Source of the DNA: a virus
Taxonomy: Duplodnaviria > Caudoviricetes
Reading direction: 5' to 3' (one strand)
DNA length: 64,000 nt
Virus record (IMG/VR): IMGVR_UViG_3300027749_000069
Coordinates: 30,383 to 94,382 of that record
Part shown: in pieces, positions 1 through 64,000 of the stretch
Layout: every line of letters starts with the position of its first letter
How positions within the stretch are numbered: position 1 is the first letter of the stretch
Notes under the pieces: generated by a model
The model's database searches: none
What the model saw: only the letters and a program-made list of their open reading frames with translations
What the model was told of the DNA's origin: nothing
Translations under genes and position numbers: made by a program

Positions 1-29
1 ACTTCTATAATTTTTTCTTTTTCCATATA

Positions 30-2060
30 TTATGCTTGTCCTCCATATGACACGATTGCACCAGGTGGTATTGTTAACACATTACCAACAACAGGTAGAA
101 CGACTAATTTATTTGCTACGTGTGTATATGAATTATTATTTACTTCTTTAGTGTACCCATTAACCGTTGATTTTAAAAACGTTAATAAGTTATTATCTTG
201 ACCAAATATTGGTTGGGATGCGTTTACACCTCTTTTATCTAATTCTTCTACAATACCGACAATAGTTCTAGTATTACTAAATCCTGGTTTTTTATATGAA
301 AATGCATCAATAACACCAGGTACTTGGAAATTAGGTCCACCAAATAATGCAGCATCTATTGTTTTGTCAATCACAGTAAATAATGCGTTACAGTTATTAA
401 GCTTTGTGTCCAACAGTCCACGTAATAAATTTATAATAGAAAGAATATAATCTCTATATTTTTTAATTTTTTCTTTTAATATATTATATGCTGTAATTTT
501 TAAAAATTCAAGTAAATCTTTTTTAACCAATTTCCAAAACTCACTTATAAATTTCCATAAAATATCCTTAATTATTTTAAAAAATAATTTATGTAATTTT
601 TTCATTATTTCTTTCGCCAATAAAACAACATTACCACCTGCTGAATTTACATATTTATAAATTATTACAATTGGTAATATATACTTTGGTGATAAAATAG
701 AACCAATTAATGCTTTAGGTAAGTTTAAAATATAATTGTTTAATAACGATATTTGAAAATTAACTAATGGTATTGTTCCACCGGCTTCTTGATATGATGT
801 TGTTGCGACATTTAAAAAGACGTCATTTACGGCATCATTTAAATTGTTTTTTGAAAGATACACAAAATCTTCATAGTGTGATGGATTTGATGGTATTGTA
901 AAATTATTACAATCTGTAAATTTTAAAACTTTATTAAATCTATTTGCTTCATCATCTAAATCAATACCTTCCATATCATCAAAATCAAAGAAAGATTCTA
1001 TATCATCATCATCTTCATTAAATTGATTTTCCACACTTTGGTTTAATCCTTGACTTGGGTTATTACAAACTTTCATCAATTTATTTAGTAATCTATTTAA
1101 ATCATTCATACCGATATCAAATAACGGGGGTTCAGATTTATCACCTTTCAAAACCATCATCGTTGCGGTTTTAACCACCGCTGATAAATCTAACTGTTCA
1201 ATATTACTATAATAATCATTAAAAAAACCACCAACAGTAGTACCTGTTTGAGTTGTGGTTGTCATTCCTGTTAATCCAGATAAAGTAAATTCTTGATTTG
1301 CTTCACCCCAATTTAAGTCAAATAGTTTTTTTCCGTCAGATGTTTCAACCGATTGAGGTGTTGTGAAACTACTGTACAATATACGATTCATTTTAATTAA
1401 ATTCCTTGATGGGTTTTGTGGTTCATAGACAATTTGACCACTATTACTAGTTGGGTTTACAGTCAAAACATTCATAAAATCAAATTCACCAGGACGTATG
1501 AGTAATGTGTCATTCAAGATTGGAGTTGATGAACCACAAATACCATCTCCAGCAAAAAGGATATTTTTAACATTATCCATCACAATGTTTTTAGAAGACG
1601 TTATTGTTGTATTAATGGCTTCATGAGCTAAAAAATGTAATCTGTCTTTAGACACAAAGTTTTGTGTCGTAAATTTAGACCCATAAGTTTTTCTAACAGT
1701 AAAAGTTGTAGATTTTTTTTTATTTAAAAAAGTATCAACTAAATCAAGCATTTGACTAAAAATATCAGTTTTTAATTTTCCTTCTATTTTTTTCTTATGT
1801 TTAGCTTTTAAATCTGTAATTTTTTTCTTTAATTTTCTTTTTGCATCCGCAAGTAATGGACCATCTCCATTAAAATCAATAAAAGAATCTGGAGCATCAT
1901 TAATTTTTTCGGTAAATTCCTTAATTGCTTGAATTTTTCCTTTAATTTTATTGATTAATACCTTTATTTTACCTGGACCAGCAGGTTTTAAATTTTCTGC
2001 TCTTTCTATTGATTTCTGTTGAAAAGCTGGGTCCGATAATTTATCGTTTATTGATGACAT
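30..2060 (-). CDS. Large hypothetical phage protein, probably late/structural
   Basis: 676-aa ORF coupled to the upstream 125-aa gene (TAATG overlap); no recognisable catalytic motif; contains an SGLTGMTTTTQTGTT cluster. Confidence 0.55.
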   Translation of the reverse strand: MSSINDKLSDPAFQQKSIERAENLKPAGPGKIKVLINKIKGKIQAIKEFTEKINDAPDSFIDFNGDGPLLADAKRKLKKKITDLKAKHKKKIEGKLKTDIFSQMLDLVDTFLNKKKSTTFTVRKTYGSKFTTQNFVSKDRLHFLAHEAINTTITSSKNIVMDNVKNILFAGDGICGSSTPILNDTLLIRPGEFDFMNVLTVNPTSNSGQIVYEPQNPSRNLIKMNRILYSSFTTPQSVETSDGKKLFDLNWGEANQEFTLSGLTGMTTTTQTGTTVGGFFNDYYSNIEQLDLSAVVKTATMMVLKGDKSEPPLFDIGMNDLNRLLNKLMKVCNNPSQGLNQSVENQFNEDDDDIESFFDFDDMEGIDLDDEANRFNKVLKFTDCNNFTIPSNPSHYEDFVYLSKNNLNDAVNDVFLNVATTSYQEAGGTIPLVNFQISLLNNYILNLPKALIGSILSPKYILPIVIIYKYVNSAGGNVVLLAKEIMKKLHKLFFKIIKDILWKFISEFWKLVKKDLLEFLKITAYNILKEKIKKYRDYILSIINLLRGLLDTKLNNCNALFTVIDKTIDAALFGGPNFQVPGVIDAFSYKKPGFSNTRTIVGIVEELDKRGVNASQPIFGQDNNLLTFLKSTVNGYTKEVNNNSYTHVANKLVVLPVVGNVLTIPPGAIVSYGGQA

Positions 2061-2437
2061 TATAATGAATAATTACTTGGTTTATTATCTGAACCATCAT
2101 TTACCAGTTTATCTAATAACTCCCTATCTTCATCTGATAATGTAAGTTTACCCATTGGACCACCTCCATTACCACCACCTGTAGTTTGTTTTAATAATAA
2201 GCTTTGTAATTTAACTAATGAAATTTTCTTTTCAGTACAATCGTTTAATATCTTCTGTTGTTCTTTAATAACAGGACCAATTGTACTCATGTCTTCGGCG
2301 TCCTTCATAAATCCCATCATTTTTCTCAAAATTTGGGACGCAGTGTTTCTATTCTCAACAACGTCGTTGTAGATTTCCTGCATTAAGGCTAACGCCGAAT
2401 CAACATCTAAAGTAATATTGTTTCTTTGTGTTCTCAT
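2060..2437 (-). CDS. Hypothetical helical protein
   Basis: 125-aa ORF, coiled-coil-like; TATTTATT box on the minus strand at 2441-2448 just upstream. Confidence 0.6.
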   Translation of the reverse strand: MRTQRNNITLDVDSALALMQEIYNDVVENRNTASQILRKMMGFMKDAEDMSTIGPVIKEQQKILNDCTEKKISLVKLQSLLLKQTTGGGNGGGPMGKLTLSDEDRELLDKLVNDGSDNKPSNYSL

Positions 2438-2451
2438 ATCAATAAATAGAT

Positions 2452-3150
2452 TTATTCTAAAAATCCAACCAGAATACCATCATACATCTTTTTAAAACGT
2501 TTTAGGGATACTCTAATCTCTTTTGTGGATAATGAGGTCATTTCTCGTAATGAGAGTAAGATAAGGTTCTTATTGAATTTATTACCGTCACCAACTTGGA
2601 ATATTTTATCAAAATTGCTAAAAATCTCTAACAAGGCATATCCCAATTTTTGTTCGTTTTCCGTTAGGTTTTCCTTCTCAATAAAGTTTTCTAAAGAAAT
2701 GGTTAATTTAATTATAACACTTTGGTAATCAATAATATGTTCGTCAATAACATAAGACAAATCTTTCCTATCTTCAATGTCAGATGATATGTCATCATAA
2801 GATACTTGTCTATTCTGTTCTTTAGTGTCTTTCTGTATCGCCCCCATAAGGTAGTTTTTACAGATAGTACCAAAGTATGAATACGCTTTAGTGTTCTTTG
2901 TGTGGTCGAATTTATTAATTTTGGTAATTAAAAAAGACATAGTATCAGTGTGAATTTCTTCAAATTCCATATCCTTCCTATATAATTTATATCTCCTAAT
3001 AATACTCTCAACCATAATAACTAATGGTTCTCTTAAGAACTCGTTGAATATTTTGTTTCTTTCATCTTCGTCGGTACTCTCTAGATACTTAACGACGGCT
3101 TTTTCTTGATCCTCACCAAAGTATATTTTTTGGGTTCGTGGTCTCGGCAT
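2452..3150 (-). CDS. Phage RNA polymerase sigma factor (sigma70-family, gp55-like late sigma candidate)
   Basis: Region-2-like KFDHTKNTKAYSYFGTICKNYL and a C-terminal HTH-like LLSLREMTSLSTKEIRVSLKRF. Confidence 0.7.
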   Translation of the reverse strand: MPRPRTQKIYFGEDQEKAVVKYLESTDEDERNKIFNEFLREPLVIMVESIIRRYKLYRKDMEFEEIHTDTMSFLITKINKFDHTKNTKAYSYFGTICKNYLMGAIQKDTKEQNRQVSYDDISSDIEDRKDLSYVIDEHIIDYQSVIIKLTISLENFIEKENLTENEQKLGYALLEIFSNFDKIFQVGDGNKFNKNLILLSLREMTSLSTKEIRVSLKRFKKMYDGILVGFLE

Positions 3151-3930
3151 TTAAACTGTTTCATAATTTACATCTCGTTTATTCTTAAAAAAGAATTCCT
3201 TCTTGGCTGTTTCCAACCAAAATTTAACCTCATTTTCTGACAGTTTTTGTTTTTCATTATTCTTGTAACTCCAAAATAATGAATCTTCTCTTAAATTAAC
3301 ATGTTGATAACCGATTTTAGGAACTGTCATGACCCTAATACCATTGTGTGTTAATCTTAAAAAGAATTCGTATGCGAATGTTAATTTAATATTTTCTTTT
3401 AAACTACCATTATCCTTAATAACTTGGGTTCTATATAAACCACCACTTATTTGATAATTTTGAAAATCTAATAATACTTCGTTGTCGATGAACCCTTGCA
3501 TTTCAGTAAACCCATAAGCCCAAGCTGATTCATTTGTAAAACTTACAAATTTACCATCAGTATTAATGTCTCTTACAATAGGTAAAAACACATCAACATC
3601 TTTATATATTTTCATATAGTCGTTGGTTGATTTTAACCAAATAGGTTTAAATTCGTCATCAACTTCTAAAATAGTAAACCATTCAGTATCACATTTATCA
3701 ATACCTAAATTGATTTGTGAACAAAAATCTGTTTCACCTTTATTAACTACAATTTCAATTTCTAATTTTTCAGAAAGATTCTCTAAATCTTTTTTTAATT
3801 TACTTGGACAAACAATTGATACTTTAACATCATTGTGAAAGTCCTCAATAGATGATAGTGCGTTATCTAACATAACTTTATAATCGTCATCTAATTTATG
3901 TAAAGGTAAAATTACTGTTATATTTTTCAT
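3151..3930 (-). CDS. Glycosyltransferase, GT-A fold (family 2-like)
   Basis: N-terminal ITVILP..., INLGIDKCDTEWFTILEVDD (DxDD-like), YEFFLRL...PKIGYQH, all typical of GT2. Confidence 0.85.
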   Translation of the reverse strand: MKNITVILPLHKLDDDYKVMLDNALSSIEDFHNDVKVSIVCPSKLKKDLENLSEKLEIEIVVNKGETDFCSQINLGIDKCDTEWFTILEVDDEFKPIWLKSTNDYMKIYKDVDVFLPIVRDINTDGKFVSFTNESAWAYGFTEMQGFIDNEVLLDFQNYQISGGLYRTQVIKDNGSLKENIKLTFAYEFFLRLTHNGIRVMTVPKIGYQHVNLREDSLFWSYKNNEKQKLSENEVKFWLETAKKEFFFKNKRDVNYETV

Positions 3931-3931
3931 A

Positions 3932-4996
3932 TTATACTGTTTCTTCTTGTTTTAATTTGTCTATTGCTGATTGAATGGATTCATTTCTTTTATTTATTAA
4001 TGAACCAAATATTGATAGGATATTATTTTTAGTTATTTCAGTTTCATAAGGTAGTAATGTTTCTTTCATTTTGTCCTTAACTTCATCAGTTAATTCAATA
4101 CCTTCAATCCAAGCTAATATATATGTACCTAATAATTCAACTAATTTATTACCATCATATGTCCACATACCATTTTCACTTAACCAATCTGGTTCGGTGT
4201 CAGGGATTTTACCAACTACAGGTACACCACATTTCATAGATTCTAATGGAAATGTACCAAAAGTACTTTCATCGTCAACCCATAATGATACCATACATTC
4301 TTTTAGATTTGTTGAAAACTCATCATAAGACATTTGAACCATATCTCTAAATGTAATCCAACGCAATTGTGGAAACTTTAAATAAAATTCAGAAATTAAT
4401 TTTCTATGTACGGCTCTATCTCTACAACTAATTGCCACATATGGTTTTAATGGCAATTCAATTGGTTTAAAGTTATCTCCAATAATTGGTGGAATAATAT
4501 AAACTAAACTTTCAGGAAAATAATCTAAAATATATCTCTTCGCACTTTCAGTTGTTGTAATAACTTTATCAAATCCATATTCACTATACCTACTTCCAAT
4601 TGGTAATGTTTCGAACATATACTCTTTTTGTTGTACCAATAAAACTTTAACACATCTAATGTTTGATAATTGTTGTAATGTGTTTCCATAATACTCGGGA
4701 ACAACTAAAACATCTTCAATTTTAATTTCTACTTTATCTTCTTTGATTGATACAACTTCTAATTCACTATATTCTTCACTTAACCAAGAACTAACCCCAA
4801 CATAGTTTTTATCCTCAACTAAAATTTTGGATTTTCTACCGTTTTTATTAAGTGTTAATGCTAAATCGTAAATGTATTTTACCGATGCTCTGGCATTTGT
4901 TTTAGTATCATATGTTAAAAAATATATAACACTTTCATTGTTATTTAATCTACCTAAGGCAGATTCTAATTTTTCTATGTTTTCGTTATTACTCAT
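3932..4996 (-). CDS. Glycosyltransferase, GT-B fold (family 1/4-like)
   Basis: ESTFGTFPLESMKCGVPVVG matches the E-x-F-G-x-x-x-x-E-A-M-x-x-G-x-P-V nucleotide-sugar-binding motif. Confidence 0.85.
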   Translation of the reverse strand: MSNNENIEKLESALGRLNNNESVIYFLTYDTKTNARASVKYIYDLALTLNKNGRKSKILVEDKNYVGVSSWLSEEYSELEVVSIKEDKVEIKIEDVLVVPEYYGNTLQQLSNIRCVKVLLVQQKEYMFETLPIGSRYSEYGFDKVITTTESAKRYILDYFPESLVYIIPPIIGDNFKPIELPLKPYVAISCRDRAVHRKLISEFYLKFPQLRWITFRDMVQMSYDEFSTNLKECMVSLWVDDESTFGTFPLESMKCGVPVVGKIPDTEPDWLSENGMWTYDGNKLVELLGTYILAWIEGIELTDEVKDKMKETLLPYETEITKNNILSIFGSLINKRNESIQSAIDKLKQEETV

Positions 4997-5270
4997 CGTC
5001 TTCTATTAATATTTGGTTTTTTATTAGTGTATTAAATGCTATTTTAAATGATGTGGTTGTGTTGTTTTGTGCAAATTCACCAAGTTCTTCATCTACTTGT
5101 TCAAACTCAGCCAAAACTCTATCTAAACACATTTTTATAATTTCATACTTGAAAATGTTTACCTCGGTAACATCTTCTCCATCCTCGTCTTTTATATTTT
5201 TTCCTGTTCTACATTTGTCTGTGACTCCGTCAAGGTCAATGTAGTAGGTTTTTCCAAAGATTTCAACCAT
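4989..5270 (-). CDS. Small acidic hypothetical protein in the glycosyltransferase operon
   Basis: 93-aa ORF overlapping both neighbours. Confidence 0.6.
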   Translation of the reverse strand: MVEIFGKTYYIDLDGVTDKCRTGKNIKDEDGEDVTEVNIFKYEIIKMCLDRVLAEFEQVDEELGEFAQNNTTTSFKIAFNTLIKNQILIEDDE

Positions 5271-5836
5271 GGTTCTTGTATTTCTGTTAATTTAGTTATT
5301 TCTTTTTTATTTGTAAAGTATTGATTATAAGTCGTGTTGAATTTAATTACAACTTTATCATTTGGACACGAATCAACTATTTTTTTACAATCAGTAATCC
5401 AAACATCACACTTGTTCCAATTTTCATCTAAATTTTCTGTTTTGATAGATTTAATATTATTACCCATAAATCCATTTTTTGACAAGAAGAAAAGAGTTGC
5501 AGGTTTTGCTTTACCTAATTCATCTAAACCGACTAACGTAAAATTATGTTCTGGATTGTCAAAAATCATTTTATGTAAATCCGTAAATGTGGTAGAATAA
5601 CTCAATCCAGCATGACCAAATATTTCAATTGGATATTCAACAAATAAAAAATATTCAAATTCTTCTTGTGATTGAAATTTATAAGAATTTAATAAATTGT
5701 CGTTTTGAATTGGTTCCGTTATGTCGTATTCAAAGACATCTTCACTTTCACTATCTAAATAAGAATCCTTATAATGAAAGTCAAATTTTTGTATTGTGTT
5801 TCTTATGACACCGTCTATACTAATAAAAATTTCCAT
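5192..5836 (-). CDS. HAD-superfamily 5'(3')-deoxyribonucleotidase-like protein with degenerate catalytic motif
   Basis: N-terminal IFISIDGVIRN (cf. DxDGV), DVWITD (cf. DxxIDD) and FNTTYNQ, typical of NT5C-like phage proteins. Confidence 0.6.
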   Translation of the reverse strand: MEIFISIDGVIRNTIQKFDFHYKDSYLDSESEDVFEYDITEPIQNDNLLNSYKFQSQEEFEYFLFVEYPIEIFGHAGLSYSTTFTDLHKMIFDNPEHNFTLVGLDELGKAKPATLFFLSKNGFMGNNIKSIKTENLDENWNKCDVWITDCKKIVDSCPNDKVVIKFNTTYNQYFTNKKEITKLTEIQEPWLKSLEKPTTLTLTESQTNVEQEKI

Positions 5837-5840
5837 AATA

Positions 5841-5871
5841 AAAATATAACATATCCATAATCATAAGTAAA
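5841..5871 (-). promoter_or_regulatory. Host-type (Bacteroidota sigma70-like) promoter candidate for the HAD-GT-GT-sigma operon
   Basis: Minus strand TTTA-N19-TATATTTT, a near match to TTTG-N19-21-TAnnTTTG. Confidence 0.45.
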
Positions 5872-5876
5872 TAATA

Positions 5877-5908
5877 AACCCACACCATTATAGTAAAGGA
5901 TGTGGGTT
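5877..5908 (-). terminator. Possible hairpin/terminator downstream of phoH
   Basis: Inverted repeat AACCCACA ... TGTGGGTT with a long loop and weak U tail. Confidence 0.4.
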
Positions 5909-5932
5909 CAATTATATAATCTAATAATTATT

Positions 5933-6664
5933 TTAATCGTATCTATTCAATATTTCACCAATGATTGGATTTCGTACAATGTCTTGCATTCCAAATTCAA
6001 AAATCCCAATTCCCTTAACATCTTGTAATCTCATTTTAGCGTCAAATAAACCAGATTTAGTTTTATCTCTAAATTTATCTGATTGCTCCAAATCACCTGA
6101 TAAAAAGAATTTGGAGTTGAATCCAATACGAGTTAATAATAACTTAATCTGTGATGGGGTAGCATTTTGAGCTTCTTCAAATACTAAGATGGTATTATCT
6201 ACGTTCCAACCTCTCATATAAGCGAGTGCTGCAACTTCAATGTAACCTTGGTCTTTTAGTTCTTCACGAGCCTCTTTACCTATAATCTTATTTAATAGGT
6301 AATATGACGGATAAATGTATGGGTCTAATTTCTCCTCTAAACCCCCTGGAAGTGACCCTAATTTCTCTTCAGCCTCAACTGCGGGTCTAACTATGATAAT
6401 CTTCTCGTACTTGTTAGAATCGTCATATAATAGGTCCACAGCACGTTTCATGGCTATGTAGGACTTACCTACACCTGCTGGACCGAAACATAATGTAATT
6501 TGATTTTCTCCAAGAATATTCCAATAGATTTCTTGGTTTTTTGTTAAGAACTTTTCTTTAGGACGTTTGATAATTTGTCTAATCCTATCTTTATGTGATA
6601 TCTTCTTTTCTTCTACTAATACGGGTGGGTGGTTGGTTGTTTTGGTTCTTGTTTTATATGCCAA
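5933..6664 (-). CDS. phoH: PhoH-family ATPase
   Basis: Walker A GPAGVGKS, RPAVEAEEKLGSLPG, AYMRG, EEAQN, LLTRIG, GDLEQSD, DIVRNP. Confidence 0.95.
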   Translation of the reverse strand: MAYKTRTKTTNHPPVLVEEKKISHKDRIRQIIKRPKEKFLTKNQEIYWNILGENQITLCFGPAGVGKSYIAMKRAVDLLYDDSNKYEKIIIVRPAVEAEEKLGSLPGGLEEKLDPYIYPSYYLLNKIIGKEAREELKDQGYIEVAALAYMRGWNVDNTILVFEEAQNATPSQIKLLLTRIGFNSKFFLSGDLEQSDKFRDKTKSGLFDAKMRLQDVKGIGIFEFGMQDIVRNPIIGEILNRYD

Positions 6665-6707
6665 AATTGATAGTTTTAAAAGTTCTGTTTATTGTTTATA
6701 AATATCA

Positions 6708-7361
6708 TCAAACACCGGTAGATCCAAATCCTCCCTCACCTCTTTCTGTATTAGATAATTCAGGAACTTCAGTCATATATATGGTAGGATAAGGTAATAT
6801 GATGATTTGAGCTCCTCTATCTCCAACTTTGTATTTAATTGAGTCCAAACCATTTGTTTTCTTAAAGGTGGCTTGTAATTCTCCTCTATATCCACTATCA
6901 ATTACACCAACACAATTTGATAACATTAAATCTTGGTTTCTAACTGAAGAACGAGGGAATACTAATCCAACATAACCTTGTGGGATTTCCATGGCAATAC
7001 CAAATCCATAAGAAACACTAAATGATGTATTTTCTATTTCTCTTGTAATTGTTAAATCCATTCCAGCATCCCCAACTTTTGAATATGATGGAATTACAGC
7101 TTCAGGAACTAATTTTTTAACTTTAACTAAAGTACCTCCACCCGTCATCGTTGGTTGAGTGTTAATTATATTTTGTCCGGCAACAGGGGTATTAATATTT
7201 TTTGAAACTTCGTCATTAGTAATTTCGCCAGATAATTTATTTAGAACTTCTTCTAACTCACTTAAATAACTCATATCCTGACTTTCATCGGTATCATCAT
7301 TTAGTGTTTTTTCAATCTCTTCTAATTTTTTTAAATACTGTTCTATTTCTTCTTTTTCCAT
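6708..7361 (-). CDS. dut: Trimeric dUTPase with an acidic N-terminal extension
   Basis: GDAGMDL, PRSS, GVIDSGYRGE, GDRGAQ and RGEGGFGSTG (motifs I-V). Confidence 0.95.
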   Translation of the reverse strand: MEKEEIEQYLKKLEEIEKTLNDDTDESQDMSYLSELEEVLNKLSGEITNDEVSKNINTPVAGQNIINTQPTMTGGGTLVKVKKLVPEAVIPSYSKVGDAGMDLTITREIENTSFSVSYGFGIAMEIPQGYVGLVFPRSSVRNQDLMLSNCVGVIDSGYRGELQATFKKTNGLDSIKYKVGDRGAQIIILPYPTIYMTEVPELSNTERGEGGFGSTGV

Positions 7362-7362
7362 T

Positions 7363-7575
7363 TTATTTTTTCTTTTCTTCCAACCATTTATCTAACGCCT
7401 TTATTCTTCTTTTAAGGTCATCATCTTGGGGTCTTAAACATATTTCTACGAATAAATCTGTTATTCGTATTAACTCTTCTAAAGTAACAGAAACACCAAC
7501 TGTTGTAACATACTCTAAAGCCATTTTACTTTGCGATTGACGCATAATTTGTATTTCACGACTATAGAATTCCAT
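7363..7575 (-). CDS. Hypothetical protein
   Basis: 70-aa ORF in operon; IMRQSQSKMALE. Confidence 0.6.
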   Translation of the reverse strand: MEFYSREIQIMRQSQSKMALEYVTTVGVSVTLEELIRITDLFVEICLRPQDDDLKRRIKALDKWLEEKKK

Positions 7576-7594
7576 ATCAGTTGGTGTTTAATTG

Positions 7595-7831
7595 TTATTT
7601 ACTTTTGTAATACTCTGGTGTGTTCTTACTGTCAATGATACACTCAATTGCCATTTTTGCAACTGAAATACTTTCACTTGAACGCGTGTCACCAGCTCTG
7701 TATTTTGATGCAACAATGGTTGCCTCTTCTACTGATTCCGCTTCGATAATGTACTTGTACTTTTTAACACGAGGATTTCCTTCTCTGTCCATTTGTTCGG
7801 TCTCATAACCGATTGTAACTAAATAATGCAT
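7595..7831 (-). CDS. DUF4494-like protein (Bacteroidota family)
   Basis: GNPRVKKYKYIIEAESVEEA resembles the DUF4494 G..KK....YLV.A.S..EA pattern (recognised by eye). Confidence 0.55.
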   Translation of the reverse strand: MHYLVTIGYETEQMDREGNPRVKKYKYIIEAESVEEATIVASKYRAGDTRSSESISVAKMAIECIIDSKNTPEYYKSK

Positions 7832-7837
7832 GTTGTT

Positions 7838-9058
7838 TTATTTTATTATTGATTTAAAAAATTCTACTCTATCTTGACAAACTTTTTTTAATGAGTATTT
7901 GTCTTTTACTGTTTCATATAAACGATTACCTAAATCTTCAATCATATTTGGATTTTCAACTAAACGTTTCATATGTTTTGCCCAATCCTTATGATTTCTT
8001 CTTGGGTTAACTAATAATGCGTTACCGTTATCATTAAACTTACCGTCGTTAATTGCTGAAATTAAATCTAATGTATATGGGTCAGTTTCACTTGCAATAA
8101 TTGCTTTCTTATGAAATCCCGCTTCAATAACTTTTAATTGTGATTTGTTAGCATTAAATTGAGATTCAACTAACGGCGCTAAAGATACATCAAATGTGTT
8201 ATAATTTGATGCATATGTTTTAATATCCTTTGTCCATCTTCTTCTATACGGTTCGTTCACATCATCATACGGTGTATCAACAAATGTATTTAAAAAACTT
8301 TTATATTGAGGACTTAATACTTTATAATCTTCAGTAAAGAATTTTTCATACTTATACCAAACAGTTTCCGTTGGTTGAATTGAACGTTGTCTTTGTTTTC
8401 CTTCTTGGTCAATTTCAGTCACAGTACCTCTTAAGTCAAACCCACATAACACAAATTGTACTTTATCTTTGAAACTGTTATGTGTTGAAGAAATACCATT
8501 TGACATTAATTCAATATCAGATAAATGTGAAGAACCTCCTAACCAACCAAATCTAATTTTATCTGATTTAATTGGTTCTCTTTTAAATTGAGGTTCATCT
8601 TCATTAACCGCATTTGGAAAAATTTCAATATTTTTTACATTTAATCTATCTTTAATTGTTTTTGCAAAAATTGAAGTTGTTGTTGTGACATAATCCACCA
8701 CTTTTAACATCTCCATTTTCATTTCACCAATTTTAGAATTTTTAATCTGATGATACATTGGGTGTCTTTGATCTACAAACCATAAATCATCAATATCCAT
8801 AATAACTTTAATTCCTTTTGATTGTAACCACTTAATCCTATTAATATTATCGTCGTGATTTGTTTGGTGTATGAAAGTGTGGAATACGACGATATCGTAA
8901 TTTAAAAAATACTCATCATTATTATCTGCATTATATGAGATATCCACGTGAACATCATCCGAATGATTATCACCAATGAATTGGTAAGGGTCCATCATTC
9001 TAAACTTACCTACACCATGTTTATCCGAGGGGATTGCTAAAATTCTAATTTTTGACAT
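7838..9058 (-). CDS. Glycosyltransferase, GT-B fold
   Basis: GVGKFRMMDP, MDIDDLW, FPNAV, FGWLGGSSHLSD, DVSLAPL...FNANKSQLKVIEAG, a common large-phage GT family pattern. Confidence 0.85.
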   Translation of the reverse strand: MSKIRILAIPSDKHGVGKFRMMDPYQFIGDNHSDDVHVDISYNADNNDEYFLNYDIVVFHTFIHQTNHDDNINRIKWLQSKGIKVIMDIDDLWFVDQRHPMYHQIKNSKIGEMKMEMLKVVDYVTTTTSIFAKTIKDRLNVKNIEIFPNAVNEDEPQFKREPIKSDKIRFGWLGGSSHLSDIELMSNGISSTHNSFKDKVQFVLCGFDLRGTVTEIDQEGKQRQRSIQPTETVWYKYEKFFTEDYKVLSPQYKSFLNTFVDTPYDDVNEPYRRRWTKDIKTYASNYNTFDVSLAPLVESQFNANKSQLKVIEAGFHKKAIIASETDPYTLDLISAINDGKFNDNGNALLVNPRRNHKDWAKHMKRLVENPNMIEDLGNRLYETVKDKYSLKKVCQDRVEFFKSIIK

Positions 9059-9077
9059 TAATTACTATTATATGTCT

Positions 9078-9108
9078 ATAATATAACAAATAAAAATGAA
9101 AAAACAAA
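9078..9108 (-). promoter_or_regulatory. Host-type promoter candidate for the GT-DUF4494-dUTPase operon
   Basis: Minus strand TTTG-N19-TATATTAT. Confidence 0.5.
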
Positions 9109-9109
9109 A

Positions 9110-9682
9110 TTACTTCGCTTTATTTACTCCTGTGATTTTACCTTTGAATATGGAATCACCTACCTTTAATACTAAATTTTCGTTAATTGATGCAGTGGTT
9201 GATGCTGATAATATTTGATTTAACTTTTCATCCATTACTTTACGAACTGTATTTTCAATAAGTGTGGCAATTGCCCCCATATCAATATTACTATTGTATT
9301 GTACTACTTGTTTTTGTTGTGGTTGTTTTTTACCAACACCTTCTTGTTCCATTAATCTTTTGGCACCTTTTAAGAAATCCATATCAAGTGTATCATTTAA
9401 AGATATTTGTTGAATTGGATTCTCAATCATTGCTTTTTTAATTGCATCAGGTAATTTAGAATTTTGTATTTTATCAACAGATGGCATTCCCATTTGTTTT
9501 GTTGAAGATTGTTGTGGTAAATCTTGATTATTCATTAAATCTTCTGGACTTGACCTTAACATTTCTTCATTTACATGACCTCTTTCATAGTTTCCTCCAT
9601 CTACTTTATTCATTACTTTTTTAGCATTAACTAATTTTTGCATTAAATCGTTAGATGATATTGTTCCTTTTCCTTGTGACAT
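9110..9682 (-). CDS. Hypothetical late protein, possibly prohead core
   Basis: 190 aa; SKLPDAIKKAMIENPI; late box at 9686-9693. Confidence 0.55.
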   Translation of the reverse strand: MSQGKGTISSNDLMQKLVNAKKVMNKVDGGNYERGHVNEEMLRSSPEDLMNNQDLPQQSSTKQMGMPSVDKIQNSKLPDAIKKAMIENPIQQISLNDTLDMDFLKGAKRLMEQEGVGKKQPQQKQVVQYNSNIDMGAIATLIENTVRKVMDEKLNQILSASTTASINENLVLKVGDSIFKGKITGVNKAK

Positions 9683-9715
9683 ACTAATAAATATTTTATT
9701 TAAATATAATATTTT

Positions 9716-10462
9716 TTATGAAAACATTAAACGCTTAATGTTTTTAATACTTTCTTGAAGTTTTTTATTTTCATCCTCTTCTGGATTAACTTCAGGTTTT
9801 TCCTGTGGTTTTGGTTGAGGAAGTTCTTGTGTTTTAGGTTCTTCGGGAGTTGGTTCTTTTGGTGTTATTGGTGTCTTTGTTGGTTTTGTTTGTGGTGTCG
9901 GTTGTGGTAATTCTGTTGGTGTAGGTTCCGTAGGTTCAGTAGGTTTAACTTCAGGCTCAACTGGTTGAGGTTCTGTAGGTTGTGGTTGAACTGGTTTAGG
10001 TGTTGGTTTAGTAACTGTAGGTTTAACAATCCTTGGTTTTTTAACTTCAGGTTTATTTGTCCAATCAGCAGTTACATAAGTAACACTCATAGATTTATCA
10101 TCACCTTCTTTATAGTCGGGTCTTTTTTGGTCAAACTTACTATCACTAATTTTTAAATTACTCATACGACCAACCATAAAGGTTCTCCAACCTGTTTTAT
10201 CAAATCCTTTTTTGGATACTGATGGTGGTTGAACATACGCACGAACAACTAAATTACCTTTTTTATTTAAACCTAATGCAACTGCTTCAGCATCAATTCT
10301 ATTACCTGGCTTAACACTGGTTTTTTCTGGTTTTCTTGGACCACTATAGAAAAAAGATATTTTATTCCTATTTTTAATTGCATCAACAATAGGTTTTGTT
10401 TTAGTTGTCTTTAATATATTTTGTTCTTCAATAACATTGAAGAATGTTTGATTAAAATTCAT
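9716..10462 (-). CDS. WYL-domain protein with a Pro-rich tail
   Basis: DAIKNRNKISFFY...R.....ALG.....VVRAY...GWRTFMVGRMSNL fits the WYL (SH3-barrel) signature; residues ~140-232 are P/E/T/K-rich. Confidence 0.7.
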   Translation of the reverse strand: MNFNQTFFNVIEEQNILKTTKTKPIVDAIKNRNKISFFYSGPRKPEKTSVKPGNRIDAEAVALGLNKKGNLVVRAYVQPPSVSKKGFDKTGWRTFMVGRMSNLKISDSKFDQKRPDYKEGDDKSMSVTYVTADWTNKPEVKKPRIVKPTVTKPTPKPVQPQPTEPQPVEPEVKPTEPTEPTPTELPQPTPQTKPTKTPITPKEPTPEEPKTQELPQPKPQEKPEVNPEEDENKKLQESIKNIKRLMFS

Positions 10463-10857
10463 TATTGGAAATCAGGGTATTTGTTGGATTCACCAAATTT
10501 ATTTTTATTAATAACTTGTATTCTTGTATTAATATCTGTTAATGAACCAACTTGTCCATTGTCACCTTTTTGACCCTTACCAAATTCATCACCATCTGAC
10601 ATTGCATCTGGATTTGTAATACCATATCCATTTTCATTACTATATCTATTGGTTGCCATAATTTGAATTCTTGTATTAATATCGGTTAAAGAACCGACAG
10701 TACCTGTATCACCAACTTGTCCTTTACCTAATTCATCTCCATCGGAAAGTGCATCTTTACTTGTGATACCATAACCATTTTTTTCTGAATATCTATTAAT
10801 AACAACTTCTTGTGTTCTTAATTTTTCAGCGATAACTTCTAATTGTGTCTTTGCCAT
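10462..10857 (-). CDS. Hypothetical protein made of two ~50-aa internal repeats
   Basis: NRYS..NGYGIT..DA.SDGDE.GKGQ.GD.G.VGSLTDINTRIQ occurs twice. Confidence 0.65.
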   Translation of the reverse strand: MAKTQLEVIAEKLRTQEVVINRYSEKNGYGITSKDALSDGDELGKGQVGDTGTVGSLTDINTRIQIMATNRYSNENGYGITNPDAMSDGDEFGKGQKGDNGQVGSLTDINTRIQVINKNKFGESNKYPDFQ

Positions 10858-10858
10858 A

Positions 10859-11353
10859 TTATAACATTAATTTTTTTATTCTTTGTAATTGTTCAAACAA
10901 ACCAGATAATTTAATACTTGATATTGAAGATTTATGTGAATTACTTTTCATCATATTCAATGGAGGTAAGAAATCTGGTTTCTTTGAATGTTTTTTCAAA
11001 TGACTATTTTTTCTTTCTCCAGTTATCCCACCAATATCATCAGCCTGTTTTCTTCCGTCTTTTCTATTACTCACCATATCTCTTTCACCTTGTAGGTATT
11101 GTTTAGACCATCTGTCCATTAACTCACCACCAGCCAAGTCATACCTAACTCTATCACCAATTTTATCAATATTTTGTAAGTCATGTATAATTCTTTTTAA
11201 CTGTCCGTATTTAACTTTTTTGTCTATTAAAAGTTTCTTGGCTCTTTGTACACCATGAACATGTGTTCCGTTAAGACCAACGATTGTATGGTTAATCTTA
11301 TCTAAAATGTTCTGCGGTATATCAAATATCCTATGTTTTAAATCCTTATTCAT
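10859..11353 (-). CDS. Basic hypothetical protein, likely head-internal
   Basis: 164 aa, ends LFEQLQRIKKLML. Confidence 0.55.
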   Translation of the reverse strand: MNKDLKHRIFDIPQNILDKINHTIVGLNGTHVHGVQRAKKLLIDKKVKYGQLKRIIHDLQNIDKIGDRVRYDLAGGELMDRWSKQYLQGERDMVSNRKDGRKQADDIGGITGERKNSHLKKHSKKPDFLPPLNMMKSNSHKSSISSIKLSGLFEQLQRIKKLML

Positions 11354-12119
11354 TATCTTTTTTAATATAATTAATTACATCGTCAGCTGTTAAACCGTGA
11401 CTATCCATACTATTTTTTAATGAATTAAGTTGTCTTTTAATAATTGGATGTATTTCTTTTGGTTCAACTTCTTCCTTTTCTTTTTCTAAAACATCATTAT
11501 CTTTACTTCTACCTTTAAGAATACTCTCAATATACTCTTCCATATACTTTTTTGGGTTCTCAACTAATCTAACTTTATCGTCTGGTAGATTCTTATCATA
11601 ACCCATTTGATCCATTCTATCTTCAGCTTCTTCACTATCTAAACCTAAATCTTTCTCAAAATACTCTTCTGCCTCTTCATAATCCGCATCATTTCCCATA
11701 GTTGCTTCAAATCCGAGAGCATCTTTCATTGCAATTTCAATTAGTTCTCCTTTGGTTAATTTACCCTCACCCCAAAACTTCGTGTAGTTTTGAACCTTAG
11801 TCATACCATAATTACCCATTTGACCTTTTCCTGTTTTAACCACTTCATCACTTGTTGAATCGGAACTAACACCTCTTGTGTTTAAATCTGATGGTTTTTT
11901 ACTTGTTAAAAAATTACCTTCTTTATCTACAATTTCATCAACTTCCTCTTCCTTTTCTACTTTATCAGGTATTTTACTATAATCTGTTTTATCAGAAAAC
12001 TCTTTGGCCCATTTGGACCACTTCTTATTTTTACCCCCTTTGGCTTTTGCATAGAAGAATCTTTGTTGTGCTTTTGACGCAAATTTCTCTTCAATTACCT
12101 GTTTTATAAAATTATTCAT
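11346..12119 (-). CDS. Hypothetical head-associated protein
   Basis: Starts MNNFIKQVIEEKFASKAQQRFFYA...WAKEFSDKTD...IPDKV; late box at 12135-12142. Confidence 0.55.
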   Translation of the reverse strand: MNNFIKQVIEEKFASKAQQRFFYAKAKGGKNKKWSKWAKEFSDKTDYSKIPDKVEKEEEVDEIVDKEGNFLTSKKPSDLNTRGVSSDSTSDEVVKTGKGQMGNYGMTKVQNYTKFWGEGKLTKGELIEIAMKDALGFEATMGNDADYEEAEEYFEKDLGLDSEEAEDRMDQMGYDKNLPDDKVRLVENPKKYMEEYIESILKGRSKDNDVLEKEKEEVEPKEIHPIIKRQLNSLKNSMDSHGLTADDVINYIKKDNE

Positions 12120-12130
12120 CTAAATGGACT

Positions 12131-12171
12131 TTTATATAAATATCAAATGTTATGAAAGATATTTATATAAA
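12131..12171. promoter_or_regulatory. Divergent pair of late promoters forming a perfect 14-bp inverted repeat
   Basis: TTTATATAAATATC (12131-12144) and GATATTTATATAAA (12158-12171) lie at the switch from minus- to plus-strand genes. Confidence 0.75.
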
Positions 12172-12172
12172 C

Positions 12173-13366
12173 ATGGCTAATCAGAATATTTTAAGATTTT
12201 ACGGTTCCAAACTCGATTTAAAGGTAGATTATTCCGAATTATATGACTTTGAACTATCAAAAGTTCAAATGGATTATAATGAAGAGGTCCTAAATTTTGA
12301 TAGAGAAATAACATATACAGGATTAACAATAGATTCTTCTTGTTTAACAGGACTAACTTCACCTTGGGAAGTAGAGGTAAATAAACCATACACTGGCGGT
12401 ACCTGTGATTTTACTGTTCGTAGAAGAACAGAGAAGGGTTGGACATTAGATTTGGTTTTTGATAGATTAGTGACTGGTACGACATTTTACTATTTAGGAA
12501 TTAAAGATGATTTAGCTAATGGGAATTACGCGGATAATAATTTAACATTTTCATTTACCAATAATAAAAAAATAAAATGGGAATCTTACCATTATTCGGG
12601 GTCGTGTAATCCAGATAGCGGGTACACGGAGTCATATTACACATTAACAGGTAATACTCCTGAATTGTGTGCGAATGGAATATATGACGATTTTAATATT
12701 ACAATCACATTTGATAGATACACATATCTTTATGATTGTGAGATTGAGAATGAGGGAGGATTTAATGATTTAATATTAGGTCCACATGCGGTTAGTTATA
12801 CTGATGAATTATGGGCACCGACGACTGGTGACACAGGTAGTTTCTTTTCTGGTTCATTTTTAGGACATTCAACACAAATCACCACAGGTTATACAATGGT
12901 TACTGGGTCGTTAAATTGGATTACTGGTGACACCAAATATAGTTATGTTGAGGAATTAAATAAGAAATGGGCGGGTGAGAAACAAAAGAGATTAGGAACA
13001 CTTAAAATTTATCATAACGGTAAAAGAATATATAAATTAGAAAACTTTGAAGAAATAATACCATCATTAAGAAAATCTACAAATTCAATTGTTCAGATTT
13101 TTGGTAGTAATGGTCTTAATGGTATATTGAAACAAGTTAAGTATTTTGAAGAACCATTAGATTTTGTTCATGTTAATCATCATTATTTAACATCAATTAA
13201 ACCAAATTATTCAATATATGGTTGTTCGGATGTTTTACCAAGCCCAACACCTACACCAACACCGAGTATAACTCCAACTAAAACACCGACACCAACTAAT
13301 ACTGTTACACCAACAGGAACACCTACAAACACTCCAACACCAACTAATACACCAACACCAACTTAA
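12173..13366 (+). CDS. Virion protein (ConA/LamG-like beta-rich) with a C-terminal Pro-Thr repeat tail
   Basis: Start moved to ATG 12173, downstream of the late box; GWTLDLVF, LKIYHNGK, LKQVKYFEEPL; ends in (PT)n. Confidence 0.55.
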   Translation: MANQNILRFYGSKLDLKVDYSELYDFELSKVQMDYNEEVLNFDREITYTGLTIDSSCLTGLTSPWEVEVNKPYTGGTCDFTVRRRTEKGWTLDLVFDRLVTGTTFYYLGIKDDLANGNYADNNLTFSFTNNKKIKWESYHYSGSCNPDSGYTESYYTLTGNTPELCANGIYDDFNITITFDRYTYLYDCEIENEGGFNDLILGPHAVSYTDELWAPTTGDTGSFFSGSFLGHSTQITTGYTMVTGSLNWITGDTKYSYVEELNKKWAGEKQKRLGTLKIYHNGKRIYKLENFEEIIPSLRKSTNSIVQIFGSNGLNGILKQVKYFEEPLDFVHVNHHYLTSIKPNYSIYGCSDVLPSPTPTPTPSITPTKTPTPTNTVTPTGTPTNTPTPTNTPTPT

Positions 13367-13380
13367 ACTATTTATAACAT

Positions 13381-13734
13381 ATGGAATTCTTTATAAGACA
13401 AGGGGCATCTGACCCAATATTAAAAATGAGGATGATTGACGACGGTAAAAACGATAAATCATCATTTAATGATTTATTGGAAAATGCAACAATCACATTT
13501 GAAATGTTTGATGTTAATACCGGCGAACCCGTGTTATTAAATGAAACTTGTAATATTACAACAAGAACAAAACTATATAACCAAACGACTGACGAATATT
13601 ATATCGTTTTCAGATTCACTGAACAACAGACATCTGAAATAGGTAAATTTGAAGGAAAGGTAAACGTGTCGTTTGATAATGGTAATAAACTTATATTACC
13701 CGTTAAGGAAAAACTTTACATTAATATTTTTTAA
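13381..13734 (+). CDS. BppU N-terminal-like baseplate/fibre adaptor domain protein
   Basis: FFIRQG..P.L......, LENATITFEM, FT...T..IGKFEG.V.V.F..G....LP; late box at 13369. Confidence 0.55.
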   Translation: MEFFIRQGASDPILKMRMIDDGKNDKSSFNDLLENATITFEMFDVNTGEPVLLNETCNITTRTKLYNQTTDEYYIVFRFTEQQTSEIGKFEGKVNVSFDNGNKLILPVKEKLYINIF

Positions 13735-13783
13735 TTCGATTCCATTTGTAGATTTTATACTATTTATAAGAAACAAAAAATAG

Positions 13784-14884
13784 ATGTCACAACCAAGTAC
13801 AAATCATTTTAAATTCGGAGCTTCCGGAATAAGTTCAGCCACAAGAGGTGGCTTCAGCGTTGGAGTAAAGGGGGGTGCCGATTATGGCCCAACCTCATCA
13901 ACAGGTTTTTGGAACGGAGTAACACCACCAATAGGTGGATACACCATTTACGTAGATAAAATGTCACAAGGTCCTAGTATTCACGTTGCATATAACGATG
14001 CTCAATGTATCGGTATGTTATTAGCAATGGGTGCTACAGGCAGTACGATAGGAGATGTGGTGGCTTGGGTTGGAACACAGTCAAATATGGCAATTTTAAG
14101 TGCCGATTTAACTCTTGGTGATTTACCAGGTGCTCCAGTAACTTATACTATAGGTCAAGCAGCCTTAGGTGGTATAATCGCTTATATTGATGGTGGTGGT
14201 TCTACAGGTACATCAGGATTAGTTGCTACAGTTGCAGATGTTTCTTCAGGTAATGCAGCATGGGGATGTATTGGAACGGCGATATCGGGTGCAGATGGTA
14301 CCGCTATAGGAACTGGAAATCAAAATACAATAGATATAATGGCTGGATGTGCTACCGCAGGAATTGCAGCTAGAATTTGTGGAGATTTAACACAAAGTGG
14401 ATATTCTGATTGGTATTTACCAAGTAAAGATGAGTTAAATGCATTATATACAAACAAAGCTTCTATTGGAGGTTTTGCGAATGACGCCTATTGGTCTTCT
14501 ACGGAATATCACATTGCATCTGCAGCATATTACCAAGATTTCAGTAATGGTTTTGTAACTGCAACACCTAAGAACTCTGATTTATATGTACGTGCAGTGA
14601 GAAGCTTTGGAGGTGGAGGTGGTTTACAATATTATTATTTAGCAAATTTTGGAAGTACTCCAGATTCTGCGGCATGTGCTAGCACTAACGGATTAACAAA
14701 TGTAACATTTGATACGGGTGATATAGGAACCGCAGGATACATTTACGCTGATAATATGACAACATTAAGTGGTGGTATATATTGGGTATTTGATAATGTA
14801 TCAAGAAAAGTTAGAGGAGCATCATATAGTGGATCTCCAAATAACTACATGAACTTTTATGGTTCATATACAACACCTTGTTAA
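13784..14884 (+). CDS. Modular virion/adhesin protein with a DUF1566 (Lcl/C-type lectin-like) domain
   Basis: GYSDWYLPSKDELNALY...YWSSTEY...YVRAVRSF followed by a GGGG linker and a C-terminal domain. Confidence 0.75.
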   Translation: MSQPSTNHFKFGASGISSATRGGFSVGVKGGADYGPTSSTGFWNGVTPPIGGYTIYVDKMSQGPSIHVAYNDAQCIGMLLAMGATGSTIGDVVAWVGTQSNMAILSADLTLGDLPGAPVTYTIGQAALGGIIAYIDGGGSTGTSGLVATVADVSSGNAAWGCIGTAISGADGTAIGTGNQNTIDIMAGCATAGIAARICGDLTQSGYSDWYLPSKDELNALYTNKASIGGFANDAYWSSTEYHIASAAYYQDFSNGFVTATPKNSDLYVRAVRSFGGGGGLQYYYLANFGSTPDSAACASTNGLTNVTFDTGDIGTAGYIYADNMTTLSGGIYWVFDNVSRKVRGASYSGSPNNYMNFYGSYTTPC

Positions 14885-14907
14885 TATAACAAAAACAAAT
14901 AATTCAC

Positions 14908-14938
14908 AAGGAGGACCTAAAAAGTCCTCCTTTTTTTT
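14908..14938 (+). terminator. Rho-independent terminator
   Basis: AAGGAGGAC-CTAAAAA-GTCCTCCTT plus T run. Confidence 0.85.
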
Positions 14939-15031
14939 ATTACCAATTTTTTTACTTATATTTATTATTGTAAACAAGGCAAACTGTGATTTAATCACAA
15001 GCTAATACGTCACATTAAAAAAATATAAAAC

Positions 15032-17929
15032 ATGAAAGAGGTTATCTCTCAGGAAGTTATTGAAGGCTTCCTAAATGGTGGAGACGACGAAATGTATATC
15101 GTCGGAGTTGAATACGACTACCCAACCAATACAATTTGGAAAATTATCCAAGACCCAATTGAAGGAAAAATTATTAAATCTGATACATTTACACCGTTTA
15201 TATGGGTGGGTGATTTAACAGGATTAAATTTCTATAACAACTCAAAAGCCATGCAGAAAAAACGTATGGGTGAGTTTGGTATTTTAATTGAAAAGTTAGA
15301 CACGCACGGCAACGAACGTTTAGAAAATGGTATGACCCATATCGTTAAAAGTATTAAATCATATACGGATTTAGTTTCATTCTTTAGAATGGGTGGATTG
15401 AATCCATGGGATGAAAAAGTAAGACATCATTTTACTGTATTAAACCCTGTTGAACAATATCTTATACAAAAGAAAAAAAGATTATTTAAAGGTATTGATG
15501 AATATAGTGGAGTTAATAGATTTGTATTTGATATTGAGACCACAGGTCTTGATCCTGAAACTTGTGTTATCATATTGATTGGGGTTAAAGATAACCGTGG
15601 TATGAATGAAACAATTGCAGCATTTGGTGAAGACGGAGAAAAGAAATGTATTGAAAGATTTTTCAAATATATTAAAGATTTAAAACCAACCATTGTTGCG
15701 GGTTATAACTCTGCATTCTTTGACTGGCCGTTTATATTAAAACGTGCAGAAATACTTGGTGTTGACGTTAATGGTCTTACACAAATATTCACAACACAAG
15801 GAATGAAAGAGAAGGAAGGAATGTTAAAACTTGCAAACGAAATTGAACCATATAAACAACACGTTATATGGGGTTTCAATATTATTGATATCGCACATTC
15901 AGTAAGACGTGCTCAGGCAATCAATTCTGAAATTAAAAGTTGGGGATTGAAATATATTACAACATATTTGGAGAAAGAAAAACCTAATCGGGTTTATGTG
16001 GATGGTGCAAAGATTTCCAAAATATATCTTGATAACGAAAGTTATTATGTAAATCCAAAGACAGGAAATTATAAACAAATTGGAGAACCTGGTACAGAAA
16101 ATTTAACACAGAAATATCCTGGTAAATTTGAGATATGGACAGGAAGAAAAATTGTAGAACAATATCTTGATGATGACTTGTACGAGACCATGGTTGTGGA
16201 TGATTCATTTTCTCAATCAACATTCTTATTATCAAAACTCGTACCTACCACGTATGAAAGAATTGCAACAATGGGAACTGCAACACTATGGAAAATTATT
16301 ATGTTAGCATGGTCTTATGAAAACAATTTAGCAATACCAGCTAAAGATGAGAAACGTGCAATCACTGGTGGATTATCAAGATTATTAAATGTGGGATATT
16401 CAAAGAATATTGTTAAGTTTGACTATGCATCACTCTATCCATCTATTCAACTTGTATATGATGTGTTTCCTGATTGTGATGTGATGGGTGTACAAAAATC
16501 AATGTTAAAATATTTCCGTGATATTCGTATCAAATATAAATTACTTGCGGGCGAATTAAAAAATAGTGATCCAGTTCTTGCTGAAATGTATGATAGAAAA
16601 CAATTACCAATTAAGATTTTTATCAACGCATATTTCGGTAGTTTATCCGCACCTCACGTATTCCCTTGGGGAGATATGAATATGGGTGAAACCATTACCT
16701 GTGTTGGTCGTCAGTGTTTAAGAATGATGATTATGTTTTATATGAAGAAAGGTTATAAACCTCTTGTAATGGACACGGATGGTGTGAACTTTGAAACACC
16801 ATTGAATATTGATGATACGGTTTATGTTGGTAAAGGATTGAATGAAATGGTTACGTTAGGAAAAGAATATAAAGGTATTGAAGCAGATACTGCAGAGTTC
16901 AATGATATCTTTATGAGAAATGAAATGGGTTTAGATATTGATTATGTTGCGCCAGCTTGTATTAATGTTTCTCGTAAGAACTATATCATTAAAATGATGA
17001 AGAAAGGAAAAGAGAAAATTAAATTAACAGGTAATACAATCAAATCAAAAAAATTACAAACATATATCGTAGAGTTTTTAGATGAAGGATTAAAGTATTT
17101 GTTAAATGGTGACGGATTATCTTTTGTGGAATTATATTATGAATTTGTAAGTAAAATTTATAATAAAGAAATTCCATTATCTAAAATTGCAAATAAAGCT
17201 CGTGTTAAACAATCTATTAATGATTATAGAAAGTATGTTCAAAAGACAACTAAAGCTGGTTCATTAATGTCTCGTCAAGCACATATGGAATTAATTATGA
17301 GGAGTGATTATCCTGCAGGTTTAGGAGATACAATTTATTATGTTAACAATGGTGTTAAGAAATCATCAGGAGATGTTCAGAAAGTTAGTAGACCTAGTAA
17401 GAAAGTTTTAGAAGAATATCTTACAAAAAATGGTACACCAATGCCTGAAGATTATATCGAAGTGAACTGTTATATGATTGATGAAAAAGAAATATTAAAT
17501 AATCCTGATTTAAAAGGTGATTATAATGTTCCTCGTTATCTTAATAATTTTAATAAACGTGTTGAACCATTGTTAGTTGTATTTCATCCATCAATTAGAG
17601 AAGATATATTAATTGAATCACCTGACCAAAGACAATTCTTTACAAAATTACAATGTGAATTAGTTAATGGGTTTCCATTGAAAGAAGAAGGTCAAGATAA
17701 ATTAGATGAGGTAATGACATTATCTGACAGTGAAGTATTATTTTGGAATCGTGTGGGGAGAGACCCTTACTTTATGTATGTGGAAAATAGTTTAGAACTT
17801 GCTGACCCATTTTGGGTTGACCACAATAGAAAAGTAATTTCGTTTCAAGAACAAAGTACTAAATCCAATGAAGAGGAGATTATTGAAACTAATGGTAACG
17901 ATTATGCATTACACGCAATAGAAAGTTAG
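15032..17929 (+). CDS. polB: Family B DNA polymerase with 3'-5' exonuclease
   Basis: ExoI FDIETTG, ExoII GYNSAFFD, ExoIII YLDDD; polymerase motifs DYASLYPSI, KIFINAYFG and DTDG. Confidence 0.95.
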   Translation: MKEVISQEVIEGFLNGGDDEMYIVGVEYDYPTNTIWKIIQDPIEGKIIKSDTFTPFIWVGDLTGLNFYNNSKAMQKKRMGEFGILIEKLDTHGNERLENGMTHIVKSIKSYTDLVSFFRMGGLNPWDEKVRHHFTVLNPVEQYLIQKKKRLFKGIDEYSGVNRFVFDIETTGLDPETCVIILIGVKDNRGMNETIAAFGEDGEKKCIERFFKYIKDLKPTIVAGYNSAFFDWPFILKRAEILGVDVNGLTQIFTTQGMKEKEGMLKLANEIEPYKQHVIWGFNIIDIAHSVRRAQAINSEIKSWGLKYITTYLEKEKPNRVYVDGAKISKIYLDNESYYVNPKTGNYKQIGEPGTENLTQKYPGKFEIWTGRKIVEQYLDDDLYETMVVDDSFSQSTFLLSKLVPTTYERIATMGTATLWKIIMLAWSYENNLAIPAKDEKRAITGGLSRLLNVGYSKNIVKFDYASLYPSIQLVYDVFPDCDVMGVQKSMLKYFRDIRIKYKLLAGELKNSDPVLAEMYDRKQLPIKIFINAYFGSLSAPHVFPWGDMNMGETITCVGRQCLRMMIMFYMKKGYKPLVMDTDGVNFETPLNIDDTVYVGKGLNEMVTLGKEYKGIEADTAEFNDIFMRNEMGLDIDYVAPACINVSRKNYIIKMMKKGKEKIKLTGNTIKSKKLQTYIVEFLDEGLKYLLNGDGLSFVELYYEFVSKIYNKEIPLSKIANKARVKQSINDYRKYVQKTTKAGSLMSRQAHMELIMRSDYPAGLGDTIYYVNNGVKKSSGDVQKVSRPSKKVLEEYLTKNGTPMPEDYIEVNCYMIDEKEILNNPDLKGDYNVPRYLNNFNKRVEPLLVVFHPSIREDILIESPDQRQFFTKLQCELVNGFPLKEEGQDKLDEVMTLSDSEVLFWNRVGRDPYFMYVENSLELADPFWVDHNRKVISFQEQSTKSNEEEIIETNGNDYALHAIES

Positions 17930-19041
17930 ATAATATTAATAGGTGCGGGCATTGCTCTAAACTTAAGAGATTTGTTTAGATTCTCTGCCTCACCAGCTTT
18001 TCTTTCAAGAATTTTATCAGGACGTAATCTTTCTAATCTTGCCATAAGTTCTTCAATTAACTTAGATTTTTCATCTTTACCTTCAGTAATTAATGAACTG
18101 TAATCTAATTTAATCGTACTATCAGGAACTTGTAAATCACCTGAAAACTTACCCCATATACGACCTAAACCTTCTTTAGAATAACCTATTAGATATTTTC
18201 TAACCCAATTCTGTGAAGGTTTATTTAAACTACCCCATGTTAATTCTTCCGTCATAACATCGGATGGTAATTTAATAACATCTTTATTATTCTTTAAACA
18301 GGTGTCTCTATCCATAGTATCGTAGTACCAATACCAAACTTTATAATTATTTTTAGCAATAGAACCAAAATCAAACTTACCACCCGGTACATTATAAAGG
18401 TGTACCAATTTCTTACCTTCAGGACCCGCGGTAATTTTATAAGTTAAATCACCACCAATCATTCTACTCTTAAAGTTTCTATCTTGCATTCTCAATAATA
18501 GGTCAAAACCCGGTGTCATAAAATATGAACCAGCGGTTCCAACCTGAGCATACCCACCCACTCCACCGAAACCAACACCACCAAGTGCACCAAAACCACC
18601 TAAAAATGGATCTACTATTGAGTCATTTAAAGTTGCACGTGTGAAGTATAATAATTCGTTAATTTCACGACCAGCAGGAATTTCATATACTTGTTGACCT
18701 TGTGAAACCGTAAAATAGTCCTTTTTCAATTCACTTGTTCCACCAGCCTGTAAACCTACAATTTTGGAATATGAGTGAGTATATTGAGTTTCGTAATCTA
18801 AACTTCTTGTTGTGAAAGCTCTTGAAAGGGATTGTGTATCTAAATCAAGACCCGCTAAAGCTGACCATTGAGATTCAATTAACCAATCACTAACGTATTG
18901 TTCGTATTCTGATAGAGATAACTCTAAAAAGGTATCCATTTGTTCCTGTGTAAGTTCAATTCCACGAACTGGCATCCCCAAAAGGTGGAAAACCTGGGTA
19001 TATAATTTATCTCTTTCTTCCGGTGTAATAATAGTGGCCAT
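17926..19041 (-). CDS. Neck/head-tail adaptor protein (T4 gp13-like)
   Basis: LLGMPVRGIELTQEQMD at the N-terminus; WVRKY....SKEGLGRIWGKF and EGKDEKSKLIEEL at the C-terminus; late box at 19057-19064. Confidence 0.75.
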   Translation of the reverse strand: MATIITPEERDKLYTQVFHLLGMPVRGIELTQEQMDTFLELSLSEYEQYVSDWLIESQWSALAGLDLDTQSLSRAFTTRSLDYETQYTHSYSKIVGLQAGGTSELKKDYFTVSQGQQVYEIPAGREINELLYFTRATLNDSIVDPFLGGFGALGGVGFGGVGGYAQVGTAGSYFMTPGFDLLLRMQDRNFKSRMIGGDLTYKITAGPEGKKLVHLYNVPGGKFDFGSIAKNNYKVWYWYYDTMDRDTCLKNNKDVIKLPSDVMTEELTWGSLNKPSQNWVRKYLIGYSKEGLGRIWGKFSGDLQVPDSTIKLDYSSLITEGKDEKSKLIEELMARLERLRPDKILERKAGEAENLNKSLKFRAMPAPINII

Positions 19042-19043
19042 AA

Positions 19044-19075
19044 TTTGGTATATTCTTATAAATATCTTATATTTG
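19044..19075 (+). promoter_or_regulatory. Consensus Bacteroidota sigma70 promoter
   Basis: TTTG (19044-47) - 20 nt - TATATTTG (19068-75), an exact fit to TTTG-N19-21-TAnnTTTG; ATG at 19080. Confidence 0.7.
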
Positions 19076-19079
19076 GGTT

Positions 19080-19940
19080 ATGGTAAAAGAACTATATTAT
19101 ACAGAGGATCAAACAAAGGATTTTAATGTTATTATTTCAATGAGTGAAGTTAAAAGGTTAATAATTCGTGAATTGGGTGAAATAGCTCAAAGTAAATGGG
19201 AACCTTTAGGTAGATGGGGGAAGGGTGAGATTAAAGGTCGTCAGGTTTGGGGAGTTATGGACTCTAAAAAAAATGGTGAACTATATTGGTCACATTTTAA
19301 TAGGTTAAACACAAACAGAACAGGATTAACTCATTTAAGAAATAAAATAAATGAACTTTTAATATTAAACGGACAACCAGAGAGAATAATTTTCAAAGAA
19401 GATTTTCATTTAGATTTTAATTATACCTATAATACGGTTAAAAGAATGTTAAGGTTTACCAAACAATATAGAGATATTCTATTTGATGAAGAAGGTGAAT
19501 TTTATAAAGAATTAATTAGGTTGATGGTCGATACTTGGGATAGAGGTAAAGTTCATACTCAACATTTTATTGATAACTATAGAAGGTTAATACCTGAATC
19601 AACGGGTATTGAACATAATGATGATAAACCAGGTGATGTAAATGATATGTTAGATGGTATTGATTGTACTGTTCTATTTGATAATAGAAAACGTAATTTA
19701 CAAATTAAAGGAGTTACAAAATGTGAATTAAGAAACGATGGTCATTATTATGTTAATGTTAGTATGGTTTTAGAAAAATATCGTAAAGTTAACGCCTTCG
19801 TATTTTATCCATCAAATGAAGAATATGTTTATATGTTTAAAAATAATATAGATAAAATAATTTCACTTGTTGAAAATGGAACGTCGGTGTTTAAATTTTC
19901 ATCCGAATTATTTATTAAAAAAGTAAGTAAAAATGACTAG
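19080..19940 (+). CDS. Putative PD-(D/E)xK nuclease-fold protein
   Basis: DMLDGIDCTV...NLQIKG (D...QxK variant) preceded by a helical RGKVH segment. Confidence 0.5.
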   Translation: MVKELYYTEDQTKDFNVIISMSEVKRLIIRELGEIAQSKWEPLGRWGKGEIKGRQVWGVMDSKKNGELYWSHFNRLNTNRTGLTHLRNKINELLILNGQPERIIFKEDFHLDFNYTYNTVKRMLRFTKQYRDILFDEEGEFYKELIRLMVDTWDRGKVHTQHFIDNYRRLIPESTGIEHNDDKPGDVNDMLDGIDCTVLFDNRKRNLQIKGVTKCELRNDGHYYVNVSMVLEKYRKVNAFVFYPSNEEYVYMFKNNIDKIISLVENGTSVFKFSSELFIKKVSKND

Positions 19941-20133
19941 TACATTATTAGATTTATTTGAAACTGCGGGTAAGAACAATTTTGAATTTAACTACAAAAC
20001 AGGTGAAGGTGAAAACGTTCTAACTTTGGATTTGGAAAATAAAATAGTAACTTTAATAATAGGTGACCCTGAACGTAAAGATTTAGAACTAACTTTAAGA
20101 GACGCAATAATAACGATTAAAGGAGGCTCTTAA
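19933..20133 (+). CDS. Small hypothetical protein
   Basis: 66 aa, overlaps the upstream gene end. Confidence 0.55.
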   Translation: MTSTLLDLFETAGKNNFEFNYKTGEGENVLTLDLENKIVTLIIGDPERKDLELTLRDAIITIKGGS

Positions 20134-21868
20134 GTAAATCCTTACTGAATGATTCAGAGTATTCTCCGTCACCCATAACTTGGTCTATAATTCCTTTTTT
20201 CTTTTGTAATATATTATAGATAATTTTCTCAACTGTATTCTCAAACACGGGATAATAAACTAATACACTATTCTGTTGTCCGTAACGATACGCTCTATCT
20301 TCCGCTTGACTATGATGTGCAGGTACAAATGATAAATCATTCATTACAACAACTTCTCCCGCTGTTAATGTAATACCAACACCACCAGCAATAATATTTG
20401 AGATAAATATTTTTACCTTATCTTCATTTTGAAATCTATCAACACTCTCTTGTTTCTTTTCTTTAGACATACTACCATTTAATATTACGGAGTTCTTTTT
20501 GTATTTCTCATGTAACATATCTAATGACATTGTAAAATTCGTAAACACAATAACTTTCTTTCCTTGGTCTAAACATTTATCTATAATCTCACAAGTATAT
20601 GGAATTTTTTCGTAAGCAATAAGTTGTCTAATTTTCATTAAACGATTTAAGGTAACACTAATAGTTTCGTTGTCTTTTTTATCATTACTAATTCTTGTAA
20701 ACTCCTCCAATTCCTCGTCGTACATCTTACTTGTAAGTTCCACAAACACAGGTGTAACAATTTTTTCAGGTAAATCTAAAATATCAGTTTTCATTCTACG
20801 AAGAACATATGATTTAGTTCTTTCTCTCAATTCATCTAAATTACTTGCTCCACTTGTATTCCACACTTTTCTATTACCGACGGTAAATTGATAACCTTTA
20901 CAATATCTACGAACATATGATTGCCAATTTAATGTTAAAGGTGAATCAACAATCTTTAATAAATTAAAATAATTAATTGGTCTTGATGTCATTGGTGTTC
21001 CTGTTAACAACCAAACTTTAGGTATTGTTTCCAATACATCATTTAATAAACGAGTTCTATTCGCTGTTGCGTTTGAAACATAATGTGCTTCATCCACGAT
21101 TGCCAAATCAAACTTTTCATTTACCAATAATTTATAATCATCACTATCTTCACTTTTTTCTGTGGTGTGATAATTTTTTAATATATCATAATTGATAATA
21201 TAATAATCAAAAGTAGAACCCCATTTACGACCTTCAACTATTAATACTTTTCTATCTGTATAATTTTTAATCTCTCTATCCCAATTTATTTTAAGAGACG
21301 CGGGACAAACAATTAAAACTTTCTTTGCACCACTCTCCATAGACGCGATAACCGCTGCCGTCGTTTTTCCGAGACCCATATCATCGGCCAATATAAACTT
21401 ATTGTTCGCTAATAATTTCTCAATAGCAACCTTCTGGTGTTCCATAGGAGGACGATTATCATATGGACTATAATCAATTACACGATTTAACTTTTTCTCG
21501 TCTTGAACAATTGCGGACTTTGGTAACCACATTGCACTCATTTGGTCACTATCTAAAACTTTACCCCATATATGAAACGCTTTATCAGATTCACACAACA
21601 ATTTTTCACACCAAATTTTTTCAGGGGGAACGGGTAATAACCTTTCTTCCATAATTTTTTCTCCAAATGTGGAAACCAAATTAATATATTTTCGTGCAAC
21701 CTTTGGACTCAATTCGTAATATTTCATTACATATTCAGCTTGGGGTCTTGTTAACTTAAAATTTTTAACCTCATCTATCTTTCTTTTCCAATCCAATAAT
21801 TGGTTATTGGAACCTTCGTAAGTTAATAATATAGTTCTCGCTTCAATCTCGGGAATTTTTATCTCCAT
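20117..21868 (-). CDS. SNF2-family (SMARCAL1/HARP-like) helicase/translocase
   Basis: LADDMGLGKT, VCPASLKINW, DEAH, LTGTP, LRRMK, GVGITLT, QAEDRAYRYGQ. Confidence 0.92.
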   Translation of the reverse strand: MEIKIPEIEARTILLTYEGSNNQLLDWKRKIDEVKNFKLTRPQAEYVMKYYELSPKVARKYINLVSTFGEKIMEERLLPVPPEKIWCEKLLCESDKAFHIWGKVLDSDQMSAMWLPKSAIVQDEKKLNRVIDYSPYDNRPPMEHQKVAIEKLLANNKFILADDMGLGKTTAAVIASMESGAKKVLIVCPASLKINWDREIKNYTDRKVLIVEGRKWGSTFDYYIINYDILKNYHTTEKSEDSDDYKLLVNEKFDLAIVDEAHYVSNATANRTRLLNDVLETIPKVWLLTGTPMTSRPINYFNLLKIVDSPLTLNWQSYVRRYCKGYQFTVGNRKVWNTSGASNLDELRERTKSYVLRRMKTDILDLPEKIVTPVFVELTSKMYDEELEEFTRISNDKKDNETISVTLNRLMKIRQLIAYEKIPYTCEIIDKCLDQGKKVIVFTNFTMSLDMLHEKYKKNSVILNGSMSKEKKQESVDRFQNEDKVKIFISNIIAGGVGITLTAGEVVVMNDLSFVPAHHSQAEDRAYRYGQQNSVLVYYPVFENTVEKIIYNILQKKKGIIDQVMGDGEYSESFSKDLLKSLL

Positions 21869-21922
21869 ATAATATATATAATATAACTAAATAGAATGAA
21901 AGATTAAACTATTTATAAGGAT

Positions 21923-22435
21923 ATGAATAATAAACTACCTATTACGAGAATGTCCAAATTCCTTTCTCAGGATGACTTTGATTTAAATATTCAAATGGGT
22001 CAGGAATACCTTCATGGTGATTTGGGGATAAAATTGGTGCTATATCGTGTTGATAAACAAAAAACAGAAAACGACGATGTTTACGCTGAAGTTGGGGTAG
22101 ATGAAATTAAATACTTCCCACCAATTGAGTTTTACGCGTTGGTTAAAATAGAGGAACCAAAGAACAGTTCATATAAAGGTGGACTATTAAGATACAACGA
22201 ACCGGGTAATATGACATTATCGGTTTATATAAAACATTTGGAAGAATTAAAGGTTGACATAAAATACGGAGATTTCATTGGATATCCAGAATCTGAAACA
22301 AGAACAAGATATTATAACGTTTCAAATGATGGAAAAGTAACATCAGATAATAAACATAATATGTTTGGATACAAACCATATTATAGAAACATTGTATGTA
22401 CAGCAGTACAAGACAATACATTTAGAGGAGTATAA
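21923..22435 (+). CDS. Head closure/neck protein (gp14-like)
   Basis: Position before the terminator and sheath; beta-barrel-like pattern (DDVYAE...IKYGDFI...YYNV); late box at 21910. Confidence 0.55.
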   Translation: MNNKLPITRMSKFLSQDDFDLNIQMGQEYLHGDLGIKLVLYRVDKQKTENDDVYAEVGVDEIKYFPPIEFYALVKIEEPKNSSYKGGLLRYNEPGNMTLSVYIKHLEELKVDIKYGDFIGYPESETRTRYYNVSNDGKVTSDNKHNMFGYKPYYRNIVCTAVQDNTFRGV

Positions 22436-22436
22436 C

Positions 22437-23714
22437 ATGGGAATACCTAAAAGAAAAACAAATATTGAAATCTATAAAGGAAATGAACTCACTAAAAGGA
22501 GACAGGAACTTTTGGATAATATTACCAAATCAGATACAAATCTTCCTGATTCTATATTACATGATGATTTGGATAGAGGTATGTTAGATTATGTTACGAA
22601 AACATTTAAGGTTGTAACTGACGGTAAACAAATCCCAATTATTGATAAGATATTAACAATACAAAGGTGGGGTGAGTTTATGCAGAATTGGTCATTTACC
22701 GACGACGACGGGAATATGCAACTTCCATTTATTGCAACCATTAGAAAACCCGACGTTCAATTTGGAACAAATCCATCGGTTCAAAGAACAATACCTGACA
22801 GATATCAAGTTTATTACGCTTCAGTTCCGAATTGGAATGGTTCACAATTGGGTGCGGACATTTACACAATACCACAACCTATCCCTGTGGATATTACATA
22901 TGACGTAACAATTATATGTAATAAATTTAGAGATTTAAACAAGTTTAATAAAATCATATTACGTCACTTTGCGTCAAGACAAGATTACACAACGATTAAA
23001 GGACATTATATTCCTATTGTTCTTGATAAGATTGAAGATAATAGTCCAATTGAAACAATTGACGGACGTAGATTTTACGTTCAAAATTATCAATTTACAA
23101 TGTTGGGTTATTTGATTGATAGTGAGGAGTTCCAAGTAAAACCCGCAATTAACAGATTATTTACCATGTTTGAGTTTATAAAAGATAATCCCAAATTTAA
23201 TATTAATAAAGTTGTTAACACTAATGAAATAATACAAACTGTAAACTTAGTTGGAGACGGACTTCAAAGTGTGTTTGACGTAGGGGAAAGTATTGGTACA
23301 TTATTTGGAGTTTATATAAATGATGTATTACAAACAAAGAATGTAAATTATTTACATATTGCTTACACCTCAAAAATAGAATTTGTCAACCCATATATTC
23401 CAACGGCAGGAAGTAAAATTACTATTGTTTATTACAAAAGTAAGAATAGTAGAATAGTTGGGACATCAGGTAGAATTTTTAGTTTTGTTAGAGAAGAATT
23501 TCAATATACTGGAACCGAACCTTTATTTAATGGTGATATTAATAGACCCATGTTTGATACAAATCAAATGATTAATAGTGTAATTACTGTTGAGATTAAC
23601 GGATTGGCAGAACAAGAAGGTATTGGGTTTATAGTTTCAGATGATAGTTCATTCATTATATTATCAGATAAACCGTCCCTAAATTCAAACATATCAGTAG
23701 GGTATTTGTATTAA
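22437..23714 (+). CDS. Tail terminator/sheath stabiliser (gp15-like) with two extra C-terminal beta domains
   Basis: LPFIATIR, IPQPIPVDITYDVTI...DLNKF, FTMLGYL; the ATG at 22437 right after the upstream stop is more plausible than 22365. Confidence 0.65.
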   Translation: MGIPKRKTNIEIYKGNELTKRRQELLDNITKSDTNLPDSILHDDLDRGMLDYVTKTFKVVTDGKQIPIIDKILTIQRWGEFMQNWSFTDDDGNMQLPFIATIRKPDVQFGTNPSVQRTIPDRYQVYYASVPNWNGSQLGADIYTIPQPIPVDITYDVTIICNKFRDLNKFNKIILRHFASRQDYTTIKGHYIPIVLDKIEDNSPIETIDGRRFYVQNYQFTMLGYLIDSEEFQVKPAINRLFTMFEFIKDNPKFNINKVVNTNEIIQTVNLVGDGLQSVFDVGESIGTLFGVYINDVLQTKNVNYLHIAYTSKIEFVNPYIPTAGSKITIVYYKSKNSRIVGTSGRIFSFVREEFQYTGTEPLFNGDINRPMFDTNQMINSVITVEINGLAEQEGIGFIVSDDSSFIILSDKPSLNSNISVGYLY

Positions 23715-23724
23715 ACCATAATCT

Positions 23725-24228
23725 ATGTACGAATTTATAAAAGATAATGTAGTTTCAAGTCAGAGTCAAAATATGGCGGTTAATATAGTAACGGTCAGTT
23801 TTATCGCGGACGGAATACAAACTAAATTTAGTGTTGGAACTAACATCGGAACCTTATTTTCAGTTTCAATGAACGGTATAGGTCAAATAAGAGATTTAAA
23901 TTTTACATTTATAAACTACACAAGTACAATTACATTTTTTACTCCACCTATAAAGAACTCAATAATAACGGTACAATTTTATAAAGGAACCAATAGTGTA
24001 ATTTTAGACAACAAGGGTAAATTATTACAATTTGAAAAAGAAGAGTTTATTTATACTAACTCAAGAGTGTTTAATTTAAGTAATTCAATCAATAGTTTGA
24101 TAACCGTAGAAACCAATGGTTTGGCTGAAGAAGATTTAATTGGCTTTGATATTACAGGAGATAAAGAAATCACATATAATAATAACCCTATAGTGGGTTC
24201 AAAAATAAGTATATCTTATTTATACTAA
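23725..24228 (+). CDS. Stand-alone paralogue of the terminator C-terminal beta domains
   Basis: ADGIQTKFSVGTNIGTLF...INSLITVETNGLAEE versus GDGLQSVFDVGESIGTLF...INSVITVEINGLAEQ. Confidence 0.7.
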   Translation: MYEFIKDNVVSSQSQNMAVNIVTVSFIADGIQTKFSVGTNIGTLFSVSMNGIGQIRDLNFTFINYTSTITFFTPPIKNSIITVQFYKGTNSVILDNKGKLLQFEKEEFIYTNSRVFNLSNSINSLITVETNGLAEEDLIGFDITGDKEITYNNNPIVGSKISISYLY

Positions 24229-24383
24229 TCGTCCCCATAAATGTCTTTCTTTTTAGGTTTACAAAGTTCTTCAATATGTTTTTCAAGTACTTTATAAATT
24301 TTTAATCCATTTTTATCACAATAATTTTTTAACATTTCGTGGTGTTTCTCACCTATTTTGACATTTTTTTGTTTGTTTTCCAT
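24225..24383 (-). CDS. Ribbon-helix-helix DNA-binding protein (52 aa, not in the ORF track)
   Basis: MENKQKNVKIGEKHHEMLKNYCDKNGLKIYKVLEKHIEELCKPKKKDIYGDD: beta strand KNVKI, helix, G-L turn, helix. Confidence 0.7.
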   Translation of the reverse strand: MENKQKNVKIGEKHHEMLKNYCDKNGLKIYKVLEKHIEELCKPKKKDIYGDD

Positions 24384-24498
24384 ATAAAAGATAATTAAAG
24401 ATAAATAACTATCTTTTTAAGAAAAGTTCGGAAATCTTTGGTGAAAACAAAGATATTTATAAGATAAGTAATAAAACAATTTAACCAAACAACAATCG

Positions 24499-26919
24499 AT
24501 GGCAAATTCAAACAGAGTATTCGTTTCTCCAGGTGTTTATACATCAGAGAAGGATCTAACATTCGTAGCACAAAGTATAGGTGTTACAACATTGGGATTA
24601 GTGGGAGAAACCTTAAAAGGTCCAGCTAATGAACCAATATTAATTTCAAATTTTGACGAATTTAAAACATATTTCGGAGGAACATCACCAGAAAAAGATG
24701 GTAATGGTAATCCAAAATATGAATTAGGTTATGTCGCAAAATCTTATTTACAAGAGTCAAATCAATTATTTGTAACAAGAGTATTAGGAAAGACAGGTTA
24801 TAAAGCAGGTAAAACATTCGGTATTAAAACATTAGGTACAGATGCGGATATTGTAGTGGTAGCATTAAGATCAAGAGGACATTATTCAGGAGAAACTTTA
24901 GTATTTGAAGTTACTGGAAATACATCCTTCGTTCTTAGTGGTGCAACATTAACAACTAATCCATTATCTGAATTTGATATTCATGTTACAGGTGCAACAG
25001 GTGGATCTAAAGTTTTTACTTGTAGTTTAGACGTTACATCACCAAAATATATAACTAAAGTTTTAGGAACAAGTCCATATGATAAAGATAGAAGTGATGT
25101 TCCTTTATATGTTCACGAAGTATATCCAAACTTAACTAAAAATTTATATCACCAAGGTATGATTAGTGGTTTAAGTTTTACTGAAGTATATAACGCTGAA
25201 AATGACAATTTTTCAAATCCTTGGGATACACCAATGTCTCCTACTGTAGTTTCTGAAGTCCGCGGTGGTAAAGTTGATGATTTATTTGATGTTATTACAA
25301 TTTCCGACGGTGACGCAGCAAATCAGGAAGTTAAAATTACAATTCAAAATATTAATATTGAAACAGGTGAATTTGATATATTAGTTAGAGATTTTAATGA
25401 TTCGGACGAAAATATGGTTGTTTTGGAAAAGTTCTCAAGATGTTCAATGAATCCAGATGTTGCGGGATATGTGGCAAGAAAAGTAGGAACATCAAATGGT
25501 GAATATACTTTGAATTCTAAATATATTATGTTAAGTATGGACTCTAACGCACCATCAAATGCATTCCCTGCAGGATTTAAAGGTTTTAAAAATGCAGTAT
25601 TATCAGGGTCAACAAAATTAGGTAATGTTCTTTATAAAACTAATTATTTTGATTCAGGTGAAACAATCTATGGTACAACAACAAGTAACGGTGACAAATA
25701 TAGAAAAACATCTTTAGGTTTATCTTCAGATAGTAATTTTAGTTTTGACGCAGATTTGTTCAAATATAAAGGTTCAGGAACATTGAATAGTACTGATGGA
25801 TTTCACTTATCAACTAATGCATCTTCAATTACAGGTACAACATATCAAACAACGGGTTATGATTTGGAAGGTCAAACAGACGCCGCTAACAACAAATTAA
25901 CCAATATTAATTACCGTAAATTTACATTTGCAGTATGTGGTGGTTTTGATGGTTGGGATATCTACAGACAAGTAAGAACATATGGTGATGGTTATATATT
26001 TGGAAAATTAATATATATTTCAGGTCTTACAACAAATGGTGGATTATTTGATACCGCATCAGGAAACTCTGATTATTACGCGTATTTAGAAGGTATTAAT
26101 ACGTATGCTAATCCTGAAGCTATAGATATTAACGTATTTGCAACTCCAGGTATTAACTTCTACGACCATAGTTCATTAACAACTCAAGCAATTGACATGA
26201 TTGAAACCGATAGAGCCGATTCAATTTATATCATCGGAGCCCCAAATGAAACTATTGCTTCTAATGTTATTGACGATTTAGACGGTATTGCGGTTGATTC
26301 TAACTACTCTGCAACATATTGGCCTTGGATTCAAGTAAGAGATACAGATAACGCAACTCAATTATTCATCCCACCAACAGGTGAGGTTGTTAAGAATATT
26401 GCTTTAACTGACAACGTATCTTATCCTTGGTTTGCAGTTGCGGGTTATAGTAGAGGTTTAGTAAACGCAATCAAAGCTCAAAAGAAACTTACTCTTGACG
26501 AAAGAGATGAGTTATATAAAGCAAGAATCAACCCAATTGCAACATTCTCTGATACAGGTACCATTATATGGGGTAACAAAACGTTACAAGTTAGAGAGTC
26601 AGCTTTAGATAGAATCAACGTAAGAAGATTATTATTAAGAGCAAGAAAATTGATATCTGCAGTCGCTGTAAGGTTATTATTTGAACAAAATGACGACCAA
26701 GTAAGACAAGAATTCTTAAGATTGGTAAACCCTATCTTGGAATCAATTAAGAAAGAAAGAGGTTTATATGACTTCCGTGTAAGTGTATCTAATGACCCAG
26801 AGGACATCGATGCTAACACATTAAGAGGTAAGATTTACATCAAACCAACTCGTTCTTTAGAATTCATTGATTTGGAATTTGTAATCACTCCAACAGGAGC
26901 TTCATTTGAAAATATCTAA
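24499..26919 (+). CDS. Contractile tail sheath protein (gp18-like)
   Basis: VSPGVYTSEKD, YSATYWPW, PWFAVAGYSRG, RINPI, IWGNKTLQ, DRINVRRL, IKPTRSLEFI. Confidence 0.95.
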   Translation: MANSNRVFVSPGVYTSEKDLTFVAQSIGVTTLGLVGETLKGPANEPILISNFDEFKTYFGGTSPEKDGNGNPKYELGYVAKSYLQESNQLFVTRVLGKTGYKAGKTFGIKTLGTDADIVVVALRSRGHYSGETLVFEVTGNTSFVLSGATLTTNPLSEFDIHVTGATGGSKVFTCSLDVTSPKYITKVLGTSPYDKDRSDVPLYVHEVYPNLTKNLYHQGMISGLSFTEVYNAENDNFSNPWDTPMSPTVVSEVRGGKVDDLFDVITISDGDAANQEVKITIQNINIETGEFDILVRDFNDSDENMVVLEKFSRCSMNPDVAGYVARKVGTSNGEYTLNSKYIMLSMDSNAPSNAFPAGFKGFKNAVLSGSTKLGNVLYKTNYFDSGETIYGTTTSNGDKYRKTSLGLSSDSNFSFDADLFKYKGSGTLNSTDGFHLSTNASSITGTTYQTTGYDLEGQTDAANNKLTNINYRKFTFAVCGGFDGWDIYRQVRTYGDGYIFGKLIYISGLTTNGGLFDTASGNSDYYAYLEGINTYANPEAIDINVFATPGINFYDHSSLTTQAIDMIETDRADSIYIIGAPNETIASNVIDDLDGIAVDSNYSATYWPWIQVRDTDNATQLFIPPTGEVVKNIALTDNVSYPWFAVAGYSRGLVNAIKAQKKLTLDERDELYKARINPIATFSDTGTIIWGNKTLQVRESALDRINVRRLLLRARKLISAVAVRLLFEQNDDQVRQEFLRLVNPILESIKKERGLYDFRVSVSNDPEDIDANTLRGKIYIKPTRSLEFIDLEFVITPTGASFENI

Positions 26920-26945
26920 TCTAAAAGGAGATATATAAAAATAAG

Positions 26946-26973
26946 AAGAGTATCAGAAATGGTACTCTTTTTT
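26946..26973 (+). terminator. Rho-independent terminator after the sheath gene
   Basis: AAGAGTATCA-GAAA-TGGTACTCTT plus T run. Confidence 0.8.
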
Positions 26974-27031
26974 AATGCTCCACGTAGAACCATATTATAT
27001 AACAATTATACTATTATATTATACCCAGAAT

Positions 27032-27107
27032 ACTGGAACTAGATATACTAGTATTTATTATTGAAATATTAAATTATTAAAGGAGAGTATTAAACTGGAA
27101 CTAGATA
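27032..27107. repeat. 14-bp direct repeat ACTGGAACTAGATA x2 in an AT-rich intergenic element
   Basis: Identical copies at 27032-27045 and 27094-27107. Confidence 0.8.
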
Positions 27108-27243
27108 CTGGAGCCTGTAAAAAACTACGAAAAATAATTGACATAAACAAGTATTTCCAATAAAAAACTTAAAATAAAATTATTTTCCAATATAGATATA
27201 TTTATAAGAAAGTAAATAACTTAAAAACTTTAACAAATACAAT

Positions 27244-27732
27244 ATGGCAGATTTATTAATGAAAATGCCGGTTCCTTACGAACCGAAAAGAAAAAATAGA
27301 TTTATCCTAAGATTCCCATCATCTTTAGGAATAAATGAGTGGTATGTATTCTCCACAGCGAGACCATCTGCTAAAATTAAATCAGTTGAGATTCCTTTCT
27401 TGAACACAAAAACTTATGTTGCTGGTCAATTTGAGTGGGAAGAGATTAAAGTTCAATTTAAAGACCCAATTGGTCCTTCTGCTTCTCAAGCACTTATGGA
27501 ATGGTTCCGTTTACATGCGGAGTCAGTTACAGGTCGTATGGGATATGCTGCAGGGTATAAAAAAGACATTGAATTGGAGATGTTAGACCCAACGGGAGTT
27601 GTAGTTGAAAAATGGATTTTACAAGGTTGTTTCTTAACAAGTTTAAACTTTGGTGATTTAGATTACTCAAGAGATGATTTAGCAACAATCGACGCTTCAT
27701 TAAGAATGGACCGTTGTATCCAAGTTTATTAA
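27244..27732 (+). CDS. Tail tube protein (gp19-like)
   Basis: YEPKRKNRF, ARPS, YVAG...WEEI, YKKDI...LDPTGVVVEKW.L.G, FGDLDY; follows the sheath. Confidence 0.9.
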   Translation: MADLLMKMPVPYEPKRKNRFILRFPSSLGINEWYVFSTARPSAKIKSVEIPFLNTKTYVAGQFEWEEIKVQFKDPIGPSASQALMEWFRLHAESVTGRMGYAAGYKKDIELEMLDPTGVVVEKWILQGCFLTSLNFGDLDYSRDDLATIDASLRMDRCIQVY

Positions 27733-27753
27733 TATAATAATTTTTCATATGAG

Positions 27754-27788
27754 AAACCGATATACCAGAAATGGGTATCGGTTTTTTT
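27754..27788 (+). terminator. Rho-independent terminator after the tube gene
   Basis: AAACCGATA-TACCA-GAAA-TGG-GTATCGGTTT plus T run. Confidence 0.8.
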
Positions 27789-27833
27789 ATTTAAAAACTT
27801 TACTTTCTAATAGTTATAGTATAAACTTATATT

Positions 27834-28583
27834 ATGGACGAAACAAGAATAGACCCAACAATCGCATACGATGTGGTGGAATTACCAACTAAAGGTATCC
27901 ATTATAAAAATAAAAATAAATCAGTTAGAGTTGCATACCTAACCGCAAGTGACGAAAACATTCTATCATCACCAAGTTTAATTGGTTCTGGTTTAGTTAT
28001 AGATGAATTACTAAAAAGAAAAATATTAGATAAATCATTATCTATTGATGAAATCGTTGAAGAGGATAGACAAGCAATTCTTATATTTTTAAGAAATACT
28101 GCTTTTGGTACCGAATATAAAATAGAAGTCACTGACCCAAAAACAAATGAAACATTTACAGCCGATATTGATTTAAGTGAAATTAAAGTAAAAGATTTTA
28201 CATTAGAAGAAGATTCTAATGGTGAATATAAGTACTTTATGGAAAAAAGTAAAATTGATATTTCATTTACTTTTTTAACATTAAAACAAGAAAAAGAAAT
28301 TGATGAAATTAAAAAAAGTTGGAATGGTAATGGGGTTGCTCCAATTGTAACCAAACAACTTGAAATGATGATTAAGTCAGTTAATGGAAATAGAGATTTA
28401 ATGAATATTAGAAATTTAATTGAAACCTTACCAATTAAGGATTCACAAAGTTTTAGAAAATTCATTAACCAAGTTAAACCGGGGTTGGATCTAACCCAAA
28501 ATGTTACAACCCCGTCCGGAGAGACAATCCAAGTTGAAATTGGATTCGGGGTAGAATTTTTTCGTCCTTTCTATGGATTATAA
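27834..28583 (+). CDS. Tail/baseplate assembly chaperone (gp26-like)
   Basis: VELPTKG..Y, YLTASDENIL, DRQAILIFLR..AFG..Y, KPGLDL, ends GVEFF; lies between tube and tape measure. Confidence 0.75.
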   Translation: MDETRIDPTIAYDVVELPTKGIHYKNKNKSVRVAYLTASDENILSSPSLIGSGLVIDELLKRKILDKSLSIDEIVEEDRQAILIFLRNTAFGTEYKIEVTDPKTNETFTADIDLSEIKVKDFTLEEDSNGEYKYFMEKSKIDISFTFLTLKQEKEIDEIKKSWNGNGVAPIVTKQLEMMIKSVNGNRDLMNIRNLIETLPIKDSQSFRKFINQVKPGLDLTQNVTTPSGETIQVEIGFGVEFFRPFYGL

Positions 28584-28716
28584 AAAAGGACAATTAGACG
28601 AAATTTTATTTTTAGTTAAAAGAGGGTTCTCTTATGGGGATATTCTTTCTATGCCTGTGTACATTAGAAGATATTATATTAATTATATGATAGAGAAAGA
28701 GACTGAAAATAATTAA
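28573..28716 (+). CDS. Small tail-chaperone partner ORF (lambda gpT-like position), probably a frameshift extension
   Basis: MDYKKGQLDEILFLVKRGFSYGDILSMPVYIRRYYINYMIEKETENN in the +1 frame, overlapping the chaperone end; not in the ORF track. Confidence 0.7.
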   Translation: MDYKKGQLDEILFLVKRGFSYGDILSMPVYIRRYYINYMIEKETENN

Positions 28717-28733
28717 TTAGTCTATTTATATGT

Positions 28734-30653
28734 ATGAACGAACAATTACTGAAACATGCTAAAAATGGTGATAGGAATGCCTTTAAAGTTGCGTTTAATA
28801 CATTAAATAAAGGAGCAAAAGAAAATGATTGGATAATTGGTTTTAATGCCGCTCAAGCAGAACTTAAAAATGGAGCTTCATCAGGTGTAAGTTCAAACAC
28901 AGGTGGTGGATTATTAGGAGATTCAAAAAGTACAGGTTTTGTTGAAATGGCGTTAGGTAAAGTTAATGATGCTACTAAATTTTTAGCGACACAATCACAA
29001 AGATTATTTGCGTCTGGATTAGGAAAAGACGATGGAAATGACACAACCGCAAATAAGATATTTGAAATGGTTCAAGAGGGTGGATTAAACCCAATTAAAT
29101 TAATGAAAACGGCCATCTCAGATATGTGGGGTGCTGGTCTTGACCAAATAAAATCTGAATCTGTATTATTATCTGATGTTAATACTAAAACAGGAATTAG
29201 TGGTCAATTATCTGAAACTTTAAGAAAAGACATGATTGCAGCTTCAGTTGAAGCAAAAAGATATGGTTTTGACCTTTCTAATATTGGTGACATGTACACC
29301 ACGTTAGTAAAAGATTCAGGTAAATTTGCGTTAATTAATGAAGACACAATTAAAAGTGCGGTTCCTGTTGCCGCCGCATTAAACATGTCATTGGCCGAAT
29401 TAGCTGGTTCTATTGGTGAATTTGAAAAGGTAGGTTTAGGAGCAGATAAAACAACCCAATCATTAGGAGATGCAACAACAAGACTAATATCGTTAGGGTT
29501 AAGTGCTCAAAAAGTAACTACCGCAATGCGTGATAATATCGGTAAGTTAAATGAATATGGGTTTAAAAATGGTGTAAAAGGGTTAGAAGATATGTCCAAA
29601 AAGGCGGTTGAATTTAGGATGAGTATGGAGGAATCTTTTAAAATTGCCGAAAAGGTTATGAATCCTGAAAATGCTATTGATATGGTTGCAAATTTACAAG
29701 TATTAGGTGGTGCAATTGGTGATTTTAACGACCCACTTAAATTAATGTATATGGCAACAAATAACGTAGAAGGATTACAAGACGCGTTAATTGGTGCCTC
29801 AAGTTCATTAGCCACATACAATCAAGAACAAGGTAGATTTGAAATTACTGGAATTAACTTAAGAAGAGGTAAAGCTATGGCGGATGCTATGGGAATATCT
29901 TATCAAGAATTAAGTAAAGGTGCAATTGCTGCCGCAGAAAGATCATCTGCAGCTAGTGCAATAATGTCTCGTGGTTTAAAATTAGATGACAAACAAACAG
30001 AATTTTTAACAAATATATCAAGAATGCAAGGGGGTGAAATGAAAATTGTAATCCCTAAATCTTTAGCTTCAGAACTAAATGGTGCAACTGAAATCTCATT
30101 AGATAAAATGACTGATAGTCAAGCTAAAGTATTATTGGCAAATCAAAAGGCTTTTGAGTCTATGGATGTTAAGAATATTGCAATGTCACAACTTACCGAA
30201 ACACAACAAATGTCAAGGGGTATAGATGTAATTGCATCATATTATAAAATAATAGGTGCTAGAGCTGTTGAGGCGGCGTTAAGGGCAGGTGGTGGTAAAC
30301 AATATGATGAACTTAATAAAGCAATTGCAACTTTTAAAATAGGTGACGTAAATAAAACAGCGGAAGATATCGCAACTGCTACGGCAAATAAAGTAACATC
30401 GGTTAAAACGGGCATATCAACAGGAATTGAATCTGTAAAAGCAATGATTGGATTGGACACAAAAACACCTCCACCTCCACCACCATATATTGCAGCAAAC
30501 AAGATAGATATAACACACACTCATAAATATGAAGCGACTTCAGGGTATATGGACGCTTTTAATAGGGAAAATGTTAAAAACCCAACATTAGTCGGTAGTT
30601 GGACGGAAAGAAATGTAAATGAATATACGAACCCTAAAGTTATAACAAAATAG
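28734..30653 (+). CDS. Tape measure protein
   Basis: Ala/Gly-rich helical 639-aa protein directly after the chaperone pair; KAMADAMGISYQEL repeat-type motif. Confidence 0.75.
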   Translation: MNEQLLKHAKNGDRNAFKVAFNTLNKGAKENDWIIGFNAAQAELKNGASSGVSSNTGGGLLGDSKSTGFVEMALGKVNDATKFLATQSQRLFASGLGKDDGNDTTANKIFEMVQEGGLNPIKLMKTAISDMWGAGLDQIKSESVLLSDVNTKTGISGQLSETLRKDMIAASVEAKRYGFDLSNIGDMYTTLVKDSGKFALINEDTIKSAVPVAAALNMSLAELAGSIGEFEKVGLGADKTTQSLGDATTRLISLGLSAQKVTTAMRDNIGKLNEYGFKNGVKGLEDMSKKAVEFRMSMEESFKIAEKVMNPENAIDMVANLQVLGGAIGDFNDPLKLMYMATNNVEGLQDALIGASSSLATYNQEQGRFEITGINLRRGKAMADAMGISYQELSKGAIAAAERSSAASAIMSRGLKLDDKQTEFLTNISRMQGGEMKIVIPKSLASELNGATEISLDKMTDSQAKVLLANQKAFESMDVKNIAMSQLTETQQMSRGIDVIASYYKIIGARAVEAALRAGGGKQYDELNKAIATFKIGDVNKTAEDIATATANKVTSVKTGISTGIESVKAMIGLDTKTPPPPPPYIAANKIDITHTHKYEATSGYMDAFNRENVKNPTLVGSWTERNVNEYTNPKVITK

Positions 30654-30682
30654 TATTAAACCTATTTATAATAAAATAAAAA

Positions 30683-33600
30683 ATGCCGAGTTATTTAGAT
30701 TTTAATACAACAAAACAGTTTAGAGACCACATATTAGGTAAGACCTTACAACAACCTAATGGACCCCAAACGTTTACAAATAGTTCATATCCTGAACAGA
30801 ATCTAAGTAATACACCTAATTTATTACAAGGTCAGGTAGATACAAATAGATATGGTGATTTGACAATACCTAAGAACTCTAATATCTACAAACCAGATGA
30901 TTATTTTATTAGTGATGTTATTAACACATTACCTAGGTCGGCCGATTTAAAATTATACCCAAGTTTTGTTCAAACTGACTTAAGTTTATTTGGTATTATT
31001 AGTAATTCAAATTACGAAACTGAATCTGAATTAGTTAAGTTTGCCACAAGTTTAATTAAAAATGACCCACAAGGACCTGTTTATAGTAGAATTACTCAAA
31101 ATGTAGAAAAAAATACATTAGGTCGTGTGAGAATTATGGATGCTCTTAATGGTAACACAACTACCGCCGTTAATATATTAACAGGCAGAGAACCATTAAT
31201 TGAATCAAATTATACTATTACAGTTGATAATACATTAAGTATACCAGGTCAAGCGGTTGATTTTCTAAAAACTGTTTCAGGTATACAATTACCCTTTAGT
31301 CAAATACCAGGGGATTATTTAAGTAACCCAAGAAACCCGATAAACTATAGACCACAAGCGTCATCACAATTAGGTGCATTATATCAAGACGTAACCGGTG
31401 TATTAGGGTCTTTAATAGGAATACAAAGACGACCATTGCTAGATAGAAAACCATCTGACCTTTTGATTGAACATATGGGAAGCGGTCAAAAAAACAGGTT
31501 ATATGACCTATTATCCTATTCAACATATGCACCAAATTATACCACAACCGCAAGGTCACAAAACACGTCTAAAATTTTTAATTTTGTTGATAAGGTTGCA
31601 CAAGGTATAAAAAATATTTTAGGTGTTGAGGCACCTGCAGGAACTGCTTATATTGGAGATGATAGAGGAAATGATGTAAAATATGCAATGAATGATTTTA
31701 ATGATAGACCCGTAAGGAGTAACTATTATTTAACATTAATGTTTGATGAGGTGTCGGCAAAATTATTTCATACAAATAAAAATATTACTGAAGGTGGATC
31801 AATTGGAGGTAAGTTATCATGGATTAGTAAGAACTCAAAAAATAAATTAGGGGTTAATAACAATAGTTGGCAGACAGAAGCGTCACTATTTACTGAAAGT
31901 TTATCAACTAAAAATAAATTTAGAGGAGATTCAATTTTAGGAATAACTCAAGAATTATTAGATTCAATGCCTTCAGATGGGGGCGCTGCACGTTCACATG
32001 TTGCAAATGTTATTGATCAAACAAGTAGAGTATTCCAAGATGGTGATACTAGAATATCAAGAGGTTCTGCGGTTAAGTATACCGATAAATTTACTGGTGA
32101 AGAAAGTGGGATTGAATATGCGAGAGTTTGGACAAAGGATAGACCATACATGACAAATTTTGACACAATGCCGTTGTCAACTAATCAAAAGGATATTAAT
32201 ACTGGAAAGTATAAAAAATCAGGAAGAAAATATAGAAGAGGTAATATAAGACAATTTGAATCAAGTGTATTAAATGACACATGGAATTTAAATATGGCAC
32301 CAATGTCCAATGGTAAAAAATCATTTGATAACTCAACAAATATTGTAGAAAAAGACAAAGGTCTTGGTGATTTTTACGCAAAGAAATACATGTTCTCAAT
32401 TGAGAACTTGGCATGGAAAACTTCTAATTTATCTGGATTTCAAGTAAGTGATTTACCAGCATGTGAAAAAGGAAATAATGGTGGTAGAGTTATGTGGTTC
32501 CCTCCATACGACTTAAAGATGAGCGAACAAAACAATGCAAATTGGGAAAAGAACTCATTTATTGGAAGACCTGAACCAGTGTACACATATCAAAATACAG
32601 AAAGAACAGGTCAAGTTTCATTTAAAGTTGTTGTTGACCATCCGAGTATTATGAATTTATTGGTTAGAGAACATTTTAAAGGAATGTCAGATGAAGAATC
32701 TGATAACTATATAAACGCATTTTTTGCTGGCGTACAAGACGTTGATTTTTATTCTTTAATACAAACATATACAACTCTAGACCAAAATGATAGAGATTTA
32801 ATTCAACAATACCTAAGTGCTGGAGTTGAAAAACAAACAATTGAAAGAATTAAATATACTACCGTACCATTACCTAATGACGCTAATACTGACGTAAATA
32901 AAAATGAACCTGTTAATTATGACACAAATAACATATTCTACTTCGAAAATGCTGAACCACCTGTTAATGGAAATAATTTAACACAATCTCCCTATTATTA
33001 TAGTAATTATTATACACAATATAATGTAAAGCAATCGACATACATTACCAATTTAACATCCGCGATGAATAGTGCATTGTCTAATGCTGATAAAATTTTA
33101 TTAATAGGTGACACAGGATCAACATCAAACCCAAGTGTTATTTCAGGACAAACTAATCAAATAACAACTGCATTTAGCGGGTTAACTACAAATTTTGAGG
33201 CATTAAATAAACAAATACTTGATTTAAAAACGGCATTATCTGGAAAAACAGTTATTTCAGACACAAAAATAACAATATATACATCAACATCAGAAGCGGG
33301 AGATAATGATAAGAATTTCTACTTAGGAATAAGAAGGGCACATTCATTAATGCAACACATTTGGAATGAATTAGGACCATTTAAATATACGTGGTTTACT
33401 GAAAAGGAATTGGCAACATATGCTAAAAATGGTTTACCATTAAATACAAAAACAATCACTATAAAATATAAAGATATTGGATATGAATTAGATGGTAATA
33501 TTATATTTGATATAGGAACAATAGGTGAAAATAGTACATCACTGAATGGAACTAGTGTTGATTGTACAAAAGTATTTACTAACACCAATTTAAAAATATA

Positions 33601-35437
33601 TTCCCCAACGGCGTTTTACTGTAGACAGGGTTATGTAAAAATTAAATACGAAAAATCAAATGGTGAAAAAACACCACAAAAGATTAATACACCATTTACA
33701 AAACCAATCGTTTCAAAAGATACTGTGGATGTTACAAAAAAGAAACCATCCATTGATGTAATGAAAAGAATTATAATGAAAACATTAACAGAATGTTTTT
33801 ATTTTAAGAAATTAGAAGAAGATTCACCTGTGGCATTTAAATCTCTAACAGAAAAATTAAAATATTTTCATCCGGCTTTTCACTCTACAACACCTGAAGG
33901 TTTAAATGGTAGATTAACATTCTTATTACAATGTTTAAGACCTGGCGATACTATACCAATTAAAGGTCTTTCAGATAACACAGATATTGGGGCAAGAAAT
34001 ACAACTTTCGGACCACCACCAATTTGTGTATTAAGAATTGGTGATTTTTATCATTCAAAAATTATTATTAAAGATGTTAATATAACATACGAAGAAGGGG
34101 TTTGGGATTTTAATCCTGAGGGTATAGGTGTACAACCTATGATTGCCAACGTTCAATTACAAATAACATTTATTGGTGGGCAAGGATTAGATAGACCTGT
34201 TGAAAAATTACAAAATGCGTTATCATCAAATTTCTTTGCAAATACTGAAATGTATGATGAGAGGTCAATACCAACTGATGGTAGAATTGGATATGAGAAT
34301 AAAGATAAGTTTACAAAAGAATTTTTACAAACATTAAATAATAATATTAGTACAGTAAAAACCGCATCAGTTTCCACAGATACGAATAAACCAGAACAAG
34401 GTAAATTTATTGGAACGGGTAGAGGTACTAAATTAGTATATAATGATGTTGTTAATGATTTTTATACTAAATCTGTAAATTATACCAACATATATAAATC
34501 AGCGTACGAACAAATATATAAATCATATGGACCTAAAGTAAGTGGTTTATTATTCTCACCAAATTATAGAACAATATCCACTGCAACAATATCAGGTGGG
34601 TATTCACCATTACCAATGTTTGGTCAATACACTGGCACAACCGTATTATTAGATTATATGGATAAATTTAAACAATCTATAAATAATTCTATATCAATAA
34701 ACCCAATGATGGATTTACTTGGATTTAATTTAGGTGGTGGAGATACACAAAATCAAGCTGAAAGTGTAATAACACCAATTATTATAAAAATAGTAAATCA
34801 AAAAATTGATGGATTTAGTAATTTAAATCCGATAAAAGATTTGGAAAAGTCTAGAAATGAAATGGTCAGTTTAATTGATAAATTAAATTATGTTGTTTCA
34901 GTTTCTGGAGATACAAAAATTTCAGGAACAACATTAACTAAATTAACATTCCCAACCGGTTTTAATACAACCGATTTCACATTAAATTATGACAACGTAA
35001 TTGAATATTTGAGGACATTTAACGATAATAGAAATAATCTTTATGATTCAGGTTTTGACTTTAATAATTTTGGAACCGGAACAACAATAAATGTGAATGA
35101 TTTAAAAGATATTTTGAAATTATTTTTAGTTAATAGTAAATCGGAAATTATTAGACCATTAATTGATTTATTTAATGGAGACGATATGATGATAGGAATT
35201 ATAGAAACTTTTTATGGTATTTTTGATGTGTTTGTTAGTCCTGACCCATCAATACTTAAAAATTCTGTAATTACATTGGAAACACCACCACTAAAAAGAA
35301 ACAATAACCCAATTGAATATGAAACATTAGTAGATAGTCCATACACAACTCAAGTTGATAATGAACCAAATAATGACATATTTAAAATATTCTCACCAAA
35401 AAATAACCTTGGAACCACTTTAAATTTTTATAGATAA
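30683..35437 (+). CDS. Baseplate tube-initiator-like protein (gp48/54-type fold) with an inserted OmpA-like domain
   Basis: W....FIGRPEPVYTYQNTERTG...F and PPICVLRIGDF...I.DVNITY...W...QPMIANV flank NFYLGIRRAHSL...GEN...CR. Confidence 0.55.
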   Translation: MPSYLDFNTTKQFRDHILGKTLQQPNGPQTFTNSSYPEQNLSNTPNLLQGQVDTNRYGDLTIPKNSNIYKPDDYFISDVINTLPRSADLKLYPSFVQTDLSLFGIISNSNYETESELVKFATSLIKNDPQGPVYSRITQNVEKNTLGRVRIMDALNGNTTTAVNILTGREPLIESNYTITVDNTLSIPGQAVDFLKTVSGIQLPFSQIPGDYLSNPRNPINYRPQASSQLGALYQDVTGVLGSLIGIQRRPLLDRKPSDLLIEHMGSGQKNRLYDLLSYSTYAPNYTTTARSQNTSKIFNFVDKVAQGIKNILGVEAPAGTAYIGDDRGNDVKYAMNDFNDRPVRSNYYLTLMFDEVSAKLFHTNKNITEGGSIGGKLSWISKNSKNKLGVNNNSWQTEASLFTESLSTKNKFRGDSILGITQELLDSMPSDGGAARSHVANVIDQTSRVFQDGDTRISRGSAVKYTDKFTGEESGIEYARVWTKDRPYMTNFDTMPLSTNQKDINTGKYKKSGRKYRRGNIRQFESSVLNDTWNLNMAPMSNGKKSFDNSTNIVEKDKGLGDFYAKKYMFSIENLAWKTSNLSGFQVSDLPACEKGNNGGRVMWFPPYDLKMSEQNNANWEKNSFIGRPEPVYTYQNTERTGQVSFKVVVDHPSIMNLLVREHFKGMSDEESDNYINAFFAGVQDVDFYSLIQTYTTLDQNDRDLIQQYLSAGVEKQTIERIKYTTVPLPNDANTDVNKNEPVNYDTNNIFYFENAEPPVNGNNLTQSPYYYSNYYTQYNVKQSTYITNLTSAMNSALSNADKILLIGDTGSTSNPSVISGQTNQITTAFSGLTTNFEALNKQILDLKTALSGKTVISDTKITIYTSTSEAGDNDKNFYLGIRRAHSLMQHIWNELGPFKYTWFTEKELATYAKNGLPLNTKTITIKYKDIGYELDGNIIFDIGTIGENSTSLNGTSVDCTKVFTNTNLKIYSPTAFYCRQGYVKIKYEKSNGEKTPQKINTPFTKPIVSKDTVDVTKKKPSIDVMKRIIMKTLTECFYFKKLEEDSPVAFKSLTEKLKYFHPAFHSTTPEGLNGRLTFLLQCLRPGDTIPIKGLSDNTDIGARNTTFGPPPICVLRIGDFYHSKIIIKDVNITYEEGVWDFNPEGIGVQPMIANVQLQITFIGGQGLDRPVEKLQNALSSNFFANTEMYDERSIPTDGRIGYENKDKFTKEFLQTLNNNISTVKTASVSTDTNKPEQGKFIGTGRGTKLVYNDVVNDFYTKSVNYTNIYKSAYEQIYKSYGPKVSGLLFSPNYRTISTATISGGYSPLPMFGQYTGTTVLLDYMDKFKQSINNSISINPMMDLLGFNLGGGDTQNQAESVITPIIIKIVNQKIDGFSNLNPIKDLEKSRNEMVSLIDKLNYVVSVSGDTKISGTTLTKLTFPTGFNTTDFTLNYDNVIEYLRTFNDNRNNLYDSGFDFNNFGTGTTINVNDLKDILKLFLVNSKSEIIRPLIDLFNGDDMMIGIIETFYGIFDVFVSPDPSILKNSVITLETPPLKRNNNPIEYETLVDSPYTTQVDNEPNNDIFKIFSPKNNLGTTLNFYR

Positions 35438-35763
35438 TGAGTAGAAACTATTACAATAGATACCAAGATTATATTACAGACGGAAAGTTTAGAATTATTC
35501 CTGGAATTGAAATGCCTATAAAACCAACAGACAAATACTTACAATATAAAAAAGGAAAACACAGAATGGACATTTTATCACAAGAATATTATGGTTCACC
35601 TATGTTTGGGTGGTTAATATTATTAGCTAACCCATCGGTAGGTAGTATTGAATTTGAAATACCCGATAATTCTTATATAAGGGTACCATTTCCTTTACTA
35701 TCCTCTTTACAAGATTATAAAAACGGCGTAGAATTGTATAACTTATATTATGGCGAACAATAA
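35437..35763 (+). CDS. LysM-like baseplate wedge protein (gp53/GpX-like)
   Basis: RMDILSQEYYGSPMFGWLILLANP...IRVP. Confidence 0.8.
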   Translation: MSRNYYNRYQDYITDGKFRIIPGIEMPIKPTDKYLQYKKGKHRMDILSQEYYGSPMFGWLILLANPSVGSIEFEIPDNSYIRVPFPLLSSLQDYKNGVELYNLYYGEQ

Positions 35764-38700
35764 TTTAAATGGTAGTGAAAATATATTAGTTAAAGTTGAT
35801 GAAAATAATTTAATATATATTGACCCAAACAGTATAGTTAACGGAAATACCGTTGAACCTAGAGGTGTAAGTCCAGAAAATTATGTCATGTATGTTAATT
35901 TAGAAGCGGACTTAGTCCCAAGGTCTATTTTAACCGCAACAGGGGATCAAAAACTAAGTGGAACATTATTATCAATTGCAAAAGGAACATTAAATTTTCT
36001 TAAAAATCAAAAAGGACAAGATTATGACACATCTTGGACTGAGTCATTTGTTCCACAAGAATCAAAAGATCAGAATGGTAATACAATATTAAACGCTGAC
36101 CAATTTCATGATGCGTCAGGACAATCCTTTGGTATTGATAGTATGAATATTTCAATTAAAGGTGCAAATTTTATTCCACAAATCACGATAAATTTTATTG
36201 ATGTTAGAGGTAAGACTTTATTTGAATCACCTAAAGATTCTCCATATAAGGCATTTTTCCATTTACCATGGCCAATATATTATTTAACTATTAAAGGTTA
36301 CTATGGTAAGGCGATAAGGTATCGTTTACATATGACTAAGTTTACGTCTAGATACAATGAAACAAATGGTAATTTTGATATAACAACAACATTCGTTGGA
36401 TCAACATATGCATATATGAATGATATACCATTATCAGGTATGTTAAACGCACCATACATGTATTACATTGAAAGTGACAGTAAATTAAATTTTAATCCAC
36501 AAACAGGAACGTACGAAAAGAAAATAAAAAAATCATCAAAAGGATACTCAATACTTAAAACGGTATATGACGAATATAAAACTAAAGGTTTAATACCTAA
36601 AGATTTTCCAGTTAAAACACTTAGAGAAGTTATAGCAATTGCTAAAACTTTAGATAAAATATTGGAAAGAGAAATTTTTGATCAAGTTGTTGATTTTAGA
36701 TTATTTAGTGGAATTAAAGAGTTTGAGAAAAAAATTGTTGAATTTGAAAGCTCAATAAAAGCTTGGGCAGACAGATATTTAACAAATGAAATTGTAACAC
36801 CTTTTACAGATAACCCAACTGTTGATTACTTTGTACTAAAAGGTAACGAAAAGGAAAGGAGTTCTTTAACTAATATAACCGGAACAACAAAAAATGAAAG
36901 TGGGTCGTTAGAATTGTTAATTTCAAATTATCAAAATGCATTAAAAGAAACTAAAATTTTTTCAACAGAATTAATAAAAAAAGAAGCCAATATAGATGTT
37001 GATTTTAATAATGTACCTTATAGTATTAGAAAAATTGACCAATATTATAGAAAAAAAGATTCCAATTATGTTATTGCAAAAAATCTAATAATAGACGATA
37101 TACATAAAATTCAAACATCTTTTGTTAAAGAAAGAGATAAATTACAAAGTAAAGTTGAGGAAAAAATGAATACCATTATAAAAAATAAAACTTTAGGTAT
37201 TGGATTTGACCCAACAATTAGAAATATATTTGCGGTAATATTGGCAAATGCGGACGTGTATATTAGATTATTAAAAGATGTTCATAAATCAGCTTTTGAT
37301 GCTTCAGAAGATAGAAAAAAAGTTTTACTTGGTTTATCAGACGAAACACCAAGTAATGATAATATATATCCATGGCCAGAAGTTAAAAAACAAACAGGAA
37401 CAGACAAAAGAAAAGTAATCGCATATCCAGGAGATTTTGATTTATTAAAAAAACTAAAATCAGATGATAAAAATAAGTGGCCAGAAGTTGATTTTGTAGA
37501 AAATTATGTCGGAGTATCAACCAAAAGAATTGATACGTTAGTAGAAAAAGAAGGTGGGGTTGGAAACATAAATTTTATTTTTGAATCAAATGAAGATGAC
37601 GATAACTATACACCGACATCAAATTTATTAAATTTATCAGTTGGTTCGCCGTACAATGATAAATCACCATCTAATATTTTTTATGAAATATATGAAAGGG
37701 CAAAAATAACAACATTGTTAGATACATTTAGTGATCCTAACACATTACTTGAATTAGCAAATATTGAATTTGGAAATTTAAAATATTCATTTAACGAAGA
37801 TTATGATTTGGTAAATTTAATTAAAGGATTAAAAACGTTAGATACTTTAAAAAATTATCTTTCATTATATTCACCTGTTGAACGTTACCCATATTATAAA
37901 GATCAATTACCAACAGTATCATATATAAAAGATTTATCTGAAAATTCATTTAACATAAATCAATTATCTAGTAGTGAAACAAAAAATGATAAATTAAGTA
38001 TATTTCCTAATTTAAAAAAATCATTAGAAGATTATAAAGTTGAAGATTATAGAAAAAATATTTACCCATTTAATTCTACCGAGTATTTGGGTTATTTATA
38101 TAAAACATCTTTTGATGACAGTTTAAAGTTTACGAATTTATTTCATATTGACACAAAGTCCGGTTTTATTTGTACACCGATTGAACCTAAATCTTGGGTT
38201 AAAGTTGGATACGATAGTAATTTATTTACACAAAAATTAACTGTTGGTAATAGTGATGTTAACATACTTAACACCCCATATTTTCATAAACAATTATTTA
38301 ATGATTACACAAACACAAAGTCAGCTGGGAAATATATTAGTTCCGCATATTTGTTACTAAACTCATTACCATTTAAAGATTTAGAAGATACATTAATATT
38401 TAGTGGTAGTTCGGTTAATATGGCTTCAATGTTTAAAGAAGTAGGTGCAACTCATTACGTTCCATATCATTTGATATTAAAATGGGGTTCTATTTACCAT
38501 AGGTATAAAAAATATCTTATTGATGATACCGATATATTATTGGGAATTACAAATACAATTAACGGAAAAGAATTTTTTGATAGTTATACCAGTACAACAA
38601 CTGGAACTACTTTTAATATAAATGGAACAAACATATCTTACAGTGGACATACGAATATTGGAATACATCCACATTATGAAAATACATTTCACATTATTGT

Positions 38701-41473
38701 TAACGATTATCCATTTTATGATTATTCTTCACCAAACCCTTCATTATATTCAGGATCAACTAATGGAACATATAACACAAGAAATAGAAAAAATACAGAT
38801 GACGGAGTTAAATATTGGACATCATATATTGACAACTCAAAATTATACACAGATAGTACATATTTTACATTATTACCGTGCGATGGAGATAACACACAAA
38901 ATTATTTAAATACATATAATGATTATTCAAAAGGAGAACAATCTAATTTTAGAATAATTTGGTCAGATGAACACGTGACCGATACTTTTTCAGATAAAAC
39001 ATTTAACACACCTAATCAATATATAAGAAATTCATCAAACAATTATTCAATTGGTAATAACAATAAAAAAGTTATAGATTTAATTGCAACATTTAGTCCC
39101 GATATCTTAAGTATGTTTGAATCGTATTTTATTGAATTTGCAACAGAAAGAGAGAATGTTGAAATTGAAAGAAAGATATTCCCAAACATTAACCACGATA
39201 AATTTCAAAATTTATTAAAGTCAATAGTAACAATTGATAAAACTAAAATCACAGGGTCCGATATTAATAGTATCATTTCTGGAATAACTTTAAACCAAAT
39301 TACAAATTTACAGACTATTACTGGAGAAATGTTAAAAGATAATAATTTAATTAAAATCACATTAGGAAATCCTAAAGAAATTAATTCACATGTTTGGGAC
39401 GGATTTTCTAAATTTTCAACAAGTAATACATTTACATATAAAGAATATAACCCTTCACAATATACGGATAATTTCAAATACATTACATTATATATTGGTG
39501 AAGAACCAGTATTTAATTGTTATAAACAATTTTTCACAGTAAATAATATTGAATTAAGTGAAGAAAATGTTTTACAATTTAGACCTTTAATTATGATTTT
39601 TGCTGGATGGTTAAAATGGAAAGGTTTATCATATACCCCATCAAAGGTTGACTTCCAATCGTATGTCGCGACAAATGTCTTATCAAAGGCTGAAGATAGA
39701 TTAACAATATACTTAACACAAATTTTAAGGAAAATAAATTCCAAAGAATTTACATCTGATATACCATCAAACAATAAATTAACACCATCAAGTGGTTATA
39801 ATGATGCATTATTAAAAGTTGAATTATATAATCATTTTAAGTCATTTAATGATAAATGGGTGGCAGGAAATTCAATCGGACAACGAGGACTATTAGAAGA
39901 ATTTTTATTTTTAGATAAGGCGAATAAAGATATTGGAAGTTTGGCATACCTTAGTTTAGATAAATTAATAGCGTTAGAAGACCCAAAAAATGATAATGCA
40001 GATTTATACAGTGTAATTAGTATGCTACTATCAGGTACTGGATTTGATATGAGAGCTTTACCGGCATATGTAAATTTTTACGGAACTAACTTCACAAATA
40101 AATCTAAAGTAACTTCATCAAAACAAGTTGCCAAAAATATATTTGGAACTTTTTTAGAAGTGGATTATCAGGAATCTTCACCAAAGATAGTTGTCCAATA
40201 TACAGGACCAACATCCAAACATTTAGAACTGTCAGATATTAGTTCGGATTATAAGTATAAAAACGATAGTGGTAATTTATTTGATGGACGTGGTGGACCT
40301 TTAACTATAACAATACCCGACGTATTTGCCACAGGAGATTTAGCTAAATCAAATAAAGTGGTTGCTTTTGAAGTTAGCGTTGGAGACCAAAACCAAGGAA
40401 TATTCAAAGGAGTTAGACTTGACCAAACATCAATTAGAAATACAAGTGAATCGTTTTCAGTTCTTGAAAATATGGGACGTTCTGAAAGTGGAGCGGGAAC
40501 ATATAATGTAGATATTGGATTATTTGATATCTATAGGCAAGCATCATATAGTTGTGAAGTTTCGTGTATGGGGAATGTTATGATTCAACCGACAATGTTC
40601 TTTTATTTAAAAAACATACCAATGTTTAGGGGGTCATATTGGATAACGGAAGTTTCACATAATATCCAAGGAAATAAAATTAACACAACATTTAAAGGGT
40701 CTAGAATTCCATATGCATCATTACCTGACCCTAAGGATTCCTTCTTCTCAAGTTATAGGGTGTATTTTGATAAATTAACAAATGAGGCGGTTGCTAAAGT
40801 AAAACAAGAGTCAGAATTAGGAACAACAAACGAAACACAATTAATTGTACAAAACAAACGTTCTGTGACAATTGATATGGGACCAAAAGAGAAACATATT
40901 AATGGAGAAACCATAGTAGGAAAATCATTGGTTACTGGTTATGGTATACCTTTTAACGGTTACGAAGGTGAAAAGTACATACAACTTGTTGATAATAAAG
41001 GAAAATGGTTAAGAGCAATTGCGGTGGAAATGGGAAGTATTAAAAACAACCCATTAACTGATGACACGCAAATGCAAATATTAAAAGATGTTGATAAATG
41101 GGGAGATAAAGATGGTCAGTTTTTAACCATAGATTCGTCATTATTAACGTGGAAATTACTTAAAGAAGCTTCAAACAAAAGATATTTTTACGCTACTAAA
41201 TTTTTATCAAAAACAGTTGCGAACGCTAACCACATTATATCAACAAAAACTGTATTTAAAAACCCTAAAGGTGGAAATCCAATAACAGTATTACCAATAA
41301 CGGCACCATTAAATGGTAAAATGACACTTGATAATGTAACCGGCCCAATTAGTGTTGGTCCATCAGAGGCGGGTTATGGTATTGCATTATCTAAAAAATT
41401 AATGAGGGATTTAGGTTTAAAAGATGGAGATGTGGTATATTTTAGAGATGATTACGCCGATATATACAAATAA
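35750..41473 (+). CDS. Very large baseplate hub protein (gp27/VgrG-like core) with a C-terminal double-psi barrel-like domain
   Basis: FFHLPWPIYYLTIKGYYG; YSCEVSCMGNVMIQP...GSYWITEVSHNI...TTFKG; C-terminal GIALSKKLMRDLGLKDGDVVYF. Confidence 0.6.
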   Translation: MANNNLNGSENILVKVDENNLIYIDPNSIVNGNTVEPRGVSPENYVMYVNLEADLVPRSILTATGDQKLSGTLLSIAKGTLNFLKNQKGQDYDTSWTESFVPQESKDQNGNTILNADQFHDASGQSFGIDSMNISIKGANFIPQITINFIDVRGKTLFESPKDSPYKAFFHLPWPIYYLTIKGYYGKAIRYRLHMTKFTSRYNETNGNFDITTTFVGSTYAYMNDIPLSGMLNAPYMYYIESDSKLNFNPQTGTYEKKIKKSSKGYSILKTVYDEYKTKGLIPKDFPVKTLREVIAIAKTLDKILEREIFDQVVDFRLFSGIKEFEKKIVEFESSIKAWADRYLTNEIVTPFTDNPTVDYFVLKGNEKERSSLTNITGTTKNESGSLELLISNYQNALKETKIFSTELIKKEANIDVDFNNVPYSIRKIDQYYRKKDSNYVIAKNLIIDDIHKIQTSFVKERDKLQSKVEEKMNTIIKNKTLGIGFDPTIRNIFAVILANADVYIRLLKDVHKSAFDASEDRKKVLLGLSDETPSNDNIYPWPEVKKQTGTDKRKVIAYPGDFDLLKKLKSDDKNKWPEVDFVENYVGVSTKRIDTLVEKEGGVGNINFIFESNEDDDNYTPTSNLLNLSVGSPYNDKSPSNIFYEIYERAKITTLLDTFSDPNTLLELANIEFGNLKYSFNEDYDLVNLIKGLKTLDTLKNYLSLYSPVERYPYYKDQLPTVSYIKDLSENSFNINQLSSSETKNDKLSIFPNLKKSLEDYKVEDYRKNIYPFNSTEYLGYLYKTSFDDSLKFTNLFHIDTKSGFICTPIEPKSWVKVGYDSNLFTQKLTVGNSDVNILNTPYFHKQLFNDYTNTKSAGKYISSAYLLLNSLPFKDLEDTLIFSGSSVNMASMFKEVGATHYVPYHLILKWGSIYHRYKKYLIDDTDILLGITNTINGKEFFDSYTSTTTGTTFNINGTNISYSGHTNIGIHPHYENTFHIIVNDYPFYDYSSPNPSLYSGSTNGTYNTRNRKNTDDGVKYWTSYIDNSKLYTDSTYFTLLPCDGDNTQNYLNTYNDYSKGEQSNFRIIWSDEHVTDTFSDKTFNTPNQYIRNSSNNYSIGNNNKKVIDLIATFSPDILSMFESYFIEFATERENVEIERKIFPNINHDKFQNLLKSIVTIDKTKITGSDINSIISGITLNQITNLQTITGEMLKDNNLIKITLGNPKEINSHVWDGFSKFSTSNTFTYKEYNPSQYTDNFKYITLYIGEEPVFNCYKQFFTVNNIELSEENVLQFRPLIMIFAGWLKWKGLSYTPSKVDFQSYVATNVLSKAEDRLTIYLTQILRKINSKEFTSDIPSNNKLTPSSGYNDALLKVELYNHFKSFNDKWVAGNSIGQRGLLEEFLFLDKANKDIGSLAYLSLDKLIALEDPKNDNADLYSVISMLLSGTGFDMRALPAYVNFYGTNFTNKSKVTSSKQVAKNIFGTFLEVDYQESSPKIVVQYTGPTSKHLELSDISSDYKYKNDSGNLFDGRGGPLTITIPDVFATGDLAKSNKVVAFEVSVGDQNQGIFKGVRLDQTSIRNTSESFSVLENMGRSESGAGTYNVDIGLFDIYRQASYSCEVSCMGNVMIQPTMFFYLKNIPMFRGSYWITEVSHNIQGNKINTTFKGSRIPYASLPDPKDSFFSSYRVYFDKLTNEAVAKVKQESELGTTNETQLIVQNKRSVTIDMGPKEKHINGETIVGKSLVTGYGIPFNGYEGEKYIQLVDNKGKWLRAIAVEMGSIKNNPLTDDTQMQILKDVDKWGDKDGQFLTIDSSLLTWKLLKEASNKRYFYATKFLSKTVANANHIISTKTVFKNPKGGNPITVLPITAPLNGKMTLDNVTGPISVGPSEAGYGIALSKKLMRDLGLKDGDVVYFRDDYADIYK

Positions 41474-41521
41474 TTGAATAATAACAATATTTAGGATATT
41501 TATATTAATAAAAGAAATATT

Positions 41522-41725
41522 ATGGAAAATAATAGATTAAATAACACAGTAGATCAGTTCTTAACTCCAAAGAATGTTAAGAGAGTATCTCAAGACGGAA
41601 TGGAAAGAGAAGAATGTGATTTGGTAACAGGAGAATGTTATACAATCAGAGAAAAAGACGGAATAGTTGAAAGAATAAATAAAAAATACGTTACAAACGA
41701 CGGTAGACAATTATTACAAGATTAA
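41522..41725 (+). CDS. Small hypothetical late protein
   Basis: 67 aa; late box at 41497. Confidence 0.6.
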   Translation: MENNRLNNTVDQFLTPKNVKRVSQDGMEREECDLVTGECYTIREKDGIVERINKKYVTNDGRQLLQD

Positions 41726-41729
41726 AGCC

Positions 41730-42371
41730 ATGTTAGAGAAAAAATTACAAGAAGAATTAAATCGTTACAATGCCATTAACAAATATGGTAAAACGATGAT
41801 AATCGAGCAAGATGCACCTACTGATGCTGCTCCTGAATTACCTCCGGCAGGTCCTACAGACCCAGCGGCAGCACCTACAGATGATGCAACAGTACCTATG
41901 GACGCCGCAGCACCATTAGACGCAGCGGCACCCGCACCTGAAATGGATAGTACGGAAGAAATTGACATTACAGACTTAGTTGACATGACTAAAAGTATAA
42001 AGAAAGATTTAGAAGATAAACAACAAGACCATGGTGCTATTGTTAGTAAAATGGATGACGTGTTTACTAAATTAGGTGATTTAGAACAAAAACTTGCTCA
42101 AATGGACCAAGTTATGGTTAAGATTGACCAATTAGGTGTTGAGGTTCAACAAATGAAACCTGAAACTCCTGTTGAGAAATTAGAAATGCGTTCTTTAGAT
42201 TCATATCCATTTAATGAAAAACCGGCTGAATTTTTTGACCACAAACAAGGTGAAATGAGAGCTAGCGGAAAAAATGAGTATGTTTTAACTAAGGACGACG
42301 TTGAAAATTACAACCCAACAATAAAAGCATCATTTAACCCAGAAGAAGAAACAGATGAATATAGCTACTAA
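41730..42371 (+). CDS. Acidic prohead core/scaffold-like protein
   Basis: LQEELNRYNAI...IIEQ followed by a low-complexity A/P/D linker and a coiled coil. Confidence 0.5.
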   Translation: MLEKKLQEELNRYNAINKYGKTMIIEQDAPTDAAPELPPAGPTDPAAAPTDDATVPMDAAAPLDAAAPAPEMDSTEEIDITDLVDMTKSIKKDLEDKQQDHGAIVSKMDDVFTKLGDLEQKLAQMDQVMVKIDQLGVEVQQMKPETPVEKLEMRSLDSYPFNEKPAEFFDHKQGEMRASGKNEYVLTKDDVENYNPTIKASFNPEEETDEYSY

Positions 42372-42726
42372 AGTAAAGTTCCTTTTAGAGGTTCAAGTAC
42401 AATTTAAAATTAACCATTGGCAAACTAAAGAGTTTGCAAGACATAATGCATTTGGTGGAATATATGATGCGTTGGGAGATTTAATTGATAGGTTTGTTGA
42501 AGAAGCAATGGGAAAGTATGGTCGTTTTAAATTAGATGAGGAAAGTAGAACTATTAATTTACAAAATTTAGAAGAACTTGACCTTAAAGGAATGTTAAAA
42601 ACCACTAAAGATGCTTTAATTCAATTTACAGAAGAATTTGAACCTACAGATACAAATCTTATGAATATTAGAGATGAAATCTTAGGTGAAGTAAATAAAC
42701 TACAATATTTATTGACATTAGAGTAG
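42355..42726 (+). CDS. Ferritin/Dps-like four-helix bundle protein (DUF5856-like)
   Basis: HWQT..FARH.A....YD.L..LID.FVE..MGKYGR and NIRDEILGEVNKLQYLLTLE. Confidence 0.75.
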   Translation: MNIATKVKFLLEVQVQFKINHWQTKEFARHNAFGGIYDALGDLIDRFVEEAMGKYGRFKLDEESRTINLQNLEELDLKGMLKTTKDALIQFTEEFEPTDTNLMNIRDEILGEVNKLQYLLTLE

Positions 42727-42804
42727 TATATTATTAAAAATACAACTCTAATTTACCTTATTTAATAAACCTTTGATATTTATATAAAAATATTAGACGT
42801 TTAT

Positions 42805-43485
42805 ATGCAAAATAGCCCTTCATCAAATTCCGCATTTCAGTCAACACGTGACAATTTAACGTATGTAAATAATGTTGTAACAGGTTGTACGTCTAGAGGT
42901 GAATATGTTGCATTTATTGATGCAAGATATATGGACCAAGATGTGGTCAATGACCTATTATTATTAGGTTATAGAGTTACAAATTTAACAAATGATATAG
43001 GTACATTTATTACCTATAAAATTGAATGGTCAAGTGCATATGTACCACCAACACCAACACCTACCCCAACACCAACTAACACACCTACCCCAAGTGTCAC
43101 ACCAACTAACACACCTACCCCAAGTGTCACACCAACTAACACACCAAGTGTCACACCAACCAATACAACAACACCGACTCGTACACCAACACCAACACCT
43201 TCCGCGGCAGTCATATCATCACACGCATACACATATGTTATTAGTGCAACTGATTTAGCCAATGCAACGGGAAACACAGACACAACACATAATAATGCTG
43301 TATTTGCAACCACTACTGATGATGGTTCAGGAACTCCAGCGTCAAGAAAGTTCACTTCTGCAGGTGCATATAATCATTGGATTTGTTCATTAACTAGTAT
43401 CACACCAACATTTGGTTACTATAAAAATAACGTATTAGTTACCACAGGATTAGTGAGTACACAAACTGATATTGGTGCTTGTTAA
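42805..43485 (+). CDS. Virion decoration/fibre-like protein: anchor domain, Pro-Thr stalk and distal domain
   Basis: About 55-aa (PT/PS/TN) repeat in the middle; N-terminal domain paralogous to the next gene; late box at 42777. Confidence 0.6.
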   Translation: MQNSPSSNSAFQSTRDNLTYVNNVVTGCTSRGEYVAFIDARYMDQDVVNDLLLLGYRVTNLTNDIGTFITYKIEWSSAYVPPTPTPTPTPTNTPTPSVTPTNTPTPSVTPTNTPSVTPTNTTTPTRTPTPTPSAAVISSHAYTYVISATDLANATGNTDTTHNNAVFATTTDDGSGTPASRKFTSAGAYNHWICSLTSITPTFGYYKNNVLVTTGLVSTQTDIGAC

Positions 43486-43519
43486 TAAAAATTTTAAAAA
43501 TAAAAAAATAATATAGATT

Positions 43520-44461
43520 ATGATAACAGCAACAGTAGCAAAGGAAAGTTCGGATTTAACAAGACAAAACCTGTCTTATATTAATACATTAATAAGTGAC
43601 GCAGTTAATCAAGGGTTAAATTATATCGTTGTTGAAGGTAAAAATATGGACGACAATATGTTAAAAGATATAGTTGATAATTACAACTATAAAGCTTTTA
43701 AAAGATACCCTGAAGATATGGGTACATATTATAGTTATATGATTGATTGGAAAACTGAAGACATTGAAGCATATTTCCCAAATTATATTTTGGAATATGA
43801 TTTTGCTAACCCAAGTTCGTACCCAACATCTGGATCAACGGTATATGATTTAATGGGACATAGTAACGGTACATTAGGAGGTTCACCAACATTTAACACA
43901 CAATATGGTGGAACATTATCATTTAATAGTACATCTTCACAATATATCATAAATAACGATAATTTAGCTCAATATTTTGCAGGAACCGCACCAAATAAAT
44001 CAACAAGTTTTAGTGTTGTAATGTCAATTAATGCATCCAATAATGGTATTCTTTTAAAAGAAACCAGTCAAGCTGGGTGGCATAATTCGGTAATAGAAAT
44101 TGTATCGGGCACAACTAAGTTTAGTTTATGGGATTCCTCATTAAAAACAATTTCTTCTTCAGTTGCAACACCTTTTAACACTTGGCATCATATTGTTATG
44201 ACGTATGATGGTACAACAATGAAAGGATATGTTAATGGACAATTGGCAGGGTCAAGAGCAATTACGAGAACTGAACCATATAACAATCAACCAACACCAG
44301 CTGCAATATATTATGCAATCGGTCAATCTGAATCAACAAACGCGGGTGATGGAACATACGGTGATTTTACATTAAGTAGATTTGAATTTTTAGATGGAGC
44401 ATTATCAGGAACTGAGGTCGGTAGTAAATATGATTTCCATAAAAATAGATTTGGATTATAA
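43520..44461 (+). CDS. LamG/ConA-like lectin domain protein with the same N-terminal anchor domain
   Basis: YDFANPSSYP.SG.TVYDL, FNTWHHIVMTYDGTTMKGYVNG, ALSGTEV...Y...KNRFGL. Confidence 0.8.
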   Translation: MITATVAKESSDLTRQNLSYINTLISDAVNQGLNYIVVEGKNMDDNMLKDIVDNYNYKAFKRYPEDMGTYYSYMIDWKTEDIEAYFPNYILEYDFANPSSYPTSGSTVYDLMGHSNGTLGGSPTFNTQYGGTLSFNSTSSQYIINNDNLAQYFAGTAPNKSTSFSVVMSINASNNGILLKETSQAGWHNSVIEIVSGTTKFSLWDSSLKTISSSVATPFNTWHHIVMTYDGTTMKGYVNGQLAGSRAITRTEPYNNQPTPAAIYYAIGQSESTNAGDGTYGDFTLSRFEFLDGALSGTEVGSKYDFHKNRFGL

Positions 44462-44487
44462 GGTAAAAAATACTTTTAAAATAATTC

Positions 44488-44516
44488 AACCCAGATTTCA
44501 CAGTCTGGGTTTTTTT
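44488..44516 (+). terminator. Rho-independent terminator
   Basis: AACCCAGA-TTTCACAG-TCTGGGTT plus T run. Confidence 0.8.
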
Positions 44517-44563
44517 ATGTATATTATAACATAAATGATTATTAAAATTTAAATCAAAATCAC

Positions 44564-45406
44564 ATGTCTACATTTGACGCAGTACTAGCACAGTACGAGA
44601 AAAACAAAAACGCCACAAGTGGCAACAACAACAAAATGTCCTCAGAGGACAGAATGAAACGTTATTTCACAACCGTATTACCTAAGGGTTCTAAGGGTGA
44701 AGAAAGACGTATTCGTATTTTACCAACAAAAGACGGTTCTTCTCCGTTTGTTGAGGTTTACTTCCACGAAATTCAAGTGGACGGAAAATGGGTTAAATTA
44801 TATGACCCAAAACAAGAAGGAAAACGTTCACCATTAAACGAGGTTAATGAAGCGTTAATGGGTACAGGTGTTGAGGCTGATAGAGAGGCTGCACGTCAAT
44901 ATCGTTCTCGTAAATTCTATATCGTTAAAGTTATAGATAGAGACCACGAATCAGACGGAGTTAAATTTTGGAGATTTAAACACAACCATAAAGGTGATGG
45001 TGTTATCGACAAAGTATTCCCAATCTTCCGTAATAAAGGTGATGTTACCGATTCTCAAAAAGGTCGTGACTTAATCTTGTCTTTAACTTTAACAAAGGCG
45101 GGTACAGGAAAAGAGTACACTGTTATTAATTCAGTATTAAATGATGACCCAAGTCCATTACATACTGACGCTGACGTTGCAAAAACGTGGTTAGAAGATG
45201 AATTAACTTGGTCTGATGTTTACTCTAAAAAGGGTGAAGATTATTTGGAAATGGTTGCGAGAGGTGAGGTTCCACGTTGGGACACCGCAAGTAGCAAATG
45301 GGTTTCTAATTTGACAACAGAAGAAACTATCGGAGCACCGAAATCTTCTACTCCTGTGGTTGACCCACAAGATGACGCTGAAGTGGATGGTGACTTACCG
45401 TTCTAA
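44564..45406 (+). CDS. Single-stranded DNA-binding protein (gp32-like)
   Basis: RIRILP...SPF..V.FH, GVKFWRF, GRDLIL, acidic tail ending DGDLPF; first gene of the replication cluster. Confidence 0.8.
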   Translation: MSTFDAVLAQYEKNKNATSGNNNKMSSEDRMKRYFTTVLPKGSKGEERRIRILPTKDGSSPFVEVYFHEIQVDGKWVKLYDPKQEGKRSPLNEVNEALMGTGVEADREAARQYRSRKFYIVKVIDRDHESDGVKFWRFKHNHKGDGVIDKVFPIFRNKGDVTDSQKGRDLILSLTLTKAGTGKEYTVINSVLNDDPSPLHTDADVAKTWLEDELTWSDVYSKKGEDYLEMVARGEVPRWDTASSKWVSNLTTEETIGAPKSSTPVVDPQDDAEVDGDLPF

Positions 45407-45412
45407 TTATTT

Positions 45413-45443
45413 AATGGGGTGGTGAAATATCCACCCCATTTTT
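45413..45443 (+). terminator. Rho-independent terminator/attenuator between ssb and recA
   Basis: AATGGGGTGG-TGAAATAT-CCACCCCATT plus TTT. Confidence 0.75.
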
Positions 45444-45455
45444 AAAAACAAAAAC

Positions 45456-46436
45456 ATGGCAGGTATTAAAAAAACAGATTTTTCGGCAATCAAAAAGAAA
45501 TTCTCAAAAGAGGCCGAATATAAACCAGACCGTTTCTTTGATTTAGGAGATGCTTTCTTGGATGCTTGTGGTATTCCAGGTCCTGCAATGGGACACATCA
45601 ATATGTTATTAGGACATAGTGATACGGGTAAAACTACGGCATTAGTAAAGGCGGCTGTGGATGCACAAAAGAAAGGAGTTGTTCCTGTATTTGTCATCAC
45701 AGAACAAAAATGGAGTTGGGACCACGCCGAATTAATGGGGTTCAATAAAGACGGAGACTACCTTTTTAATAGTGATTTTGAGTATATTGAGCAAATTACA
45801 GAATATATAAATGAACTATTAGATGCACAAGAAAAAGGAGATTTACCTCACGATTTATTAATCCTTTGGGATTCGGTTGGTTCAGTTCCATGCAAGATGA
45901 CTTATGATGGTAAAGGTGGTAAACAACACAATGCGTCGGTATTAGCTGACAAAATTGGAATGGGTATCAATCAACGTATCTCAGGGTCAAGAAGGACAGA
46001 TAAACCTTATACGAACACATTAATCATTGTTAACCAACCTTGGGTAGAATTACCTGACAATCCTTTTGGACAACCAAAGATTAAAGCAAAAGGTGGAGAA
46101 GCAATATGGTTAAACTCAAGTATCGTATTCTTATTTGGTAATCAAAAAGGAGCGGGAACAACTAAAATCTCAATCACTAAAGATAAGAGAAAAGTTAAAA
46201 TAGCAACAAGAACAAAAATCTCAATTATGAAAAACCACATCAATGGTTTAGGATATGAAGATGGACGTATCTTGGTTACATCACACGGATTTATGGCTGG
46301 ACGAGAGGAAGGTGAAGAAAAGAAATCTCTTGAAGAGTACAAAAAAGAAAGTGGTGATTACATCAGTAAGATGTTAGGTGTTAGTGTTACAGACATCGCG
46401 GACGTGGAAGTTGTAACAGAAGAAAGTGATTTATAA
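45456..46436 (+). CDS. uvsX: RecA/UvsX recombinase
   Basis: Walker A GHSDTGKT, ITEQK, ILWDSVG, IIVNQ, KAKGGEA, KNH. Confidence 0.88.
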   Translation: MAGIKKTDFSAIKKKFSKEAEYKPDRFFDLGDAFLDACGIPGPAMGHINMLLGHSDTGKTTALVKAAVDAQKKGVVPVFVITEQKWSWDHAELMGFNKDGDYLFNSDFEYIEQITEYINELLDAQEKGDLPHDLLILWDSVGSVPCKMTYDGKGGKQHNASVLADKIGMGINQRISGSRRTDKPYTNTLIIVNQPWVELPDNPFGQPKIKAKGGEAIWLNSSIVFLFGNQKGAGTTKISITKDKRKVKIATRTKISIMKNHINGLGYEDGRILVTSHGFMAGREEGEEKKSLEEYKKESGDYISKMLGVSVTDIADVEVVTEESDL

Positions 46437-46446
46437 ATTATTTTAA

Positions 46447-47475
46447 ATGTCGGTTTTACTTGTTGATGGAGACAATCTACTCACAATTGGTTTTTACGGT
46501 GTCAAAAACGCCTTTCATAAGGGACAACATGTTGGGGGAATATATCATTTTCTTAATACTCTTAGGAGAGCGTTTGAGTACTACCATTTAGATAAGATTG
46601 TAGTATTTTGGGATGGACACGAAGGTTCACAAAACCGAAAGAAAATCTATATTCATTACAAGGAAAACCGACGTTCAAGATTAAGGTCAGAAGAAGAATT
46701 ACAATCTTATTTAAGTCAAAGAGATAGGGTTAAACAATATCTTGAGGAATTATATGTAAGACAGGGTGAATATGAGTTTTGTGAGACAGATGATAACATT
46801 GCTTATTACACACAAAACTCACCAGACGAAAATAAAATAATTTATTCTTCAGACGGAGACCTCACCCAATTGGTTTCAGAAAACACACAAATTTACAATC
46901 CGTCTCACGGAAAGTTATACAAACAAAATGATACGATAGTTTATGACAAAGAAGACATCTTAATTGAAAACGTTAGGTTGGTTAAGATGATATGTGGTGA
47001 CTCGTCAGACAACATTGCAGGAATTAAAGGAATGGGTGTTAAAAGATTTCTATCTTTTTTCCCTGAACTTAGAACCGAATCAATCTCAGTTCAACAAGTT
47101 AAAGAAAGGAGTGAACTTCTTTTTGAACAAGACAAACACAATAAATTAATTACAAATTTACTAACAGGTGTTACTAAACACGGAGTATTTGGGGAAGAGT
47201 TCTTTGACGTAAACAATCGTATCGTGAGTTTGGATGAACCTTTTTTAAGTGATGAGGCGAGAGAAAATATTGACCTTCTAATAAACGAGTCATTAGACCA
47301 AGAAGGAAGATCTTATAAAAACGCAATGAAAATGATGATGGACGATGGGTTGTTCAATATGTTACCAAAATCGGATGACGCATGGACAAAGTTCTTAAAT
47401 CCATTTTTACGTTTAACAAGAAAAGAAAAAAATAAAATAAAAACAAAAACAATTAAAGTAAAAACCAATGAGTAG
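46447..47475 (+). CDS. 5'-3' exonuclease/flap endonuclease (T4 RNase H / PolI N-terminal-like)
   Basis: LLVDGDNL, VFWDG, YKENR, ETDDNIA, SSDGDLTQL, GDSSDNIAGIKGMG. Confidence 0.92.
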   Translation: MSVLLVDGDNLLTIGFYGVKNAFHKGQHVGGIYHFLNTLRRAFEYYHLDKIVVFWDGHEGSQNRKKIYIHYKENRRSRLRSEEELQSYLSQRDRVKQYLEELYVRQGEYEFCETDDNIAYYTQNSPDENKIIYSSDGDLTQLVSENTQIYNPSHGKLYKQNDTIVYDKEDILIENVRLVKMICGDSSDNIAGIKGMGVKRFLSFFPELRTESISVQQVKERSELLFEQDKHNKLITNLLTGVTKHGVFGEEFFDVNNRIVSLDEPFLSDEARENIDLLINESLDQEGRSYKNAMKMMMDDGLFNMLPKSDDAWTKFLNPFLRLTRKEKNKIKTKTIKVKTNE

Positions 47476-47926
47476 AGATTACCAAAACCAAGACAATATT
47501 ACGAAATTTGAATTTCTTTTGTCTTTAGAAGGACACATTGTGTGTCAGAGATTTTTTAATGTGAGAGACCACGTAGACCAAGCGAGATGTTCAATGGACC
47601 TTCACTATTATATAAAAAATATTTGTGAAGATATTTCACACGATTTGAAAATAAAAAGTTCCAACTACCTATGTGAGAATCAAAACTATATCCTCAATAT
47701 GGACTCTGTGGAAAGTGATGAAACCAAAGAAAAAGAACATTTTTTAATGGAAATTAAGTTGGGGGACGATGTATTTATTCAAAGGATATTCCCCGCATAT
47801 CATTACCATCCAAAGGTGAGATATACGGTAGACATTCGTCCGAGATTGAAAACAATTTTGTCAGATTTAACTGACATTTTATCAACCGAAGAATTAGAGA
47901 CGAAATATCTACAACACGAGCTATAA
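47468..47926 (+). CDS. Hypothetical protein in the replication cluster
   Basis: 152 aa, overlaps the exonuclease stop; IVCQRFFNV, YHPKVRYTVDIR. Confidence 0.6.
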   Translation: MSRDYQNQDNITKFEFLLSLEGHIVCQRFFNVRDHVDQARCSMDLHYYIKNICEDISHDLKIKSSNYLCENQNYILNMDSVESDETKEKEHFLMEIKLGDDVFIQRIFPAYHYHPKVRYTVDIRPRLKTILSDLTDILSTEELETKYLQHEL

Positions 47927-47951
47927 TTTAAAACATATATAAAAACAAAAC

Positions 47952-49337
47952 ATGGAAGAAAGGAATTTTGGGTATTTGGGATTTTCGTTTCAACAATCCC
48001 TAATAAAAGCGATTATTGAAGATAAGAAATATGGTGAGACCATTATTGACGTATTAGAAAGTAAATTTTTTGACAATAGTTCATTTAAATTTATAATGGA
48101 AAATACAAAGGAATTATATAAAGCATATAATAAAATTCCCGATTACAACACACTGGCACAGAAAATCATGGCTGAAGGTGGAAATAAAGATTCTTCCAAA
48201 GTTCACGTAGATACATTAGAGGCAATTAAAAATAATGAATCACAAATTGAATATGTAAAAGATACCGCACTTAATTTCTGTAAACAACAAAACTTGAAGA
48301 GAGAGTTAAAAAACGTACAGAGCATTATTGAAAGTGGTGAATTTGAAGCGTATAATAAGATTGAAGAAATTATCCAAAAAGCATTACAAGTTGGTATTTC
48401 TAATGATGAAACAACTGACGTATTCCACGATATTGATGCGGCGTTAGAACAGGACTTTAGACACCCATTACCGACAGGTATTGTGGGGATTGACAACTTA
48501 CTTAAAGGTGGGTTGGGGATAGGAGAATTAGGGGTTGTATTAGCACCTACTGGTACTGGTAAAACTACCTTACTTACGAAGTTTGCAAACACGGCATATA
48601 ATTTAGGTTATAACGTAGTTCAAATATTTTTTGAAGACAATCCAGGTAATATTAAAAGAAAACATTATACTATTTGGTCAGAAATTGCGCCAGACCAACA
48701 ACCTGAATTTAGAGATACGGTTAAAGAGAAAGTTGAAGAAGCACAATCAAGATCAAAAGGAAGTTTGAAATTGTTAAAATTAGCAAGCGATAATGTAACT
48801 GTTTCTGAAATTAAAAATAAAATCAGAAAAATGAATTCAGATGGAATTAAAGTGGATTTATTAGTATTAGACTATGTTGATTGTATTTCATCTGATAAAT
48901 CAACAAATGGTGAAGAATGGAAAGGTGAAGGTTCAGTTATGAGAAGTTTGGAATCTATGACAGGTGAGTTTGGAATGGCAATATGGACAGCAACACAAGG
49001 TAATCGTGAATCTATTTCAAGTGAAGTAGTTACTGGTGACCAAATGGGAGGTTCAATTAAAAAGGCACAAATTGCTCACGTTATAATATCTATTGGTAAA
49101 ACATTAGAACAAAAGGAACATAACTTGGCAACACTTACATTATTGAAATCACGTATTGGTAAAGATGGTGTAGTATTCCAAAATTGTAAATTTAATAATG
49201 AATTTTTAGTTATTGATACAGAATCACAAAATACTTTATTGGGTCATGAACAAAATGAGGCACAAAAAAGGGCGAACAGGGTTGCCGACGTTTATATAAA
49301 GGCACAAGAGAAGAAGACACAAATAATAATTAAATAA
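47952..49337 (+). CDS. dnaB: Replicative DnaB/gp41-like helicase
   Basis: GELGVVLAPTGTGKT, FFED, LVLDYVD, WTATQGNR, KSRIG. Confidence 0.92.
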   Translation: MEERNFGYLGFSFQQSLIKAIIEDKKYGETIIDVLESKFFDNSSFKFIMENTKELYKAYNKIPDYNTLAQKIMAEGGNKDSSKVHVDTLEAIKNNESQIEYVKDTALNFCKQQNLKRELKNVQSIIESGEFEAYNKIEEIIQKALQVGISNDETTDVFHDIDAALEQDFRHPLPTGIVGIDNLLKGGLGIGELGVVLAPTGTGKTTLLTKFANTAYNLGYNVVQIFFEDNPGNIKRKHYTIWSEIAPDQQPEFRDTVKEKVEEAQSRSKGSLKLLKLASDNVTVSEIKNKIRKMNSDGIKVDLLVLDYVDCISSDKSTNGEEWKGEGSVMRSLESMTGEFGMAIWTATQGNRESISSEVVTGDQMGGSIKKAQIAHVIISIGKTLEQKEHNLATLTLLKSRIGKDGVVFQNCKFNNEFLVIDTESQNTLLGHEQNEAQKRANRVADVYIKAQEKKTQIIIK

Positions 49338-49355
49338 AAAAAATAAAGTTTAGAA

Positions 49356-51626
49356 ATGCAGAAAGGTAAAAAATTTCTGAGTGACTTGAAGTTACACTCG
49401 GACTATTTCAAATGGTTGGAAGATAAAGGAAGATATGAAACATGGGAAGATGCGTGTGAAAATATCATAGATGGACACAGAAAAAAATATGTGAACTATA
49501 AAAAAACGGTGGAACCGTATTTGGAGTCGGCATTAGAAAGTATGAAAGATCAGGCGGTATTAGCATCACAAAGAAATTTACAATATAGATATGAACAAAT
49601 AATGAAACACAATACGAGAATGTTTAACTGTACATCAGGACACATTGCTCGTAATAGAGTATTCCAAGAGATATTTTATCTTGCCTTATCTGGTTGTGGG
49701 TTCGGCGGAGGACTATCAATTCCATTTGTTAATAACTTAAGTAAAATTCAAAAAAGAACTTTAGGTACTAAAACATATGTAATTGAAGATAGTATTGAAG
49801 GATGGGCAAATTCATTAGGAGTTATTATGTCGTCATATTTTGTTGATGAACAACCTTTCCCTGAATTTGCAGGATACGAATTAAAATTTGATTATTCACA
49901 AATTAGAGAAAAGGGTGCATTTATTAGTGGTGGATTTAAAGCACCTGGACCTGAAGGGTTAAAACAATCTTTAGAAAAAATTGAACAATTACTTGAAAAA
50001 TGGTTAACTAATGAAGGAAATAAAATCAGACCAATTTTAGCGTTTGATATTATTTGTCATTCAGCTGACGCCGTATTATCAGGTGGGGTTAGACGTTCAG
50101 CGTTGAATATGATTGTTGACCCTAACGATACTGAAATGATTCACGCTAAAACAGGGAATTGGAGAAATGAAAATCCACAAAGAGGTCGTAGTAATAACTC
50201 AGTTTTGTTATTAAGAAGTGAAGTTGAAAAAGAACAATTTAATTACTTGGTACAACTTAATGATGGGGCTAATGACATTGGATTTGTATTTGCAAACAGT
50301 TGGTTTGATATGTTCAATCCATGTTTTGAAATTTTAAAAATTCCTGTATTAGATACTGTAGATTTTTCTAAAATCAAATATGACGATGTTGAAGAATATG
50401 TTAAAAACAATAAAGAAAAATTTGGTATCCAAGGTTGTAACTTAACAGAAATTAATGCGGAGAAGGCAACTACAAAAGATAAATTTTTAAAGGCATGTAA
50501 GGATGCATCAATCTTAGGTACACTACAAGCGGGTTATACGAATTTCCCTTATTTAGGTGAAACAAGTAGAAAGATTTTTGAAAGAGAGGCTTTATTGGGT
50601 GTTAGTATTACAGGTTGGATGAACAATCCAAAATTATTCAATGCAGAATTATTAGAAGAAGGTGCTCAAATGGTAAAAGACACAAATAAAGAAGTTGCTG
50701 CGGTTATTGGTATTAACCAAGCCGCAAGAACTACTTGTGTTAAACCTTCAGGAAATGCGTCAGTCGTATTAGGAACTGCTTCAGGTATTCATCCTGAACA
50801 CTCTGAAAAGTATTTCCGTATTATGCAATTGAATAAAGAAAGTAACACAGCAAATTGGTTAGTTGATAATATGGGATTCTTATTGGAAGAAAGTGTATGG
50901 TCGTCAACTAAAAGTGATTACGTTGTTTTTGTTCCTGTTGAAAATCCAAAAGTTGGGTTATTCAAAAAAGATATGAAAGGAATTAAACATCTTGAATTAA
51001 TTAAATTAGTTCAACAACATTGGGTTAACGCTGGAACTAATCACGAATTATGTGCATACCAAGGTGTTAATCATAATACATCATGTACTGTTATCATAGA
51101 TGACAAAGATGCAATTGTTGATTACATTTGGGAAGAAAGAGATTTCTTTACTGCTGTAAGTTTTATGTCGGATTACGGAGATAAAGATTTTAACCAAGCA
51201 CCATTCACTTCTGTATTAAATTTGGAAGATATTATTGATCAATATGGTAAAGGTTCAATTTTAGCATCAGGTTTAATCATTGATGGTTTACATTACTTTA
51301 ATCAAAACTTATGGTTAGCTTGTGATACTCTATTAGATAGAAGTATAACTTTAACAGGAACAAGAGAACAAGTTTTATTAAAAGAATATTGGTTGTCAAG
51401 AGCGAAGAAATTTGCTAAGAACTACTTTAAAGGTGATATGAAGAAAATGGTTTATTGTTTAAAAGACGTTCATTTATTTTATAAATGGGAAACCATCACT
51501 CGACAATTTAAAGAAGTTAATTTTGGTGAAATTTTAGACAGACCTCAATATAAAGATATTAGTGACTTTGCGGCTCAAGCTTGTAGTGGAACTGATGGTT
51601 CTTGCGATATAACAAGAATTAATTAA
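49356..51626 (+). CDS. nrdJ: Class II (adenosylcobalamin-dependent) ribonucleotide reductase
   Basis: FNC, SGGVRRSA, SNNS, NPCFEI, CNLTEIN, TCVKPSG, SGIHP and a C-terminal Cys pair (CSGTDGSCD); no nrdB nearby. Confidence 0.85.
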   Translation: MQKGKKFLSDLKLHSDYFKWLEDKGRYETWEDACENIIDGHRKKYVNYKKTVEPYLESALESMKDQAVLASQRNLQYRYEQIMKHNTRMFNCTSGHIARNRVFQEIFYLALSGCGFGGGLSIPFVNNLSKIQKRTLGTKTYVIEDSIEGWANSLGVIMSSYFVDEQPFPEFAGYELKFDYSQIREKGAFISGGFKAPGPEGLKQSLEKIEQLLEKWLTNEGNKIRPILAFDIICHSADAVLSGGVRRSALNMIVDPNDTEMIHAKTGNWRNENPQRGRSNNSVLLLRSEVEKEQFNYLVQLNDGANDIGFVFANSWFDMFNPCFEILKIPVLDTVDFSKIKYDDVEEYVKNNKEKFGIQGCNLTEINAEKATTKDKFLKACKDASILGTLQAGYTNFPYLGETSRKIFEREALLGVSITGWMNNPKLFNAELLEEGAQMVKDTNKEVAAVIGINQAARTTCVKPSGNASVVLGTASGIHPEHSEKYFRIMQLNKESNTANWLVDNMGFLLEESVWSSTKSDYVVFVPVENPKVGLFKKDMKGIKHLELIKLVQQHWVNAGTNHELCAYQGVNHNTSCTVIIDDKDAIVDYIWEERDFFTAVSFMSDYGDKDFNQAPFTSVLNLEDIIDQYGKGSILASGLIIDGLHYFNQNLWLACDTLLDRSITLTGTREQVLLKEYWLSRAKKFAKNYFKGDMKKMVYCLKDVHLFYKWETITRQFKEVNFGEILDRPQYKDISDFAAQACSGTDGSCDITRIN

Positions 51627-51790
51627 TGATAGAAGGGGTTGATTATTACATACATGGGAAGTCAGGACTTATGGTTCTGACTTCTCTTTTTTTATTAAAG
51701 AGAGGGTACTGTTGTGGTAACAAATGTTCATCATGTCCGTACTTACCCCCATACCAAAAGGGAAATACAAAAATAAAAGAAGATACATAA
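51626..51790 (+). CDS. DUF5522-like Cys-rich protein (54 aa, not in the ORF track)
   Basis: MIEGVDYYIHGKSGLMVLTSLFLLKRGYCCGNKCSSCPY...; TAATG coupling to nrdJ. Confidence 0.75.
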   Translation: MIEGVDYYIHGKSGLMVLTSLFLLKRGYCCGNKCSSCPYLPPYQKGNTKIKEDT

Positions 51791-51820
51791 CCATTTTCGT
51801 ATTGTTTATATTTATTGAAT

Positions 51821-52273
51821 ATGGCAGCAACCTATGGAATAGATTTCCCATTTAGGGATAGTTTAGAAGGAAAGTTTTTAAAGATGACCGGTACTCCCGA
51901 AAGAGAGATTAGAGCAGATTTAATACACCTCCTATTGACAAAGAAGGGTAGTAGATATTTTCTACCTGATTTTGGTACTAGATTGTATCAATACATCTTT
52001 GACCAAAACGACGCTGTTACATTTGGGTTAATTGAAAGTGAAATTCGTGATTCTGTGAAAAAATACATTCCTAATTTGGATTTAACTTCAATAGTGGTGG
52101 TATCTGCGGAAGACGACCCTGACCAAATTGTTTCACCACAAGAAAATGAAGATAATAGACTTTTTAGGGTTTCTAGTCATTCTGAAAAACCACATACGGC
52201 TGTAGTTAAAATTGAATATACAGTAAATAACGGGGCATTTACGTCTTCGGATTTTATAATACTAAACATTTAA
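51821..52273 (+). CDS. Baseplate wedge protein gp25-like
   Basis: GIDFPF, LIHLLLTKKGSRYFLPDFGT.L; ATG 51821 follows the late box at 51809. Confidence 0.9.
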   Translation: MAATYGIDFPFRDSLEGKFLKMTGTPEREIRADLIHLLLTKKGSRYFLPDFGTRLYQYIFDQNDAVTFGLIESEIRDSVKKYIPNLDLTSIVVVSAEDDPDQIVSPQENEDNRLFRVSSHSEKPHTAVVKIEYTVNNGAFTSSDFIILNI

Positions 52274-52274
52274 G

Positions 52275-54107
52275 ATGAGTAAAAAAATATCATACGCAAC
52301 AAGAGATTTTGCGGGTTTAAGGGAAGAGTTAGTAAATCTAACCACACAATATTATCCTGACTTGGTTAAGAATACCAACGACGCATCAATATTTTCAGTA
52401 TTATTAGATTTAAATGCTGCGGTTGCGGATAACTTACACTTCCATATAGATAGAGTTTGGCAAGAAACAATGTTAGATTTTGCTCAACAAAGACAATCGT
52501 TATTTCATATTGCAAAAACTTATGGTATGAAAATACCATGTAAAAGACCTTCAGTTGCGTTATGTGACTTTTCAATGAATGTTCCGGTTAGAGGTGATAA
52601 GGAAGATGAAAGATATTTGGGTATATTAAAAGCGGGAGCACAAGTATCGGGCGGAGGACAAATTTTTGAAACAGTTGAAGACGTAGATTTTTCAAATCCA
52701 TTTAATAGTAAAGGTGAACCAAATAGATTAAAAATACCAAATTTTAATACTAATAATCAATTAGTATCTTATACAATCACAAAAAGAGAAGCGGTAATTA
52801 ACGGTGTTACAAGAATTTATAGAAGAGTAATCACATCGTTAGACCAAAAACCATTTTTAAAGTTATATTTACCTGAACAAGATGTATTAGGTGTTAGTAG
52901 TATTATACATAAAGATGGTACTAACTTTGGTGCAAATCCAACCTCAAATGAATTTAGTGATTTAACTAATAAATGGTATGAAGTTAAAAGTTTGGTACAG
53001 GATAAAGTTTTTGTTCCAGACCCAACCGCGGTATCGGATAAAAATAATTTTAAGGCAGGAACAAATAAAACTGTTACAAATAAATTTATAACTGAATATA
53101 CGCCAGAGGGTTATTTTTCAGTTACATTCGGTTCAGGTAATGTTGACCCATTAGATAATTTAGATAGTCATATGAATGGTACTATGAAAGTTAATCTTTC
53201 AACTTACCTTAACAATATGTCATTAGGGGCAATACCAAAACCAAGTACCACTTTGTTTATAAAATATAGAGTAGGTGGAGGTAAGGATTCTAATTTAGGT
53301 GTTAATGTTATTACAAGTATTGATAATATGGAATTGGACGTAAACGGACCACAATCTTCAATTAATACACAAGTAACTCAATCTATGAGAGTTACAAACG
53401 TAACACCGGCTGTTGGAGGTGCAGACCAACCATCAATTGAAGAATTAAGAAACATGATTTCTTATAACTTTGCAGCACAAAATAGGGCGGTTACTTTGAA
53501 TGATTATAAATCATTAATTGAGGTGATGCCGGCAACATTCGGGGCACCCGCAAAAGTTAATGTTATTGAGGAAGATAATAAGGTAAAGATTAAAATTTTA
53601 TCTTATGATGATAATGGTAATTTATCTGATACCGTTTCAAATACATTAAAAAGTAATATTATAGAATATCTTTCTGAATATAGAATGATAAATGACTACA
53701 TAGACATTGCAAGTGGGGAAGTTATTGACTTATCATTAGAAATGGATATTATCATAGATAAAAATGAAAACCCCACAGATGTCATTAAAACGGCAATTAA
53801 CGATACCATATCCTTCTTTGATATTTCTAAAAGAAAAATGGGTGACCCATTGTTTATTGGAGATTTAATTAGACATATTGGTCAAATTGTGGGAGTGGTT
53901 AACGTGGTTGATATTAGAGCGTACAACAAAATTGGTGGACTATACTCATCATCAGAAACTGCAATGCCATATAAAGACACTACAACTAAGGAAATTTTAC
54001 AATCAGATATGACCATTTTTATGAAGTCCAACCAAATATTTCAAATAAGGTTTCCAAATACTGATATTAGGGTGAGAACCAAAACATTAGGAACGACTAC
54101 ATATTAA
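52275..54107 (+). CDS. Baseplate wedge protein (gp6/baseplate J-like)
   Basis: YATRDF, ETMLDFAQQRQSL, FGSG, YRVGGG..SN, GGAD..SIEELR, QNRAVTLNDY. Confidence 0.88.
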   Translation: MSKKISYATRDFAGLREELVNLTTQYYPDLVKNTNDASIFSVLLDLNAAVADNLHFHIDRVWQETMLDFAQQRQSLFHIAKTYGMKIPCKRPSVALCDFSMNVPVRGDKEDERYLGILKAGAQVSGGGQIFETVEDVDFSNPFNSKGEPNRLKIPNFNTNNQLVSYTITKREAVINGVTRIYRRVITSLDQKPFLKLYLPEQDVLGVSSIIHKDGTNFGANPTSNEFSDLTNKWYEVKSLVQDKVFVPDPTAVSDKNNFKAGTNKTVTNKFITEYTPEGYFSVTFGSGNVDPLDNLDSHMNGTMKVNLSTYLNNMSLGAIPKPSTTLFIKYRVGGGKDSNLGVNVITSIDNMELDVNGPQSSINTQVTQSMRVTNVTPAVGGADQPSIEELRNMISYNFAAQNRAVTLNDYKSLIEVMPATFGAPAKVNVIEEDNKVKIKILSYDDNGNLSDTVSNTLKSNIIEYLSEYRMINDYIDIASGEVIDLSLEMDIIIDKNENPTDVIKTAINDTISFFDISKRKMGDPLFIGDLIRHIGQIVGVVNVVDIRAYNKIGGLYSSSETAMPYKDTTTKEILQSDMTIFMKSNQIFQIRFPNTDIRVRTKTLGTTTY

Positions 54108-54161
54108 AATGTTTTTTGTTTATAATAGTAGAAAATCTCCTTTTTTCTATTTATTAAAAGA

Positions 54162-57100
54162 ATGATACAGAAGCATAGAATATCCACAAACATAGGGAAG
54201 GACCAAATAGTCAATCTTGAATTAAAACAAGATTTTGATTTTTTGGAAGTTCTATCGTTAAGATTCACTCAAAAGGATGTTTATTCATCTATGTGTTCTG
54301 ATTATGGAGTTGTATGTGGTAGAATTTCAGTAAACAATGGTTTAGGTATACCGAACGCCAGAGTATCAATATTTGTCCCACAATTACAAATTCATTCAAA
54401 TGACCCAGTTATATCTGCGTTATATCCCTACACTCAAATCGGGGATAAAGATACTAACAATTATAGATACAATTTATTACCATCAAGAAAACAACATGGT
54501 GGACATGAACCCACTGGTACATTCTTCGACCAAGAAGATATTTTAACAAGAGAAGAGGTTTTAGAAGTATATGAAACTTATTATTCGTATACGGTTAAAA
54601 CTAACAGTGCGGGTGATTTTATGATTTGGGGAGTACCATTAGGGCAACAAACAATTCACGTTGATGTGGACTTATCCGATATTGGTTGTTTCTCTTTAAG
54701 ACCTTACGATTTCATGAGACAAGGTGATGGTGTGGATAAATTTAAAAACAAATATTCATTTAAAGCTTCTGAAGATTTAAATACATTACCACAAATTGTT
54801 TCATTTGATAAAACGATTGAAGTTTATCCTTTTTGGGGTAATGATGATTTTTGTGAAATTGGTTTAACAAGAACAGATTTTGATTTATCGGAGAAAGGAA
54901 TTAATATAACACCAACAGCATTTATTATTGGTGGAATATATGGTGACAATGGTAAAAGTGCGGTTAATAAAAACTGTAGACCCAAAAAGAAAATGGGTAG
55001 AAAATGTGATTTGGTTGCTAAATCTGGAAAGATTGAAGCAATTAGGTTTACCCCAAAAAAAGATGTAAATCACAGACCAATATTAGAAGAGGTTAATTTA
55101 AATGAAGATATACCGGATGATGGAGGATTTGTATTTCCAATTGAAATGAATATGGACTATGTCTATACAAATGAATTTGGAGAAAATGAAATTACAAATG
55201 ATCCAAATAAAGGTGTACCAACTTCTGCATGTTATCGTTTTAGAATAAACATGAACGATAATGATTTAAGTAGAGCTAGAGTTAACGCCGATTACTTAAT
55301 TCCAAATATTAGAGAATATACAAGTCCATCAACCGAAGTTGATAAATCATATTATTTTGGAACACAATGGAGTGGATATCCAACAAATGCCGTTAGTACC
55401 AATTCTGACTATGGAATTTTATATAGCGAAGTGGGTGAATATTACCCAAGAGATTATTTTTATAGATTTAATTATAATAAAGTTTATACAGTTTCATCAT
55501 TTCATAGTAACTACCAAGTAGGTGGAAATTTTGCAAATATAAATGAATTACATCCATCGGAAGAAGAAGATTGTGGGGATAAATTAACACCACCATCAAA
55601 TTTTGGATTTAGAAATTATACGTTTACATTATTGATTGCTGATTTTTTATTAGTACTTGATTATGTTATTAAATTTTTAACATTACAATTTTTAAATTTT
55701 GCAACATTTATTTTTAGTTGGTTTGCTGAGGCCGTAATAAGTGTTGGAGGATCAGGATATCGTTTTTTAAGAGAAAATGTAACAGAATTTCAAATCAACA
55801 ATCAAACTGCATTAAGTTTAATAAATTATCCTGAATGTGTTGAATGTTCAGATGAAAATAACATTATTGGTGGAGGTCAAACAGGATTTACGATTGATTA
55901 TTTTAATGGTGGATGCAGTTTATATGATACAGTTTATGACGAATCATTAGCAACTGGTTATTTTATTCTAAAGACAGGTAATACAAATACATTTACTGGT
56001 TGTGGTAGTAACGCAGCATTTTTACCGGCAAATTATCATAGACAATATGTTACGACATTAGTAGGACTAACGGGATATACTTTATTGTCTACTGCAATAT
56101 ATGGTGGACATAGACAAGGTGTTCCATTAACTGATTATAAAAATTCATACAATAATGGTGGTTACCCAACCGACATTAGAAATTTTAGTTGTGGGCGTTA
56201 CACTTACAATGGTGGTTTTGTAACTCAAAGTGCAAGAAGTGAATTTTATAATGGGGTTTTTTATATCGTTCCAGGGACTCAAACACCTATTAGATTAACT
56301 AAAGTTATTAACGAATATTATAGAAGAAAAAGAGTAGGAAAAATGTTCTGCGGTGGAATTGTTAATTACGCATTTTTAGATAATTGGTTATCAGGTTCAT
56401 TATATTTTACACAATTTAAAGCTAAAAGAATAATTACTGCAATTAATCGTAATTCTGAAAACTTGGCGAACTATTGTAGAGATATTGCACGTCTTGTAGT
56501 TGGACAAAAAAAACTATATTATCGTTCGGCACCAACTCTTTATGGAACAGATTTTTATAGTGACAACATAAACAAACCAACAACGTTTGTTGACTTAGGT
56601 CCAAGAGATGAGTTTATTAAAGAAATTTGTATTGACCCAAAATTAGACCCAAACTGTTCAGTATCACGTTCAATTGGTGCAACATCCTATCAAGATTTGG
56701 GTGAATTATTAGGATTAGCAATTAACTATAGAATGGATATTGCAAATACAAGTGGTAACTTAGATATGTTTTTTCAAAACGATGGATTTTCTAGTGGAGT
56801 AGGAATATCAAATGTTTTAGATGGTGATATCTTACAACTGTTATCAATAAATAATGAAAGTGGAATTGAAGAGTTTGATTTACAAAATCCAAAATATCTT
56901 GGATACGATTTTAATGTTTTAGACCCTGAAGAACATCCACAAGTTTTTAAAAATGGCAACGCAAATTATGGTCCACTACCTCTTACATTTGAATTATCAG
57001 ATAGTGGATCATTAGTTAGGTCTTGTCTAAATGAACCTGGTAGATTAACTGAGTCATCACAAAAGGTACCGTTCTATTTATGGGATAAAAAAGGTACAGG

Positions 57101-57635
57101 ATTTGGACCATACAATAGTGATAAAAATAACCAATCGTGGGATTATAGTGAAGTTCAATCCCAACCACTACAAGGTATGACATATGGTTATAATTTAACA
57201 GGTGACCCATCGGATCCATATCTCTTATTACCGATGACATATACATTTAGTGGTTTAACTATAACTGGAAATGTCGAAATATCGGGAACAACTGTAGAGT
57301 TTGATGTAGTATCAGATGTTGACGACCATACAAATTACAATACACAATATCCTGGATTTACTTATTTATTTGCAGATTCAGAAATAAATCCAACATCAGG
57401 TACGTTATATACGAGATATGGTAATGCAGGAATAGATGGAATAGTAGGTTGGCAATCTACCACTTGGACTAACACAACATTTACAATTAAAAGAACACAA
57501 GATTATTATAGTGGAAATAAACAAATACTTTCAACCCCATTCCAATTTTACTTTGGATTAAATGCGGGTAAAACAGGTATGGATAAATTTATTGACCTAT
57601 TTGGTCCAAAGGGAGCGTTCCCGTCAGCTGAATAA
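54162..57635 (+). CDS. Large baseplate/tail structural protein
   Basis: Follows the gp6-like gene; N-terminal YGVVCGRI...GIPNARVSIF...TNSAGDFMIWGVP (carboxypeptidase-regulatory-like beta domain); late box at 54148. Confidence 0.6.
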   Translation: MIQKHRISTNIGKDQIVNLELKQDFDFLEVLSLRFTQKDVYSSMCSDYGVVCGRISVNNGLGIPNARVSIFVPQLQIHSNDPVISALYPYTQIGDKDTNNYRYNLLPSRKQHGGHEPTGTFFDQEDILTREEVLEVYETYYSYTVKTNSAGDFMIWGVPLGQQTIHVDVDLSDIGCFSLRPYDFMRQGDGVDKFKNKYSFKASEDLNTLPQIVSFDKTIEVYPFWGNDDFCEIGLTRTDFDLSEKGINITPTAFIIGGIYGDNGKSAVNKNCRPKKKMGRKCDLVAKSGKIEAIRFTPKKDVNHRPILEEVNLNEDIPDDGGFVFPIEMNMDYVYTNEFGENEITNDPNKGVPTSACYRFRINMNDNDLSRARVNADYLIPNIREYTSPSTEVDKSYYFGTQWSGYPTNAVSTNSDYGILYSEVGEYYPRDYFYRFNYNKVYTVSSFHSNYQVGGNFANINELHPSEEEDCGDKLTPPSNFGFRNYTFTLLIADFLLVLDYVIKFLTLQFLNFATFIFSWFAEAVISVGGSGYRFLRENVTEFQINNQTALSLINYPECVECSDENNIIGGGQTGFTIDYFNGGCSLYDTVYDESLATGYFILKTGNTNTFTGCGSNAAFLPANYHRQYVTTLVGLTGYTLLSTAIYGGHRQGVPLTDYKNSYNNGGYPTDIRNFSCGRYTYNGGFVTQSARSEFYNGVFYIVPGTQTPIRLTKVINEYYRRKRVGKMFCGGIVNYAFLDNWLSGSLYFTQFKAKRIITAINRNSENLANYCRDIARLVVGQKKLYYRSAPTLYGTDFYSDNINKPTTFVDLGPRDEFIKEICIDPKLDPNCSVSRSIGATSYQDLGELLGLAINYRMDIANTSGNLDMFFQNDGFSSGVGISNVLDGDILQLLSINNESGIEEFDLQNPKYLGYDFNVLDPEEHPQVFKNGNANYGPLPLTFELSDSGSLVRSCLNEPGRLTESSQKVPFYLWDKKGTGFGPYNSDKNNQSWDYSEVQSQPLQGMTYGYNLTGDPSDPYLLLPMTYTFSGLTITGNVEISGTTVEFDVVSDVDDHTNYNTQYPGFTYLFADSEINPTSGTLYTRYGNAGIDGIVGWQSTTWTNTTFTIKRTQDYYSGNKQILSTPFQFYFGLNAGKTGMDKFIDLFGPKGAFPSAE

Positions 57636-59419
57636 TGGAAAAGAAACAAATCATATTACCAAGTAAAAAATTCGCAAAGGCGGATGACCAAGAATTAGAA
57701 TTAAAACTCAATCTTGATAATAGTGATACACTAATGCGAATAGGTGAAAGGGATATAATATTAGATATTGACGAACAATATTATAAAGAACGTAATGAAA
57801 GTATAAATTATAAAATTTATGGAAAATTAAAAATGGTTTTTCGTAATTTATATTCTGGATCAACACCCTATTCTTATTTGAAACAAAGATTATATTTAAC
57901 AGGTGATGGTAGTAACGTACAAGATAGTACTGTTTTTGATGGTTATTTACCATATGATGAATTCGCATTTTTAAGAAGAGACGTTTATAGGGAGGTTAAT
58001 TTACCGGTAACAAGAAATACATTAGGGACTTTTACACCAAATATAGTAAAATCAGGATCAACCTCACATACAACTGTAACACCAATATCTGCCCCGTATC
58101 AAAACTGGAATTTATATTTAAGTTATGTTTATAGTGGTGATAGTGAATTTAATATGGTTTATACGTTAACAGGTGCAACAGGTAGTACGAAAGTTAGTTT
58201 TACTGCTAAAGATGGTATACCATTTAGGGTTGTGGATTATACCACGTATTATGAATTAACATCTCCAGTTGAACATGGAATGAGTGAAGGTGAACACGTT
58301 GTTTTATCAGGTAGTACATTAACAGGATTAACATTAACAGGTAGAACCTTTTATATTAATTCAGTTGGTAATGAAACGTTTGATTCTAAAAAATATGTCA
58401 TTAATATTATAAAGTCACAAATAAAAACGGGAACAACATTTAGTACAATTATGTTAGGTAAAAGGTGTAAAGATTTTACTAATATAGTTGCATCAACTTC
58501 CCAATATTATGTTCACAAACATAAAACATTAACTAATGAAGGTGGTTATATAATGGATTCACTTGGATTTGAAAGTCCAGTGTTTGAAGATGAAAAGAAA
58601 TTATTATTTGAAAATAGTGCAAATATTAATGATGTCGTGGTTGAAAGAAATAGAATGGAATCCGTTTTGTACGATTTTAAGGAACCATTAAAATTAAGTG
58701 GATTAACAAATAATTTAGGATTTAGCCCAACAAATATTTTTGTTACTGCAATTTTTAGAAATGGGAATGGATATTTTAATTATCCACCAAAGGTTGGATA
58801 TAAATTTAATTTTCACGATACATGGATTGACGAACATTTTAGTGGAATCACGTCAAATGAAAATGGTTTAAGTGGAGGAACATTCACAAGAGATTCGTTT
58901 ACATTTACGAGTGGAAATACAATTACTGGTGATACCGTTGCAATATTGAATGGTGCCTTTGTGGAATATAACCCAAAAGAAATGACAGAAAGAATCGTTA
59001 GTGAAGCATTCCATAAAATCACAAATCCTGTAACTATATTTAATCATGGACAAACATCAGGCTCAACGTACGCGTCATCAACAAATTTAGAAGGATTAAT
59101 ATACCAACCACATTATAGAATTAAATTAAGAGAATTATCACCATATACTGAAACTGCAAATACTAATGATATTTTCAACTTACCTGAAAATGCAAAGTAT
59201 GACCCATATGATAAAGTTTGGAGATGGAGAGATATATATGATCATGGTTATGTAGATTCCGATGGATTTGGAACTGATTTTCCTTTTATGAATGGAAATC
59301 ATTATGTTAAAGCGGACATTAATTTCTATTTAAGAAATGAAAGATATTACAAAAATAAATCAAATAGAATAATGAGTTTCATGGATGTAAATAATAAAAA
59401 TAATAATTTAGATTGTTAA
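57635..59419 (+). CDS. Baseplate/tail structural protein
   Basis: TAATG coupling; about 14 [ST]GxT motifs; WRWRDIYDHGY. Confidence 0.6.
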   Translation: MEKKQIILPSKKFAKADDQELELKLNLDNSDTLMRIGERDIILDIDEQYYKERNESINYKIYGKLKMVFRNLYSGSTPYSYLKQRLYLTGDGSNVQDSTVFDGYLPYDEFAFLRRDVYREVNLPVTRNTLGTFTPNIVKSGSTSHTTVTPISAPYQNWNLYLSYVYSGDSEFNMVYTLTGATGSTKVSFTAKDGIPFRVVDYTTYYELTSPVEHGMSEGEHVVLSGSTLTGLTLTGRTFYINSVGNETFDSKKYVINIIKSQIKTGTTFSTIMLGKRCKDFTNIVASTSQYYVHKHKTLTNEGGYIMDSLGFESPVFEDEKKLLFENSANINDVVVERNRMESVLYDFKEPLKLSGLTNNLGFSPTNIFVTAIFRNGNGYFNYPPKVGYKFNFHDTWIDEHFSGITSNENGLSGGTFTRDSFTFTSGNTITGDTVAILNGAFVEYNPKEMTERIVSEAFHKITNPVTIFNHGQTSGSTYASSTNLEGLIYQPHYRIKLRELSPYTETANTNDIFNLPENAKYDPYDKVWRWRDIYDHGYVDSDGFGTDFPFMNGNHYVKADINFYLRNERYYKNKSNRIMSFMDVNNKNNNLDC

Positions 59420-59420
59420 C

Positions 59421-60869
59421 ATGAAAATATTAAGAAAAGATACTGATTTAAATATATTATTAAATACTGAAACTGATTTTCAAACAAATCTCGGTTGGGA
59501 AGAGAATTTAAAAGAATTTGAAACCGAAATATTAAGTGATATTATTAACCCAATTGAAAATTATGAAACGGTTAGATATATACATAAACCATATTCTTCT
59601 AGTGGAGTTACACAAACTGATATTTGGTTTTATTTTTATTTTTTAAATACTGGCGGAATATATGTACAAGATTATTATACCGGTGACGATGAAAAAAGTA
59701 TAACATATACTGAAAACGAACAAATGTTAAAACAATCAACCCAAAGTTTTTTTAGATTGGAGTTTTTTAAAACACCAGGAACCGTTTCGGGAACCACATT
59801 AACATGTGAACCACCAACAAGACAAAATAGAAAACTAATATTTGTAAAAAATTTATCATTACCGTTAGGTGAGAAAATGTTTTATAATCCACTTAATGGT
59901 TATATACATTTACCTGTTTTTAGAGGGTCAAATTATAGTAATAAAGAAAATATGTATTTCTTTTGGTTCCAAGACGAAAGTGTTTTAACTGAAACAAATT
60001 TAAGTGGTACAACGACATTAGATAAGTATACATTTGTTAATACAGGAACAGCAAAAACAACATCATTTCTTGATAGTAATAATTCACTAACTAACATTAA
60101 TATTCCAACTGGTACTACGGTATTTTCAGGGTGGACAAATCAAATGTTTAATATGCCAGAAGTTACAGTTACATACGATAGAAATTTTTACCCTGGAACA
60201 AACACCTTCTTTATGACGGCAAAGTTTTATAACGCAAAAGAAGGTACAATTTTAGATTTCACAAATGATAGTTATAGTACGGGTCACACTATTACTGAAC
60301 AAAATGATATGTATTATCAAGTTGATATTAATAAAACAGATTATTCGTATCAAGTTTATTTTTATAATGGTGAGGTAAAATGTGAAGAAGTTGGTTTAAC
60401 AAACAAACCAATAATGTTTTTTGAAAGAGGAGGTGGAGTGGCACCAAATAATATATTATACCACATATGTTCAAATGTAACACCGACACCAACACCAACT
60501 GTTACACCAACATCGGTTACACCAACACCAACCCCAACTATTACACCAACACCAACCTCTTCATCCGCTGTAGGGTCAACTCCAACCCCAACACCAACTA
60601 ATACAACAACTCCTACACCGACACCAACAAACGCGTATGAACTTTATAGTGCAGATAGATATGAGTGTGATACTCCGTCTGGACCTTGTACTTATGTTGA
60701 AACATTAGATATTGCTAATCCAACTGTACTTAATATAGGTAAGTTCTATTTAGATAGTATTAACGGATATATATTTAATATTATAGGTGGTCCTATTAGC
60801 GGTCCGTATTTATATACAAGTATGAGTGGTGTTGGTACTAATAACTGTAGTTCATTATGTTCAATATAA
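59421..60869 (+). CDS. Structural protein with a Pro-Thr stalk and Cys-containing distal domain
   Basis: About 50-aa (TP)n segment near the C-terminus. Confidence 0.6.
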   Translation: MKILRKDTDLNILLNTETDFQTNLGWEENLKEFETEILSDIINPIENYETVRYIHKPYSSSGVTQTDIWFYFYFLNTGGIYVQDYYTGDDEKSITYTENEQMLKQSTQSFFRLEFFKTPGTVSGTTLTCEPPTRQNRKLIFVKNLSLPLGEKMFYNPLNGYIHLPVFRGSNYSNKENMYFFWFQDESVLTETNLSGTTTLDKYTFVNTGTAKTTSFLDSNNSLTNINIPTGTTVFSGWTNQMFNMPEVTVTYDRNFYPGTNTFFMTAKFYNAKEGTILDFTNDSYSTGHTITEQNDMYYQVDINKTDYSYQVYFYNGEVKCEEVGLTNKPIMFFERGGGVAPNNILYHICSNVTPTPTPTVTPTSVTPTPTPTITPTPTSSSAVGSTPTPTPTNTTTPTPTPTNAYELYSADRYECDTPSGPCTYVETLDIANPTVLNIGKFYLDSINGYIFNIIGGPISGPYLYTSMSGVGTNNCSSLCSI

Positions 60870-60875
60870 AAATAA

Positions 60876-61715
60876 ATGAAAAGAATAAACCATACCATTA
60901 GAAGAAAAAAAATACCCGAAGTGAAATTAGTTTCATTAACTGCACATACGTGGTATGATTCTAATGATAACCCAACTTCATGGACAGGTAAAACTGAATT
61001 TTTAGTTACAGGTTTTACACCCGACACAGGTTATTTAATTAAAAACGTAACAGGAGGAACCGTAACAAGTGGATATTATAAATGGAACACACCAAGTGGA
61101 AATACGTGGAATCTTATTACAGGAAATACAACTCAAATAAATCAACAAATTTATGACGATTTTCAATTGCCATTATTTTTGGAAGCAACGGCAGATGAAA
61201 TGGGAGATATGATTGATTTTGATAAAAAAATTGAACATAATAAAATTAGTGCAAATTTTACATACAATAGTGTTTGTTCTGAAACTGGTAGTACAATAAC
61301 AATTAACAACACAACAACATATCAATTAGTTAATATAATTCAAGCTAATAGCACAAATGCGGATGGGTCAACAAATGTATCGGGTAGTGTGAGATTAACA
61401 ACAGAATCACCCAAACAAATTACAGATGAATCGCCACAATATATAATAATAGATGGACAAGGTTCATCGACATCAGTTTCATCATTTACGGTACATTGGG
61501 GAGATGGAACAACATCACCAATCGGAATTAATGATACCATAACACAATCATTTGCCACTGCAGAAGAAAGAACAATAAGAATCGTTTTTGATTCCCCATA
61601 TCTAACAAATCAAGTAGTTAAAGTAGTTAATTGTAACAATACTTTTTTAAGAATTAATACAGAAGATATGGAAAATATCCAAGATGAAAATAATAATTAC
61701 ATAAATGCCGGATAG
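60876..61715 (+). CDS. Structural protein with a PKD-like domain
   Basis: FTVHWGDGTT PKD signature; C-terminal RINTEDMENIQDENNNYI. Confidence 0.6.
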   Translation: MKRINHTIRRKKIPEVKLVSLTAHTWYDSNDNPTSWTGKTEFLVTGFTPDTGYLIKNVTGGTVTSGYYKWNTPSGNTWNLITGNTTQINQQIYDDFQLPLFLEATADEMGDMIDFDKKIEHNKISANFTYNSVCSETGSTITINNTTTYQLVNIIQANSTNADGSTNVSGSVRLTTESPKQITDESPQYIIIDGQGSSTSVSSFTVHWGDGTTSPIGINDTITQSFATAEERTIRIVFDSPYLTNQVVKVVNCNNTFLRINTEDMENIQDENNNYINAG

Positions 61716-61753
61716 AACCACAAACTAATATATTTATTAGTTAATCAAGTGCC

Positions 61754-63457
61754 ATGGCAGAAATAAAAATTAGTGAATTAACAGAATTAACAGGTGATCC
61801 AGCAGGTTCATGGTTAATTATTGATAATAACAACCAATCAGCAACATATAAAATCCAAAGAGAAGATTTTTTAGTTGGATATGGAGGTGGTTCTAATACT
61901 AGTGGTAGTTCTGGTAGTTCTGGTGTTTCAGGAACAAATGGTTCTTCAGGAACAAGTGGTAATGGAACATCAGGTTCGTCTGGAACTTCAGGTGTAGACG
62001 GTGCACCTGGTACGTCAGGTTCTAACGGTTCAAGTGGAACTTCAGGTTCTAACGGTACTTCTGGAACAAGTGGTTCTTCAGGTACATCAGGTTCTAATGG
62101 TTCATCAGGAACATCGGGGTCTAACGGTTCAAGTGGTACTTCAGGTTCAAACGGAACGGATGGTACTTCAGGTTCTAATGGTACAGATGGTACTTCAGGT
62201 TCAAACGGAACGGATGGTACTTCAGGTTCTAATGGTACAGATGGTACTTCAGGTTCTAATGGTACAGATGGTACTTCAGGTTCTAATGGTACTGATGGAA
62301 GTTCGGGAAGTAATGGTACAGATGGTTCTTCAGGTACATCAGGTTCTAATGGTACAGATGGTTCTTCAGGTACATCAGGTTCTAATGGTACAGATGGTAC
62401 CAGTGGAAGTGATGGTTCTTCAGGTACATCAGGTTCTAATGGTACAGATGGTTCTTCAGGTACATCAGGTTCAAACGGAACTGATGGAACTTCAGGTTCA
62501 AACGGAACTGATGGAACTTCAGGTTCAAACGGAACTGATGGAACTTCAGGTTCAAACGGTTCTTCAGGTAGTTCAGGAAGTAATGGAACAAATGGTTCAT
62601 CAGGAAGTAATGGTACAGATGGTACATCAGGTTCAAATGGAACAAGTGGTTCAAATGGTACTGACGGTACTTCAGGTTCAAACGGTTCATCTGGTAGTTC
62701 AGGTTCCAACGGAACCAACGGTTCATCAGGTTCTAACGGTACAAACGGTTCATCAGGAACAAGTGGTTTACTTACATTGACAGGAACAAAACATAATGGA
62801 GTAATAACTCTAAGCGGTTCAGTACCAAATGGTATTGTAGAAGATAATTTATCTTTTGATGGTAGTACTTTAAGTGTTACAGGTAGTGGTATTTTTAGTG
62901 GAAATTTAAAAGTCAATGGTAATCTAACGGCGGAACAATACATTGTTAGTTCGTCTTACATATATGTGACACAATCATTTATGAGTGGATCAACCATGTT
63001 TGGTAATTCTTCAGATGATACTCATCAATTTACAGGTTCAGTTCATATAAATAATAATTTAGTATTTGATTCTGTTAATACATCACCAACAATAACATCA
63101 AATGTTTCAGGATTCACAAAAACATTAACAAACCAAGGAAATACATCTGTAATTTATTCATTACCAAAGTTAAATACAAATTTAATTCATTTTGATTATT
63201 GGGTTGAAAACGTTAATTCACCATATAATGGTAGAGGTGGTCAATTAACAATACCATATAGTTCTAATGGTGAGAAAGTTGGTATTGTTGATAATTATAG
63301 TAGCGATGTAAATTCAACAACCGCATTTTATTTTGATAGCGTGGTTAATGGTGCAAATATAGATTTAAAATTAGGTTTGTACGATTTTACACAAGGTACA
63401 GGATATACTGAAACATATAAAATAATATTAAACGCAAAAATAACAAAATCAATATAA
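61754..63457 (+). CDS. Tail fibre-like protein with a long Gly-X-Y (GTS/GSN/GTD/GSS) repeat
   Basis: KISELT N-terminus, about 290 aa of G-X-Y triplets, then SGSTMFGNSSDDTHQFTGSV. Confidence 0.75.
   Translation: MAEIKISELTELTGDPAGSWLIIDNNNQSATYKIQREDFLVGYGGGSNTSGSSGSSGVSGTNGSSGTSGNGTSGSSGTSGVDGAPGTSGSNGSSGTSGSNGTSGTSGSSGTSGSNGSSGTSGSNGSSGTSGSNGTDGTSGSNGTDGTSGSNGTDGTSGSNGTDGTSGSNGTDGTSGSNGTDGSSGSNGTDGSSGTSGSNGTDGSSGTSGSNGTDGTSGSDGSSGTSGSNGTDGSSGTSGSNGTDGTSGSNGTDGTSGSNGTDGTSGSNGSSGSSGSNGTNGSSGSNGTDGTSGSNGTSGSNGTDGTSGSNGSSGSSGSNGTNGSSGSNGTNGSSGTSGLLTLTGTKHNGVITLSGSVPNGIVEDNLSFDGSTLSVTGSGIFSGNLKVNGNLTAEQYIVSSSYIYVTQSFMSGSTMFGNSSDDTHQFTGSVHINNNLVFDSVNTSPTITSNVSGFTKTLTNQGNTSVIYSLPKLNTNLIHFDYWVENVNSPYNGRGGQLTIPYSSNGEKVGIVDNYSSDVNSTTAFYFDSVVNGANIDLKLGLYDFTQGTGYTETYKIILNAKITKSI
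61890..62770 (+). repeat. Coding tandem repeat (9-nt triplet units, 27- and 36-nt higher-order units)
   Basis: Units such as GGTACTTCAGGTTCTAATGGTACAGAT and GGAACTTCAGGTTCAAACGGAACTGAT occur in runs. Confidence 0.9.
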
Positions 63458-63469
63458 ACAAAAGTTTAA

Positions 63470-64000
63470 ATGACAACAATACAATATGCGTCTTATGGGT
63501 ACAAAGAAAATAATGTAGGTGATGGTTCATATATTTTCGCCAATACAACTAGTATAAATAGTACATTACCCTTTGTTTATAATTGTACAGGTAATACAAC
63601 CACAACTATTACATTATCTTCAGCAAGTGTTGTAGGATCTGGTGTTTTTTATATTATAAAAAATTCAGGAAATGGTGTAGTCACAGTCCAAACAATTAAT
63701 AATGAAACTATTGATGGTACTACTGGCCAAACATTAACACATTTAAACGGAACTCAAGTAATGAGTGACGGCTCAAATTGGTTTACAATACATAGTGGTT
63801 CTTCAGGTACATCAGGTTCTAATGGAACTAACGGTAGTTCAGGAACATCTGGTTCTAATGGAACCAACGGTTCTTCAGGTTCTAATGGAACCAACGGTTC
63901 TTCAGGTTCTAATGGAACCAACGGTTCTTCAGGTTCTAATGGAACCAACGGTTCTTCAGGTTCTAATGGAACCAACGGTTCTTCAGGTTCATCTGGTAGT
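63470..64000 (+). CDS. Second Gly-X-Y fibre protein, truncated by the window end (not in the ORF track)
   Basis: MTTIQYASYG...TITLSSAS...YIIKNSG...ETIDG...VMSDGSNW then GSSGTSGSNGTN repeats; open to 64000. Confidence 0.75.
   Translation, partial: MTTIQYASYGYKENNVGDGSYIFANTTSINSTLPFVYNCTGNTTTTITLSSASVVGSGVFYIIKNSGNGVVTVQTINNETIDGTTGQTLTHLNGTQVMSDGSNWFTIHSGSSGTSGSNGTNGSSGTSGSNGTNGSSGSNGTNGSSGSNGTNGSSGSNGTNGSSGSNGTNGSSGSSGS
63851..63985 (+). repeat. Five perfect 27-bp tandem repeats
   Basis: GGTTCTAATGGAACCAACGGTTCTTCA x5, encoding GSNGTNGSS. Confidence 0.9.

Follow-up and report, generated by a model that had tools for sequence, protein, structure and literature searches.

The window, which is the whole 64,000-nucleotide stretch of jumbo-phage DNA that was analysed, encodes two glycosyltransferases (GTs) and a probable third, together with many proteins that carry repeated copies of [Ser/Thr]-Gly-x-Thr, here written [ST]GxT. 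These features are listed below, the expected number of motifs being the mean of 1000 shuffles of each protein.

30..2060, minus strand: 676-aa orphan protein, 3 motifs (0.37 expected)
3151..3930, minus strand: GT-A of the GT2 family (Pfam PF00535 Glycos_transf_2, 27.5 bits against a cut-off of 23.3)
3932..4996, minus strand: probable second GT-B, adjoining the GT2 gene (Atlas feature search leading to Glycos_transf_1 clusters, 0.98-0.99)
7838..9058, minus strand: GT4-like GT-B (PHROG 7162 at 3e-41; fold match)
12152..13366, plus strand: 404-aa orphan protein, 9 motifs (0.89 expected)
24499..26919, plus strand: tail sheath, 8 motifs (1.06 expected), all in the variable part at aa 130-508
30683..35437, plus strand: 1584-aa orphan protein of the virion module, 8 motifs (1.72 expected)
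35750..41473, plus strand: 1907-aa orphan protein of the virion module, 6 motifs (1.43 expected)
42805..43485, plus strand: 226-aa Thr-rich protein (21.7% Thr), 2 motifs; 11-residue Pro/Thr run at aa 81
54162..57635, plus strand: 1157-aa protein encoded immediately downstream of the gp6-like wedge, 5 motifs (1.16 expected); 11 in the G001 ortholog
57635..59419, plus strand: 594-aa baseplate-distal protein, the most motif-dense, 14 motifs (0.66 expected)
59421..60869, plus strand: 482-aa protein, 6 motifs (1.14 expected); short Pro/Thr run at aa 395
60876..61715, plus strand: 279-aa protein, 6 motifs (0.59 expected), all at aa 37-137 and partly 8 residues apart

The first-pass annotation had listed three GTs, of which 3151..3930 is borne out by Pfam and 7838..9058 by PHROG and fold, and 3932..4996, which has no Pfam, PHROG or NCBIfam match, stays probable on a feature-based lead. 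Orthologs of the GT2 protein occur at 63-98% identity in the relatives G001-G005 and at 39% in G006, with none found in LR756501 or G009; its syntenic neighbour 3932..4996 has 69% identity in G001 and 35% in G006. The GT4-like GT-B has orthologs at 61-95% in G001-G005, 50% in G006 and 35% in both G009 and LR756501. Its AF2 model (pLDDT 82) gives predicted fold matches to GlgM, MshA, PimA and PglA in Foldseek (E 1e-12 to 1e-10), and its Atlas clusters are 96-100% viral, all but one of them at 98-100%, a clade with exclusively viral members so far. It is the candidate initiating enzyme. The complete relative G001 keeps all three GTs and encodes ThyX, with no member of the thymidylate-synthase family (ThyA) and no Tet_JBP match, and T4-type DNA glucosylation is therefore an unlikely function for these enzymes. 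The minus-strand run containing two of the GTs has 30..2060 as its last gene.

The 57635..59419 protein has no Pfam or PHROG match, and the C-terminal 45 aa of the 12152..13366 protein match phrog_15511 and phrog_38031, as does the 59421..60869 protein. The mucin-like Pro/Thr stalks described earlier exist as runs, which at 11 and 9 residues are short.

[ST]GxT excess in outward-facing virion proteins

Across 49 ORFs of the window [ST]GxT occurs 81 times against 24.5 expected (1000 shuffles per protein). A scan of all 8000 a-b-x-c patterns in the 83 ORFs of the contig placed TGxT (48 vs 11.2, z 11.0) and SGxT (40 vs 10.0, z 9.5) as the top non-linker patterns, such scores being reached otherwise only by Pro/Thr-linker patterns. 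Local shuffling in windows of 10-60 residues gave 22-26 copies (300 shuffles, at most 39) where the real proteins have 88, so the excess over composition-shuffled controls persists even within 10-residue windows, and permuted orders of the motif residues occur 19-35 times, except for TG.[ST] (57), which overlaps [ST]GxT itself. Codon choice within the motif matches general usage (ACA/ACT/ACG/ACC, GGA/GGT and six Ser codons), and because the codons vary the excess is a signal at the protein level. The earlier motif counts were reproduced, with the corrections that one ORF starts at 12152 rather than 12173 and that the 35750..41473 protein holds 6 copies rather than 5. NxS/T was not enriched in the tested protein sets.

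The excess of hydrophobic-[Ser/Thr]-Gly-x-Thr in outward-facing capsid, sheath, baseplate and fibre proteins is real and far over chance, and the motif is confined to the variable part of the sheath, to baseplate-distal and fibre proteins and to variable loops of the capsid. As had been noted, the conserved C-terminal part of the sheath has none; sheaths from other phages, immuto and HTVC008M among them, mostly align only to about aa 500-806, and two align over 99% of the length. Counts also agreed with the reported absence of the motif from other proteins: none was counted in the tube (27244) or the gp6-like wedge (52275), in the 639-aa 28734 and 756-aa 49356 proteins, or in the SNF2 helicase (20117), and its absence from the tube, the wedge and the proteins in the tape-measure position favours a surface location. 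PolB has one copy, and the sole copy in the RecA-like (45456) and DnaB-like (47952) proteins is the Walker A TGKT. The ORF at 49356-51626 had been labelled RNR, a label for which there is no Pfam match at E<=1e-4; its count of zero holds.

The motif is all-or-none. In a position scan, position 0 is enriched only for Ser and Thr (4-5 fold), position 1 only for Gly and position 3 only for Thr, with Ser, Val and Ile there at expectation; summed over these counts, GxT without a preceding Ser or Thr occurs 114 times (114.7 expected) and [ST]Gx followed by a residue other than Thr 221 times (250.4 expected). Among 1641 distinct instances, Tyr, Leu, Trp, Ile and Phe are about 2-fold enriched at -1, where Asp, Glu, Arg and Gly are depleted, Pro at x is 0.1-fold, +4 is hydrophobic and Lys/Arg at +5 are 0.1-fold; x favours Ser, Thr and Asn, and charged residues are excluded nearby. 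In the AF2 model of the 594-aa 57635..59419 protein (pLDDT 79), which is nearly all beta (213 strand and 57 helix residues), the motifs are predicted to occupy loops and the ends of strands (site pLDDT 71-92).

All examined relatives have the excess, which is at least 2-fold in 77 of 80 related loci and recurs in four further genomes. Within the 40-130 kb virion block of G001, TGxT occurs 58 times (10.6 expected) and SGxT 45 times (9.1 expected); outside it the counts are 10 vs 11.8 and 22 vs 11.9. Density is maintained while individual sites turn over: orthologs of this phage (G000) and G001 have 19 sites in common, of 65 and 49, the 60 distinct orthologs of the 57635..59419 protein carry 6-17 copies each over 30 alignment columns, and in 63 capsid orthologs of 74-90% identity the number per protein is 0-6 (mean 2.97 vs 0.7-0.8 in local shuffles), likewise spread over 30 columns. 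Conservation of motif residues against other Ser, Thr and Gly is 0.64 vs 0.62, 0.66 vs 0.80 and 0.64 vs 0.56.

A Thr-specific excess is not general to phage proteins. It is absent from T4 (11 vs 10.3 and 14 vs 9.7 for the two [ST]GxT patterns), phi92 (18 vs 13.2 and 18 vs 11.4; 229 ORFs), Mel-JY01 (13 vs 17.7 and 27 vs 22.8) and the whole genome of the 484-kb phage LR756508 (27 vs 22 and 49 vs 31; none of 687 proteins significant). The aquatic phages immuto (TGxT 57 vs 27.5) and HTVC008M (SGxT 47 vs 20.3) have a weaker excess of [ST]G-x-[T/I/V/F], which is not Thr-specific. The Thr-specific motif reappears in the unrelated megaphage LR756501 (120 vs 44.7 and 105 vs 40.3), in which 12 proteins hold 130 motifs against 15.7 expected, and in G009 (29 vs 14.2 and 52 vs 16.2), in proteins not homologous to those of this phage. 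These data support a discrete, lineage-specific unit kept by selection rather than a product of composition or shared domain ancestry.

Candidate sequon and alternative readings

The best reading, which we hold tentatively, is that [ST]GxT is a sequon for O-glycosylation, or a similar modification, by this GT set. Hydrophobic-[S/T]-G-x-T would act as a recognition unit exposed to solvent where strands end or loops occur in folded, outward-facing virion proteins, displayed on capsid variable loops, the outer sheath, the baseplate periphery and the fibres. A soluble phage GT, most likely the GT4-like GT-B 7838..9058, would read the motif in the cytoplasm and place a sugar on one of its two hydroxyl residues, and in this clade the GT2 (3151..3930) and the neighbouring GT (3932..4996) would then extend it, possibly producing a glycan coat with attachment sites quickly gained and lost. 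That any modification of the motif takes place is an inference, as are its glycan nature, the enzyme and the residue. In favour of a sequon, the motif-rich proteins lack mutual BLAST similarity, and both GT-containing gene runs start behind a TATTTATA element, as do the sheath and tube genes. Against it, none of the window GTs is closer to known protein O-glycosyltransferases than to lipid, sugar or DNA GTs, and the predicted fold matches of 7838..9058 include T4 alpha-glucosyltransferase (rank 43, E 2.8e-9).

A comparison of the motif with the GT repertoire of related phages had been proposed. An ortholog of 7838..9058, the sole GT common to the five motif-bearing genomes (G000, G001, G006, G009 and LR756501), is present in 5/5 of these and in 0/4 whole control genomes (LR756508, Mel-JY01, immuto and HTVC008M), T4 being outside this comparison. 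The five represent only two independent lineages, which weighs against the sequon, as do the weaker excesses of immuto and HTVC008M, and phi92 has a distant homolog of the GT-B (27% identity) within a GT-A/GT-B/GT-B trio yet lacks the motif. Many other genes fit the distribution of the GT-B: G001 has 47 of its 446 proteins in common with LR756501, and 29 of these are absent from four controls. Nine of the ten among these 29 that were run through Pfam were identifiable: two Dam-type methylases, a ClpB-like AAA+ protein, an AAA ATPase, an exonuclease, a nucleotidyltransferase, PurA-like and poly(A) polymerase-like proteins and DUF5662. The motif may be a tag for the phage GTs; of the earlier proposal of virion glycosylation, the discrete, outward-facing, lineage-specific motif and its GT-B co-occurrence are supported, and the link to the GTs is so far a correlation.

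A rival only somewhat less probable than the sequon is an unmodified structural unit, an exposed uncharged strand-end turn (an ST-turn or type II'-like Gly turn with a cross-strand hydroxyl pair) in fast-evolving beta domains, with the GTs acting on another substrate, which might be DNA, the envelope of the host or some small molecule. The logo, which has hydrophobic residues on both flanks (-1 and +4), a Gly, almost no Pro at x and no charge nearby, fits strand-turn-strand, as does the preference for Ser, Thr and Asn at x; position 0 is sometimes replaced by Asn or Asp at conserved sites, as in Asx/ST-turns, and the sheath run SGET-LVFEV-TGNT-SFVL-SGAT resembles a series of turns spaced 8-9 residues from one another. 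Among uncharged polar residues, Thr alone has a high beta propensity, and a surface poor in charge could for that reason be specific for Thr; the weak excess in two phages without the GT-B and the related GTs of motif-free phi92 point the same way. However, a favourable turn should be mildly enriched elsewhere, and T4, Mel-JY01 and LR756508 show nothing of the kind; partial forms are not enriched; and the motif is unlike a structurally required element, since conservation of its residues does not exceed the average and its capsid sites flicker even at 74-90% identity. The 14 sites of the AF2 model lie in mixed contexts, with a classical two-residue hairpin predicted at one, and this rival gives no reason for the convergence of two unrelated lineages.

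Recognition by a partner other than a GT is unlikely, whether that partner is a modifying enzyme of a different kind, a chaperone or assembly factor, or a ligand (e.g. host surface polysaccharide or a metal) bound through the hydroxyl pair. It would fit the all-or-none form, surface position and density kept despite turnover equally well, and other candidate partners exist because many of the 29 proteins with the same distribution are of unknown function. Among the identifiable shared proteins, however, only the GT-B is a protein-modifying enzyme, and a structure search with the 594-aa protein recognised no ligand-binding fold, its sole match being a small beta-barrel (Z 7.6).

An artefact of chance, composition, a repeated domain or a DNA word, suggested by the richness of these proteins in Ser, Thr and Gly and by some adjacent or overlapping motifs, is refuted, with a negligible probability, by the shuffles, permuted orders, codon usage, lack of BLAST similarity and replication described above.

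Comparison with known systems

The general O-glycosylation sequon of Bacteroidota, D-[S/T]-[A/I/L/V/M/T], acts in the periplasm. The candidate sequon is likewise short and on surface proteins, and differs from the Bacteroidota type as earlier stated, D[ST][AILVMT] being unenriched in the motif-rich set of this phage (20 vs 27.0) and depleted in that of G001 (13 vs 31.6).

Type II' and ST-turn hairpins, which have Gly at the first loop position, Ser, Thr or Asn at the second, hydroxyl flanks and hydrophobics further out, resemble the motif in all four respects. These turns are ubiquitous and tolerate many flanking residues, unlike the motif, which is all-or-none, Thr-specific, lineage-restricted and, in the model, mostly outside classical hairpins.

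Genes 163-165 of phi92-like phages (Stephanstirmvirinae) also place a GT-A and two GT-Bs side by side, and their GT-Bs are the closest homologs of 7838..9058 among isolated phages (24-27% identity), although phi92 lacks [ST]GxT enrichment. T4-like phages use GT-B enzymes, the alpha- and beta-glucosyltransferases, for DNA glucosylation, a likeness reflected in the fold match above. Arabinosylated 5-hydroxycytosine (PMC13326640) is a further phage DNA glycosylation. This and T4 hydroxymethylcytosine glucosylation need a thymidylate-synthase homolog to make the hydroxylated base, whereas G001 has only ThyX.

In the mycobacteriophage system (Freeman et al. 2023, via an extract of PMC12619734), glycans are described on C-terminal extensions of capsid and tail tube subunits. 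As in that account, several soluble GTs are encoded outside the structural module of a lytic phage and virion proteins are the proposed acceptors. In contrast to the system as described there, glycosylation here is predicted, the tube has no sites, and the candidate acceptor is a defined unit of four residues that occurs within folded domains, on the sheath, baseplate, fibres and capsid loops.

Form and enrichment of the motif

The viral contig of this phage (94,382 bases, 30% complete by CheckV estimate, the window being bases 30383-94382; G+C about 30%) encodes within the window T4-like virion genes, including the sheath, a gp19-like tube, a T4 baseplate protein and a gp6-like wedge, and the replication genes gp32, PolB, SNF2 helicase and RecA-like and DnaB-like proteins. 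Megablast of 24.9 kb against isolated phages recovered no close relative, the 594-aa protein and GT2 (both listed below) also lack close relatives among isolated phages, and the best full-length match of the sheath is 31.5% identical. Public viral contigs contain 159 relatives of the 594-aa protein, 490 of GT-B and over 590 of the capsid protein, and public data hold more than 7900 GT-B homologs. The genomes compared include G001, a complete relative of 310,542 bases with terminal repeats; G006, a complete 362-kb genome of a sister clade, with a capsid 64% identical; and G009, a 330-kb contig with 24% G+C on the megaphage side. Excerpts of PMC12619734 describe DnaK/DnaJ heat-shock genes in all members of the 'moraphage' lineage of large aquatic phages; membership in it was rejected and the present lineage differs from it, because HSP70 (PF00012) had no match in this contig or its relatives G001-G003 (LR756501, a megaphage of an unrelated lineage, was matched).

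57635-59419, 594-aa baseplate-distal protein, the most motif-dense
12152-13366, motif-rich protein
3151-3930, minus strand, glycosyltransferase GT2
3932-4996, minus strand, candidate glycosyltransferase
7838-9058, minus strand, glycosyltransferase GT-B

The motif is a hydrophobic residue followed by [S/T]-G-x-T (S/T at position 0, G at 1, T at 3). Copies of [ST]GxT had been counted by hand in the first-pass annotation, and each of those counts was reproduced to within one. The 49 ORFs of the window contain 81 copies of [ST]GxT against 24.5 expected from per-protein shuffling. An unbiased survey of the 8000 possible a-b-x-c patterns in 83 contig ORFs, with two collagen-like ones excluded, ranked TGxT second (48 against 11.2 expected, z 11.0) and SGxT fourth (40 against 10.0, z 9.5), the only other top patterns deriving from Pro/Thr linkers; these linkers aside, no a-x-b-c or a-b-c shape was outstanding in the same survey. 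Local shuffles in windows of 10, 20, 30 and 60 residues gave 22-26 copies, and never more than 39 in 300 shuffles, where 88 were observed; permuted orders of the same residues gave 19-35, except for TG.[ST] (57), which overlaps the motif. The excess persists after both whole-protein and local-window shuffling, ruling out overall and local composition as the cause. Codons at the three fixed positions are diverse and match the general usage of the genome, so the signal is at the protein level and a DNA-level word is ruled out, as are repeats of one homologous domain, since BLAST among the motif-rich proteins found no mutual similarity.

At position 0 only S and T are enriched (4-5 fold, with N slightly up), at position 1 G alone and at position 3 T alone, with S, V and I at expectation in both this contig and G001. 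GxT without a preceding S/T (114 against 114.7 expected) and [ST]Gx with a non-T residue at position 3 (221 against 250.4) show no excess, and the unit is all-or-none. A hydrophobic residue stands at position -1 in 62% of motifs, the background being 34%. A logo of 1641 distinct instances from relatives, which are not phylogenetically independent, has Pro at 0.1-fold at x, a hydrophobic position +4, almost no K/R at +5 and a depletion of acidic and basic residues at -2 and -1. Hydrophobic (-1, +4) and hydroxyl (0, +3) residues alternate, which suggests an outward orientation for both of the latter.

The 594-aa protein is modelled by AF2 (pLDDT 79, pTM 0.80) as nearly all beta, with its 14 motif sites in well-ordered regions (block pLDDT 71-92) and in mixed contexts: strand end into loop, within loops and strand start. 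In a two-residue beta-hairpin of the type II'/ST-turn class, G-x would be the loop joining two paired strands; DSSP assigned a classical two-residue hairpin to 1 of the 14 sites in this one modelled motif protein. Foldseek found no match for it at E<=0.001, and VIA-align only a small beta-barrel (aa 192-283, Z 7.6).

Distribution and turnover of motif sites

The 446 ORFs of G001 contain 135 copies of [ST]GxT against 43.3 expected. In its virion block (40-130 kb) TGxT ranks first (58 against 10.6) and SGxT second (45 against 9.1), and the remaining 367 ORFs are at or near expectation (TGxT 10 against 11.8, SGxT 22 against 11.9). The motif is carried by the sheath in its variable part, by proteins encoded downstream of the gp6-like wedge and by large orphan proteins, and zero copies occur in the tube, the wedge and a 639-aa protein at the tape-measure position. 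The capsid protein, encoded outside the window (G000:C1:23025-24749, on this contig), has 0-6 copies in each of 63 distinct orthologs at 74-90% identity, with a mean of 2.97 against 0.7-0.8 from local shuffles. Its copies are scattered across 30 alignment columns, in variable stretches at aa ~116-310 and ~408, and at aa 563 of 574 in one of the 63 orthologs.

At the end of the contig lie two proteins of collagen-like type (Pfam Collagen, E 4e-41) with 22% Gly and 23% Ser, neither enriched in the motif. Very large collagen-like ORFs are also present in LR756501. Among other genes of the window, a Gly-rich protein with the C-terminal domain of the Legionella collagen-like protein Lcl (Pfam E 1e-11) is placed between the motif-rich protein at 12152 and PolB; its identification as RecA was rejected, the RecA-like gene being 45456-46436. 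Two adjacent paralogs received no family assignment.

61754-63457, collagen-like protein, 3 motifs against 6.1 expected
63470-64000, collagen-like protein running off the end, 2 against 2.0
13784-14884, 366-aa Gly-rich protein
22365-23714, paralog whose aa 268-449 match the whole product of the next (41% identity, E 4e-34)
23725-24228, adjacent paralog

The 735-kb megaphage LR756501 has only 15 BLAST-detectable proteins in common with this contig, none of them motif-rich here except for the conserved core of the sheath. Its 962 ORFs, counted after removal of 15 collagen-like ORFs, contain 120 TGxT against 44.7 expected (z 11.3) and 105 SGxT against 40.3 (z 10.2), with the same position specificity as in this phage apart from a slight V excess at position 3. 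These motifs are concentrated, 12 proteins carrying 130 against 15.7; PHROGs gave one 'minor tail protein' domain for 10 of its motif-rich proteins and otherwise nothing informative. EE.W, PY.E, DP.G and YG.E are each at least 100 copies above expectation in LR756501, pointing to a large repeated-domain family unrelated to [ST]GxT. Excess was also found in G009 (TGxT 29 against 14.2, SGxT 52 against 16.2; six proteins with 46 against 4.3) and G006 (TGxT 99 against 40.4, SGxT 88 against 34.4; seven proteins with 90 against 15.7).

Motif counts in four control phages (observed against expected)
T4, bases 70-169 kb, 131 ORFs: TGxT 11 against 10.3; SGxT 14 against 9.7; no excess
phi92, 229 ORFs: TGxT 18 against 13.2; SGxT 18 against 11.4; no excess
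Microcystis phage Mel-JY01, 234 ORFs: TGxT 13 against 17.7; SGxT 27 against 22.8; no excess
LR756508, 484 kb, 687 ORFs: TGxT 27 against 22.0; SGxT 49 against 31.2; no excess

These four phages rule out a general property of phage fibres, and not one ORF of LR756508 is individually significant. Flavobacterium phage immuto (TGxT 57 against 27.5) and Pelagibacter phage HTVC008M (SGxT 47 against 20.3) give weaker signals in which position 3 is equally I, V or F as T and position -1 is not hydrophobic (29/88 and 30/85, respectively), the HTVC008M copies arising from an internal repeat. Their excess is interpreted as the ordinary signal of a turn leading into a strand rather than as the Thr-specific unit.

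Among related baseplate/fibre loci the excess is at least 2-fold in 77 of 80, the lowest ratio (0.91) belonging to a locus with two ORFs. The 594-aa protein has 60 distinct orthologs, 56-96% identical to the window copy and with 6-17 motifs each, in which 30 columns have the motif in at least three sequences; a few sites are near-fixed (57/60, 54/60) and the majority patchy. The motif residues are no better conserved than other S/T (0.64 against 0.62), G (0.66 against 0.80) and T (0.64 against 0.56) of this protein. Ten orthologous pairs of this contig and G001 contain 65 and 49 motifs, with 19 at the same position. Motif density is kept while positions turn over, even in the slowly evolving capsid protein, which points to selection on the motif unit itself and argues against the inheritance of old structural turns and the exchange of ready-made modules.

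This turnover counts against the motif being an unmodified structural unit, a reading that is nearly as probable as that of a sequon and has the turn-and-strand signals of immuto and HTVC008M in its favour. Were the motif unmodified, it would be an unusually sharp case of lineage-specific selection acting on a short unit at the surface of viruses, needing its own explanation. The motif itself is real and specific, confined to the surface and under unit-level selection, in two jumbo-phage lineages that are unrelated.

Glycosyltransferases and gene context

Of three glycosyltransferases proposed in the first-pass annotation, GT2 and GT-B were confirmed, leaving 3932-4996 with a feature-based GT-B lead only. 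The product of 3151-3930 is a GT-A enzyme of the GT2 family, above the Pfam cut-off, and that of 7838-9058 matches PHROG 7162 at 3e-41, with fold support. Its AF2 model (pLDDT 82) best matched GT4 enzymes in Foldseek, GlgM (E 1.8e-12) and then MshA, PimA, BshA and PglA, all at probability 1.00, and shows the predicted fold of GT4-like retaining GT-B enzymes, with two Rossmann domains and a C-terminal domain of GT1/GT4 type. Pfam Glyco_trans_1_4 scored 20 bits, under the cut-off of 27, and the T4 alpha-glucosyltransferase (1y8z) stood at rank 43 in fold likeness, behind many GT4 enzymes. Sequence searches of the PDB gave nothing meaningful for the glycosyltransferases, with no match at E<=1 for GT-B, and the nearest Atlas clusters to GT-B are 96-100% viral.

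Homologs of the three glycosyltransferases in other genomes (per cent match)
G001: GT2 63%; 3932-4996 69%; GT-B 61%
G006: GT2 39%; 3932-4996 35%; GT-B 50%
G002-G005: GT2 64-98%; GT-B 66-95%
LR756501, G009: GT2 and 3932-4996 undetected; GT-B 35%
phi92: GT2 and 3932-4996 undetected; two GT-B homologs 24-27%, adjoining a GT-A
Mel-JY01, immuto, HTVC008M, LR756508: none of the three

GT2 and GT-B are both conserved in G001-G005. A GT-B ortholog is present in 5/5 motif-bearing genomes examined and in 0/4 whole control genomes tested (Mel-JY01, immuto, HTVC008M and LR756508), with phi92 a partial counter-example, having GT-B homologs without motif excess. The correlation is also weakened because the five genomes represent two independent lineages, and by co-distributed proteins: G001 has 47 of its 446 proteins in common with LR756501, and 29 of the 47 are likewise absent from four controls. 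Ten of the 29 were run on Pfam, which identified a Dam-type methylase (two copies), ClpB-like AAA+, AAA ATPase, exonuclease, nucleotidyltransferase, adenylosuccinate-synthetase-like, poly(A)-polymerase-like and DUF5662 proteins. Among the neighbours of GT-B in LR756501 no further glycosyltransferase was recognised; RtcB and thymidylate synthase are nearby. The Dam-type N6-adenine methyltransferases of G001 (G001:C1:121761-122603, adjoining two motif-rich genes) and LR756501 (382290-383105) are 52% identical, more than any other full-length protein common to both.

Across the contig, the element TATTTAT(A), in gene orientation within 80 nt upstream, precedes 27 of 85 ORFs where 2.0 would be expected (13-fold) and looks like this phage's own promoter element. 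It precedes the sheath, tube and other virion genes and the first gene of both glycosyltransferase-containing minus-strand runs (11346-12119 and 5933-6664), a placement consistent with co-expression of glycosyltransferases and virion genes, although it stands before non-structural genes too. For the T4 late promoter TATAAATA there was no enrichment (21 matches, 18.6 expected). Immediately downstream of the two neighbouring glycosyltransferase genes, 2452-3150 weakly resembles sigma-70 region 2/SigK (Pfam E 0.001 and NCBIfam E 1.5e-4, none reaching its cut-off) and is possibly a sigma factor of the phage.

24454-24461, TATTTAT(A)
27199-27206, TATTTAT(A)
28723-28730, TATTTAT(A)
30663-30670, TATTTAT(A)
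42777-42784, TATTTAT(A)
upstream of 12119, minus strand, TATTTAT(A)
upstream of 6664, minus strand, TATTTAT(A)

Readings of the motif and known systems

The favoured reading, though still less likely than not, is that the motif serves as a sequon for the phage's conserved glycosyltransferase set. A more detailed version, possible but with somewhat less assurance, is that on folded virion proteins a virus-only GT4-like clade recognises hydrophobic-[S/T]-G-x-T as a defined cytoplasmic sequon and builds a glycan coat in at least two unrelated lineages. Glycans would then coat the capsid, sheath, baseplate and fibres, and gain and loss of sequons would represent surface remodelling by these phages, flickering on and off even in the 74-90% identical capsids. 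If the motif is a sequon, sequence alone would suffice to predict glycosylated virions in an uncultured, very abundant jumbo phage group, a function would be suggested for a large glycosyltransferase clade seen only in viruses, and a short tag and enzyme pair would be available for glycoengineering. That selection on the unit reflects another recognition role is unlikely. An artefactual excess is highly improbable given the shuffling controls.

DNA base glycosylation takes two forms, both beginning with a thymidylate-synthase homolog: one targets hydroxymethylated pyrimidines and the other, according to PMC13326640, 5-hydroxycytosine. Thymidylate synthase swaps within the family: G001 has ThyX only (G001:C1:139036-139647), with no match to PF00303 (ThyA family) in the complete genome, and two other relatives have a ThyA-family gene (G002:C1:102906-103946, which matches as two pieces, and G003:C1:1907-3055). 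The glycosyltransferases are retained in all three genomes, ThyX or ThyA, and Tet_JBP (PF12851) matched 0/5 genomes in a search run without a positive control. T4-type DNA glycosylation by these enzymes is therefore unlikely, though they may act on other targets; the hydroxymethylase/hydroxylase or TET/JBP step that supplies the acceptor base in the T4-type system was not found in G001. Both motif-bearing lineages encode an adenylosuccinate-synthetase-family protein (372 aa against 416 positions in the Pfam model, E 3e-47; G001:C1:141022-142140, also L099:1022-2140, and LR756501 345347-346546). Phage PurZ, which serves 2-aminoadenine DNA, is a member of that family, so a non-canonical base may be present.

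The general O-glycosylation sequon of Bacteroidota, D[ST][AILVMT], which the first-pass annotation named as a different one, is not enriched in the motif-rich sets of this contig (20 against 27.0 expected) or G001 (13 against 31.6). Its depletion in the 10 motif-rich ORFs of G001, of about 3 sd, fits the broader absence of charged residues around S/T on such surfaces. N-x-S/T is not enriched in the same sets (91 against 100.9 and 100 against 106.3, respectively). In a different large aquatic phage lineage, four core glycosyltransferase families are described in excerpts of PMC12619734, where virion glycosylation is raised only as a possibility. The literature search found no report of [ST]GxT, TGXT or SGXT as a glycosylation sequon. 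To our knowledge, only a few phages have documented glycosylation of their virions by phage enzymes, and we know of no sequon there. Virion glycosylation in mycobacteriophages involves soluble phage glycosyltransferases, likewise encoded by the present phage, which is known from a metagenomic contig alone. The mycobacteriophage acceptor sites lie in extensions at the C-termini of the capsid and tail tube subunits, whereas here the tube has no motif, most capsid motifs lie at aa ~116-310 and ~408, and the sites of the other proteins are inside folded domains.
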